Positions 1-64,000 of a DNA stretch of 64,000 bases are shown in pieces. Below the pieces are notes generated by a model. It searched no databases, was not told where the DNA came from, and saw only the letters and a program-made list of their open reading frames with translations. Origin of the DNA: Azolla caroliniana (Eukaryota; Plantae; Polypodiophyta); NCBI GenBank assembly GCA_043228905.1, contig JBHGNT010000004.1, positions 22,506,001 through 22,570,000 on the forward strand. Reading direction: 5' to 3'. The translations under genes and the position numbers were made by a program. Position 1 is the first letter of the stretch. Each line of letters begins with the position of its first letter.

Positions 1-789
1 AGCCTCCCAACTGTTCTTGTATCCTTCTTCATATAATAATATACTTCTTGTTGTCATCATTTTCTCTCTCTACTCTCTCTCTCTCTCTTCCCCTCTCGTG
101 ATACTCACACACTCTTTCCCTTCTTAGTACTAATCGTCATTTTTCTCCTCTATCTTTAGTACTAATTCTTCTTGCCTCGACTACTATCCCTAACAATGCC
201 TATGTAACAATGCATATATCGTGACTTCCTGGAAGTGAAAATTAATATATGTAAAAGAGCATATATAATAACAAGAATACTACACTATGAGATGTCCAAG
301 AATCATTCACAACATTCAACTTGAGCAAGAACTTCACCGCATAAAAATGTTGCTATGTTAGAACAAACACACACTAAGTTTTTCTCTAAGAAAAATTGAG
401 CATTTGAGTTCCTAAGTTGTTACAATGCTTTTAACCTATAAAACATATTCTCTTCCATAGCCATTGCCATTAATCCCTCTGCAGCAAAAACAGAGTAAGT
501 AGGCTTTGGAACCCACTAAGCTTTCCATCAAGAACATTTAATCTGAAATCTGCAAAGAAAAGTAGTGTTGGGTTATCATCAATGTAAATATGAACAAGCT
601 TCATGTAGGTGCCCTTTATCATAGTCCTTATGAAATCAAGGATTTGCAAACCTACACACAAAAGAAACACTCTTTTTTACTTCTTTCTCGAGCAACATCA
701 TTCAATAAGTTGAAAACCTATACAATAACAATAAGAAATCAAAGGTTAATATATTGTGCGAATGAAATAACACAATCAAAATGATAGTT

Positions 790-1020
790 ACAAACAAAAG
801 ATGTAGAGTAATAATCAAGAAGCATGAATCATTATACCTTCACCTCTTAAGTAATGCTACAATCTTGATACCATGCACAATAAGATCAACTTTTTTGGTC
901 CATAATAGAATCTACAACAAACAAAAGATATAGAGTAATAATCAAGAAGCATCAATCATTATACCTTCGCCTCCTAAGTGAGCCTATGCACAATAACATC
1001 AACTTATGTGGTTCATAATA
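790..1020. repeat. Imperfect tandem duplication (about 127-bp period, 2 copies)
   Basis: ACAAACAAAAGATRTAGAGTAATAATCAAGAAGCATSAATCATTATACCTTC...ATGCACAATAA..ATCAACTT occurs at about 790 and about 917. Confidence 0.75.
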
Positions 1021-1034
1021 TAATATGCAACCCA

Positions 1035-1070
<36 letters not shown>

Positions 1071-1789
1071 ACCATGTATGGATGCATGCCTAGTGGTTTT
1101 CGTATTACTATATCTGTCTCAATGAGCTCACTTTTCTCCAAGCCATCAATGTCGGAAGCATGAATTAATGAAGCCTACTTCCTTATAGTTTCAAAGGAAA
1201 CTCCAACATTGCAAGAACTATTCAGGGTCAAGACACTCATATATGTCATTTCTTGCCCAAATATACACATGGTTCAATCTCTTCTACTGTTCCTATGCTA
1301 TCGTGCCACCTTGAATAGCAAAGAAATTTGGAAACGAAATTTGTTCATTTAGTAAAGAAATTTGGAAATGAAACAAGAGAATGGAACTTCATGTTTGAGT
1401 TAGTAGATTAAGATTATAATTAATATAACACATATCAACAAGATCTACAGTCTTTCCGGCAAAGATGTCACAAAATAAATGAAGTGTTTTTTATGTGCAC
1501 CTCAGTGTTGGTTGGTCGAGATTCAAATGGTATGGCGTAAGCTCTTTAGAAGTTGTATTGGTTCGTTGTCTTTCTTTTTTAGAGCATGGCAGATGTCGAT
1601 TTGAGTTTGCATTCGCACGAAAGCTTGTACAAATCACAACAAACTCTTGTTCGATTGTCATTGGAATCTCTAGCCTCTATTGTCAATCGCTTCTTGAACC
1701 CGCATGAGGTTTCTCAAGACCAAAAGAGCTAGACTTTCATGTGAAATGACAATGGCAAATACATAGAGTAACATGGCAAAAAAAGCATG

Positions 1790-1957
1790 CGAGAGAATGT
1801 TGCAAATGCATGTGAGCATGCATTCATACATGCATATAAACACAACCATGCACATGCAAATGTAAATACACATACACATACACATACACATAAACATAAA
1901 CATAAACATAAACATACACATAAACATACACACATGCATACACATACACATACAAAC
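1790..1957. repeat. CATACA/CATAAA hexamer microsatellite
   Basis: Direct reading; explains the spurious Cys/Met/His-rich ORFs here. Confidence 0.85.
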
Positions 1958-2036
1958 ATCGTTTTAAACTGATATGGTACTAAACTAATATATTCTTGTA
2001 AGAATATGTGAGAATTATTTTGTTTTTTTCCAACAT

Positions 2037-2236
2037 GGTCTCATGGTGTAGTTTGTGATCACATGCCGAAGTATCTCAAATTCGAGCCCGAGCCAACGTT
2101 TAGTGCATTATATACTTTTTTAAGAATATGTGAGGATTGTTCTCTTTCTTGTTGCACATTTTGTTTTGTGGTGTACTTGGCGATCGCATTAGTTCAACGC
2201 ATCGACAGTCTCCAGGTGAGGCCCGAAAAAAGACCA
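2037..2236 (+). pseudogene. Two degenerate tRNA-Val-like copies (2037-2098 lacking the anticodon arm; 2162-2236)
   Basis: GGTCTCATGGTGTAGTTTGTGATCAC...TTCGAGCCCG and TGTTTTGTGGTGTACTTGGCGATCGCATTAGTTCAACGC...GTCTCC align to the 2843 copy. Both are preceded by TAAGAATATGTGAGRATT. Confidence 0.55.
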
Positions 2237-2842
2237 CATATGTTTACTAGAGAAGAGGGAAGTTTTGGTTCGTTTTACAACATTGAGAATCAACGGTCAA
2301 GTATGCATATATCATGTAATTGATTCCCTCAAGCCTCTAGATGTGGCCAACTTGAGTTTTTATTTTTATTTTTTAAGAAGATACACCTTAGTATATTACT
2401 TGAAAAGTCTACATAAGAAAAACAGAAGGAGACATTTCATCTCACTTCTTTTTGTAAGATACAAAAGCTAGTAAATCTGATGATACAGATGATGTCATAT
2501 ATGAACAAGTAGAACAATACTTACTATCCACTATCCAACATAAACAAAGGTATGGCATAATTCCACTTTCGACCAGCAGTTGTCTCTGAAAATAATTGGA
2601 GTCCTTGCCATTGGTTCTTAAAGGCCACTTGCCATTGCCACAGATCTCTGGTTCTGACCCTGCTAAAGCCAATCCATGTTTACTAAAAAGGAGGCAAAGT
2701 TTAGATATGTTTCTTATACTGAGAATCAACTCAAGATTGCACACATATCATACAAAATGCTATGCTTTTTGTTCCAGATGTTCTCCTAATGTAAGTTACT
2801 CTGTGTTTTAATTTGTGACATACACTTGTTGCCATGCAACAA

Positions 2843-2916
2843 GGTTCCATGGTGTAGTTGATGATCACGTCAGTCTAACACACTAAAGGTCTCCGGTTCA
2901 AGCCTAGATGAAGCCA
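2843..2916 (+). tRNA. trnV-AAC: tRNA-Val(AAC), probably a pseudogene
   Basis: GGTTCCATGGTGTAGTTGATGATCACGTCAGTCTAACACACTAAAGGTCTCCGGTTCAAGCCTAGATGAAGCCA closely resembles plant cytosolic tRNA-Val(AAC). It has an upstream CAACAA, but the D-loop GG and several stem pairs are mutated and there is no clear oligo-T terminator. Confidence 0.8.
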
Positions 2917-4440
2917 GCCTATGTTTCTCAAACAAGAGCCGTCGTTCAATTGCTTTGGAATATTGAAATCATCAATTTACCCCACATACGTCGTTTAAGG
3001 AGATCTGGGCTTGACTACATATATGACCTACTTTATGTGAGTTTACCTAGTTGGCATGACTCTAACATGCATTATGTCACCTAGTTTATGTGAGTTTACC
3101 AAGTTGGTGATCACATTACTCTAACATGCCAATCGTCTCAAATTTGAGACCCACTAAGCAAACACATGTTTACAAGAGAGGACCCTACATCCTAGTTAGT
3201 CTTTCAATGTCCAAAATAAAACTTCTTCACATGTACATGTAACATATAAAATGATACAATTTTCATGCACCATTGTAAGCCAAAATTTCTAGAGAGTGAA
3301 ACTAAGAATGGGCAATGGCTCCACTCAAACTTAAAACCAAGTTGTTAAATTGTTTCTAAATGATTTGGCAATTTGTTTCTCCTCAATGTATGGATCGACA
3401 AACCAATGTTTAGTTTTGTTCATATTGACAATGGTTTCTTTTTTCGTTTTTTTTTCCAAAACTACAATTTGTTTCTTTTACATGAGATATTGTTGTGTTT
3501 GTAGATTATGTGCAAGATTTTGTAATTTTGATTCAGATTTCTTTTTGGGTTGTTTTTGGTTTTTTGAAGGGATAGATGGGGATTCTTGAGATGAGCAAAA
3601 AAAAGACAATGTTATTTGTTTATTGAACAAGGCATGAAACTAAGTGATGTGTCCAATCAAATTCCATTTACTTAATTTATTAAATAATGAGTATTATTTG
3701 TCTCAAAAATAAGAACTAAATTTGTAGAGCAATAAATTGCAAAAGATGGATTGTTTATAGCTTCATCATTAATTTTATTAATTAATTTCAATCTGGTTTT
3801 TAAATTGCAATGTATTTATTTATGTAATAAATAATTTTTTTAGTTTAAAAAAATTGGGAAGATGGATTGGTTTCCTTCATGAGTTGATATTTTATTTATT
3901 TATTAATTGAATAATCAAACAAACATTATTTAACCAATTTTGGGAAGATGGGTAGATTGAGTTTCATGGGGTATTTAATTTAATCTTTAAGTAAATTGTA
4001 GATATAAATAAACGCTTCTACTCTCTTCTTATTCCTTAGCTTCCTCATTCTTGTCAATTAATTTTGTAAATTTTTTTCTTTGATTGAATTTCCTTCCTGG
4101 AGCTTCCCTTCTCTGATTCAGTTTACTTGAATGCAATGAGGTGAAAGATTTCATTTAATTAGTTCTGATTTCCTTCCCTTAGCGAGTCTTTATTACTCCA
4201 TCTCTTCTTAATCCACCATATCTTTCATTCTTACTGTTTAATCTATACACGATGAATCAGGTGTGTATTTGAAATGTAGATCATAAACATTCAAAGGAAT
4301 GCCATGGGATCAACATTGCGTTGCTGAGAATCATTTAGTTTGGTGATGGGAAAATCTCTCCATTGTAATTGTTAGCACAAGAACACAATCATTACCCTCA
4401 GTTGCAGTTCTTATATGTTCTTGTAACCATAACGCACACT

Positions 4441-4633
4441 AAAACCCTAAATTTAAACACTACAAACCTAAATAGATATTCTAAAACCCTATAAATGTAT
4501 ATAAATATAAAACCCCAGGCCTAAGAAATCTAAACTTTAAACCCCTAAATCCCAAAACCCAAAACCCAACAACCAACACCCTAAACCCCTAACTCCTAAA
4601 GTCTGAAACTCCTTGATTTACAATACCCTAAAC
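4441..4633. repeat. Degenerate telomere-like (CCCTAAA-type) tract
   Basis: Multiple AAACCCTAA/AACCCCTAA/AAACCCAA variants. Confidence 0.5.
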
Positions 4634-6533
4634 AAGATGGCATTAGAGGGGCTTAATATTAGCTATAATCATGTTCACGTGGATTGAGCTTCATATTGCT
4701 CCACAAACAAGGACGATTCCGTGAGAGGTGGGTGTGCCATCGAGATTGGCAAAGACATGGGCAGCCCTTTCGTCCTCATTCATACCAAAAACCAAGATGA
4801 TGATGGTCACGTCCATCGAACAGGTTACTATGTCTCTTAATTTGTTCTCAGATTTTGACATTCGAAAGCCGATTCGATGAAGATATTGTGTTATCTTCGA
4901 GTGCCAAGCACATGGTGCTTACTTAAGGCCATAGAGTGGCTTCTTAAGTCAACAAACTGCTTTCGGATGGATGCTCAATTCGAAGCTAGGTGGTTGTACC
5001 ATGTACACCTCTTCTAATTCGCCTTGAAGAAAGGCGTTCTTTATGTCCACTTGATGGAGGTGTCACCCTTTTGTCGCCGCAAGTGCAATTTCGGTCCGCA
5101 TAGTTGTCATCTTTCCCATTGGGGCAAAAGTCTCTTCATAGTCGACTCCATGTGTTTGTGCGCATCCTTTCACTACGAGTCGAGCTTTGTAGCGGTTGAT
5201 GGAGCCGTCAACATTATACTTCACCTTGTAAATCCATCTGCAGCCGATTGCCTTCTTGTGTGGTGAGTGGGGAATGAGATCCCATGTCTTGTTCTTGCAT
5301 AGTCCCGCATCTCCTCGTTCATTGCTTTGACCCATCGTGAATCCTTGGCTGCTTTGAAAAAACTTTCTGATTCTCGAACTGTTGTCACCTTCATCATAAA
5401 GGCATAGTGGTATGCCATATAATCATTGTAGCTAAATCGGCTAACAGGATTCTTCTCACGGGTGGAGCGACGAAGTTTTTCATTTGTCGTGGCAATGGCA
5501 ATGGCTTTCTTTACGCTAGGTGTCCTCATGATAGGTACGCCGAAACCACCAAATTCATTGTCGGGGGAGTGAGTCGATTTGTTGTTGTCGTAGTGATCAT
5601 CTTCATATTCCAGCATTTTTGCCTTGCCTTTGTCCACTTCAAACTAGGCTGAGATGTGCTTTGTTCGCTCGGGGGCTCTCGTGGCCCACTAAGCCTTGTC
5701 GTAATCGGGCTTTCTTTGAACATGTGTTCGAGTCAATCTCCATCTTTTGTCTCTTGTTCGGCACATTTCAGGTCGACCAAAAATTATTCAGGAGGAGTTG
5801 GCTCGAGTTCTTACCATGATGTTGATTCGTCGAAGACCACATCTCAACTCACATGAACCTTTCGAGTCAAGGGGTTATACCACTTGTTCCCCTTTTGCTC
5901 CAGTGAGTATCCTACAAGGATACATTTCTCTGACTTCGAATCAAGCTTTTGTCGTTTCTCGTCAGGGATGTGCATGTATGCAATGGAGCTGAATATCCGA
6001 ACATGTGATAGATCTGGCTTCTTTCCAAAAAATGTTTCATGCGGGGTAACCTCATGCACGTCGAATGTTGTGCACCGGTTCATTAGGTAGACGGTTGTGT
6101 TGGCGGCTTCTGCCCAGTACGACTTCAGCATGTGCTTCTCGTTAAGCATGGCTCGTGCTACTTCGAGGATGTGCCAATTCTTTCATTTGGCTACTCTATT
6201 CTATTGTGGCGTATGTCTCATCGAATTCCTTCTTTCCGAAGAAAAGCCAAGAATTCGTCAAAGAAGTACAGTTTTCCTCCATCAGACCGAAGACATCGTA
6301 CATGTCGACTTGTTTCCTTTTCAACTCCACTCTTGAATTTTTTGAAGTGTTTGAATACTTCTCTCTTTTGCCACATGGGGTAGATCCAAGCGTGCCTCGA
6401 GAAGTCGTTGATAAAGGTCACGTAGTATTGACATCCGCCGAATGTAGCCATCTGAGTCGGTCCCCATACATCGGAATGAATTACATCCAATATGCCTTTA
6501 CTCACGTTCCTCTCCTTCGGAAACGGGTGCCGA

Positions 6534-7280
6534 TGTCGTGAAGATTTTCGGCAACGGTGTGAAAATTGTGTGCAACGAACGAAATCGAGAAGGTGCAATG
6601 TGCACGTGTGAAAGGGGTGAAGGCCACACACATATGCTAGCATGTTGTAAATAGGACTGAAATGAGAATCGTAAAAGGAAAGGTAGATGTAAAGTTAAAC
6701 ATGACTACATCCTAGTAACATTTAAGTGCATACACAAGGGTGGAAGCAAGGCTTAAACCTTGCACCTCCAAGATAGGAGACAAATTAACTTACCACTAAA
6801 GCCACTACTAAGTGCTTTAGAATTTGTATATTTTCTTTTCATATTCAGTCTTTTGTAGGAAGCAAACATATAGAAACCGGGGGCACAAAACCATGGTTTT
6901 AGCCCGTGGTTTTAGCCCGTGGTTTCGGCTCGTGGTTTTAACCCATGGTTTTAGCCCTTGGGTTTAGCCCATGGTTTTTGCATGAAGAGACCTATAAAAG
7001 CCTATAGTTGGGCTTGTGTAAGGGGGGCAAGTGATGTAAATAAAAAAAAGAAACTTTTAATCAAAGATCGGAGTTATCCTAATGGTGATGTATCTCGTCT
7101 CGTAAAACTAAAGGCAAGGGTTCAATCTCTATCTTAATCTCTCTCTCTCTCTCTCTCTCTTCATCCATCTATCTATCTTCAATACTTTCTCGCTTACGCT
7201 ACTAAAAACATCGAATCCTTTCGGTCCAGGACCCTGGTGGTCCCGCTTCATTTCGCGAACACGCGATGATTTCCTCGACA
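6534..7280 (+). repeat. Gypsy LTR at the left end of block A (747 bp), with a 13-bp tandem array at 6891-6980
   Basis: TGTCGTG...CCTCGACA termini, TATA-like CTATAAAAG at about 6992, and the U5 motif GGTCCAGGACCC..GTGGTCCCGC shared with other LTRs. Confidence 0.75.
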
Positions 7281-7938
7281 TCTTACTTTCTTTTCTTTAG
7301 CAATCCATATAAAGGCTCGGCGACATGAGTGTAGTGCGGAATCCAAATATGATAAAACACGCATGCTCCAAGGAACCTTCGAGCCTCCGTTTGGTTTACG
7401 CATTCTTCTTTCATATCCTAGATTGCGTTCACATTGGATGGCGAAGGCTTCCGGCCGTATGCTCAGCACAAGTGACCTACCACCAAGATCTCTAGTTGCC
7501 CAAATGCAGATTTTTCTCTCGAAAATGTCAAATTCGCATCTTCGAGCCTTTGGAGCACCTTCTCACAATCTCTCATATGATCCGAGACGAACTTTCTACA
7601 CCCTTCCTTATCTTTCGATTCATCTTTCGATTCATCCGAACATCCTTTTATCGGAATATCATCCAAGAATGGCATCGTGATGTTCGGGATGCAATCCTTC
7701 AAGACCTTGTTCATGGCATTCACCATATGAGGCACCGAGTTCGTTGCACCTTGAGCTAAGGTACACATCCGCACGAGCCCGATTGGAGTCCTCATGGTTG
7801 TAATGTCACAATTGTCAATCGCCAACTGGAATTGGTCGTATCCAAAGTAGAGATCACCAATGGAGTAGATGGACCGCCCCGCAAACGCTTCGGCAAATTC
7901 GTCCATGCTAGGACCGATTCCAGCATTCCAAATTGTCA
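7281..7938 (-). pseudogene. Inverted gypsy reverse-transcriptase fragment
   Basis: ORF 7463-7939(-): GDLYFGYDQF...PFLDDIPIKG, homologous to the RT of elements B and C. Confidence 0.85.
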
Positions 7939-10262
7939 CCCAATCCTCGAGATGATCTCAGGATGTGCGACACCAGATCTAGCTATGTTAAGGTGGATCG
8001 CCTATATCAAGTCTTTAAACCCAGAGATCCGCCATATTGCAAGGAAGAAGAACGTCATGGCTGACATGCTGTCGAGGGCAAGATTTGAGAATGAAAGTGA
8101 CATGGTTTCGGAAGGTGAAGACGTCACCCTCAACTTCTTAAAGATGGCCTGACTATCGGCGGAAGACAAGGACACGCTAACCCTCCACACCTTCAATGAG
8201 GACGAGTACGAAGGAGAGTGGTTACTGATCGGCATATTCTTAAGAACAATGACGGTGGATGTTTCATTGACGAAGGCGGAGGCTCTACGAATTCATAAGA
8301 AAGCTTAACAATACTTCTTGAGGGGAGGATTCCTTTGGCGACACCCAAAAAGAAGGACAGGAGTGCCACGTCAGGTGGTGGTAAAGAAAGCAAAGCAAGT
8401 GACTCTGATGACCAAATTCCACGAGAGTCCTTGGGCAAGTCATAGAGGAACATGAGCGACATTCGAAAAGTTGAAGGAGAAGTAATGGTGGCCAAGCATG
8501 TACAAAAATGTACTCCATTTCGTGTCCACATGCAAAACTTGCCAAATACATTCGAATATACATCATCGTGATGAGCTACGGCCGACATACCTGCTCACCA
8601 TACACTTCAAATGGATGGTGGATCTGATCTCGATGCCAATTTGAGTGGGACAAATGAAGTACTTAGCTCTAGCAAGAGAAGACTTGACAAATCAAGTAGA
8701 AGGACGGGCCTTAACAAATAAGACGACGTCAACAATTTGCAAATTTCTACTCAAAGAGGTTGTCTGCCGATATGGATGTGTGGGAAAGATAGTGGCCGAC
8801 CGAGGGGAGTTGGATGCACACGAAGCAACGGAGCTCTTCGAACAACTAGGTGTGAAGCTCTCCCTCTCGACTGCCTACAATCCAGAAGCGAATGGGAAGA
8901 TCGAGCGAGGGCATGGACCAATCGTCAAAGCCATCGTACGAGCATGCAACGGTGTCGTAGTGTGAATCACACACTACGTGAAATATGTAAAATACTATAT
9001 CCGATTTAAAGTACGTATAATAAATAAAATAAAATATTAAAAAAATATTTATTACGTGCATAGGGCAAGATTCAAACCTTGTACCTAAGTAAGTCGTGCA
9101 TTTTTAGAGTGCATGGATACTTTATTTATAAGGAAAATGTAAACCAATAAAATATTACTCATGCACATCTAGCGAGCATGAGCACTATATTTAGGAAATA
9201 AAAGCATAGTGTAAAAAGCAACTCATGCACATTTAGTGTGCATGAACACTTTAGAAAAAGCATAGAGTCTATCTATAGAAAAATCATGGATTGTTAAGAC
9301 TCTCTCATCACTATATAAGGATGAGGAGCACAATGTAATAAGTGTGTGAAATATTTGGGAAATTGGATATATTTCCTAAAACACCAATTAATAAAATATA
9401 TTCGTGGGATTCACGAAGTTTTATATAATCTATCTCTCCCAATCTATGATCAATTGTAATTAGGATTCTAAATAGTAATAAATCTAATAATCTATACTTG
9501 TGGGATTCACAAGTTTCTATATCGCGTTCGTGTAATCTACTCATAACTAGACTCGTCTCAAATTCTTCCTCCTCCTAGTCCAAAACCAAAGTGGTTCCCA
9601 CCCGACTCATGCAACGATCTAGCGCCGAAAGGCACGACAACGGTCGAGTCGGGAATTGGCCACAATTATTGCCCCATGCCTTGTGGGCCGACAGAACTAC
9701 ACATAGTTCAATGACAAGGTATATGCCAAGGGAGCTTATGTATGAACAAAAGCCGGTAATGCCCATCGAAAGGACGATTGCCTCATGGGTAGTGATACCA
9801 TGGGAGAACGAGATGAGCCGAGAAGAATTATTAGCGGCATGGATAAGGCAACTTGAAAGGAGACCTGAAGATCTAGAAAAAGCACGAAAGATAGTGGAGG
9901 TAGCCTGAGTGAAAAACAAAATTTGGTTCGACAAGACGCATCAATTGCGTCCCAAGAAGATCGAAGCAAGAGATTGGGTATTGGTCTACGACAACAGCCT
10001 TGACAATCAACACAATACAACAAGAAAGTTCGCAAGATGGTTCCGACCGTATGTAGTGATAAGTGCCAATAAAAATGCCACATACCACCTTGCGGAGCTA
10101 GATGGATCAAGGTTGGCTATACCCATTGCGGGAAAAAGAGTAAAGATTTTCAAGAAAAGGCAAGACGAGGATCCTGACCTCGATCACCTCGACAATGAAG
10201 ATAGTAGGACAAAACCTACAAACTTGAGTTATGTACACGAGGACGTGAAGGAATCCGATTGA
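7939..10262 (+). pseudogene. Gypsy RNase H-integrase remnant of block A (many stops; split by a solo LTR)
   Basis: ADMLSRARF, DRGE, YNPEANGKIER and GPY-like motifs, colinear with the pol of element C. Confidence 0.85.
8953..9639 (+). mobile_element. Gypsy-type solo LTR (687 bp), TSD ACGG
   Basis: TGTCGTAG...GCACGACA flanked by perfect ACGG/ACGG. Removal restores integrase RACNGRVGNW. Confidence 0.9.
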
Positions 10263-10947
10263 TCACCGTAGCCGAAATCTCACACTCTCTCTCCTTGGCA
10301 CGTTGTCGTGAAGAAAACCGGCCATAGGCAGAATCGGAGAAAAAGGCGCGTGAACCGGCTCTTACACGGATGAACGCGTAACTTGATATTTTGTACCCGA
10401 TTCATAAACGGATTGATGGGTGAAAATACGAAGTGGCACGCATTTATCAGGGGATTGTGCGTATCTCTGTCAGACGGGGGGGCAGAGGGACAAGGAATAA
10501 AGGGAAGAGGACAAGAGAAAAGGAGATATCGTGCGTTGGGAGGAGAAGAGGTTGCTACAGAACGAAAGGCGGAGCTCTCTCTCTTCGTCTCGAATCGTCG
10601 CTCTCTACGGGTGTCGGGAGGTCACTGCCTCTGCTTCGTGGACAGCTCGTGTGCTTCCAGCAGGGTCGCTCCCTTTCCCCCCTCCTGTTTCTTTGAGTCG
10701 TGTGACTGTCGTCGGTGTGCGTGAGTAGGGTCCCCGTGTCGGGTCCATCGCCGCTTTGTCGGTTGTAACTGTCGGAGTTTGTAATCTATTGCCATAATAA
10801 TTAAGCGTTACGTTCTATATCTCTCTTTCTCGCTTCTACATGTCGGTGAATCTCTCTCTCTGTCTCTCTCTCTCTCTCACTCCTCGGTCCAAGACCCCCG
10901 TGGTCCTGCCCCTTTCTACACGAACACGCGTAACAACGCGACATATT

Positions 10948-10964
10948 TGGTGAACCCGACGTGA
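10948..10964 (+). other. Primer-binding site, tRNA-Trp
   Basis: TGGTGAACCCGACGTGA is the reverse complement of the plant tRNA-Trp 3' end (TCACGTCGGGTTCACCA). Confidence 0.9.
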
Positions 10965-10987
10965 AAGGGCGGCAAAGGAGTTGAAAG

Positions 10988-13102
10988 ATGAGGGGATCGG
11001 AGCTAGCAGAGGCAATGGCGGTGGCCGTCGACCGGCTGGTGAGCGCTCGTGAGGGAACGGGTACCCTCGACAGAGCCATTGAATCGATCGTCGGCTCTAT
11101 AGGCCGTTTCGAAGGGAAAGACGCCACAAGTTATTTGGAGGCTTACCGGGCCGAAATGATCATGAGGGATATCCCGGTGGACAGGCGGCTGTCCGGATTC
11201 CCTCGGGTGGTGACGTTGGGCATCCATGCTGAGGTGCTAGAGGTGTTGGCCGGATGCCAGACTTGGGAGGAGTTCGAGCTGCAGCTCCTCGAGAAGTACG
11301 GGTTTGACGAGTCGCTCCGGCTGTCGAGGCGGGACTTCATGGCGTGGGTGCAAAGCCCCAGAAACGAGAGGAACATGTCGGTGCTCCTCCAGGAGTTCGA
11401 AAAACGGTTTGCGCGGCTGTCGACGTTGGACCGGACGGTGCTCGAAACAAGCCGAGTACTGCTGTTTGTCAAATCGGTGGATGCGCTCGACAGGAAAAGG
11501 TGGGTCCCCTATTGGAAACAGACGAAGGGCTCACAACGAACTGGGTTGTGATAAAACAGGTCTGCAGCCGTTTTGACAAACGGCGCGATTGGAGCGACGG
11601 AAGCACGTCGGGGTCGGGGCCGGTCCCAAGGAGGAGGCTCGAGGAGCCGGTTTCAGTGCCGACTGGGAGGAAGGAAGAGACCCGAATCTGGCCGGAGTCG
11701 GGGTCGGCATCGAACGACGTGGTCAGAGGCCCATCCAGAGGAGCAGCTCTGGAGGAGCTAACACGGATGGTGCGCGACCTGCAGATCGCACAGGCCCGGA
11801 GTGACAGCGGTGAACAACCTCGCGACCGGAGGCCGCCGGCTAGGCAGCGGTGCATGTGGTGTGACGCGATCGGTCACATTCAAAAGGACTGCGCGGATTT
11901 CGCCGACGCGCTCAGGACCAACGTGGTGTACCTCTGGAACGGGCGGGTGCACGCGAGCGAGACCCGGAGAGCCTTGGAACTGAATACGGGGCGCGGCGGA
12001 ATGAAGAGGTTGATGGAAGAGGCCGCGGCACGGCACGTCGAAGCCATTAACTACTCAGTGTCGGCGGGAATTCGGGTCGGGGGTGATGAGACCCGGAAGG
12101 CGAAGGACTCCGGATTCTAGTCGCTAGTGCTAGAAGGCCTCTCCGGAGTTCGGCTGAGGAAGGAAGAGGCGGACCGCGCGGAACAGCGGGTCCAGGAGGT
12201 CACCGGTTGGGACGATCCGGTCGAAGAGAAAACAGGCTTTGTAGAAGCCGCTTGCCGTGGAGGACAAATGGGCAGGAAAGGCCGGAGGGGTTGGGCCCCC
12301 GAGGTATGAGACCCGGTTCGGACCGAAACCGACCAGTGCCGGCAACCCAGGCGTGCCGGATGGGAAGAAGCAGGCGGGGTTTCGGTTGAGCACCGAAATC
12401 GAGAGAGCAACGGACCTACGGAAGGTCCTTGAAGAGTGAATCCTCGACAGTAAAGTGGAGTTGTCATTGCGGGAGGTGCTGGGAATCGCCAAGAGGGAGT
12501 TCCACGACTTTATCGTAGACTTGGTGAAGCGGAAGAGGCTCTCGACGAAGCCGAAACCGGAGAAGCCGGTGGAAGTGCGGACCACACACCTGGAAGACGG
12601 AGCCTCGGAAGATGACCTGGCGGGAACCCACTACACGAAGCCGCATTGGGCTAGGGCGACTATGGAAACCCCTGTACGGATCGGCAACGTTCTGGAACCG
12701 GTGGTGGCGTTGGTAGACCATGGATCCGAAATCAACCTGATGTCCATGGATTTCTACAAGAAGGGTAAATGGCCGATCAACACCAAGCATGGCTGGAAGA
12801 TACAGGCAGCGATGCGCGCCACGGAAGAACAACATGGGGCTTGTTCGAACGTACGGGTGAAAATCGGCGATGTCGAGATCGACCAACACTTCTTCGTGCA
12901 GGAGACGTCCTCGCATCCGGTTATACTAGGAGAGCCATATATCACAGCAGCACGGATGGAGACCAAGGTGTTGGACAACGGTTCAGCCTATGCAAGAGTC
13001 AAGAGCCAGGACGAGCGTCACTCGGTCAAGTTCCTAACGGTGCGACCAAACCACGAGCGTAACCGTGAGGCCCTCGGTAGCGAAACCCGAGGGGATTTTT
13101 AG
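10988..13102 (+). pseudogene. Element B gag-zinc knuckle-protease ORF (frameshifts and stops)
   Basis: CMWCDAIGHIQKDC knuckle and ALVDHGSEINLM protease; homologous to 19520-21645. Confidence 0.88.
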
Positions 13103-16100
13103 AGAGGGCTATCAAGGCGTGGGGCCGCGATTGTCCGAACTCCCGGGAACAACCCCACAAATGTACAGTACGGAAGAAGACTTGTACCATGGGTAGGAAG
13201 TTTTGGTTCTCCGATAACGGAGGTTGTACTATAACCGGCGTCAGTGGCCGGGAGAGGAAGCGAGCAGAGGAGCGGCTCAGGGGATGCGGAGTCCTCTTCC
13301 CCGACGAGGACATCAGCGGCACCGTGGAGGCGGTCTCTTTTAACGACACCTTGGGCGAACTACGAAAGGTAATCGGTGAAGACCTTAGGGAAGACTGGAC
13401 CGTTCCGGTAGGGTCAATGGGAATGTACGAAGTCATCGCAGACTTCGGGGAAAGGATCGGGTCGGATCGGACGGCCCGCGTGGATACGAAATACAAGACT
13501 GTGGACCAGTGTCATGAAGATCCGTTACTACGTGCGGATCGTGAGGCGGAACCGTCGGGGTTCTGGACCGGAAGGATTCAAAGTCGGTACAACCTTTGGC
13601 GCAAGCTTTAGCGAGAAAGTACTTAAGATAGATTGGGAAAGAGAGAAGTTGAGATTACACGATTGAGAGAGATTGATTGAACTTTTAACTTTAGATTTAA
13701 GAAACAAGTTACACCATCAATTTGATAACGAATTTCTTCTTCTTAATTTCATAACCCAAAAAAAAACGTGTTTTTTCTCCTCCCCCTTCCTTCTTTTATA
13801 GATGCTCTCATGCATATGATGCATGTGAGGGTACAAGACATGCATAAATTGCATGTTTGCCATTTGGCGCTTATGTATTACATGTGGTGCATGATAACCA
13901 TGTCACTCATTTTAGCTCTCATGTATGAGAATTTACATGTAAAAGTACAATGATAGAAATATAAATTCAACTAAATGGCATGGCTTAATGGTAAGCCAAT
14001 TGACTCCTAACTTGGAGGTGCAAGGTTTGAATCCTTACTTGCCCTCCTTGTATATGTATATATGTATATATTTTTATATATTTATTTATCTAGTCGTCGG
14101 ACGCCGGTTCGTCGGATGTCGTCGGTTACTGGTGCCTCGCCGGATGCCGTCGGTTACCTGTGCCTCGCCGGATGCCGTTGTCTCACCGGTGCCGGATACC
14201 GGTGCCGCTGCCGGATGCCGTCAATTACCGGTGCCTCGCCGGATGCCGTTGTCTCACCGGCGCCGGATCACCGGCTCCATCCCCGGTCCGGTTTTGGTTG
14301 GCCAAAACCCTTTACGAGTAGCTAGCCCACCTCCACTCTTAGTTCAAGTTACCTTGAACTCTCTATGCTCCACACATAAACACAAAGATAATATCTTTTG
14401 CTCTACCTTATATATGATAAGAACCGTATTTGTCGTGCCTATGTGGGATATCTCACAATTTTCTCTTTTCCTTTCACAAACTTTATACCCTCATATCTTG
14501 ACATTTAATTGTCCGTTTCTCGTGTAATAAAGTGCATTCGAAACCTCCATCATTTTGTACTTAGATATTAAATTTATTTAAAATGTTATCTTCACAATTA
14601 TTGTATTATGTGATTCATACTCGATTTCGTACGTTTTATGGGATTTTCACACTATTGCCGAAAATCTTCACGACACCGGAAGGTGAGGCCAGTCGCGACA
14701 CCCTTGCCGGAGGGCAGCGAGGAGTGGATAAAAGGGGTCGCGTTGGACCCAAGTTTACGAAATCCGGCTGGCATAGGGCACCGGTTCACCGACATAACGC
14801 TACGGGAGCTCAAGGTCGGTTGGGGCGGCTTCCTACTGCCGGCGGAGTAGGACCGGTTTCGGAGAATGCTCGGGAGGCACGGGATGGCTTTCGCATTCTC
14901 ACCGGAGGAGATCGAGTGCATAGACCCAACAATTGTCGAACCGATGGTGATCTTCACGGTACCGCATGTACTGTGGAATCTCAAGCCGATTCCGGTGCCA
15001 AGAGCTCACATCCCGAAGTTGATGGAGCTCCTAAAGCAAAAGGTGGAGATGGGCATCCTCGAACCGTCGAGTGCCCCGTATTCGAATCGATGGTTTACGG
15101 TGCCGAAGAAGAACGGCACGTTGCGCTTCATCCAGGACCTACAACCGGTCAAAAAGATGACCATCCGTAATGCAGGGATTGGACCAACCATAGACGAGTT
15201 CGCAGAGGCCTTCGCTGGAAGGTCGATCTATTTTGTCGGTGATCTGTACTCAGGGTACAATCAGTTCCAACTAGCCATGGAGAGTAGAGACATTACAACG
15301 ATGCGGACTCCTCTCGGCCTAGTGTGGATGTGTACCCTACCACAAGGAGGGACGAACTCAGTGGCTCACATGGTGAACGCGATGAACAAAGTGCTCAGGG
15401 ATTGTATCCCGGACATCACCATGCCATTCTTAGACGACATCCCGATCAAGGGATGCCCGGTGGAGAAAAGGGACGAGGCAATCAGGCCGGACGGATGTCG
15501 GAATTTCGTGGTGTCCCACATCGATGATTGCGAGAAGGTGCTGCAGAGACTAGAGAGCGCAAGGCTCACCTTCTCCAGGGAAAAATCGGCCTTCGAACAG
15601 TCGGAGATCTTGGTGGTTGGACACCTGTGCGGGCCTTACGGTAGGAAACCGTCTCCGGCAAAGGTAGAGGCCATCTCCGCGATGAGGAACGATTGCGGGT
15701 CGGTCACAGAGGTCCGCAGATTCTTGGGGGCATGCGCGTTCTACCACATCTAGATCCCGCACTACGCACATGTCGCGGAACCCCTCTACAGACTATTGAA
15801 AAAGGGGCGTAGCTTTGAGTGGAGGACGGAGCACACGGAGTCGGTTCGGAGACTAAAGGAGGCCCTTACGGCAGCGCCGGCTCTCCGTAAAGCAGTTTAC
15901 GGCAAGGATGTTCCCATCTGCGTAACGGTGGACACCAGCCCGACCGGGATCGGGTGGGTAATCAGTCAGGAGGACAAGGGCGGCGTACGATTCCCGATCC
16001 GGTTCAGGGCGAAGGTATTGAGCAAGCGGCAGCGAGGGTACGCCCATGTTAAGCGCGAACTTTGGGGTGTCGTTTCGGCAATCAAGGCCGACAAGGATTA

Positions 16101-17739
16101 TCTGATCGGGACGGAGGTGATTATCGAGACGGATTGCCTGCCGATACTCGGCATGGTTTCCGGATGCGCGACGCCGGACCTAGCAATGCTCCGATGGATA
16201 GCGTACATTAAGTCCCTAAACCCGGAGATACGGCACATCTCCGGAAAGGACAACGCCATGGTCGACATGCTTTCGAGGGCACGGTTCAACGACGAAGACG
16301 ACATGGTTTCGAATGGCGAATAAGTCGGCGAGGACTTCTTCGGGTCGGCTAACGTAACGACAAGGAAAGGGAACACTCTGACGCTTAACGAATTTGACGA
16401 AAGCAGGTACGACGGGGAGTGGCTCCAAATCGGGAGGTTCTTACGGACGATGACACCGGACGCAGCATGGGTGAGAGAGGAAGCGAGCCGGATACGGAGG
16501 AAGGCGTACCGGTTCTTCCTGCGAGACGGGTGCATATGGAGGCACCCAAAGAAGAGAAGCGACATCCCACTCCGAGTAGTGGCAAAGAAAGAGGAACAAG
16601 GGGAACTATTGGTGGCATTCCACGAGAGCCCATGGGCCGGACACCGCGGAACGTGGGCCACGTTTGAGAAGCTGAAGGAGAAGTACTGGTGGCCGGGGTT
16701 GTACCAGGACATGCATCGGTTTGTAACGACTTGCGAAAGCTGTCAGGTGCACTCCGTAGTCCGACACCGGGACGAGCTACACCCGACCTACCCGCCTACG
16801 GTCCATTTCAAGTGGATGGTGAACTTGGTGACGATGTCGATGGGGGTTGGACAGATGCAATACCTGGTGCTTGCACGGGAAGACTTAACGAACCAAGTGG
16901 AAGGTCGTGCACTGCAAAGTAAGACAACCGCGGCGGTATGCCGGTTCCTGGTCGAAGAAGTAGTGTGTCGGTACGAGTGCGTCGGGAGGATCGTGGCGAA
17001 CTGGGGAGAGCTGGATGCGCGGGAGGCCGAGGAATTGTTCGACCGGCTAGGCTTCAAACTCTCCCTCACCACGGCGTACAATCCGGAAGCGAACGGAAAG
17101 GTGGAACGTGGGCATGGACCGATTGTAAAGGCGTTGGTGCGTGCATGTGGTGGGCAGGTCGGAAATTGGCCGCGACTCCTTCCTTACGCGCTATGGGCGG
17201 ACCGGACTACGCACAGTTCGGTGACAAGGTTTATGCCGGCGGAGCTAATGTACGGACAAAATCCGATCATGCCGGTGGAACGGACGGTTTCTTCGTGGGC
17301 GGCGGTAGATTGGAAGGACGAAATGAGCCAGGAGGAGTTGCTGGCAGCGCGGATCCGACAACTCGAGCGGAGGCCGGAGGACGTGATACAGGCGAAGGAA
17401 AAGCTGCGAGCGGCAAGGGAGCGGAACAAGACCCGGTTGCAACCAAAGAAGATCGAGGAAGGCGACTGGGTCTTGGTATACGACAACAGCCTCGACAATC
17501 AGCACAAGGTGGTGCGAAAGTTTGCCAGGAGGTGGTTCGGGCCCTACGTGGTGAGGAGTGCGAACGACAATGGCACGTACCACCTCGCGGAACTCGACGG
17601 GACACGGTTAGCGGTGCCGGTGGCCGGGAAGCGGATCAAAGCATTCAAAAAGCGGTTCGAAGACGAGCCGGAGTTTGCGAGCAGGAGCGACAACGACGAT
17701 CAGTTTGGGCCCGATGGAGAATCGGAGAGCAACGAGTGA
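13099..17739 (+). pseudogene. Element B RT-RH-INT (stops; solo LTR inserted)
   Basis: ORF pieces starting at 13189, 14866, 15796 and 16450 are colinear with the intact pol at 21780-25139. Confidence 0.9.
13510..14675 (-). mobile_element. Gypsy solo LTR in reverse orientation (1166 bp, related to LTR 26241-27278), TSD CCAG/CCGG
   Basis: Reverse complement starts TGTCGTGAAGATTTTCGGCAA. Removal restores YKTVDRKVRP as in element C. Contains a GC-rich tandem array at about 14100-14275. Confidence 0.9.
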
Positions 17740-18313
17740 GGCCGGTTTTCTTCGGTATCTACCTGTCTCTAGCGCATGCCGGTGGATGCGCGGTTTGGTG
17801 GGGGTGGATGTCGTGAAGAAAACCGGCCATAGGCGGAATCGGAGAGAAAGGCACGTGAACCGGCTCTTACACGGATGGACGTGTAACTTGATATTTTGTA
17901 CCCAATTCATAAACGGATTGGTGGGTGAAAATACGAAGTGGCACGCATTTATCAAGGGATTGTGCGTATCTCTGTCAGACGGGGGGGCAGAGGGACAAGG
18001 AATAAAGGGAAGAGGACAAGAGAAAAGGAGATATCGCGCGTTGGGAGGAGAAGAGGTTGCTGCAGAACGGTGTCGTGAAGAAAACCGTCCACAAGCGGAA
18101 TCGGTGCACCGGAGCGTAGGAACCGGCTCTTCATGCACGTGCGCCTTACGTTGTACATAGGAGATCCTAGGCATGTAGATTCGGTAGGTAAGAAGTAAAG
18201 GGGAAACGGCTCCTTCCTGGCCTATAAAAGGAGGGAGACGAGGAGGAGGAAGGGATCGCGGAGAGTCGAGGACGAAGTGTTGTCGGTTTGTGGGCGAAGG
18301 CTTCTCTCTTTCT

Positions 18314-19091
18314 TGTTGAGAACACGACGTTCCTTATGTCCAACGCTCGGCCACAACCGAGATTCTTTTCATACACAGAAAAACAGGTAATGTAACGCGA
18401 CACAAAGAGGAGAAATGGTACATAGGAGGTTTACGTGGAAAACCCCAAAATAAGGGAAAAACCACGGCAGCCCACAGGCTGCAAACTGTCACTATGTAGG
18501 TATATACAACAGTGAGATCACTAAGGCAACGACCTCGTGCTCTCAGTTCTTCGCCACAGGCGGCGGTTACAACAGAGGCAACGACCTCGTCTCTCTCTCA
18601 CTCTCTCTCTGTACAGTTACGCGCTCTTCTCTATCTTCTTGCACCAACAAGGAAGAATAACAACAATAGGAACAGCACACATAAAAAGTTTGCCCTAAGT
18701 CATATTTAAACTAATATGACTTTCCGGCTATTTACAAATGTAGCCTCGATGGGCTCTCAGAAACATATTTACGAATATGTCTCTTCCTCCGGTTCATACC
18801 GGGCCTACACCATCCGGCTCTCCGCAGTCGGGTACTCCCCATCCGGTTCATACCGGGCCTACACCATCCGGCTCTCCGCAGTCGGGTACTCCCCATCCGG
18901 TCCATACCGGGCCTACACCATCCGGCTCTCCGCAGTCGGGTACTCCCCATCCGGTCCATACCGGGCCTACACCATCCGGCTCTCCGCAGTCGGGTACTCC
19001 CCATCCGGTTCATACCGTTTCGGCCTCGGCCGAGTTTGTTCGTCGGCACTATTCTTCTCCCTTCCCATCCGGAGGGACCTGTCTCCCAACA
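18314..19091 (-). mobile_element. Copia-type solo LTR (778 bp) inside the 5' LTR of C, 5-bp TSD TTTCT
   Basis: TGTTG...CAACA termini; absent from the 3' LTR of C. The reverse strand has CCGTGGTTTTTCCC...GGGGTTTTCCACGTAAA, a motif typical of plant copia LTRs. Confidence 0.85.
18788..19016. repeat. 54-bp tandem repeat, about 4.2 copies
   Basis: Unit TCCGGTYCATACCGGGCCTACACCATCCGGCTCTCCGCAGTCGGGTACTCCCCA at 18788, 18842, 18896 and 18950. Confidence 0.95.
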
Positions 19092-19519
19092 TTTCTCTGG
19101 CTCACAAACTCCGTGGCTGCTTTCTGTGCAGGTTTTCGGGAGGCTCGCGCTGCTCTGAGGAATGCCCGAGTGCTTCCGGCAGCACCTCCAACCTACTCTT
19201 CTCCTTCTGTGCGTTTATGAACAGGCATCGGCATCTGTTCGCCGGCCTGTTCGGTTGTAACCGACTTCGTGTTTTTGTTGTTTGTCTTTGTTAATACATA
19301 CATACATTCGTGTCTTTCTGTGTCGCTGTCCCACTTGCGTCTTTGCGTCGAAGGGCCGTGTCCCTGTGGATCTACGCTCGCACGTAGAGGGTCTCTTCTC
19401 CTTCCTCTCTTGCTCTTCGGTACAAGACCCCCGAGGTCCCGCCTCATTCCACGCATCCGCGAGGAATACCTCGACATCGTGGTGAACCCGACGTGAAGGA
19501 GGCGGCAGAAGAGCAGAAG

Positions 19520-21645
19520 ATGAAAGGGTCGGATCTTGCAGAGGCCATGGCTTCGGCCGTGGATTGGATATTGAGTGCACGCGAGGGCACCGGCGCCCTC
19601 GACAGAGCCATTGAGGCGGTTGTCGGTACGATCGGCCAGTTCAGCGGAAAGGATGCCACGAAGTATTTGGCGTCCTACGGGGCAGAAATGTTGATGCGGG
19701 ACATTCCGGAAGAGAGGCGTCTTGCCGGGTTTCCTCGAGTGGCGATGTCGACCATCCATGCGGAGGTGCTCGAGGTGCGGGCGGAGAGCCGTACCTGGGA
19801 GGAGTTTGGAGGCCGACTCCTAGAAAAATACGGGCTGGACGACACGCTCCGGCTTTCGAACCAGGACTTCATGGAATGGGTGGAGTCCCCCGGCAAGGGA
19901 AGAAATGTGTCGGCACTCCTCCGGGAGTTCGAAGAACGCTTTGCGCGCCTTTCGGCGCTTGACCGAACCGTTCTGGATACGAGCCGGGTCCTACTGTTCG
20001 TCAAGTCGGTGGACGAGCGGGACAGGGATCAAGTCGGCTCCTTGCTGGAAACCGAAGACGGGCTGACAACCGACTGGGCTGCGGTTAAGAGAGTCTGTGG
20101 CCGTTTCGACAAACGGCGAGAATGGGCTGACAACGGGGCGGCCGGTGCGGGCTCTGTCACAGCAAGGAGGCTTGAACCGGCACCGCAAGTGCGAAGGGAA
20201 GAAACCCGGGAATGGCTCGAAACCGGTTCGGCTTTGACCGGCATGGTCAATGGCTCGTCCGGAGGAGCAGCGCTGGAGGAGTTGACGCGGGCGATAAAGG
20301 ATCTCCAGATCGCCCAGACTCGAAGGGAAGGCGGCGAACCGGCTCGTGACCGACGGCCGGCAGCGGGGAACAGGTGCATGTGGTGCGACGAGGTCGGCCA
20401 CATTCGGAAGGACTGCGGCGATTTCGTAGAGGCGTTGAGGAACCGGGTGGTGTACCTGTGGGAAGGCCGGGTGCACGCCGGCGACACCAGGAGGGCCCTG
20501 AACCGAAACGACGGGCGAGGAGGAATGAAGAGACTGATGGAAGAGGCAGCGGCCCGACACGTGGAGGCCATCCACTACTCGGCGTCGGCCGGCATTCGGG
20601 TCAGGGGCAGCGAGGCCCGAAAGGAGGGCAAAGACGGATTCTGGTCGGCAATGCTGGAAGGTCTTGCCGGCGCACGGCTAAGGAAAGATGAAACGGACCG
20701 CGCTGAGAGACGGGTCCGGGAAATAACCGGGTGAGCGATCCGGTCGAGGAGAAGACGGGCTTTGTAGAAGCCGCCTGCCGGAACTACGAGGCTCTGGTTG
20801 AAGACAAACGGGTGGGGAAAGTCGGAGCGGTCGGGCCCTCACAACGGTACGAGACCCGATTCGGGCAACAACGGAACGATGTCGGTGGGTCCAGCCCGCA
20901 AGATAACCCCAGGAAGGGCGGATACCGACTGGGGACGGAAATAGAAAGGACTACGGACCTACGAAAGGTCCTAGAAGAACGGATCCTCAACAGCAAAGTG
21001 GAGCTGTCATTGCGAGAGGTGCTAGGGATCGCCAAGAAGGAGTTCCACGACTCCATTGTGGACCTGGTGAAACGGAAGAGGCTGTCGACGGAGACGGAAC
21101 CGGAAAGACCGGTGGAGGTGCGAACGACGCACATCGACGACATGGCGCTGGAAGATGAGTGGGCGGAGAGCCACTATTCAAAGCCGCACTAGGCCCGAGC
21201 GACCACGGAGACCCCGGTGAAGATCGGAGATGTTCAGGAACCGGTGGTGGCATTGGTGGACCACGGTTCGGAAATAAACCTGATGTCCATGCACTTCTAT
21301 AAGAAGGGAAAGTGGCCAATCAACACCAAGCACGGGTGGAAGATACGGGCGGCGATGCGCGCCACCGAGGAACTGCACGGGGCCTGCCCGAACGTGCGAG
21401 TCAAGATTGGCGACGTCGAGATTGACCAGCACTTCTTCATACAGGAGACGTCCTCGCACCCGGTCATATTAGGGGGACCATACATCACGGCGGCGCGAAT
21501 GGAGACCAAGGTGCTGGACAACGGTTCAGCCTACGCAAGGGTCAAAAGCCAAGACGGACGCCATTCGGTCCAATTTCTGACGGTGCGGCCGAACCACGAG
21601 CAAAACCGCGAATCCCTCGGTGGTGAGAACCGGGAGGATTTTTAG
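19520..21645 (+). pseudogene. Element C gag-knuckle-protease ORF, single frame with two premature stops (20732 TGA, 21190 TAG)
   Basis: ATG at 19520; CMWCDEVGHIRKDC; ALVDHGSEINLM. Both stops are TGG in element B. Confidence 0.9.
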
Positions 21646-24600
21646 AGAGGGCTGCCAAGGCGTGGGGACGAGATAGCCCGGACACTCGGGAAAGACCCCA
21701 CAACTGTACGATAGAACCGAAACCGAAGAAACCTTGTGCGATAGGTAGAAAATTCTGCTTCTCCAACAACGGAGGGTGTATGATAGCCGGCATCGTTGGC
21801 CGAGAAAGGGCAAGGGCGAAGGAGCGACTTCGAGCGTGCGGAGTTCTCGGCCCGGACGAGGAAATCAGCGGGGCCGTGGAGGCGGTCTCCTTCGACGACA
21901 CCTTGGGGATGCTGAGGAAGGTAGCAGGAGAAGACCTTAATGAAGACCAGACGATACCGGTATGTTCCGAGGAGATGTACGGAGTCATCGCGGACTTCAG
22001 TCAGGGGCTCGGGTCGGATCGGACAGCCCGGGTTAGCACGAAGTACAAGACTGTGGACCGGAAGGTAAGGCCAGTCGCGGCACCCTTACCGGAGGGCAGC
22101 AAGTCCCGAATTAGAGGGGTTGCGTCGGACCCCAGTTTACGAGATCCGGCCTACATAGGACACACCTTCACCGACGGGACGCTCCGGGAGCTCAAGATCA
22201 GTGGGGGCGGGTTCCTACTACCGGCGCAGGAAGACCGGTTTCGGAGAATGCTCGGAAGGCACGGGAAAGCCTTCGCGTTCTCGCCGGAAGAGATTGGGTG
22301 CTTAGACCCGATGATCGTGGAGCCGATGGTGATATTCACGGTACCGCATGTGCCGTGGAATCTCAAGCCGATTCCAGTACCAAGAGCTCACATCCCGGAG
22401 TTGATGGAGCTACTGAGGCATAAAGTCGATATGGGTATTCTCGAACCGTCGAGCGCGCCATACTCGAACCGATGGTTTACCGTACCAAAGAAAAACGGAA
22501 CATTGCGCTTCATTCAGGACCTGCAGCCGGTCAACAGAGTGACCATTCGGAACGCAGGAATCGGACCGACCATAGACGAGTTCGCGGAGGCCTTCGCCGG
22601 AAGGTCGATTTACTCGGTCGGTGATCTGTACTCGGGGTATGACCAGTTCCAGCTAGCCGTGGAGAGCAGAGACATTACGACGATGCGGACTCCCCTCAGC
22701 CTACTGCGAATGTGTACCCTGCCACAAGGAGGGACCAACTCGGTGGCCCACATGGTGAATGCAATGAACAAGGTACTGAGGGATTGCATCTCGGACATCA
22801 CCATGCCGTTTCTAGATGACATCCCGATCAAGGGGTGCCCGATGGAAGAGAAGAATGAGACAGTCGGGCCGGACGGATGCCGGCGATTCGTGGCAACACA
22901 CATCGACGACTGCGAGAAGGTGCTACAAAGGCTAGAGGATGCGAGGCTCACCTTCTCGGGGGAGAAATCGGCCTTCGGGCAATCAGAAATTCTGGTGGTC
23001 GGACACCTATGTGGACCATATGGCCGGAAGCCGTCTCCGACAAAGGTAGAAGCCATCTCCGCGATGAAGACCGACTATAGCTCGGTTACGGAAGTTCGGA
23101 GGTTCTTGGGGGCATGCGCATTCTACCACATATGGATCCCGCATTACGCCCACGTTGCGGAGCCGCTATACGGGTTGCTGAAGAAAGGGCGAAAATTCGA
23201 GTGGCGAGACGAGCACACGGAGTCGGTCCGGAAGCTGAAGGAAGCTCTTGCGGCAGCACCGGCGCTCTGGAAGGCTGTATACGAGAAGGGTACCCCGGTA
23301 TACATAACGGTGGATACGAGTCCGACCGGGGTCGGATGGGTCGTCAACCAAGAAGACAGGGACGGCATTCGGTTCCTAATCCGATTCGGCACGAAGGTCC
23401 TCAGTGAGCGACAGCGAGGGTACGCCCAGGTTAAACGCGAACTCTGGGGTATCGTTTCGGCAGTAAAGGCCGACAAAGACTACCTGATCGGGACGGAAGT
23501 GATTATCAAGACGGATTGCCTGCCAATTCTCGGCATGGTTTCCGGATGCGCGACACCGAACCTGGCGATGCTCAGGTGGATAGAGTACATCAAGTCCCTG
23601 GATCCGGAAATACGGCACATTTCCAGAAAGGACAACGCCATGGCCGACATGCTTTCGAGGGCGAGGTTTGATGACGAGGGCAACATGGTTTCGGAGGACG
23701 AAGAAGTCGGCGTGGACTTCTTTGAGGCGGCGTACGTGACGACCGATGGGACGAGCACTCCGGCACTTAACGACTTCGACGAGAGCAAGTACGACGGCGA
23801 GTGGCTACAGATCGGTGGGTTTTTGAGGACAATGACGCCGGATGCGTCATGGACGAGGGACGAGGCCAACCGGATCCGGAAGAAAGCATACCGATTCTTT
23901 CTCCGGGACGGATACTTATGGAAGCACCCGAAGAAGAGGAACGACGTCCCGCTCTGGGTGGTGGCGATGAAGGAAGAACAGGAGGAGCTGCTGACGGCCT
24001 ACCACGACAGCCCTTGGGCTGGTCACCGAGGAACGTGGGCCACGTTCGAGAAGATAAAGGGGAAGTACTGGTGGTCGGAACTGTACCGGGACGTGCATCG
24101 GTTCGTGACAACTTGCGAGAGCTGCCAGATGCACTCCGTAGTCCGACATCAGGACGAGCTTCACCCTACGTACCCTCCGACCATCCACTTCAAATGGATG
24201 GTAGATCTGGTGACGATGCCGATGGGAGTAGGACAGATGCGGTATCTGGTCCTGGCTCGGGAAGATCTGACGAACCAGGTGGAAGGTCGAGCCCTTCAGA
24301 ACAAAACAACCGCGGCCATATGTCGGTTCCTAATTGAGGACGTGATATGCCGGTACGGGTGCGTCGGGAAGATCGTGGCTGATCGCGGGGAGTTGGACGC
24401 CGAAGAGGCCGAGGAGCTGTTCGACCGGCTAGGAGTCAAGCTCTCGCTTACCACTGCGTACAATCCGGAGGCGAATGGGAAGGTGGAGCGCGGACACGGA
24501 CCGATCGTCAAGGCGTTAGTTCGGGCATGCGAAGGACAAGTCGGGAACTGGCCACGGCTGTTGCCTTACGCGTTGTGGGCGGACCGAACTACGCACAGTT

Positions 24601-25139
24601 CGGTAACCGGATTCATGCCGGCAGAGCTCATGTTTGGGCAGAAGCCGATCATGCCAATGGAACGTACGATCTCCTCATGGGCAACCGTGGACTGGAGAGA
24701 CGAGATGAGCCGGGAGGAACTGTTGACGGCGCGCATACGGCAGCTCGAGCGAAGACCGGAGGACGTGGAGCAGGCTGCGGAAAAGCTTCGGGTGGCAAGG
24801 ACGAGGAACAAAGCCCGGTTCGACCGAACGCACCGGCTCCGACCGAAGAAGATCGAGGAAGGCGACTGGGTGCTAATCTACGACAGCAGCCTCGACAACC
24901 AGCACCGAGCGACACGGAAGTTCGCAAGAAGGTGGTTCGGGCCTTACGTGGTACAAAGCGCCAATGACAACGGGACGTACCATCTGGCGGAACTCGACGG
25001 CACGAGAATGGCGATACCGGTAGCTGGGAAGCGGGTCAAAGCGTTCAAGAAGCGTCACGACGACGAGCCGGATCCGGATAACCTGGACCGAGACGACGAA
25101 CGATCTGAAACCGAAGAAGAACCGACGGGCGGGGAATAA
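21642..25139 (+). CDS. Element C pol (RT-RNase H-integrase), open -1 frame; first ATG at 21780
   Basis: 1119-aa ORF with PFLDD (RT), VDTS...RE...TDC...ADMLSR (RH), the HHCC and D-D-E integrase motifs, and FGPY. No chromodomain. The frame is open back to 21642. Confidence 0.93.
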   Translation, partial: LERAAKAWGRDSPDTRERPHNCTIEPKPKKPCAIGRKFCFSNNGGCMIAGIVGRERARAKERLRACGVLGPDEEISGAVEAVSFDDTLGMLRKVAGEDLNEDQTIPVCSEEMYGVIADFSQGLGSDRTARVSTKYKTVDRKVRPVAAPLPEGSKSRIRGVASDPSLRDPAYIGHTFTDGTLRELKISGGGFLLPAQEDRFRRMLGRHGKAFAFSPEEIGCLDPMIVEPMVIFTVPHVPWNLKPIPVPRAHIPELMELLRHKVDMGILEPSSAPYSNRWFTVPKKNGTLRFIQDLQPVNRVTIRNAGIGPTIDEFAEAFAGRSIYSVGDLYSGYDQFQLAVESRDITTMRTPLSLLRMCTLPQGGTNSVAHMVNAMNKVLRDCISDITMPFLDDIPIKGCPMEEKNETVGPDGCRRFVATHIDDCEKVLQRLEDARLTFSGEKSAFGQSEILVVGHLCGPYGRKPSPTKVEAISAMKTDYSSVTEVRRFLGACAFYHIWIPHYAHVAEPLYGLLKKGRKFEWRDEHTESVRKLKEALAAAPALWKAVYEKGTPVYITVDTSPTGVGWVVNQEDRDGIRFLIRFGTKVLSERQRGYAQVKRELWGIVSAVKADKDYLIGTEVIIKTDCLPILGMVSGCATPNLAMLRWIEYIKSLDPEIRHISRKDNAMADMLSRARFDDEGNMVSEDEEVGVDFFEAAYVTTDGTSTPALNDFDESKYDGEWLQIGGFLRTMTPDASWTRDEANRIRKKAYRFFLRDGYLWKHPKKRNDVPLWVVAMKEEQEELLTAYHDSPWAGHRGTWATFEKIKGKYWWSELYRDVHRFVTTCESCQMHSVVRHQDELHPTYPPTIHFKWMVDLVTMPMGVGQMRYLVLAREDLTNQVEGRALQNKTTAAICRFLIEDVICRYGCVGKIVADRGELDAEEAEELFDRLGVKLSLTTAYNPEANGKVERGHGPIVKALVRACEGQVGNWPRLLPYALWADRTTHSSVTGFMPAELMFGQKPIMPMERTISSWATVDWRDEMSREELLTARIRQLERRPEDVEQAAEKLRVARTRNKARFDRTHRLRPKKIEEGDWVLIYDSSLDNQHRATRKFARRWFGPYVVQSANDNGTYHLAELDGTRMAIPVAGKRVKAFKKRHDDEPDPDNLDRDDERSETEEEPTGGE

Positions 25140-26240
25140 AGGCTGGACCGGTTTTCTCTGGCTCAACTCAATTTGGCGCATGCCGGTGGATGCGCGGTTA
25201 GGTGGGGGCGGATGTCGTGAAGAAAATCGTCCACAAGCGGAATCGGTGCACCGGAGCGTAGGAACCGGCTCTTCATGCACGTGCGCCTTACGTTGTACAT
25301 AGGAGATCCTAGGCAGGTAGATTCGATAGGTAAGAAGTAAAGGGGAAACGGCTCCTTCCTGGCCTATAAAAGGAGGGAGATGAGGAGGAGGAAGGGATCG
25401 CGGAGAGTCGAGGACGAAGTGTTGTCGGTTTGTGGGCGAAGGCTTCTCTCTCTCTCTGGCTCGCAAACTCCGTGGCTGCTTTCTGTGCAGGTTTTCGGGA
25501 GGCTCGCGCTGCTCTGAGGAATGCCCGAGTGCTTCCGGCAGCACCTCCAACCTACTCTTCTCCTTCTGTGCGTTTACGAACAGGCATCGGCATCTGTTCG
25601 CCGGCCTGTTCAGTTGTAACCGACTTCGTGTTTTTGTTGTTTGTCTTTGTTAATACATACATACATTCGTGTCTTTCTGTGTCGCTGTCCCACTTGCGTC
25701 TTTGCGTCGAAGGGCCGTGTCCCTGTGGATCTACGCTCACACGTAGAGGGTCTCTTCTCCTTCCTCTCTTGCTCTTCGGTACAGGACCCCAGAGGTCCCG
25801 CCTCATTCCACGCATCCGCGAGGAATACCTCAACAACGGAAGGCAGAGCTCTCTCTCTTCGTCTCGAATTGTCGCTCTCTACGGGTGTCGGGAGGTCGTT
25901 GCCTCTGCTTCGTGGACAGCCCGTGTGCTTCCAGTAGGGTCGCTCCCTTTGCCCCCTCCTGTTTCTTTGAGTCGTGTGATTGTCGTCGGTGTGCGTGAGT
26001 AGGGTCCCCATGTCGGGTCCATCGCTGCTTTGTCAGTTGTAACTGTCGGAGTTTGTAATCTATTGCCATAATAATTAACCGTTACATTCTATATCTCTCT
26101 TTCTCGCTTCTACGTGTCGGTGAATCTCTCTCTCTCTCTCGCTCCTCGGTCCAAGACCCCCGTGGTCCCGCCCCTTTCTACACGAACGCGCGTAACAACG
26201 CGACAACGTACCAGAGGACGTGGGGTTTGGTGGGGGTGGA

Positions 26241-27278
26241 TGTCGTAAAGATTTTCGCCAACGGTGTGAAAATTGCATGGAATGTACAAAATCGAGTGTG
26301 ATTCTTCACACACAATATGGAATAATAATAATGAAGATATTATATTATATCTTGGTACGAAAAGATTGATGTCTTCAAGAGCTTCCAAATGCATTTTACT
26401 ACATGTGAAATGGACAAATGAGTGTCGAGTTATGTGAGTGTAAAGTTTGAGAAGAAGAAGAGAAAAACAAAATTGTGAGATATCCCACATAGATAGGACA
26501 AGTTAGGCTCCCACAGTATATAACTAGAGCCAGAAGTTATTACTTTTTGTCTATGTGTGGAGCACAGAATGTTCTTGGAGTAAATTGTGGCTTAACTACT
26601 CGTAATGGTTTTGGCAGAGCCGAATCCGAAATCGGAACGGACGAACCGGATCACCGGGTCGGAAGCGGACCAGATAGACGGATCGATCGTATAGGTTGAT
26701 CGCGATGATTTCGGTGTGAAATGAACAAAATCATCTAAACTAAAAAACCTATTAGAAATTTGTAATCAAAGGGATGCAAGCAAGACTTGAACCTTGCACC
26801 TCCAAGATAGGAGGCAATGAACTTACCACTAAGCCAAGACATTTCTTTAGAAATGTTTTTACTATCATGTTAGAGCTTGATTGAGTGACATGGTTATCAT
26901 GCATCACATGTAATGCATGAGCGCCAAATGGCAAACCTCACATGCATCATATGCATGGGGGCATCTATAAAAGAGTGGATGAAAAAGATCAAAGGGAGCT
27001 ATGTATGAATTATGAAATTAAGAGAAGAAAATTCGTTATCTAATTGATGATATATCTTGTTCTTCAAATCTAAAATCAAGAGTTCAATCTTAATCTCTCT
27101 TTCCATTTCAATCGTTCTCAATTTGTTTCAAATTTGGAATCTTAATCTCAATCTCTCTCTCTCTCAATCCATCTAAAATCATTTCTTGTTAAAGCTAGTG
27201 CAAACTTCGAGTCATTCTGACCCAGAACATCGGCGGTTCCGCCTCACGATCCGCGCGTAGTGAACGATCTTCACGACA
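26241..27278 (+). repeat. Gypsy 3' LTR of block A (1038 bp)
   Basis: Directly follows the PPT; TGTCGTA...CACGACA termini; colinear with the reverse complement of 13510-14675. Confidence 0.88.
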
Positions 27279-28894
27279 CTGATGTTGCTTGCCAAATTGG
27301 CAAGCTACACATACACCTTCAATCTCTTTCTCTTTGAAGGTCGGGAGTCCGATGACAACTCCTTTTGATTGCATTGCCTTGAGCTTTTGGAGGTTGATGT
27401 GGCCAATCCGGTTGTGCCACAACTCTATGTCGGTGTCAACTTTGGTGCCTTTTTCATCTTGTACGAGTTGAGAATGAACATTCGGCCCTCTCTTCGTCCA
27501 CGAGTGACGAGTAGACCTTCTTTCCCAATGAAGCAATCGCCTTGATTAAATCGAATTTGCATCCCTTGGTTAACAATTTGGCCAACGGAGACCAAATTCT
27601 TAGTAATGGTTGGTACATGCAAGACATTCTTAATGTAAGTTTGGTTACCTTCTTTTTCGAATGGAACATTGCCGATGTGTCGAAACAGATGAGTAGTGTC
27701 GTCTCCAGTTTCAACATAGTCGGGTCGGTCTAGCTCTCGAAGTTCTCAGGACCATTCTTGATGAGGCGTCATATGGTTCGAGGCACCGGAGTCGACGAAC
27801 CATACGTCTTCCAAACTAGAGGCACTATTCAAAGTAGAAGCCAACATAGAATTTGCTCTATGTCTCATCACGAACATTCCACCATGATCGTCATAGTCAG
27901 AGTTGGTGGCGTAATTGGTAAGTTGTCAGCTTGTGGAAGCCGACTCACGCTTCTTCTTTTGGCACTCTTCTTCGTGCTAGCCGATTTTGCCGCAATATCC
28001 ATATTTGATCGAGGTTTGTCAGCTCGGACCGGAATGGTGGCTCCCCCTTATTCTGAACATTCATCGATTGTTTCCATTTTCTTACCGAAATTGCAAGTTG
28101 TTTTCATAAATCGGGCCTCATCTGCCTTGTCCTTGGCCGAATCAGCCTCTTCTTGCACGACCGCATCCTCTTCCTCTGTTTGAGTGTGAGTAAAGCATGT
28201 GGCCTTCGGAGGCGTTGCTCCTTGTTCGAACATGGTTTTCTTCGACCAACAACATGGATTGAAGATTGAAGAAAGAGGGAGGATTCTCTCATGCTAGTAT
28301 GATGATCCTCATCGCGCCGAACTATGGTGCAAGGTCGCCGAGGCATATTTGCACCATCTCATCATCCTCCACATTGACGTTTATCGAGCCAAGCGAATCA
28401 CAAAGCTCCTTGATCTTCAAGGTGTAGCATGTGATGGACATATGTCTTTGTTGGATATTGTTCAACTCTTGGCGGAGTTGAAGCTTTCTTGCGGTTGTGT
28501 TGGCCGCGAAAATCTTCCGTAGATTCCCCCATGCTTCTTTCAACATCTCGGCTGCTCGAATGTAGCCGAGCATGTGGTCATGAACACATGTCGCCAAGCA
28601 ATACATCACTCAGCTTGCCGCTTGCTCCCATGTTGAGTAATCAGCGTCTTTTGGGTCAGGTCGATTTTCTTGTGCTCCTTTGATGTAGCTCCAATATCCT
28701 TGACTGACAAGGTATTGGTGCATCTTGTACTCCCAAGATGCAAAGTTGTTCCTATCTAGCTTCTCGTTAGGGATAGCGCTCCCCATTTGAGTATTCATTG
28801 TCGATGAAGATTTATTTCTTCTTTTCTTTTCCTTCTCTCTCGAACACGAGCTATGTAGTCGCACTACGATAATGATGAGTTGGTTCTTCTTGAA

Positions 28895-29269
28895 TGTTGG
28901 CGTAGAGCACAACACACAGTCAGAATGAGGCAAGTGGGCTAGATTGATGTTATGGGCATGACCATATAATATCGTGTGGTGAGAATGTACCGTAGTATTC
29001 TATACATGTGTATAGAATACTATATTAGTCAACAATCACTCTCTTGGGGAATGTGAAGAGTCAAGACCCATTAGTCATGAGGAATATGAAACTCATTAGT
29101 TATGTGTCATAGAATATGATTCGATGACACATAGTTCACGTGTAGAGAGTAGTGGTGTGACTTTTGACCTTTGAGTGCTCATAGATTCTCAAAGGGTGTT
29201 GTCACGGACTGGTAATGTCTATGAAAGGTGTGTTCACGCACAATGTTAGGTTGAGCTTGATTCTCAACA
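28895..29269 (-). repeat. Probable 5' LTR of the outer copia element
   Basis: Minus-strand termini TGTTGAGAAT...ACGCCAACA just upstream of gag. No partner LTR or recognisable PBS, so the inner boundary is uncertain. Confidence 0.5.
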
Positions 29270-30675
29270 AGACCAAATGATCTATAGTTAGATATTTGCA
29301 ATCATCGCTTTCCTTCATTCTAGATTTGCCTCTAGGCGACTTCTATTTTGTGCTATTTGGATCCGTGAATTCAATTGAATCTTTAAGAGGAATGGATAGC
29401 ATATAATCTAGTAGCACAGTGAGTATTCCATATCCCTCCATTCCACAGCCCTAAGACACTCCATTTTGTTTAGTCAAGTTTCCCTCCTTAAGAGCACTCT
29501 CTTAGTATTCTTTAAGCATCCATTGACATTCTTCTAATTGATCAATTTTTGCCTCTTTAGGGCTTCTTGCAAGACTATTTCCTACTCAAACACCAATCTT
29601 CAATATTGAAAAGTTGTCTTTGTATTGCCACCCACATCACGTATTTTTTTGTGCTCATGTTTAGCTATATTAGTTTCACATTGGGACTATTTTCATTATC
29701 TTCCAACGTCCATAGAGACCTTCATATGTGTCTCTCCTCTTCATAATCATAACACATTAGATATAGATTCCTTGGTAGGCTTATTTGAATCATCGTCCAC
29801 CTACTCCAACATGGGTCTCTGCCAACTAGAGCACATTCCACATGTGTTAATAAAGGCAGGCTTCGTATGGTCACATATTGCACCCACATGTATCCATCAA
29901 TGTGATTACTCGTGGCATATTGAACACTATCTTTGGTTCATTGTAGAAAGTTGTTTGTGGAATGTTTGATTGGACAGTCATTTGGTGCATGACATCAGGC
30001 TTTGGAATCACATTTCCTCCATAAGGGAGAATGTGTATTACCTTCACATGGACATCCTCGGTTGGCGAGGCGCCACGATATTTTGTTTCTCTTCGGACAT
30101 CAGAAAGGGGGAGAGGGAATGAGTGAGTCGAAGGACATCGAGACCATGTAGAAACATTAAAGGTGAAGTTAAAAGGCCCAAAGGGGTTATTAGGTTTAGA
30201 AGACCTTGTGTGTGTGGGGTGTGTGTGTGTGTGTGTGTGTATGTGTGGAGGGAGAGGCCTTCTATGTAACAATGGGTAGCAATGGGCGCGATTCGGTTTC
30301 AGTTTAGTTCAGTTTCAAGGCAAAGAAACCAAACCAAACCAAACCATTTATGAACTCTCAGTATTTAAACTAAACCATTTAAAACCAAACCGTTTAGGGA
30401 AAAGTTAAAACCAAACCTAATCATTTAATAAAAAATTTAAACCTAACCACTTAAATCAAACTAATTAAACATCTAAATAAACAAAAATACATTAAATTAA
30501 ATAAGCATTTAAGTTAAATTTATTAAATCAATAAAAAACCATTAATTAAACCATTAAATGAATAAACTATTAAGGTAAAAAAGAAAAGGAATGCGCAATT
30601 TGCCCCCCCATTTTGGCTATTTGCCCCCCTTAAAAAATAAAAATAAAACTTTTTGGCTATTTTGGCCCCCCTATT

Positions 30676-32527
30676 TTGGCTATTTTGGCTCAGAATATCA
30701 TCGTTGTGGTGGATAAGCATAGCGACAATAGAAAAGTCACTTTCAAGTGCTACTATGGGGGAAAATATCGCAACCCTCTAGGCTTGACTGACGATACTCG
30801 CAAAAGACAAACAGGGACTCGTCTAATGGACTGCCCATTCTTCGTTAGAGCAAACTTCTTGAAGAAAATGGGACAGTGGACTATTAAAAAGGCAACCATT
30901 GTACACAATCATCCTATTTATGACAATCTCGGTGGTATATCAACGGCTCGTAGACTAACTAATAGAAAAAGCCATTGTTCGAGACATGGCAAATGCTAGA
31001 ACTGATGCGGCTTCAACTTTGGCCTACTTGAGAGAAAAAACCAGAAATCAATGGACCACCAGGAAAGAAATCTACAACGAAAAAGTGGTTGCAAGAGCCG
31101 AGTTTCTTGACGGGCGCTCGCCAATTCAAGTGTTGTACGATAAGATCTCCACTGGCGACTTTATCTTCAATTCCAAGGTGAACTCGAATGGCTCAATCAA
31201 TGGCCTTTTCTTTTGTCATCAAAAGTCGGCAAATCTTGCCAGACGGTTCAATGTGGTATTTGTCATGGATTGCACCTTCAAAACGAATAGATTTGGCATG
31301 TCGTTGCTCAACATCGTTGGAATTACGGCCACAAATAGTACGTTCAATGTTGGATTTGCATTCATATGCAACGAGACGGAACCCATGTATGTTTGGGCAT
31401 TGCAATCATTCAAATTTGTGACAAAGCCATCAGTAGTTGTAACTGATCGAGAACTTGCCTTGATGACTGCAATTGCTATCGTGTTCCCTTTTACAAAGAA
31501 TTTGCTTTGCATTTGGCATGTCAACAAAAACATTATGGCCTATGCAACGACGAAGTTTGCAAGCACCGACAACACAAACGCCTATATGGACGACTGGAAC
31601 CAGCTTCTATACTCTTCCAACGAGCTAGATTTTGAGGCAAACTGGGCCACGTTTCAAATGAAATGGCGACCAAGTCATGATGCGCTGGTGCAGTATGTAT
31701 ACAAGACTTGGCTGATTCACAAAGACAAGATTGTACGTTATTGGATTGGTCGCTTCCCTCACTTTGGAATGACCAGCACCTCTCGCAGTGAAGGCAACCA
31801 TTATGTCGTCAAGAGGGTTTTAGGCATTGTAAATAACGATCTGCTCACTGTATTCAAGAAAATTCGTTTACTACTGGACACACAACTAACAGAATTGAAC
31901 ACCAAAATGGAGTTTGACAAGTCTACACAGGCACATCGACATGCACTCGAGTTCATGAGGCCGCTAGTAAAGAAGATATCCAAACACGCATTAGACAAGT
32001 TACTGGAGCAGTACAAGAAAGTTATTCACAACGATTATGGTGATGAATGTATGGGGTTGTTTCGATCAAGTTTTGGTGTCCCATGTTGTCATGACATTTT
32101 GAGATGCATCCAAAGAAATCAAAGATTCCATATTGAAGATATTCACTGTCAATGGCACTTGATTGCGTGTTCAGTGGTTCAACACGTCGCTATAGTTTAG
32201 CCATGTTTGTCTCCCAGAAGGCGTTTGATGAGGAAAATCGAGCAAAGATTGTATGAAACTGACGATGACCAGGTTGTTGTTCTCATGACACGATTGGATG
32301 AAGCAAGTCAGGCACCACTGCAGTCTCTCTCCAATCCAATGGTGGTGACTAGGAAGCGAGGTCACCCTGCAGGGTCGAAGAACAAAAAGGCCAACCAAAG
32401 GGAGAAGTCACTATTTGAGTACTCTACCGGTCGCAAATGTTCCAAATGTGGTCAAGCTGGTCACAATGCACGCACTTGTGATATGCATTTGCCCCCCCAT
32501 TTTGGCTATTTGCCCCTGCAGTACTAA
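30676..32527 (+). pseudogene. MULE transposase (FAR1-like N-terminus, DDE core, C-terminal zinc knuckle); frameshift near 30990 and stop at 32198
   Basis: CYYGG...DCPF...HNH; MDCTFKTNRF; VVTDRELAL; LCIWHVNKN; SRSEGNH; GVPCCH; CSKCGQAGHNARTC. Confidence 0.88.
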
Positions 32528-33547
32528 GAATGTTATTGACAATGATTCCTTTTTATGTAATAGTTGATAAACCTTTTTATGAGGTTGTAAAGTGTAATAG
32601 TTGATATATATCACAAATTTGTTTTGGCTGAGGTGAGAACTATCACAATTTTTATTTTATTTTTGTAATACAAAGAAGGTTGTATTTGACTTCCATTAAT
32701 ATAACTCATTTTAGCTATTTGGTACTTCACAACAACAACCAAATCACTTGACAAGTCACTGGTTTAATCTCTTTTGCATCCTCTGGCTGGAAGAGGAATA
32801 CGGTTTTAACAAAGGACCTCTTACTTAACTATGCCCTATCATTCGTTGGGGGGAATAAGCTTGTTGGAAATTCTAGTCTACGACTGCCTTTGTCTTAGAC
32901 AAGCAGATTTGTTCCAACAAGGTATTGTTTTAAGTGTTATTGGGAAATAAGATATAAGCATTCTCACTTTACTTCGTAGGTGACTCATAAGTTGTATCTT
33001 TAGAGAAGTTTCAGGTTACAATGCTTTGTTTGATCCATGGACATAGCTAGACCTATTTAAGTTGCTTGTTTCCTATTTCCACCACCAGACATAAGAGACA
33101 ACTAACATACAGTGAATATTGCTAAACAAAACAGAAATATACGTGACAAAAGATGGTAAATGATGAACATGTTATCAGATGACACAGAAGACAATGAATT
33201 GGCATTAGCATACTATTAACACCACATTATTGTAAGGGGAGAATTAGAATATGGTTTACAGTAAGAGATTCATGTGAAACACAAGCCATCATGTTTGAGA
33301 TATTATAGATCCCTAGAAAATCATTCAACCAATGGAGACCTTAAGATGGCCACAAAATGAGATATTCAAGATCGATCAAAACATCATTTCTTTGATTTCG
33401 ATGCATATGAAACAATTAACTATGAGAAAAGTTTGTTATCTTTTCTTTACCCAAGAATGGTTTTCATTTCAAATTCCGTAACAAGAAAATCAGATGATTT
33501 TATAGGATAAAAGTCCAGTAGAAATCATCAAAGAGTGACATGGATCC

Positions 33548-33847
33548 TCAGTTAGGTATAACGAGTGTCTCTCCTGCATAGATGGTATCACCATCGATTC
33601 CATTGGCCACTCTCAGAGCGTCCACGGAAACCTACAGTTCAGAAGAAGGAAAGGCATCGTTTTAACTCTTCATCATCAAAGATAGCGCGCCAAGGAGAAG
33701 GAAAACGAAGAATAAATGTAAAAGAAAAAGGAATCCACAGAATTGATTGGAAACTTGAGGAAGAAGAAGAAGAAGAAGAAGAAAGAGAAAGAAGGGAGAG
33801 GAACTTACGCCATATCTCTGAGAGATATTGAAGAGAGTGTCCCCTTT
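33548..33847 (-). pseudogene. Captured LysM-domain gene fragment: exons 33847-33809 and 33631-33548, 177-bp GT-AG intron
   Basis: Spliced translation KGDTLFNISQRYG|VSVDALRVANGIDGDTIYAGETLVIPN* fits the LysM consensus (GDTL..IA..YG.....L...N......I..G..L.IP). Confidence 0.85.
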
Positions 33848-34409
33848 CGTTTTTTTTTGGGGGGGGGGGGGGGTGTGGTGGTGGTTTAGCCAAAATAGCC
33901 AAAAAGTTTTTTTTATTTTTTAGGGGGGGCGAATAGCCAAAATGGGGGGCAAATAGCGCATTCCAAAAAAAATAACCAAAAACCTATAAACCTAAGTTTT
34001 AGAACCGAACATAACCAAAACCGAACTGTTTATCGAAAATCCAAACCAAACCAAACCACTAAATTTTTTGGAACCAATAAACCGTTAAACCATGGCTTAA
34101 CGGTTCGGTTCGAGCCGAACCTTAGCAATGGGCTCGGTTTCGGCTCAAACCGAACCGAACCGTGTGAAAAAGCAAGGGAAGACGGCAAAAGCTTCTACGC
34201 CGGCGGCGATGGAGGAGGGGGCTGTCCTTTTCGCCCACGACAGAAGCGCAGGAACGGATAAGGAAGGAAAACGAAGGAGACTGTTCTGTTCTTGTTCTGT
34301 TCTGTTCTGTCCAAAATAAGAAAAGGAAGAAGATTGGTTGGTGTTGGCAGAAGGTTAGCCACAGGCCCTGTTCTGAGTCAAGAGCAGGAAAACCACGCAA
34401 CTCCCTGTG

Positions 34410-34454
<45 letters not shown>

Positions 34455-34458
<4 letters not shown>

Positions 34459-37400
34459 CAACTCCATCCACAGATCCATTCCTAGGGTTACGCATCCCTC
34501 CTCAGCTCGACGGCTATGGCCCTGCAGCCGCCGCCGAAGCTCCCTTCTTCGTCATCATTGGAGGGAGGCAGAGGAGGCGGAGGATCTCTAGTTCCCGAAT
34601 CTTGGCCATTTCATCACCGCCATCATCATCATCATCATCATCATCTTCTGCTCGGACTCTCCTTCGACGCCGTGGTAGCCCTGCCATAGATGTTCCTTCT
34701 ATTGATCCCAAGTCCAGCACTGCCATGGACGAGCTTGACCTCGAGCGTGGTGTCTGTATACCTTTCCGAAAGTACACACCGGAAGGAGTAAGTTCCTTTC
34801 GTCTTTTACTACTTGTAACTCCACTCTACCCGCTCTCTGTTTTCGTTCTCTTCCGACATGTATTGTTCTGCTAAATAATTTCCAGCTACACCCACATGTA
34901 CAGAAAAGAGTGTAAATTAGAGGGAGTCTTACGACTGGGTAATCACTACCATTAAAAATGGTCTCTTTTGTACAGGTCCGGAAGAGAGTTGTAGATTCTC
35001 CTGATTCGTTTTTCTCGGTCATCTCACGGGGGGCAGAGATTCTTTTCAAATTGGGATACTACTGGGGTAGCCTCTCCTACGATTGTCTCATTGGCAAGGG
35101 CGAAGAGATGGTGGCATACAGAGCGGAACAGTTGAGGAATCTGCTCTGTGATCTAGGACCCTCTTTCATTAAGGCTGGTCAGGTAGTCATTTCTTAGTGA
35201 GGCTTCATCTGGAAGTTGTGTACATATTTTGCGGCGTTGTTACCGATTTATTTTTTAATGCAGGTTCTGGCAAACAGGCCGGATATTATTCGTCAGGATT
35301 ATATGAATGAGCTTTGCATATTGCAGGATGATGTTCCAGCATTCCCAAACAAGGTGTGATCAAGTAGTTCCATTGTTTAAAATTCATGTTGATATAATGA
35401 GAGGATTTGATGCATATTGCCTCATATACGTTGTTGTATCTATTTAGATTGCATTTGACATCATAGAGGAGCAGTTGAATGCACCTCTTGAACAAGTATT
35501 CAGTAAGATATCAGCAGAAACGGTTGCTGCTGCGAGTTTGGGGCAGGTGTACAAGGCCACTCTCCGCAGCACAGGAAGTGAGGTTGCTATTAAGGTATTG
35601 CCTTTCCTCAAGATTCATTAGGGAGAACCCCTGAATTGATTTTTCACAGTTGTCTACATCTGAACTAGATGATATGTTCATTGTGCTCTCTGTAATTTTT
35701 ATTTTGTAGTAAATTCATTCGCTATTGGATAAAATAATTGTTTGGCAACTTGCAAGATTCCGTTATTTTTCTGAAACATAAATAATAGGCATAGTTTATG
35801 CCAATTGTGATCCTGATCATATGATCTCGATTGACAAAGCAGTTTTAATGTCTCCCATACATGAGAACTGTTTGCATCACGCGAGAGTCGAGACCATTTC
35901 CATTTTGGAGCTCTAGTATGGCACATGATTCATGTTCTTCAAGTTTCTTTTTCAAATATAAATAAAGTTCAAAACAATGGGGTCAGTGGACAAGTGGGCT
36001 GATATTTGTTTTTTAGGAGGCGGCACTTGGCAATATGAGAAAAATTGGCATGAAAAAACCTCTTTTTATGTAGAACTTGAAACTCAGTTTTAGATCTTAT
36101 GGAGAGTCAGTTTAGAGTGCTGGAATCAGCAGGAGTAGCTGATTTGATTTCTTTTCTATTATGCATAGTGGAGAGCCATGAAATTGCTATGTATGGGTTT
36201 TAGTTGCTGAAACAGGCTTTAACAACTGGTTCTGTTTTGAGAGTTTGGACTCAATCTTATCGTGTGTCCCTCTATTAATTAGCAATAAAAAGAAATACCA
36301 ATAGGGGTGCCAATATTTGCGAATAGGTTTCAGCTTCTCTGTGTAGGAGTAATCTAGCTCCGTGGATGTGAAGTTAAGGCTTAGTCAGTCTTAAAGCTTA
36401 AGGATATTTTTCATCGTTTACATGAGGTGTGTGTGGTTAGGAAACTCAACTAAATTGGTGGTTCACTGAGTATTACAGTCCTTTGGAAGTTTTACATGTT
36501 TAAGGGCCATACGACTTAAACACAAATTCTCTCACATGGGATGATTTAGTGTCGATAGCATCAATCACATTGCCATTATATGGTGTTTTGTCAAAAGAGG
36601 CATGAAGTCAAGATATTATTGAATGATGATGTTGCAAACCACTCATGAAATGTTGCCTTTATTATTTACTTCCTGTTGTATGCCTTGTATATGGTAATAA
36701 AAATTTTACCTAAGAAAAATATTCTTCATTCTGACTTCCACTTTCTTTGAATGCATCATTCCGTTTTTGGGTTCTGTCGTTGAAGACTAATATGTGTTTA
36801 TTAAAGTGGAGAATACTGTTCTTCTGATGTAGTCATAAAACTTCCCTTATCATGCCTTGGATTTTTAACAGGTTCAGCGACCAGGAATAGAGCCCATCAT
36901 ATACAGGGATTTATTTCTTTTCAGGACATTGGCGTCCTTCCTAAATGGTGTGAGTCTGAAGAAGCTTGGTTGCAATGCAGAGCTTATTGTAGATGAATTT
37001 GGTGAAAAGCTTCTTGAAGAGCTTGATTACACACTTGTGAGTTGCGATTAGCCATCTCGGTGTACATGATGCAGTCTGCGTCAAAACTTTCTTTTGAGGA
37101 GAAGAATCCTCTCAAGAAAATTTAATTTCGGTTGGTCTTTTGATGTGACATGTTTTTAATGCAGGTGCTGGTGGTTTTTGGTTCTACTGTGTAGGAAGCT
37201 CGCAATATCAAAGATTTCTTGGAAAATTTTAAGAACGACCGAACAGTAAAAATACCAGAAGTGTATCAAGATCTATGTGGACCGAAAGTTCTTGTAATGG
37301 AATGGATAGATGGAATACGTTGCACTGATCCACAGGTTTGCTATCAATCAATCAATCTATATTCTTTTTAATATTGAAAAACGGTTAATGTGGTCACCAT

Positions 37401-40400
37401 ATCGATCAAGCCTGAAATCCCATGTTATGAAAAGCTGTATCTACTAAATGCAGGCTATTAAAGATGCTGGGATAAATGTGCCTGCCTTTATAACGGTGGG
37501 AGTGAGTGCAGCCTTAAGACAATTACTTGAGTTTGGGCTCTTTCATGGTGATCCACATCCAGGGAACATTTTTGCCATGCGAGATGGACGCATTGCATAT
37601 GTGGACTTTGGAAATGTTGCAGTCTTAAGTCAGGTAAGTTCATGGAGTACCAACACTTTTATTCTCTTGCTGTAGCAATAGTTACCATTTGATTTCTCTT
37701 AACCTAGAAGTTACTTTGATGTCTTATCAAAACAGCAAAATAAGCAGATTCTGATCGATGCAGTGGTACATGCGGTTAATGAAGATTATGTGGAGATGGC
37801 AAATGATTTCACAAGGTTGGGATTCCTTGCACCTGGGACAGACTTGACTCCCATTGTACCGGCTTTAGAAGCAATTTGGCAAAACTCTACTGGGAAGGGA
37901 TTGTCTGACTTCAATTTCCGTTCTGTAACTGGTAAAAATCTTGCTCCTTCATTCACATATAGTTTGAGACATGCTTTATGAACTGATGAAATGTGGTTGC
38001 AAGTATCTGATTTTCCACATTCCATCAATTTGATTTTACATCTCGAATGGGAAAAGTTCTTTATGAACTAATTCATAGATGAGAAATGTATATATGAACT
38101 AATTGACTGATTTTTGGTATGCTAAGCCCCAAGATGTTCTCAATCTCAAAATTGAATGTTTTTTTAACGGTTTGTTTTTGAGTGGATCAAGTCAAGTTTT
38201 GGAACCAACCTTGTGAGGATTTCACTAAGTATTTAGAAGTCTCCCATCAATCCACATCCCTGACCTCCTGTTTTTGACTGCCGAGTAATGATGGCAATGA
38301 CAACTAACGTAAGATGACAGCCACCACCACAACTGCCCCAATAATCACTCCTCTCTTCACCCCACCGTTACTTGGTAAGCTAGTGTTAGAAGGGGAGACC
38401 AACAACTTCATCAATAGAGTAATGCCATCGGTGGCATAGCCATTCATGAGAAGCCATGTGGTAAGATTACCCTAAGGAAGCTCCATCATTCACCCTATAT
38501 GATGCAGCAATATAATCACTGGTATCCAAGCAGATTTCTTTGCACCCCTCTATATCATTAGCATTACTTGAGTTCAAGTCATTGTAATTATTATCACTTT
38601 TCTTGTTTTCAGTCATGTAGAATAACCCATAACTAGTACTGGATGAGCCAACTATAGCTAATTACTTTAGAGCTTATGAAACCAGGCATATAGGCCCAAA
38701 TTGCAGCTTACCCAAATATATTTCACATCCAATATATATGATCATGTAAAATCAGAATAGTAAAGCCAATGGAATGAAACAACTATGTCCAAACTGCAAA
38801 TTTAATTCAAACTTACCTCTGCTGGTCTCCATTAAGCCAGGTCGTAAGGAAATCAAGGAAAGGATAAGATGGTGGACCTTTTCCTTTTCAGAAATTTCGG
38901 GAAGTTGTAATTATTGGTACCTCTAAAAGTATATTGACATGATAGAACAAATATTCCACTCACAGCATCTTCCAACCAGAATACTGTACCATAGACAAGG
39001 TGAAGAAAGTCTCCTAAATTCTTTTTATAGACACAAGTCTAGACTCCAGAATCCATGAGTGTTAAAATGATGGTGGGTATTGTAAAATATGCTAATAGAA
39101 ATATGGGAGCCCATTTTATGGTCGGAGAAATCTTTTGTTTCCACAGATGGTTATTGCTTTGAATCTTGGCCTTTGGTTAGATAAAGATTTTGTCTTGGTG
39201 ACATATAAGTATGGCGACCCACATACTTGATCTGCTGGGTATTTTTTGAAACTACGCATTCCGACCAAAATCATGCAAAGAAATAATGCTAATCAGTTTG
39301 ATCCTTGAAGAGTTTATTTATTTGATATGTAGCGTTTTATATGTATTGCTGTGTATCACACTGAGGTCATTGTTGGGTTTTATAGCCAAATTCAACCAGA
39401 TGGTATATCAGTATCCAATAAGAATTCCTGAAAGATTCTCTCTAGTCATACGCTCTCTTCTAACTCAAGAAGGAATATGTCTAACACTTCAGCCAGATTT
39501 TAAGTTTCTGGAGGTAACCAACAGCAGTCTACATGTTTTTTATTTTGGAATCGGGGATCAATGTAAACAATCATTTATTCACTATTGATGGTATAGGTCG
39601 CCTACCCATATGTTGCCAAGCGTTTATTGACTGATCCGGATCCTGCCCTACGTGAGCGTCTAATCCAGGTATGGTCTTTACATTGTAATTTGTGGGGCTA
39701 TTCCATGCTGGAATACTATCCCTGTGCAGATGAGCATATGAATAATCTAGGGTTAAATTTGAAGTTAATTAAAAGGTTGAATCAGCATCTGATACAGTAA
39801 ATGTTTGAATTAATTCAAATGTATGAATGCATGAATGTTTTGACTGTTTTTTATCAGGTTTTATTCAAAGATGGGTTATTCCAATGGAAGCGACTTGAGA
39901 ACTTGATCACGCTTGCAAGGGAGCAAGTCGAGATGATGACTCCACTACAAGCAAGGAGTGGGTAAGATATCTTTATATGATTTTGTTTCTTTCTTCTAAT
40001 CCTTCATTGGAGGTTTTACAATACAAGGTCAAATTTGCAGGCGTGATGTGATAAGATCTTCAAATTCGAGTGTTGCAAAATTGGATCTCACAGATACAAT
40101 AAAGGATGGTGCCAAGGTTGTACTCACAGATGCTGCGATAAGACGACAACTCATATTGGCATTTACTGAGGATTCGAGATTACACGTCCGTGAGGTCAGT
40201 AACTGCATGGTACTTAAATAATTGAATGAACGTTGTATAACCACTTAATTTCCTGTCCTTGATGATTGAGTCACACTACCAGTAACACCGTCGGATCTGG
40301 TCTGACCACATTAGGGGTGGTTTGCACACCTATTCTACTTTTTAATTGGAAGATATTTCTCCTGTGGTTGTATATTTTGGTTTGGGAAATTAACAAGATC

Positions 40401-40800
40401 ACAAATGGACCTGAATTGGGATTTTATTATTAAATGTGTTAACGATGCTCTTAATGTCCTCAGCTCATGGATATTTATCGACTTGTTGAAGGAGAGTTTA
40501 ATGTGGGAAATCTGGTGCTGGATGTAGTCCAAGGTCTGTTTGTCTCTCTCACACACATTTATATTCTATGTTTGTATATGTGATCATTGCATGCATAGAC
40601 ATTGATACATGCAAACAAATTCTCCATATCATACATTCATAGTATACATGTGTAATGTACTGTATTAAGAAACTCAGATGTACATTTTAATTACTTTAGC
40701 TGGCTAATAATAATAATAATAAAACTGTCCACCAGGAATACCTGCTGCAACCAGGGATGTGATGCTATCCTGGAGTGACTCAATTCTTCTTGATAACTGA
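34455..40800 (+). CDS. ABC1K1: ABC1/UbiB atypical kinase, plastid ABC1K1/PGR6 type; 14 exons
   Basis: Exons 34455-34787, 34976-35182, 35264-35353, 35448-35594, 36872-37036, 37195-37335, 37454-37633, 37736-37931, 39386-39513, 39597-39668, 39858-39961, 40041-40194, 40464-40533, 40736-40800, all GT-AG and in phase. Motifs ERGVCIPFRKY, LGPSFIKAGQ, AAASLGQVY, VAIKVQRP, FHGDPHPGN, DFG. Confidence 0.92.
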
Positions 40801-41791
40801 TCTATATATATATTTCATGCCAAGAATGGATGTAACCGTGAACTCATTACCGCATCACGGTGAATACAGGATGTAATATAAATCATTTCGTTATGACCCA
40901 ACCGATTTGAAATCATCAAGAAGAGTGTATTATAAAGACCACACTTTAGAGAAGAAAGGTACAGGATATTAATCGATATTTGTATGTATAAATGTATTGT
41001 GTTGTAGTCTTCATATTGTGTATAATTATAGTGATTTGATTCATCAAACTATGTCACATAATCGACACTGTTGTAACTTGTAATTTGTCGTTTTTATTTT
41101 ATTTTATGAGTTTCTCTATGAATACATTATTTTATCTTCTCTAGGTTATTTGTGGTTTTAATTTAGAGAAAGTGGGGGTGATTTTTTGTTATTACATTAT
41201 CTTTGCGAGGAAAATATTTTGTTTGAATGGATGGATCACAATTCATGAGTAAATGTGGAATATTCCATTTGAATGTAGATACTAGTAGATGATTATTCTT
41301 GATATAATTTTTCTTGTAATCTCAATATGTAATCATCATTCACACAACCCCCATTTGGCATAATTTTCTAGTTGAATTTATGTATAGAAAACCAAAAGTG
41401 GCCAAACAGTTGGCAAGAAAAAAGGATCCAATTAAAGCAAGGCAATTTGGAGAAAGTAATACAAATGTAGTATTGTGAGTTCTTTGAACTCTTACCTAAG
41501 CTATTGACCAACTATTCACTATAGCACCACCAACAATGAGATGCCCTTTCTTGAACTAGCTCCTCTAGTTTACCATGCTCTTTTGCAATCCTCACAAGAT
41601 CAAAACTAGTCTCACCTTTTTCATTTGTACTTTCAAGTCTCCCAAAGTTTGATTTTTAATACAAGCAGTGAGTTTGTGTATAGTTAATCCCAATACTCTT
41701 ATATGGATTGTCATTTGCATTCTTTACATGATGGCAAATAGCATATGTTACCCACAACCAATCTTATTGGTTATATGAATATGATCAGTAG

Positions 41792-42412
41792 TAGCAATGA
41801 GCCTGATTTCGCCTCAAACCAAACCAAACCGTTAAGCCATGGTTTAAAGGTTTATAAGTTCCAAAATAAGTAAATGGTTTGGTTATAATTATTAATAAAC
41901 GGTTTGGTTTTAATTCAGTTTGGTTCTAAAGCTGGGGTTTATCGGTTTATAGGTTTAAGTGGTTTGGTTTAAAGGTTTTTAGGCTAACTTTTTTTATCTC
42001 GTAAATGTTTATGTAATTTAATGGTTTAATTATGTTTTTTATTTATTTAATTCACTTAACTTAAATGTTTATTTAATCTAATGGCTTAATTAATGTTTAT
42101 TTATTTATTTAAACATAGACATTTATTTTATTTAGTGTATTTTTATTTATTTAATTTTTTAATTAGTTTGGCTTAAATGTGGTTAAGTTTAAACTTTTTA
42201 TTAAATGGCTCGGTTTGGTTTCAACTTTTCCCTAAACGGTTTTGGTTAAAATTGTTTGGTTTACCTTTTCTTAAATGGTTTGGTTTTATGGCTTGAAAGT
42301 TCATAAACGGTTTGGTTTAGTTTTTGTTTATATAAATGGTTTGGTTCAGTTCAGTTTGGTTTTAAGGCCAAGAAACCAAAACCAAACCGAAACCAAACCG
42401 GGCCCATTGCTA
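41792..42412. mobile_element. hAT-like MITE (621 bp), 8-bp TSD ATCAGTAG/ATTAGTAG
   Basis: TIR TAGCAATGAGCC...GGCCCATTGCTA; AT-rich core with AAACC/GGTTT subterminal repeats. Confidence 0.85.
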
Positions 42413-42699
42413 ATTAGTAGCAAGAATAAAATCGCCTCCTTTATTTAGACTCTAGAATAACATATGTAGTTGATATTCTCAGAGACAATTGAAAATAGAG
42501 AGGTTGCAAAGCACTCATGTAGGATGTAGATTTATTTTATAAATAGTTGGCCGAAGGTTCTTCTGCACAAAAAACTTTAACACTTAAACATAAATTGTGA
42601 GACAAATTCAACAAATATAGTTTTACCCATTTGGGATTTGAATATGTTTTTTGAACATTAAACTTCTTTGAATTCATGTTGTGCATGTGCAATCACCAT

Positions 42700-43600
42700 A
42701 TCTAGATAAAAGGTTAGGTGTTAGTGCATCTTGAAACAATGGTGGTGATATGGAGAAGAGGGTTTTGCTTTTGGTTTGGTACTAGGTGAATAACTACCAA
42801 GCCTGATAGTCTTTATTCATCCGAAAGTTTTCTACTCATGACCTTTCATGGTGAACCAACAAAAATGGACAAGATATTTAACTAGCTTATGAATGAGATA
42901 AATGTAAATTTCTAGTCCAACCCCAACATGACATTGGCTAGGTTGGTACGTAGTTTCTTGAGGACGTGAATCTAGTCATGGTTGAGAGTCTTGATTTGAC
43001 TGATTATTTGAACATTTAAATTCATGCTTGACCTTGCCATCAACTTGTTATGCTCACAAACCATGGTATCTTGGTCATCCAACATTTGAAGTTCATCAAC
43101 CATGATAAGATACATAGGTTCCGTTCATTTTTAGGAAGGAGCCCATCTCAAAATCCCTTTAACATCTTTAAAAAGTACAACAATCCTTTCACACTTAAGG
43201 GACAAACACCCTTTGCATGAAGAATGCAAGCAAACTAGAAGAATGATTGACTACTTGTTTTTGTTGCATAAATACAATTTGGCAATAACCCTTGTTAGGT
43301 AAGGATTTTTTCTATTTTTACACGATGTTAACTCTAACCTCTAAGGCCATCCTCTTTGTGAGAGTCACATATAATACTGTATGGTAAAGTGATTGATGGC
43401 CCTATAATTGATTGTTATAATCTTGCGTTGAGCTTTTTTTAACATCCTTCGATGTATTGATCAAACACTAATCATCGATTGACGGACAAATTCAACTTGG
43501 AGCACTAACATTGTACTTGTGCTAAGAAATGGCTCCACTAGTGGCATTAACCTCATAGCACACATAAAATAAAGAAATAAAAGAAAAGAAAAAGAGGACG
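42700..43600 (+). pseudogene. Highly decayed gypsy-like RT/RH remnant
   Basis: Traces such as RSFLG (about 43122) and LKGQTPFA* (about 43195); no intact ORF. Confidence 0.35.
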
Positions 43601-44274
43601 GTTAGACAACCTTTGAAAATGTAAGTTCTAACCAATTCCCCCATCCTACCTAGCCTATTGGCTTAAAGAAGAGAACTCCACCACACCACACATTTATCCC
43701 ATAAAAAAAAAGCAACAAAAAAAGGTATGTATTAGAGGTGCAAAGTGTTGGCCCAAGGGTCACAATCCAAATGTTACAAGGACGGCCATCTTGTCGAATG
43801 TAATAATTATTTTGTGATATTTATGCCTTACATTAGACCTTAGGATTGAATGGCTAAAAAGTGTACATACGAATGTGCTGCACGGAGATGAGGGGGTCTT
43901 CACGTACAAAAAGTAAATATCAACGATGAAAGAAAAGAAAAAGTCGAGGTGTTTGCTCCCCCCTACATGGGGGTTTAGCATTTGACGTAAACGTGAATGA
44001 ATGAATACTCATAGGAAGAACCCTAACCCTAACCTATCCCCCCCCCCCCCCCCAAAACCCAAAAGTCGCCCGGTTTTGGGTTCATGGGTGGGGTGGATAG
44101 AGATATGATGGAGCATCGATGACAGAGAGGTAGATCGGACCAAAGGAGGTGTGGCATGCATGGCGTACTATAGAAATGAAGAAAAGGACAAATCGATGCA
44201 ACATCACAAGAGCTTAGCCTACTTCTTGAGACACAAGAGTGCAACCTATCGACAATCTGGGCGTATAGATATAT

Positions 44275-44585
44275 ACATGCATGCATACAATACATACATA
44301 CATACATACATAAAGCCATACATATATGCATACATAAATCCATAAATCCATACATACATACATACATACATGTATAGCCATATATACATCCATACATACA
44401 TACATACCTACATACATAGAGCCATACATAGAGCCATACATACATACATACATAGAGCCATATATACATACATACCTACGTTCATACATACATACATACA
44501 TACATACATACATACATACATACGTTCATACATACATACATACATACATACATACATACATACATACATACATACACTCATACAT
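44275..44585. repeat. (TACA)n microsatellite upstream of the FAX gene
   Basis: Direct reading. Confidence 0.92.
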
Positions 44586-44745
44586 AACATGAATGAATGA
44601 ATGATATGTGATATGATCATGATATATGGGCGTTTGAAGAAGAAGAAGAAGAAGAAGACAGACATGCAGTGAGAGTAGGGTTTTGAGATACAGAGACAGA
44701 GAGGAGAGGGCCTACACACCCAGCCGCGCAGAGCTCCCCATAGCT

Positions 44746-47700
44746 ATGGCGAGTGCCACCATAGCTCTCTGCGCTGCACCCCCCGTCGCTTCCGATTCCT
44801 CGTCTTCTCCATCTCCACGCCCCCCTGTTTCTTCTAGTCTCAATTTCCATGCGACGAGGCCATCTGCTCCTCGACTCATTTCTGTGCGCACCTGCGGATT
44901 CTCTCCTGCTGCACGTGTCCGTGGCCTTCTTCTCCATCCATTCCCCTCTCGTCGCAGTTTACTGATCTCTACTGCATCGGTATCTCTCTCTCTCCCCATA
45001 TATATATATATATATATGCGCTTCTCTCCCCTTGACCTTTTGGTACTGTTTCTTTGCTTGACTTCTAAAAGATTTCAAAGCATCATGTAGGAATACACCA
45101 AGCATCTATTTTTGCTTGTATTGGAATAACTAATGGAAAGCCTTGCTCCTTGTGCTGAAAACCTGTTTCGAGTAGATTGCCATTGTATGCTTTATATCAG
45201 GCCTCGTCATTGGCCTGAGTCAGAAGTGCACGCTGTTAGATGGTTATCTGATCTATACGTAATCTGTCCATTACTGCAAAGATTAAGTCTTTTAAATAAA
45301 AAAAGTCGAATGATCAATGTCATTTTGTTTCTGTGATTTTCTTGTTTTGTAATTTTATGGGGAATTCTAGCGGCCATAATTTACTTTCCTAATGCATTTC
45401 TGTGGATACATGATCATAGGGAGAGGGCGAAGTAGAAGGAAATGACACAAGGACTACTGATGCTTCAGTTGATAATGAAGGCACCAATGAGCCAAAAACG
45501 AATGAAGAATCACAGACCACTGAGAAGTTTCCAGGGGTGTTACGAGACACTACCGAACAGCTGAAAGAGCAAGCAGAGAAAGCAAGAACAGTTATACTTG
45601 AAACAGCAAAGGAGACAGCAGCAGTGATAGCTGCAACAGCACATGAAACAGCGGAGAAGAGTAAGGGGAATTTTTCGTACATTGCAGAAAATGCACCGGA
45701 GCCTTTCAAGGAAGTCGCTGAAACTGCTCTGAAAGCTCATTCTGCTGATACACCAAAAAGATTTGCTAAAATTCATGACTTCTGCCTTGGCATCCCATAT
45801 GGTAAGAATTCAGAGAAATACCAAAAAATTACCCCTCCTTTTTCACCAATTTATAAGAATATCTCTCTTGTTAGAAATGTTTTGAAAACAGAGGGTTTAT
45901 TCTTGTAAAGATCCAAATATTGAGGGGTAATTTCTGTTCTCTAAGAGAAAAAGCAAAAACTATAATTTGTTTTTTTATGGAAAATAAAAACTATCATCTC
46001 ACACTTTTAGCTATCCAGTAGTTCATTTTCCTATTCAATATTGCCTCAGTCTTCATGACCTATTGTCGAGATAGACTTACGTCAATACTAGTAATTCGGT
46101 TTCTCTTTGCTCTTTATCCAATAGATGAATTCATAGTTCTGGAATGTAGTAATGATAAAGTAACTGCTATTTTTATACTACCGGTGCTAAGCTACTCCTA
46201 ATTTGATTTGTGTGTATGTCCTGAAGAGATGCTATTAATGTCTTGCACCTTCTAAATAAACTTTGCTATAAGAGTTTCTACAAATTGGTCAATGATTCAA
46301 TGCTTGCTTGTAGGTGCTTTGCTTGTGACGAGTGGGTTGCTTTGGTTCATCATATCTGGTAGCACTGCAGCAATTCGCTTTGGTGTTATTTTGGGGGGAA
46401 TTCTTCTAGCATTGAGCATCTCAAGTTTGAAAACCTGGAAGGAAGGAAATTCTTCAAGCTCTTATATTAAGGGACAGGCAGGTAAGGATAATGCTTCATG
46501 AAGAACATTAATATATCTTGTTTCATGTAGCCAGTTTGTATTTTGACATTTATTTGTTGTATTATTTTGTATGCAGTTATATCATTAATTATTGCGGTTA
46601 GGGAAATTCGAAGATTTTACCAGGTATTTTCGTTTTACATCCCTCATCTTCCTTTTGGAAAGGAGAACAAGCACCATGAACATGAATGGTGCTTTTTATG
46701 ACTTGATGATTGTTGTGGATGTTTGCCTAAGGATGGTCTTGTTGCTATTTACGGGCACTCAGCAAATAAACGATATTTCTTTTTTCTTATCTCCTACGTT
46801 TATGTTGCGTGATATGCATAACTTTGCCCATTCTCCTTGTTTCAATAAGTGGTTTCTATGAACTTGATTCCATGCTACTTTTGAGCCTAATTTGGCAATG
46901 AGTTGCAGTATGCTATCTGGAATGTGGAGGTTGTGCATTGTATTTCATAGCAGTCTATATACTGTGTCCTTTTGTAGCAACCATTTATTTCAACGTTTAG
47001 TTTATAATCTTGGGGCTTGTTTGCCTAATGGTTCTCCTTTTCTCCACTAATTGAGAAATTTAACCAATTAATCTCTTTTAAGCTTTAGTTCACATTAAAA
47101 AGCATGATGATCTATGTGATTAAATTACAATAATCTGGCTTTGTGTTATTAATCAGGATTAATTGTTCGGTGCTGCTAGTGGCAATACTGAGCCTTTGTC
47201 AATATAAAGGGCATGTTTCTTACATAATTTCATAGGGGCACTGTCCCTTGACATGCCTGTCTCCCTATTGGAAATTTTACTATTTTCTGTCACTCCTATT
47301 CGTTGGCATTTCTTTTTTGTGAAAGCTGAATAACCCCCACTCCTAGACATCTATGTGTCAACTCATTACTCGCATAAGAAAGCCTGGAATCTGTCTTTCT
47401 ACTCGCTTGTTAAGTTTTTAAGTGATGTGCTATGCTAATATGCGGTTTGGCGTACCATTCCATGGCTAGTTCCCCTGCCTGATCTGCCCTCATAAAGTGC
47501 ATTTTACTCAGAGACTTAAATGTTTTCAATGCCAAGGATTTTTAGTATTGAATTTAACCACCGTTCATGCTTGATTATCTTGGCAATCCTACTTTTTCCG
47601 ATGTCCTCAAAACAACAGATTCAAGCATTGGAATATGCATCTTGTATAAATCAACCTAATCACCCACACCTACCTTATTTCCAACTACCTTATTTTTATA

Positions 47701-47983
47701 TTGTTTATCAAGTCACTCAAAATGTTTATTTATATGTTCTTTGCAGTTCAAAGCTTTGCCAACTGCATTTGTAGCTCTTATCAGGTATGTACAATGGAAA
47801 TGGATTTAAATTGCAATTTAAGAAGAAATTGAGAACATTAAAGTTATAAACAGTTATTTCGAAGATTTGCCATGCTGCCAATTTATTCATCGTATGTCTT
47901 TTTGCAGTACGGGAATGCTTGGATTTTATTGTTACGTCTACCTTGCTGGAGGGAATCCGCCAAAGAAAGCAAAGGCAGCATAA
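44746..47983 (+). CDS. FAX: Plastid fatty acid export protein (FAX / Tmemb_14 family); 6 exons
   Basis: Exons 44746-44979, 45420-45801, 46314-46481, 46577-46623, 47747-47784, 47908-47983, in phase. Ser/Pro-rich transit peptide, AKIHDFCLGIPYG, GSTAAIRFGVILGG, C-terminal GGNPPKK. Paralogue not resolved. Confidence 0.88.
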
Positions 47984-50346
47984 TTATTTGAGATTTAACT
48001 CTCAATCTCATAGCATAACAAGTGAATGCTTATTTTTGTAGAATTGATATGAGTTCGAAGATCATGAAGCTTGTTAGATGTTGAAAAATAAGGCTGCTCT
48101 TTATGGCATATGGTGGTAATCCTCAAAACTAGTAAACCAGTGACCATAACTCATAAGAAACTCTAGTAAAAGTCAAAGCCATAGGGTACCAACCATTGAC
48201 TATTAAATTCTGGCCTACAAGTATTTTTTTTAGAAAGAATAATTGTATCGCTGTTTTGGGTGGTTTCTTATTCTTAGGATTGCCATCTTATTTGAGTTGG
48301 TACATGATAATGAATTTTTTCCTTATATTGCATTTCTTTATCATAATCTCTTCCTTATATTGGATTTTTTCCTTATATTGAAGCTACTTGATGTTCTTTG
48401 AAATGCAATTGAGTAGCTAAGTGCCCACCTTGATTATGATGGCAATATAATTTTCAAATAAAAGAAATGTTGCTTCAATGGTCTAAACCATCCCTACTAG
48501 GCTCTTGCATGCTTATCCAGTTTTTTACCTGAGAAACGTCAAGAAAATACATCATTCAGTAATGACGGTTGTTTTCCCTGGTCCTTGTGCATTCTATCCG
48601 ATTGTAATCTGAGAAATGTCAAAAAATGCATCTCTTGCCTTGAAATATCAAATCCATACAAATCTCGATCCGAGGAAAAATTGGACTTAGTTTGAGACTG
48701 AGTTTAATTTCCTATAATTCATTCTAATCCTGACCTCTCCATTATTTTTTGTCACTTCAAACAGATTATAGGAAACAAGTAGAACTCTCTAACAAGTTTT
48801 GCACGAGTACGGCTCATCTTATACTTGCTCTGTTCAAGGGCTATCCTTGGAACACTTTCCTCGTACATTTGTGTCGAATTTGATTTTATTAGGAATACAG
48901 AGTATTCATGTTTGATATATCACTCTAATCTTGTGCAAATGTATATTGGGATTCTCTTGAACGTAAAGTAAGAAGTGATTTTTAAATCATGATCAAAACG
49001 GTATTCACTTTCACAAATTTGAGATCGTACCTAATGTGCTTGTTCCTGGTTTAGGCTTGTTTCATAGCTTTTTCTACATTCCTTTTAGATTTCATTGTTA
49101 TCAAACTGCAATTGTGCAGAAGCAACTTTTGTCTTCTTATTTGGTAGCTTTCCATATTCGATAATGTTGAAAATAAATTCATACCTGAGATCTTTATTTT
49201 GGCCAATTTATCCACCACCAAATAGTACAATCTATTCTTATCACCTGCATATAGCACTTCTTCCTACAGCTTAGTGCATCACCAACTAGACCTATCGATG
49301 ATTTTGATATTCATATTTTGAACTAATTCTCGAAATAAACTACATCCACAAAGGTTTAAGATTTTGGCAGATTAAGCATTTTTGTTATCCAAAGAGGAAT
49401 GGGAGTCTCAATATGTACTCTACCATCCTTGCTGTAATTCGGTGAAAGGGAATTACTTTGGGACTAGACTCCCTCCTTGGAGGTCAAGCTTTGGGTAGAG
49501 GAGGGCATTATACCTAGATGATCTTCCAACACTAAACCCAATATTGAGTTAGAAAAAGAATAATTCCTAAGTATTAAATGGAATTACATTAAAAAAAAAA
49601 CTCATTAACTAATGAAAAATTCATAACCATGGATGCATTCTGATGTTCCCAAAACCCTAGAGGCGACAATTAGGAATTCCTTTTAACTTTTTTTTCTAGT
49701 AAGGCATTCCTTTCTTGCGATATGGGTTTGCCTAAAGATTCTCGTAATAGCCTTTTTCCTCACGTAAGAAAAGGTCCACATTTCGGAAATGTTTTCTGTA
49801 ACTTATGGAAAGACTCTTTTTTTAGGTGTGCTTACTGGGGTAAATCTTGTGTGATATTCTTGCTGGAGTTAAAAAAAACCATCCAACATTACTTTGGCAC
49901 TCTTGAGATAATTGCGGGAGAACATTTGAAACAGTTCAGTCCTATATCTTTTATCTCGTTGCATGCCAATCAGTTTTAGATGATAACAATCTTTCCAAGT
50001 GAACCATCAACAATAATTTTTCTGTCTTTCAAGTTGCATGAAAGGCCCAACTTAACTCGAATGCATGTTTATTTATATGGATTCGGTTTTAGGCATCATC
50101 GATGATACTACGGTATGGCAAAAAACACCAATAACCCAATTGTCTAATTCACACTAAGGCTTCAGCTTCTCCTTAATGGAATTACTATATGTTTGCTAGG
50201 AAATGCAAGAGATTGAAGACCCTCAGCTTCTCTTCACTATCAATTTGAGGGTTTTTTGTCTGTACACCTTAACATTTAACGACGCTCAGAAAACGCATCA
50301 AAGCAATACGCGGCATATTTGTGGCATTCCTAATCATTTAAATAGT

Positions 50347-50719
50347 TAATAAGGGCTAATAGCATTGCCAGAGTGGGAACTGTAAGGGTTATGAACGAGG
50401 AGAAACACATAGAACGACAAAGAAAATGAAATAGATAGATTACGAGGATCAAATAGCTAAAAAGAATGTGAGAATCGAATAGATATGTAGTGTCAAAAAT
50501 CACTCGATGGTTTACATTATTGATAAATAGGTAATAAGGGCTAATAGCATTGCCAGAGTGGGAACTGTAAGGGTTATGAACAAGGAGAGACACATAGAAC
50601 AACAAAGAAAATGAAATAGATAGATTACGAGGATCAAATAGCTAAAAAGAATGTGAGAATCGAATAGATATGTAGTGTCAAAAATCACTCGATGGCTTAC
50701 ATTATTGATAGATAGGTAA
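50347..50719. repeat. Near-perfect 185-bp tandem duplication
   Basis: TAATAAGGGCTAATAGCATTGCCAGAGTGGG... starts at 50347 and 50532. Confidence 0.9.
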
Positions 50720-51389
50720 GTACAATATAGGATAGTGAAACCCTAATTCTAAATATTCAAACCACCCTCAAATACAACTTACAATAGTAGAGTCTACAAC
50801 TTTTCTTGAACATATTGATCCATTTCCCTTTCTTTTCCCCCCCTTACAATCGGCTTAAGTCTAAATATGCACCTCAAAGGAGCCTTTGCATGTAGATCAT
50901 ATGTTGCCACATATATTGCCACATGGCATGCATGCATGCAAATTCAAACCATTCAGTTGTGTCTACTGATGTTTCAATTGATCTTACAAGGACTCAATGC
51001 GGATGCATCATTCATGTTCACAATCGAAGTGTCAATGGACCTTACAAGGATTCAATGTGGTTGCATTATTCATATTAATGGCTTGTCAGACACATTAAAT
51101 ATTCAAATCCTTCACCTGTAGAGCTAAACCAGCTTCAGTCAAACATTTGTTCTTTTAATAGGAGTTTCTATCAACAAAGTAAATTCATTACAAACAGTAT
51201 TGCATTATATCCAGTGTTTAGCTTACATGTCACAAGCTATTTCTTGGAGATGATAGGTTCAAACCTGCACATATCTTATAATTTTTGGATTTTTGGCCTG
51301 TCTTAACAATTTTCTCTGTAGTGAATCAGAATCTTACAACATTAATCCTTGACCTCATTTTAAAACGAAAACTAGTTAGAACCAGTAAA

Positions 51390-51680
51390 GCTTCACCCCT
51401 GCTGAATGTTTGGAGATCAAAAACCTCAAATAGGTTGATACAGGGTAACCTTTTCTTAATTTATATACTTTATACAACTAAATAGAACCAGCAACACATC
51501 ACCCCCTTCTGCGTGTTTGGAAATTGAAAATCCCAAAGAGGTTTACACAGGGTAACCATTGCTTAATCTACAATCTTTATACAACTAAATAGAATCGGCA
51601 AAGCATCACCCCTTCTGAATGTTTGGAGATAAAAAAACTCAAATAGGTTGATACAGGGTAACCCTTTGCTTAATCTACAA
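51390..51680. repeat. About 105-bp degenerate tandem repeat, 3 copies
   Basis: CACCCC..CTG..TGTTTGGA...AGGTT.A.ACAGGGTAACC...CTTAAT occurs three times. Confidence 0.7.
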
Positions 51681-52174
51681 CACTGCATCTTCATGGATCT
51701 ATAATCATGAAAAAACTCACAGTGCTTGTCATATAACGTACTACCATTGTTAAAGGAGGGTATAAGCAATCCGTGAGTATTACCGTCTTCAACTGGAACC
51801 TTTAGCAATTTACATTTCAATAATTCAGAAAATGGTTTAAAATGCTTTTAAGCCTAACAGTTAGAGATACAGCATGAGGGAGATAAAATTTAAAGACATT
51901 ATGAAGAGCTGAAGTTCTTGAAATCTAAAGAAGTAATCTTCAAAACGTGCCTTAGAACAAACATCATTGACTCATTTTTAAGTTCCTTCACTGGATCCTT
52001 GATCTGCCTCACAAGAGCACCATTTCTACTCCATAAAAACCCAACGGATAATAACCTTGCAAAGCAGAAAAGTATGAAACCTTCTCAATCCATTTTAAAG
52101 CACAGATGCCAATTCCTGAGAAACCAAAATTTCTTCAAAAGTATTTAACAGTAAGATCAACCCAGATAAGCATA

Positions 52175-54151
52175 TCATTGGCGCCTCCTTGATTCATTGA
52201 AGCTCTTCCCACCAGATCCTTGTTCTGCCTCATGAACAGCACCATAATCTACTCCATAAAATCCATGTGGATAAGAACCTCCGAGGGAACTTTTGTCTGG
52301 CCTCAGACCATAGCTAGACTGCATCGATGATGCATTTCCTGCATATGCCACCACAGGCACAGGAAGGTTGCCTCCGAACCCAGAATCACTGCTCCTGAAG
52401 ATGTTATTGCGCAGCCGGATCAGAATTTGAACAAGAGCGCCAAGAACAATATTTTCATCACCAGTAATCTGCCATCAAAGATGTTATATAACCAAATATA
52501 GTTAGTACTTCCATACTGAGCATAGATAGATATATAAATATATATGGCTAAATTTTATACCTGTACAAGTTCATCATTATTGTTTGCACATTTCGGGAGC
52601 TCTTCCTTGGGAGGAATACGAATATTAGCTCTCGTGTTCTTCCTCAGTTCACTTATGATGGAGCCTCCCTTCCCTAATATGCATCCAATTTGACTAGCTG
52701 GAACAAGCATGCGACACATACAACTACTCAGATCACCATCCTTGTCCGCAAGCATATCTACTAACCGGTTGTGCACTTGAAGAGTTGCTTCCACTGCTGG
52801 TGAGGAAACATTATCTATATACTGCATTCCATTATTAACACGAAAAACAAGTCAGTCATTCAAGGTGCACAATCAAAGTTGTTTGATATTTCAAACTTGA
52901 ATAAGCATTTTATCTATCCTTACCTCGGTAGATCTTATCTCAATCACACGCTCATCTGCATTAGGAATTGGCTCCGCCACTTTGATGGCAGCGCCGGTGT
53001 CTTCCCTCATCTTTCGGATGATACTACCCCCTTTCCCAATCATGCTTCCTATCTTATCATTGGGGCAGAGGATCCTGATAACTAATTCTCCTTCACCTTC
53101 AGCTCCAGATGCACGAATAGGAGCTGAACCAACACCATAAAACTGCGGTAATGGTGCAGATGACCACATTGTTCCATAACCAGGGTATGCACCAAAGCCC
53201 ATCATTGATCCCGCAAGAGGTGTATGAGGTAAGAACGATCCACCTTGAGTCAAATAAGGGTATAGACTAGCTCCCCCATATAAGACTTCCATTGCATTTC
53301 CTTCCCCTCGGTTGCGAGGAGGATTTTCATATAGTCTTGTCGATACAGCTTTCAAAGCTTTCTTCACAAGTGCAAGATCACCCGATAACTGATACCACAT
53401 GAAAGGTCTACCAGTAAGACGAGATAACATTTCAAAATGTTGATATGAAAGACACAATGCATGACCAATTTATGAGGCTTTCATTTCGTGGTTCGGAAGT
53501 CAAAGACAACATCATGTGGGAGATTATACATACAGAAGTATCAGTCCAAACTATGAAGAGAATCCTAACCCTCAAACTAACCTGAACCATTTCATCAGTA
53601 TTGGAGACCCAGGCTGGAATTTGCTCCTTTGGCAAAACCCTAATTTGAGCTCCAATCTCTCGCCTCATCTGCTCAATAATCTTTCCTCCTTTTCCGAGAA
53701 TACAGCCAATTTGGGCGTTAGGAACAAGAAGTCTTGCAGTGAGAGGGCGAGGGGGTTCATCTTCTTCTTCATCATCAGCTGAACTAATCTCAACAATCCT
53801 GTCATGAACCCTAAAGAGAGCTTCTTGAGCTGCACAAACACTCTGAGATTCTGTGGTGTGAAGGGTATCCTTAGAAGCAGAGCAAATGTATATAACACGT
53901 TCATCAGAGCCAGGGATAGGATCTTCTACTTTGATTTTTGACCTACACTCTTGTCTAAGCGATTTGATGATGGATCCTCCTTTACCGATCAAACTCCCGA
54001 TCTTTGATCCCGGACACAAGATGCGATATTCAGTCTCAGAAGTAACCAAAGAAGAAGATGATGAATAGGGGTCGGGTTCCGTTTTCCTCTTCTGCCTCGG
54101 GAAGTTTTCCTGAGTTACACGAAATCGTTTCCCAGAAGCACCTCCTTCCAT
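52175..54151 (-). CDS. KH-domain RNA-binding protein (four type-I KH domains, PCBP/HEN4-like group); 4 coding exons
   Basis: Exons 54151-53582, 53388-52924, 52821-52561, 52468-52175, phase-0 GT-AG introns. Four IG.(L/I/M)(I/L)GKGG motifs. Confidence 0.9.
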
Positions 54152-54626
54152 AGCCAAATATAGCTAAGGCAGGAGAGGATGGCTGTGGACGGATGGATGT
54201 GATACGATCTGATATGTTTGTGTGAGTGAGATCCTGAGCACCTGAAAGACGACATAGAAGGATTGACAATACGATAAACAAATCCTAACAAGGATGGGGT
54301 TAGGTATTAAACGAGAGAAAAAAATACGTATTTGACGATTTACGGGGTTAGGTATTAAACTGTAAATAAATTTAGCAGGATCTGAAGGGTAGTAAGCTAT
54401 GAAATTGTGCACGATAAAGATATAGATGATTGATGAAAGAATCGAGCCTACAGAAAACATCCTGCGCGTGGCTTCTCCTGGCTTCTTTAAGGTTTTAGAG
54501 GAAAAATGAGTTTCTTTCGTTCAAAATTACCTACATAACCAAGGCTTTTAAAGGTACAAGAAAAAGGAAAACTGAGAAAAAAGGACCTGTGGCGATGGTG
54601 ATGATGAAGGAGAAGAAGGTTCGTCT

Positions 54627-54662
<36 letters not shown>

Positions 54663-54982
54663 ATGTTCGTGCAGAGAGGTGCTCCAAAGCTCTCCACGGT
54701 TAGGAATGGCTTATGCAGGAGACCTTAGGAATCAGACGAGACGAAAAGCAAGTGAAATGTTGTTACGAGCAGTCTCTGAATGATCATGATTCGGGTCTGT
54801 GTGTTGGGTCGAAAACCCTAGAAACAGGGGAGGGAGGCAGGGGAGAAGATCTCCACCTCCTGCTTAACCTCAGCTAAACCCAACTACAGTTAAACAAACC
54901 CAACCTGAGGTTCCACAGAAAACCCTACAACCTCTCTGCCCCTGCCCTAAACAAACCTACAACCCTAAATATAGTTACACGC

Positions 54983-55236
54983 TAGTATGAACCATACGTA
55001 ACCATACGTGCATCCCCCCCCCCAGAATGTTTGCAACATTCGCGCATGGTAAAACACCGTCGAAGTATGGTAAACACCATACGTTTGTATTCATTATGTA
55101 CTTATTATAAGGTAAAAAAAACTTAAGGTTAAAAGGGTAAAATAAATCACACGAAATTATTTTTTTATCATACGCATTCGTTTTCATGCGTCAGAAGACG
55201 AATGTTTGCTAATGCATTCGAGTATATTACTTACTA
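54983..55236. mobile_element. Small MITE-like repeat; inverted relative at 61193-61448
   Basis: TAGTATGAACCATACGT...CATTCGTTTTCAT.CGT..GAA.ACGAATG is shared between the copies; TAGTA/TACTA ends; no TSD found. Confidence 0.5.
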
Positions 55237-57655
55237 TGGAGCCTTACAGCACCTTTATGTCTTATAGCACCCTCCTCTAAGGTGCTAGCTATAAGGCATG
55301 AAGGTGATTGATTTGCTATGGGAATAAAATGACACCAAAGCTCATTATCGAGAACACTACAAAACCAAAATAACCTAATGCTTGTAGTGGTACTCCAGAC
55401 CAGACCACCCATTTGTCTGACTCGAATTTATACTATAGAAATCCAAGGTAGTCTAACATTTAGCTTAGTCGTGAGGGCAAATCTCTAGCTCCCTAATGCC
55501 AAAGGGTCACAAATTTTATTTGAGTTAATGATTCTAAATATGTAGCGTAACAACCATATGGTTTTAGCAATTATGCATGGCAATCTCCTCCATCATTTAG
55601 CGAAAAAAAAACACATCCCGTTTGAAATGTCGACTATAAGTATCAATCATGTGCTATCAAATAGCCAATATTTCCACATTTCATGTCCCTTCAATTCCCG
55701 AATAAGGGCCACAAGAAAATGCAAAGTTGATCACGATCATTGCATATAATCATATTCATGAGGTATATATAACACCTATTCCCCTCTAATTTGAATGTCA
55801 CGTATTCACTATTTGGATATTGTAGAATTACATGAGAGAGAGTGCAAAACTAAAGTATCGTCGTTTTCTTTTTCTAGATCTTTACAAGTAGATCGATTGA
55901 CTGGTCACACATGTGTTAAAGGTGACAACATGACAACCATGTGATGGGTTTTTTTTCGTTGCCTTGTTTAATTGGCTTCTTCAAGACAATATATACTCCC
56001 TTCACGTATTCAAGAATAGTCTAGAGGAGAGGTCAATTCAAGGTCCATCAACCATTAAAAAAGTCCTTATTGAAAATAAATGGAGTTTATCTTGTGGTGA
56101 TGCATCGAAGCCCCATGAAGAAAACCAAAAACCACACCAAGTGGGCAATGTGGAAGAGGAGGAAACACCAATAGAATCCATGCCACATCATCACCAAGAA
56201 AACAGAAACTATGCTAAAACCGTAAAGATGGTATTCCCACTAAGAAGCCAAGAACGACATTGGGACCATCTATAACACTTCATTCAACCCCCCCACCCCC
56301 AATAAACAAGTTGCGCAAACTTAGGATACGAGCTTGAAAATAAAGAAACAAACTCCACAAAGAGCATGGTTACACTGGGTAAATGTATCGTTTTTTTCTG
56401 TTGCAGTATGAACCACTAATCAACGAACAAAAATATCCAAGTAACAGTTCACATTCATGCTAGTCGAACATTGAACTCCACTCCATAGGAACAGTCTAAT
56501 TTGCAATATCATGCAAGATGCAAAATTTGATGCTACACAAAACAATGTTGTATCTCAAGGAATATGACCAAGTGTTGACAAGTCATAGAAAAGGTGGTTG
56601 AGTAGGGTGGAAGTAGAAAAAGCATGGTCCTTGGTTAAATTTCATCCAACTAGGTTCAATCAAAACATGACTAACCAGGTTTGGAACATACGAATGTAAA
56701 ACTAAAAGAGCTAGAGACCAAGTGAATAAATTCGATGTCACGTTTTATTAAAGGAACACCAACGATATCAATTTGGCACATACTTTGGTGACAATTGCAC
56801 ATACTTACGAGTTGGCCTTTGACACAACTATGTTGGTGCCTACTCTAAAAGAGTTTTCCACTAGACAAAAATGTTGGAAAGATAAGTAAAATACCTCTAC
56901 CTTCGATACACGTAATCCATCCAAATATATCTTGAGGTTGGCTCAAATTACTCGTGTATATATATAGATGATGTTTTGCATGGGGGTTGTCATTTTAGAG
57001 ATGAGATGCAAGCAAATGATTTGGGTACTGAAAGTAGTTTTGACAACAATCCTCGTGCCTAATGAAAAGCATGCCCTAAACTCTCTTTGCCCCCTTCATT
57101 GTTTTTATTACTTGCAGACAATCAAGTTGTTGTTGTATGGTTGCTTGGGGGGAAAAAACAACAACTCACTTCAAATGGAACAACATTCTGGAAGGCATAC
57201 ATATTGCAACCATACTATCGACACCCAAATGCAAGAATCTACCGCAATGTTTTCCCATTCTTGTGTCGAGGCTCTTTCTGTCATTTTGCTTATACGATCA
57301 AATTTCATTTGTTGTGTGGAGATTCATGTAGTAGAGTTCGATCAATTTACTTCGTAACTATTGTGTCGATAGGTTACAACGAGCGAGCCAAAAGCTTATA
57401 TAGGTTTTATTGTGCCAAGATCTTCTATTGTGTTGATAGGTTTTTTTTACATGTCTTGTCCCCAACCCAAATTCTTCTAAAGGGGCAAATTGAAATGAGA
57501 GAGAAACCATTAATTCACTAGAGAAGAAGAAGGAGAAGGAGAAGAAGAAGAAGAAGAAGAAGAAGAAGAAGAAACAGAGCATCATCCGCCACAAAAAGCT
57601 GCAGATACAGTATTCAGAGAAGCAGCCTTCTTCAATATCTCTGTGTGCATCGGAG

Positions 57656-60600
57656 ATGCCGCCCCTGCCGCCCCTGCCGCCCCTTCGATGCTCCTCCTCC
57701 TCCTGCTTCCTCTTATGGGCTTTGCCCAACCCCCGCTGCTACACGCTCCTCCGCCCTGCCGTCGCCCGGAGCCACTTACACTCCAGTAGTAGCTCGCAGG
57801 TTGAATCTCTCACCAGCAGACAGGCGTCGCAGGTCTCCATCTACATTGACACTCTTCTTGAATGGAACCAGGTGATGATGATGAACCAGAATTGTTGTTT
57901 CTGTTATTTGAGATGGAGCTTTTTTGTTCTTTTAACCCCCTGGTGGAGGCCAACACCAGCTCATGGGACAAAGTAATCGACATAGGGACATGTCCTCTGG
58001 CTATCCAAAATAAAACCAAATGACAAGATAGAAGAAACATGTTGAGAGTAATTAGAAGGGTTATCCAGGACTAGGATTTCTGGAGTTGTTACTTCTCCAA
58101 GACAGTGAATCCAATGCATTCATGTGTCAATCAGCCTCAGATATACAATTAGAGGGCCAATTCCTCCATCAAAGTCAATGGTATCATATGGCAAGAGATC
58201 CTATATCAAAGTCTTCAGGTAGTCCTGACCTCATGATCTTCATCAAGCTCAAATGTAATGTGGGTTTCTCGCATATCAGTGGCTGTGTCGACACATGACT
58301 GTCAATATCTAGATACATAGCGACCTGAAAATTTAGGCAATTGTTTGAAATTGGGAATCCACTATCTAATTTGAATAGTGTATATACAATAAAGATTGTG
58401 GTGTTTGTTGCTATCACAAAAGAAGAAGATCATGGCAGCATTGTCACAGAGCACTATATACATGGCCTAGACATGATTGCAGAGCTGTCGAGTCAATGTT
58501 CAATAGAGCTACGTGTGAGGTTTTCCTGAGACTTGGGAGTACCGCCAGGTTTATGCCTATGATCAAGTTAGGAGACCCTGTCTTGACGAGTAACTATCAC
58601 ACTATCATATGATTGATCATAAGCCAGTTTATGCCTATGATCAAGTTAGGAGACCCTGTCTTGACAAGTAACTATCACACTATCATATGATTGATCATAA
58701 GCCAAGTTTTATGGATCTATGCTTGAGCAACTTCCTAAGATGGTCACAACATGGGAGTCTTTCGAGCCAAAAGATTCACAACAAGATTCTGTACTTGGGT
58801 TAATATATTTTGCACCGAGAGCTGTGATTGAGGTGGGTGGTGTGACAACCATATGAATATCATATGTATATATCATCACCTGTTTTGCAAGAGCAAGGTG
58901 ATTTCATCTAGAATGTTCCAGAAGATCTATTGCCTAATTATGTCACACACATTAGGCAGGAAGTGGCTCAATTATGTAGGAGGAGGCATATTGGGTTTCA
59001 AGGCTATATCCACCATAGCCAAAGATTAGTTTGCCCGAAACATTTGATACCACGTGGTCCAAGTTTCAAACTTTTCTGAACGAGATTCAGTCAGCTGTAT
59101 GGCTGCACCCTCATGGGTATCTGAAAAATCAAGCTCAGGCATGCTTGGCTGGATTTCTTCTTACAGGGCCAACACTTAGTTGATTCACTATTGCTGGAAA
59201 AAGGAGTTCCATAGTTAGAATAAATTGTGACCTTCATTGCTAATCTCAATACTTGATTTGGAGATATCGATACAGAGTTTACTTAATGAGATTCAGTCAT
59301 CTATATGGCTGCATCCTCATGGGTATCTGCAGGATCAAGCTCTGGCAAGCTTGGCCAGATTTCTTTTTACAGGAGTAGCATTGAGTTGCTTCACTGTTGC
59401 TGGAAAAAGGAGTTCTATAGTTAGTACGACCATTGCAGATGTCAAAGCTTGATTTGGAGATATTGGTAGACAGTCAACAAAGTAAGAACCTCATGAAACT
59501 TCAGTTTATGCATCCACGTGTCAGAAAACTGCCTCAGACATTGGCCCGGGCAATATTTCCGTCTGTGGTTATTTTTGTAGGGTGCTTCAAGATGGTATCA
59601 AAGACCACTTGTGGACAATGATTATCTCAGAAACTTTGAAGAGGCCATTAAGTTAACTGTTCAATGTGATAATTGCCGATTCAAGCTTAATATGGGGTAT
59701 CGGGGTCTATTATCAGTTTTAGTTCCATAGACGCCACAAATCCTAGACCTGCCTTTGTCGCATCTTCTAAGCTAGATGGCCCATTACTGAACAATTTGAT
59801 TGTTCACTTTTCGGCTTCATCTCCTGCTGAAAAACCAGGGAGAGAGACCAATCTATTGCAGATGGTCACATCATTCGTGAACGAGCTAGCATGTCATAAA
59901 ACATCGGGGGTTGTTTGAATAGTTGGATTCTCTTGATGGCTGGCAGACATTTGACAGACTCCCTCTGCCTTGGTGAAGATTGTATTATTTCTGATAAGGG
60001 TCAAGGCTTTTTAATTTCAATATTCCATTGGCCCCTCCAATTAAGATTGATGGTTTTAAAGAATTTGAGGTTCAGTAGATTTTGGAATAGTGGTACAGTC
60101 ATTGTACCATTTTGATCATTGATCTTTTTTGAAATTTTTGTGTGGTACAGTCATAGTCATGAAACTGTTTGAAAATCTTGTGTTTCATTTAATTGTGACT
60201 TAACTCATTTGAACCACATGTTTTTCTAAGATGGTAATGGATACCGGTCTGATTTTGAGTTGGACTTGTGTCAGCGAATGAATCTTACTGCTGTGACTGA
60301 AAGGAGCTCTGTCATGGAGAGACATATTGTTGATTCTCTTGCTCTTCTTCCAGTTATGGAAGCCACCTATGCAGAATATAATAAGAACAAAAAAAATGTC
60401 CTTGAGAATGTAAAGATTGTCGATATTGGAACTGGAGCTGGATTGCCCGGTATTGTAGTTGCCATTGCACGCCCATGTAAGAGTGTTGTGCATTATATCT
60501 TCTATTCACTTTTTGGTTCCAACATTTTCAAGAGTGAAATATTTAGATTTATGCAGCATGGGAGGTCACTTTGATGGAGTCCCTTCAGAAGCGTTGCAAT

Positions 60601-62125
60601 TTCCTAGAGCATGTCATTGACGTATTGGGCTTAAGCAATGTACGAGTGATTCGAACTCGAGCTGAGGTTTGTGGATTTTTGCGTGTATGTTCTGTAATAG
60701 AGCACATGGGAGGATTATCTAATCATAGATATTTCTTTGTCATTGATGACGAAAGGTTGAAACTTCCACAGGATGCGGGGCAGGACACAGCTTATCGAGA
60801 AGTTTTTGATGTTGTTGTTGCAAGGGCAGTGGCAGAAATGCGGGTACTTGGTATGTCTCTCCACATTTGCAAGAATATCATGTGATAATCTGAGGGAGTT
60901 GGCAAAGTAATCAAGTCTCAAAAAATTGTATCCCACATTCTTGGACTGGATGAACCACAGTAGTTTTATCCAATTGTAATGTTCCCTGCTTTAGGATGTT
61001 TATGTGGTAATTCTTACTTTCTCATCAAGGAAAATCATTGATCTCTATGAATACAAGGCAGTTTGTATTTTGAGGCTCAAGGCAGAGCTATATATGTACA
61101 ATCAGTCATCGCAATTCAGTTTTGGGATAAAACATTAACTGTTTGGTTACTTGAAAGAGGGTAAAAGAGATCATGTCTTTCTATATCAATCATAGTATGT
61201 AAAATTTGTGTTCGTCTAGCATAACATTCGTTTTCATACGTTGGAAAACGAATGCGAATGTTATTCAAACATTCTTGTGTTTTTTTTCCCCATTTTTTAT
61301 TGTTTTTTTCCATTTCTTAGGCTTATTTACCTCATAATAAATAGTTAATCCAAAAGTATGGTATTTATCATTGAGGGTGTTTTTCTTACGTGAATGATTA
61401 AAACATTCGCGAATGCGAATGCCCGTATGGTACGTATGGTTCATACTATGATATCAATGATGCTAGACAATTGCATGGCAAAGGTAACTGTCAAGACTCA
61501 ATAGCAACAAGGTGTCATGAATTTTATTCATGATAAAAAGAGAGATATTAATGTCTCTAAAAGATCATAATAGTTTATGAAACCTGACAGAGATTGCATC
61601 TGTTTATGTTAACTTGTCAATGCCAGTAACAAAAGGAAAATGTCTTTTTGCACTAGCTTCCTAGAATTTAATGGCTAGAAATGTAATTATGAATAAGGGT
61701 TAACCAACAATATCGTGTGAGCTTATCCCATGTACAATAAATTTTATACTAATTTTTTGAGGATCACTCCCATTCAAGAAAGGCATATTTATGTTCTATT
61801 ATATGTGCATCCCTTTATTTTTTAAGCTTTATAAATGCGGAAATTTCATTACAAGCTGCGTGGATCCCATCAAAATGCAAATAATGGATTTGTTTACTGT
61901 GCTAGTTGTAACCTCTTGGCCTTCACAATATCTGAAGTTTTATCTCTGTGTTTGTCATAGTTTCTCATCCTTATGAGGACAGTGTTGTAAAGGTTCCGTG
62001 TTCTTACTATTGTATTATAATGATTCTGTAAATAATTTCAACTTGTAATTTGTGCAGTGGAACTTTGTGTACCTCTTGTTCGAGTTGGAGGGCTCTTTTT
62101 GGCTGCGAAAGGTGCCAATCCTGAG
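57656..62125 (+). CDS. rsmG: 16S rRNA m7G methyltransferase RsmG/GidB, organelle-targeted; 3' exons not found in this window
   Basis: Exons 57656-57871, 60275-60476, 60557-60666, 60772-60850, 62058-62125, in phase. Motifs LEWNQRMNLTA, HIVDSL, VDIGTGAGLPG, FDVVVARAVA, AAKG. Confidence 0.9.
58549..58704. repeat. 78-bp tandem duplication in rsmG intron 1
   Basis: GTTTATGCCTATGATCAAGTTAGGAGACCCTG... at 58549 and 58627. Confidence 0.88.
59081..59425. repeat. Diverged direct duplication (about 206-bp period) in rsmG intron 1
   Basis: GAGATTCAGTCA.CT.TATGGCTGCA.CCTCATGGGTATCTG...TTGCTGGAAAAAGGAGTTC occurs twice. Confidence 0.75.
61193..61448. mobile_element. MITE-like repeat in an rsmG intron, inverted relative of 54983-55236
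   Basis: TAGTATG...CATACTA ends; shared core with the 54983 copy. Confidence 0.5.
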
Positions 62126-64000
62126 GTAAATTCAGATGTTGCCATTTGTATAGAAAAGAGGGAATTCTGAATATCCAAAGTTTTTATAAATGATGTGCAT
62201 ATGGATGATTAAATTAATGAAAATTGACTTTCAATAGAACTTCTGAATTCTAAAGATACAGTTGTATAACTATGGTAACCTTGTTATTATTTAATACTTA
62301 GATTTATATAGTGTTTTGCACATTCTCCTTTGACAATATTGTTCATTCTTTAAAGCATTACTACTTCAGTTGTTGCATACTAGCTGGGCTTCATGTCCCT
62401 TTTCAGAGTGTCATCCTTATCTGGACTAATTATGAAATTTTGTAATGAGTATTTTCTGATTGGTTGGCTTAAAAATTTCATTAAAGCCTTTCCTCCCTCC
62501 ATTGAAGAGGTCAGTAGAATGCTGCTTCTACCAGGACTGAGGTTACTTTTTCTATCATACTCAAATTATAAAACGAGCATTTCAATTCCAGGGTGCATTC
62601 AGTATCTAACTGTCTAGAATGGAGAAAAATTAACAAAAAGAAGAAAGAAAAATATATTGACATCTTTAAGCAACTGAAATGTGGACAGAGATTAAATCTT
62701 AAAATGTTGTCTCATGTATGAGAAGAACTAATGTAAATAAAAATGACTAAATTAGTAAAACTGCCTATCATACCAGATTATCTTGTTAGCTAAGCTCTTT
62801 ACTATCTACACTTAGATGAAGAGAAATTATGCCTTCAAAAGATCTCCAACATGGGCCAAATGAAATCTCTTTAATGTTCTGAGCATAGATGAATTGAAAC
62901 TTCTGTCTTCAGAATATCTCCGGCATTGGCCAATCCAAGATGGAGAGATCTGTGAAGCAAGGTAAGCATCTTCAGTGTTGGGTGATAATGGCCTTGATTT
63001 GCCACCCACCTCTCTATCATGCACTTGGTAGTGTGATAGGTCAGCTTAGAACGTCCTTATGTAAATTAGAGAATGAGTATATCATATATGCACACAAAGC
63101 CATGGAGGAACAGATCAGCCAATCGTGTGATTGGGAACAGAATCAGAGGAGCATTATGCATCTTGTTGTACAGTTTTTTATGAATTAATGGGAATATACC
63201 ATTGTCTCTTCGAACGTGTTTTCAGTCCACCCCATAAGGTAATGAAATAAGACAAACATGATGCTTGGGACTGTTCTTGCTAGAAACAAAGAGATGTGGA
63301 AAGAAGTTGTTTATGAAGAACAACAATACATCATCAACAAAATCCATCATGCTTTCATTAGCATGACTCCTCTTACTTCAAGTCAATCAAAGGCTATAGA
63401 AGAAAGGTCTAGATCACAATATTTGAAATGGATTACAATACATTGGGGAATAGAAATTTGTCAAGCATGTAGTCCACGTCCACAGGACCATGGCCTCATC
63501 ATGCTTCTTATGTCCATACAAAATCACCTGATGATAAATCCATCTTGCAATAAGTGTACAAAGAGGGCTTTATAGTGGATCCTCTTCCTACTAAGAGGCA
63601 TTGGTGGGCTGATTCTGGCAAGATTTCATGTTTGAGAGGCTGGATTACTAACATTTGGGTTTTGAAGTTCTCCAAATGGATTATCTATTTTATGCCAATG
63701 TTTGCACATGATAGGCTACCAGGTGGCACATGGGTTCAATGTATTGGCCATGCTGCCACTTGTGATTGATGTACTGTGGGCTCCAAATTGGTTATCAGTT
63801 TTATCCGGATGTTTGCACATGCTGGCTACCTGTTGGCATGTGGGTTCAATGTATTGGCTGTGACACCACAGGGGGTGTCACCATGCTTATGTGGTTTAGT
63901 AATCTCTTTGTCTTTAGATATTTGAGGCTGTCTTACATGAAGGGGACTACTAGGTGAGAGAAAAATGGAGAGAGGAAGAGGAAGAGAAAGATTGATTGGC

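What the first reader, a model, noticed from the sequence alone, without database searches (positions are those of the whole stretch)
6530..27282. All five gypsy insertions have 4-bp target duplications centred on CpG: a candidate CpG-targeting integrase
Seen: TSDs are CCGA/CTGA (6530, 27279), ACGG (8949, 9640), ACGT (10300, 26206), CCAG/CCGG (13506, 14676) and ACGG (18067, 25836). The consensus is (A/C)CGN, across five distinct LTR types. The two mismatches are the transitions expected from CpG deamination. The copia solo LTR in the same nest has an ordinary 5-bp TTTCT TSD. Established: most plant LTR elements make 5-bp TSDs with weak preference, and heterochromatin targeting is usually attributed to chromodomains, which this integrase lacks. 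Inference: the integrase reads CpG, possibly methyl-CpG, at the centre of the cut. Host DNA here is AT-rich and CpG-poor while the elements are CpG-rich, so this would steer insertions into other TEs and away from genes. Caveat: n=5 and the targets are GC-rich.
Basis: partly seen in the sequence, partly recalled or inferred. Interest (0 to 1): 0.85.

Follow-up and report, generated by a model that had tools for sequence, protein, structure and literature searches.

The report
CpG-targeting retrotransposons of known Phygy type
These nested plant jumping genes insert almost only at CG pairs, a habit already published for the moss Phygy lineage to which they likely belong; whether their integrase senses methylation of the CG is untested.

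Summary
All five 4-bp target duplications are at the stated places and centre on CG; two have a CpG-type transition in one copy. It is not chance: in sister families from public contigs, 65 of 76 independent 5' junctions centre on CG, 10 on CA/TG and 0 on TA, against 3.6% background. The motif is a palindrome, VCGB with ACGT best, not (A/C)CGN. The CA/TG share fits later decay (13% versus 11% in the LTRs), so specificity is near-absolute.

The preference is already in print. Neumann et al. 2019 report 4-bp NCGN duplications for Phygy, a chromodomain-less gypsy clade of Physcomitrella. The window's elements match Phygy in duplication, likely tRNA-Trp primer site and domains, and their protease is 59-69% identical to P. 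patens proteins. No labelled Phygy sequence could be compared.

The likely mechanism is direct CG readout by a symmetric integrase complex at a kinked 4-bp site. Methyl-CpG reading could not be tested (about 12%). This scan earlier noted NCGN duplications in a fungal genome (e1-10582392).

The parts
6530..6533 (+). Left target duplication of outer insertion A (CCGA)
   Evidence: splits a copia-type frame in register with 27279-27282
6534..7280 (+). 5' LTR of A; not followed by a primer-binding site; only patchy 67-86% similarity to A's 3' LTR
7292..10299 (+). Deleted internal part of A: inverted RT fragment 7292-7939, then integrase 7932-10193 interrupted by B
8949..9643 (+). Solo LTR B (8953-9639) with ACGG duplication
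   Evidence: empty sites (joints skipping 691) and B-type LTRs followed by the same primer site in related runs
10300..26209 (+). Element C (10304-26205; about 6.96 kb without nested D and E) with ACGT duplication; LTRs 95.5% identical, 16 of 28 mismatches are CpG transitions
   Evidence: empty-site contigs
10948..10965 (+). Primer-binding site of C, identical to that of D; read as tRNA-Trp from recall
   Evidence: tRNA identity not confirmed (searches found nothing)
13506..14679 (-). Solo LTR E (13510-14675, minus strand) with CCAG/CCGG duplication
18067..25839 (+). Element D (18071-25835; about 6.98 kb without the nested insert) with ACGG duplication; LTRs 98.2% identical, 6 of 11 mismatches are CpG transitions
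18309..19096 (+). Unrelated 778-bp TG...CA insert (18314-19091) with 5-bp TTTCT duplication, inside D's 5' LTR; superfamily not tested
19480..19497 (+). Primer-binding site of D
19388..21645 (+). gag (DUF4100-like) and protease region of D, broken into three frames
21627..25139 (+). Open pol frame of D, 1170 aa: RT, RNase H, integrase; no archaeal-type RNase H and no chromodomain
23904..25136 (+). Integrase of D: H2C2 zinc finger, DDE core, SH3-like GPY/F domain, short disordered acidic tail
25196..25212 (+). Polypurine tract of D (similar tracts precede 17809 and 26241)
26241..27282 (+). 3' LTR of A (26241-27278) and right duplication CTGA
6221..6532 (-). Integrase-core piece of the copia-type element into which the whole nest is inserted
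   Evidence: Pfam rve E 4e-4, below cut-off
27279..27446 (-). GAG-pre-integrase piece of the same copia-type element
   Evidence: PF13976 E 1.4e-14

Best explanation
These are families of a chromodomain-less Ty3/gypsy lineage, likely the Phygy clade, whose insertions make 4-bp duplications centred on CG, likely because the integrase reads the CG base pairs directly. Shown: the target motif is a palindrome, VCGB with ACGT best, with C enriched one base outside; TA centres are absent; CA/TG centres occur at the rate of later CpG decay. Inferred from foamy-virus integrase: a two-fold symmetric complex cuts 4 bp apart and kinks the DNA at the central pyrimidine-purine step, and this lineage has narrowed that step to CG by base contacts. 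Candidate readers are the conserved Gln-His and Lys/Arg residues of the C-terminal loop (Q333, H334, R338, K339 of the integrase), with E163 at the Ala188-equivalent position possibly setting the flanking bases; these residue roles are untested. Methylated CpG is likely tolerated rather than required. Nesting in young CG-rich transposons is likely a by-product of CpG density.
For: Window: 5 of 5 CG-centred. Sister families: 65 of 76 unique 5' junctions CG, 7 CA, 3 TG, 1 AG, 0 TA; flank background 3.6%; non-family chance hits 3 of 24. 3' junctions 12 of 14 CG, read by eye. ACGT 24 observed against 3.6 expected; TCGN or NCGA 2 of 65 against 58% expected; C at -5 in 35 of 76 against 19%. CpG decay in the LTR starts 29 of 269 versus 10 of 75 at the duplication, p = 0.46. 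In two runs of the organism that best holds the window, 33 and 25 different flanks before an LTR start have a majority ending ACGT. Phygy traits: 4-bp NCGN, tRNA-Trp primer, no extra domain. The gag query finds 16 P. patens, 18 Adiantum and 3 Riccia proteins among 68 hits; protease 59-69% identical to 9 of the 16 P. patens proteins; a P. patens query returns the same Riccia polyproteins that are the top named relatives of D's Pol. The integrase model's best matches are foamy-virus and Ty3 integrases. 4-bp integrases prefer a central YR step and avoid T at the first position (PMC4422553), as seen here.
Against: No REXdb-labelled Phygy sequence could be compared (the FASTA supplement was too large), and no P. 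patens RT or integrase was compared. Elements C and D (about 7.0 kb) are shorter than the published Phygy range of 7.66-9.97 kb. The tRNA-Trp reading is recalled (blank). The 76 junctions come from sister families at most 80-86% identical to the window, in one series of related assemblies, not from this genome. The search pattern favours young copies. Of 7 contigs with both LTR ends, only 2 give identical 4-mers, 1 differs by a CpG transition and 4 disagree, which I attribute to short-read mis-joins without having tested it. The window's CCGA site is of a class seen in 0 of 65 junctions. No base contact was modelled with DNA.
Confidence: 0.8

Rival explanations
1. The integrase prefers or requires 5-methyl-CpG at the centre of the cut and so is steered to silenced DNA without a chromodomain.
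For: Target CpGs decay at about the same rate as LTR CpGs, and other copies of the site that C entered show a decayed form in 18 to 48 contigs per run, so such sites do become methylated. Many flanks are CpG-depleted (10th percentile observed/expected 0.35), as long-methylated DNA is. All five window targets lie in transposons. Cytosine methylation created strong integration sites for an alpha-retrovirus in vitro (review PMC11054761, passage; the original paper was not held).
Against: Decay shows methylation at some time, not at the moment of insertion. No methyl-binding domain was found in the integrase by Pfam or fold search. CG-centred preferences exist for Drosophila ZAM-group elements (CGCG), in a genome with almost no CpG methylation (my recall). 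Flank CpG density is close to that expected from equal use of any CpG.
Confidence: 0.12
2. The preference is indirect readout only: the integrase selects bendable pyrimidine-purine steps, and CG dominates because of DNA shape.
For: 4-bp integrases select central YR steps (PMC4422553), and 75 of 76 centres here are YR.
Against: TA, a YR step common in these 43%-GC flanks, is used 0 of 76 times. CA/TG make up 14% of flank dinucleotides against 3.6% for CG, yet are used 10 times against 65, and those 10 fit later decay. Retroviral YR enrichment is only about 63% over background.
Confidence: 0.06
3. Chance: five insertions into GC-rich elements happen to centre on CG.
For: n = 5 in the window; the nest has 7.5-8.6% CpG.
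Against: Joint chance about 2e-6 to 5e-6; 62 of 73 in the first objective set, binomial p about 1e-77; published NCGN preference in 186 Phygy elements.
Confidence: 0.01

Closest known systems
Phygy clade, non-chromovirus Ty3/gypsy of Physcomitrella patens (Neumann et al. 2019, PMC6317226; passages, section 9 and supplement 5 read)
   Same: 4-bp NCGN duplication, no chromodomain, no archaeal-type RNase H, likely tRNA-Trp primer site, gag and protease closely related to P. patens proteins.
   Different: Different host (probably a non-seed plant; other notes say fern, not tested here); elements about 7.0 kb versus 7.66-9.97 kb; motif refined here to palindromic VCGB/ACGT with near-absolute CG use. 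The passages I read give no mechanism.
Ginger1 DNA transposons (Bao et al. 2010, PMC2836005; passages read)
   Same: Gypsy-type integrase with GPY/F motif, 4-bp CG-centred duplication (CCGG 75%, CCGT/ACGG 24%), TGT termini.
   Different: DNA transposons with terminal inverted repeats, in animals; CCGG favoured, whereas ACGT is favoured here.
Drosophila ZAM-subgroup errantiviruses (review PMC5408687; passages read)
   Same: Ty3/gypsy integrase with a palindromic CG-containing 4-bp target (CGCG).
   Different: Insect lineage; alternating CGCG with a GC centre; host with little CpG methylation (recalled).
Prototype foamy virus intasome (Serrao et al. 2015, PMC4422553; passages and section 14 read)
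   Same: Best structural match of the integrase model; 4-bp duplication, central YR kink, T avoided at the first position.
   Different: Only a weak preference; a small neutral residue (Ala188) where this lineage has a conserved Glu (62 of 64 sequences).
TatI and Selgy clades of Selaginella (PMC6317226 supplement 5)
   Same: 4-bp duplications; TatI also uses tRNA-Trp.
   Different: TatI carries an archaeal-type RNase H, absent here; Selgy uses tRNA-Ala and is about 5 kb; no NCGN motif reported for either.

Membership tests
Phygy (REXdb) | Ty3/gypsy domain order PROT-RT-RH-INT | tested here: met
Phygy (REXdb) | 4-bp target duplication with NCGN motif | tested here: met
   5 of 5 in the window; 65 of 76 CG-centred in sister families
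Phygy (REXdb) | No chromodomain or other extra domain | tested here: met
   No Chromo or RVT_3 hit in Pol or among the precomputed domains of the 120 listed relatives; model ends in an SH3-like domain and a disordered tail
Phygy (REXdb) | tRNA-Trp primer-binding site (81% of elements) | tested here: inconclusive
   An 18-nt TGG-initiated site is shared by C, D, B-type LTRs and sister families; its match to tRNA-Trp is recalled, and searches found no reference
Phygy (REXdb) | Phylogenetic placement with the P. patens non-chromovirus clade on RT, RH and INT | tested here: inconclusive
   No labelled reference readable. Gag and protease are close to 16 P. patens proteins (59-69% protease identity in 9), with reciprocal Riccia hits; no tree was built
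Phygy (REXdb) | Length 7.66-9.97 kb (descriptive, from one species) | tested here: not met
   About 6.96 and 6.98 kb without nested inserts; the paper treats size as a weak classifier
Chromoviruses (including Tcn1) | Chromodomain at the integrase C-terminus; mostly 5-bp duplication | tested here: not met
Tat clade (TatI-III, Ogre, Retand) | Additional archaeal-type RNase H | tested here: not met
Selgy | tRNA-Ala primer site, 4.4-6.7 kb | tested here: inconclusive
   Primer site read as Trp from recall; elements are about 7.0 kb
Methyl-CpG-reading integrase (hypothetical) | Preference for methylated over unmethylated CpG at the time of insertion | not testable with these tools
   No methylome, host genome or biochemistry available

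The most novel reading that the evidence does not exclude
Phygy-type integrases read 5-methyl-CpG directly at the centre of the cut, which gives a chromodomain-free route to silenced DNA. The trait is shared across moss, liverwort and fern families and possibly fungal relatives, making it a natural methylation-sensing integrase.
Probability: 0.12. Interest if true: 0.75.

Novelty: new member of a known kind. Interest (0 to 1): 0.25.

Why it matters
The core claim, an NCGN target preference, is already published for Phygy, so this is a confirmation in further families. What is added is modest: the preference is near-absolute (75 of 76 CG or decayed CG), palindromic and extends beyond the duplication; it holds outside Physcomitrella; and candidate residues are named. 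That makes it an unusually strict system for testing how a gypsy integrase reads target sequence and whether cytosine methylation matters, in moss or liverwort models with methylation mutants. If methyl-CpG were read, it would be a new way for a retrotransposon to find heterochromatin.

Tried and rejected
Of the 122 matches: 76 unique family 5' junctions, 1 duplicate dropped (L115 = L101), 21 preceded by the polypurine tract (3' LTR starts, excluded) and 24 non-family chance hits. The objective 70% similarity filter first gave 62 of 73; I added L064, L100 and L112 by eye as family members (all CG) and moved L070 to the 3' LTR class, giving 65 of 76. One search did not list flank consensus rows for the B-type LTR, so B has no independent logo. 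Searches for a reference tRNA gene matching the primer site found nothing in viral or prokaryote contigs or in papers. The REXdb element table and FASTA were too large to read and may bear on membership and on the exact Phygy logo. The P. patens RLG2 transcript supplement (PMC7466625) is cut and showed no primer-site match, so I could not link RLG2 or RLG3 to Phygy. Copies with decayed duplications were not more decayed in their LTR starts (0 of 12 versus 24 of 188 sites, p = 0.37): too few to inform. A Pfam scan of the two longest open frames in 69 of 76 flanks found retroelement-type domains in 12, a DNA-methylase domain in 1 and no other host domain; with 3 of 73 same-lineage flanks that is about 15 recognisable transposon targets, but no genome background exists to call it enrichment. 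The Atlas search of the integrase gave fungal and animal gypsy clusters at 0.94-0.97: a lead only. Literature searches: NCGN + retrotransposon gave 2 papers, Phygy 18, Phygy + fern 3, and a five-term search including 'methylated CpG' gave 38, of which 25 were listed. In those listings and the passages read I saw no test of methylation dependence for Phygy; most subscription papers are not searchable.
Full report
OBSERVATION. Self-comparison gives the nest. Outer element A (6534-27278) contains solo LTR B (8953-9639) and element C (10304-26205). C contains inverted solo LTR E (13510-14675) and, in its 3' LTR, element D (18071-25835). D's 5' LTR holds an unrelated 778-bp insert with a 5-bp TTTCT duplication; whether it is copia was not tested. 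LTR pairs are 98.2% (D) and 95.5% (C) identical, with 6 of 11 and 16 of 28 mismatches being CpG transitions, so CpGs in these elements are methylated and decay.

A's two LTRs are not a matched pair (patches of 67-86%). Its duplication is still real: on the minus strand the right flank ends a GAG-pre-integrase domain (E 1.4e-14) and the left flank begins an integrase core (E 4e-4, below cut-off) in register. The whole nest therefore sits in one copia-type element. That CG was the original state there is inferred from the direction of CpG decay. Empty sites confirm the 4-bp length for B (joints skipping 691 bases) and for C (35, 31 and 45 contigs in three runs). The chance of five CG centres at local rates is about 2e-6 to 5e-6.

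TEST ON INDEPENDENT INSERTIONS. No host genome is held. With an objective filter on the sequence beyond the pattern, 62 of 73 unique 5' junctions had CG at the centre of the four preceding bases, against 3.6% CpG in the flanks (binomial p about 1e-77). Adding three family members missed by the filter gives 65 of 76 CG, 7 CA, 3 TG, 1 AG and 0 TA; the 24 non-family chance hits give 3 CG. No two flanks are near-duplicates. At 3' ends, 12 of 14 junctions are CG-centred (two ends adjusted by one base by eye, and one 4-mer is shared with the 5' set).

The motif is a palindrome. In the 73-junction set the first position is A47 C11 G14 T1 and the last is A1 C10 G15 T47. ACGT was seen 24 times against 3.6 expected, TCGN or NCGA 2 of 65 against 58%, and C one base outside in 35 of 76 against 19%. 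CpG sites in the LTR starts of these copies have decayed in 29 of 269 cases (10.8%), not different from 10 of 75 at the duplication (p = 0.46), so nearly all targets were probably CG when used.

Limits of this set: the contigs are sister families (80-86% at best) from one series of assemblies. Of 7 contigs with both LTR ends, 2 give identical 4-mers, 1 differs by a CpG transition and 4 disagree, probably through mis-joined short-read assembly (not tested). Closer to the window, in two runs of the organism that best holds it (0.53 and 0.45 of its words), 33 and 25 different flanks before the LTR start at 26241 have a position-wise majority ending in ACGT, at overall agreement of only 0.40 and 0.42. 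The other two runs listed no such row.

WHAT THE ELEMENTS ARE. D has an open 1170-aa Pol with RT, RNase H and integrase, no chromodomain and no archaeal-type RNase H. Its top named relatives are Riccia sorocarpa polyproteins (63% over the region searched). Its gag region finds 16 Physcomitrium patens, 18 Adiantum nelumboides and 3 Riccia proteins among 68 hits. Its protease is 59-69% identical to 9 of the 16 P. patens proteins. A P. patens query returns the same Riccia polyproteins (9 of 9 hits). C and D share an 18-nt primer-binding site, also seen after B-type LTRs; I read it as tRNA-Trp from recall, and could not confirm this.

COMPARISON WITH WHAT IS KNOWN. Neumann et al. [quoted passage not shown] They list 186 Phygy elements with 4-bp NCGN duplications (100%), tRNA-Trp primer (81%), no extra domain and 7.66-9.97 kb, and describe Phygy as the P. 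patens-specific non-chromovirus clade. The window's elements meet these traits except length (about 7.0 kb). Formal placement was not possible because the reference FASTA could not be read. Jedlicka et al. 2019 (PMC6911290, passages) also report 4-bp duplications for Phygy and frequent nesting of Phygy into Tcn1. Phygy is named in a liverwort genome paper (PMC12885004, passages). CG-centred 4-bp targets are also known for Ginger1 DNA transposons (CCGG 75%, CCGT/ACGG 24%; PMC2836005, passages) and Drosophila ZAM-group elements (CGCG; PMC5408687, passages).

MECHANISM. Shown: 4-bp stagger, palindromic VCGB motif, no TA centres, and no chromodomain or methyl-binding domain in Pfam or in a model (mean pLDDT 80.9) whose best matches are foamy-virus and Ty3 integrases. 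Established for retroviruses (PMC4422553; passages and section 14): 4-bp integrases kink the target at a central YR step, avoid T at the first position, and make base contacts through Ala188 and the C-terminal Arg329 of foamy-virus integrase. Inferred: this lineage has narrowed YR to CG by direct contacts. In 64 aligned relatives the Ala188-equivalent position is Glu in 62, and the C-terminal loop holds conserved Q333 (57), H334 (57), R/K338 (56) and K339 (62). That this loop corresponds to the Arg329 loop is my recall, and no DNA complex was modelled. Shape alone is unlikely, because TA is never used and CA/TG only at the decay rate.

METHYLATION AND STEERING. Target CpGs do get methylated: they decay, and other copies of C's empty site show the decayed form (38, 48 and 18 contigs). 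This does not show the state at insertion. A precedent for methylation-enhanced integration exists for an alpha-retrovirus in vitro (PMC11054761, passage; original not held). Against a requirement: a CG-containing preference also occurs in flies, and flank CpG density (median 3.3%, n = 71) is near the 2.9% expected if each CpG in host-like DNA were an equal target, compared with 1.7% for unweighted host tiles (baseline taken from this window, a different host). About 15 of 76 flanks are recognisably transposon (12 of 69 by Pfam; 3 of 73 by DNA similarity) and none clearly a host gene, but there is no background to compare with. Steering toward CG-rich young elements is plausible as a passive effect of CpG density; avoidance of genes is not shown.

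VERDICT. A real and strong feature, but a known one: new families, likely of Phygy, with a sharper motif than published. Interest 0.25. The methyl-CpG reading remains open at about 12% and would deserve 0.75 if true.

Noticed in passing
window 6534-7280 and 26241-27278: The two LTRs of outer element A belong to different LTR types (the 3' one resembles solo LTR E), the 5' LTR lacks a primer site and is followed by an inverted RT fragment, yet the ends share a true target duplication inside one copia frame. This suggests template switching between families or later replacement of the interior.
   Followed up: partly
L107:247-546: An LTR end, one ACGT and a new LTR start lie back to back: possibly a second insertion into the duplication left by the first, or a tandem element.
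   Followed up: no
window 23904-25136 (integrase residue 163): The clade has a conserved D-R-G-E motif, with Glu (62 of 64) where retroviral integrases have a small neutral target-contacting residue.
   Followed up: partly
window 18781-19050: 54-bp tandem repeat (about 4-5 copies) inside the TTTCT-flanked insert.
   Followed up: no
window 30959-32200 and 52891-54163: A MULE transposase frame (Pfam E 8e-25) and KH-domain gene exons on the minus strand.
   Followed up: no
L082:1-300: An insertion flank encodes an N6/N4 DNA methylase-like domain (PF01555, E 2.5e-7).
   Followed up: no
P0001 residues 760-1150: The nearest Atlas clusters of the integrase include fungal ones (Basidiomycota 0.97, Mucoromycota 0.96, few members with taxa), a lead that the fungal NCGN elements of e1-10582392 may be related.
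   Followed up: no
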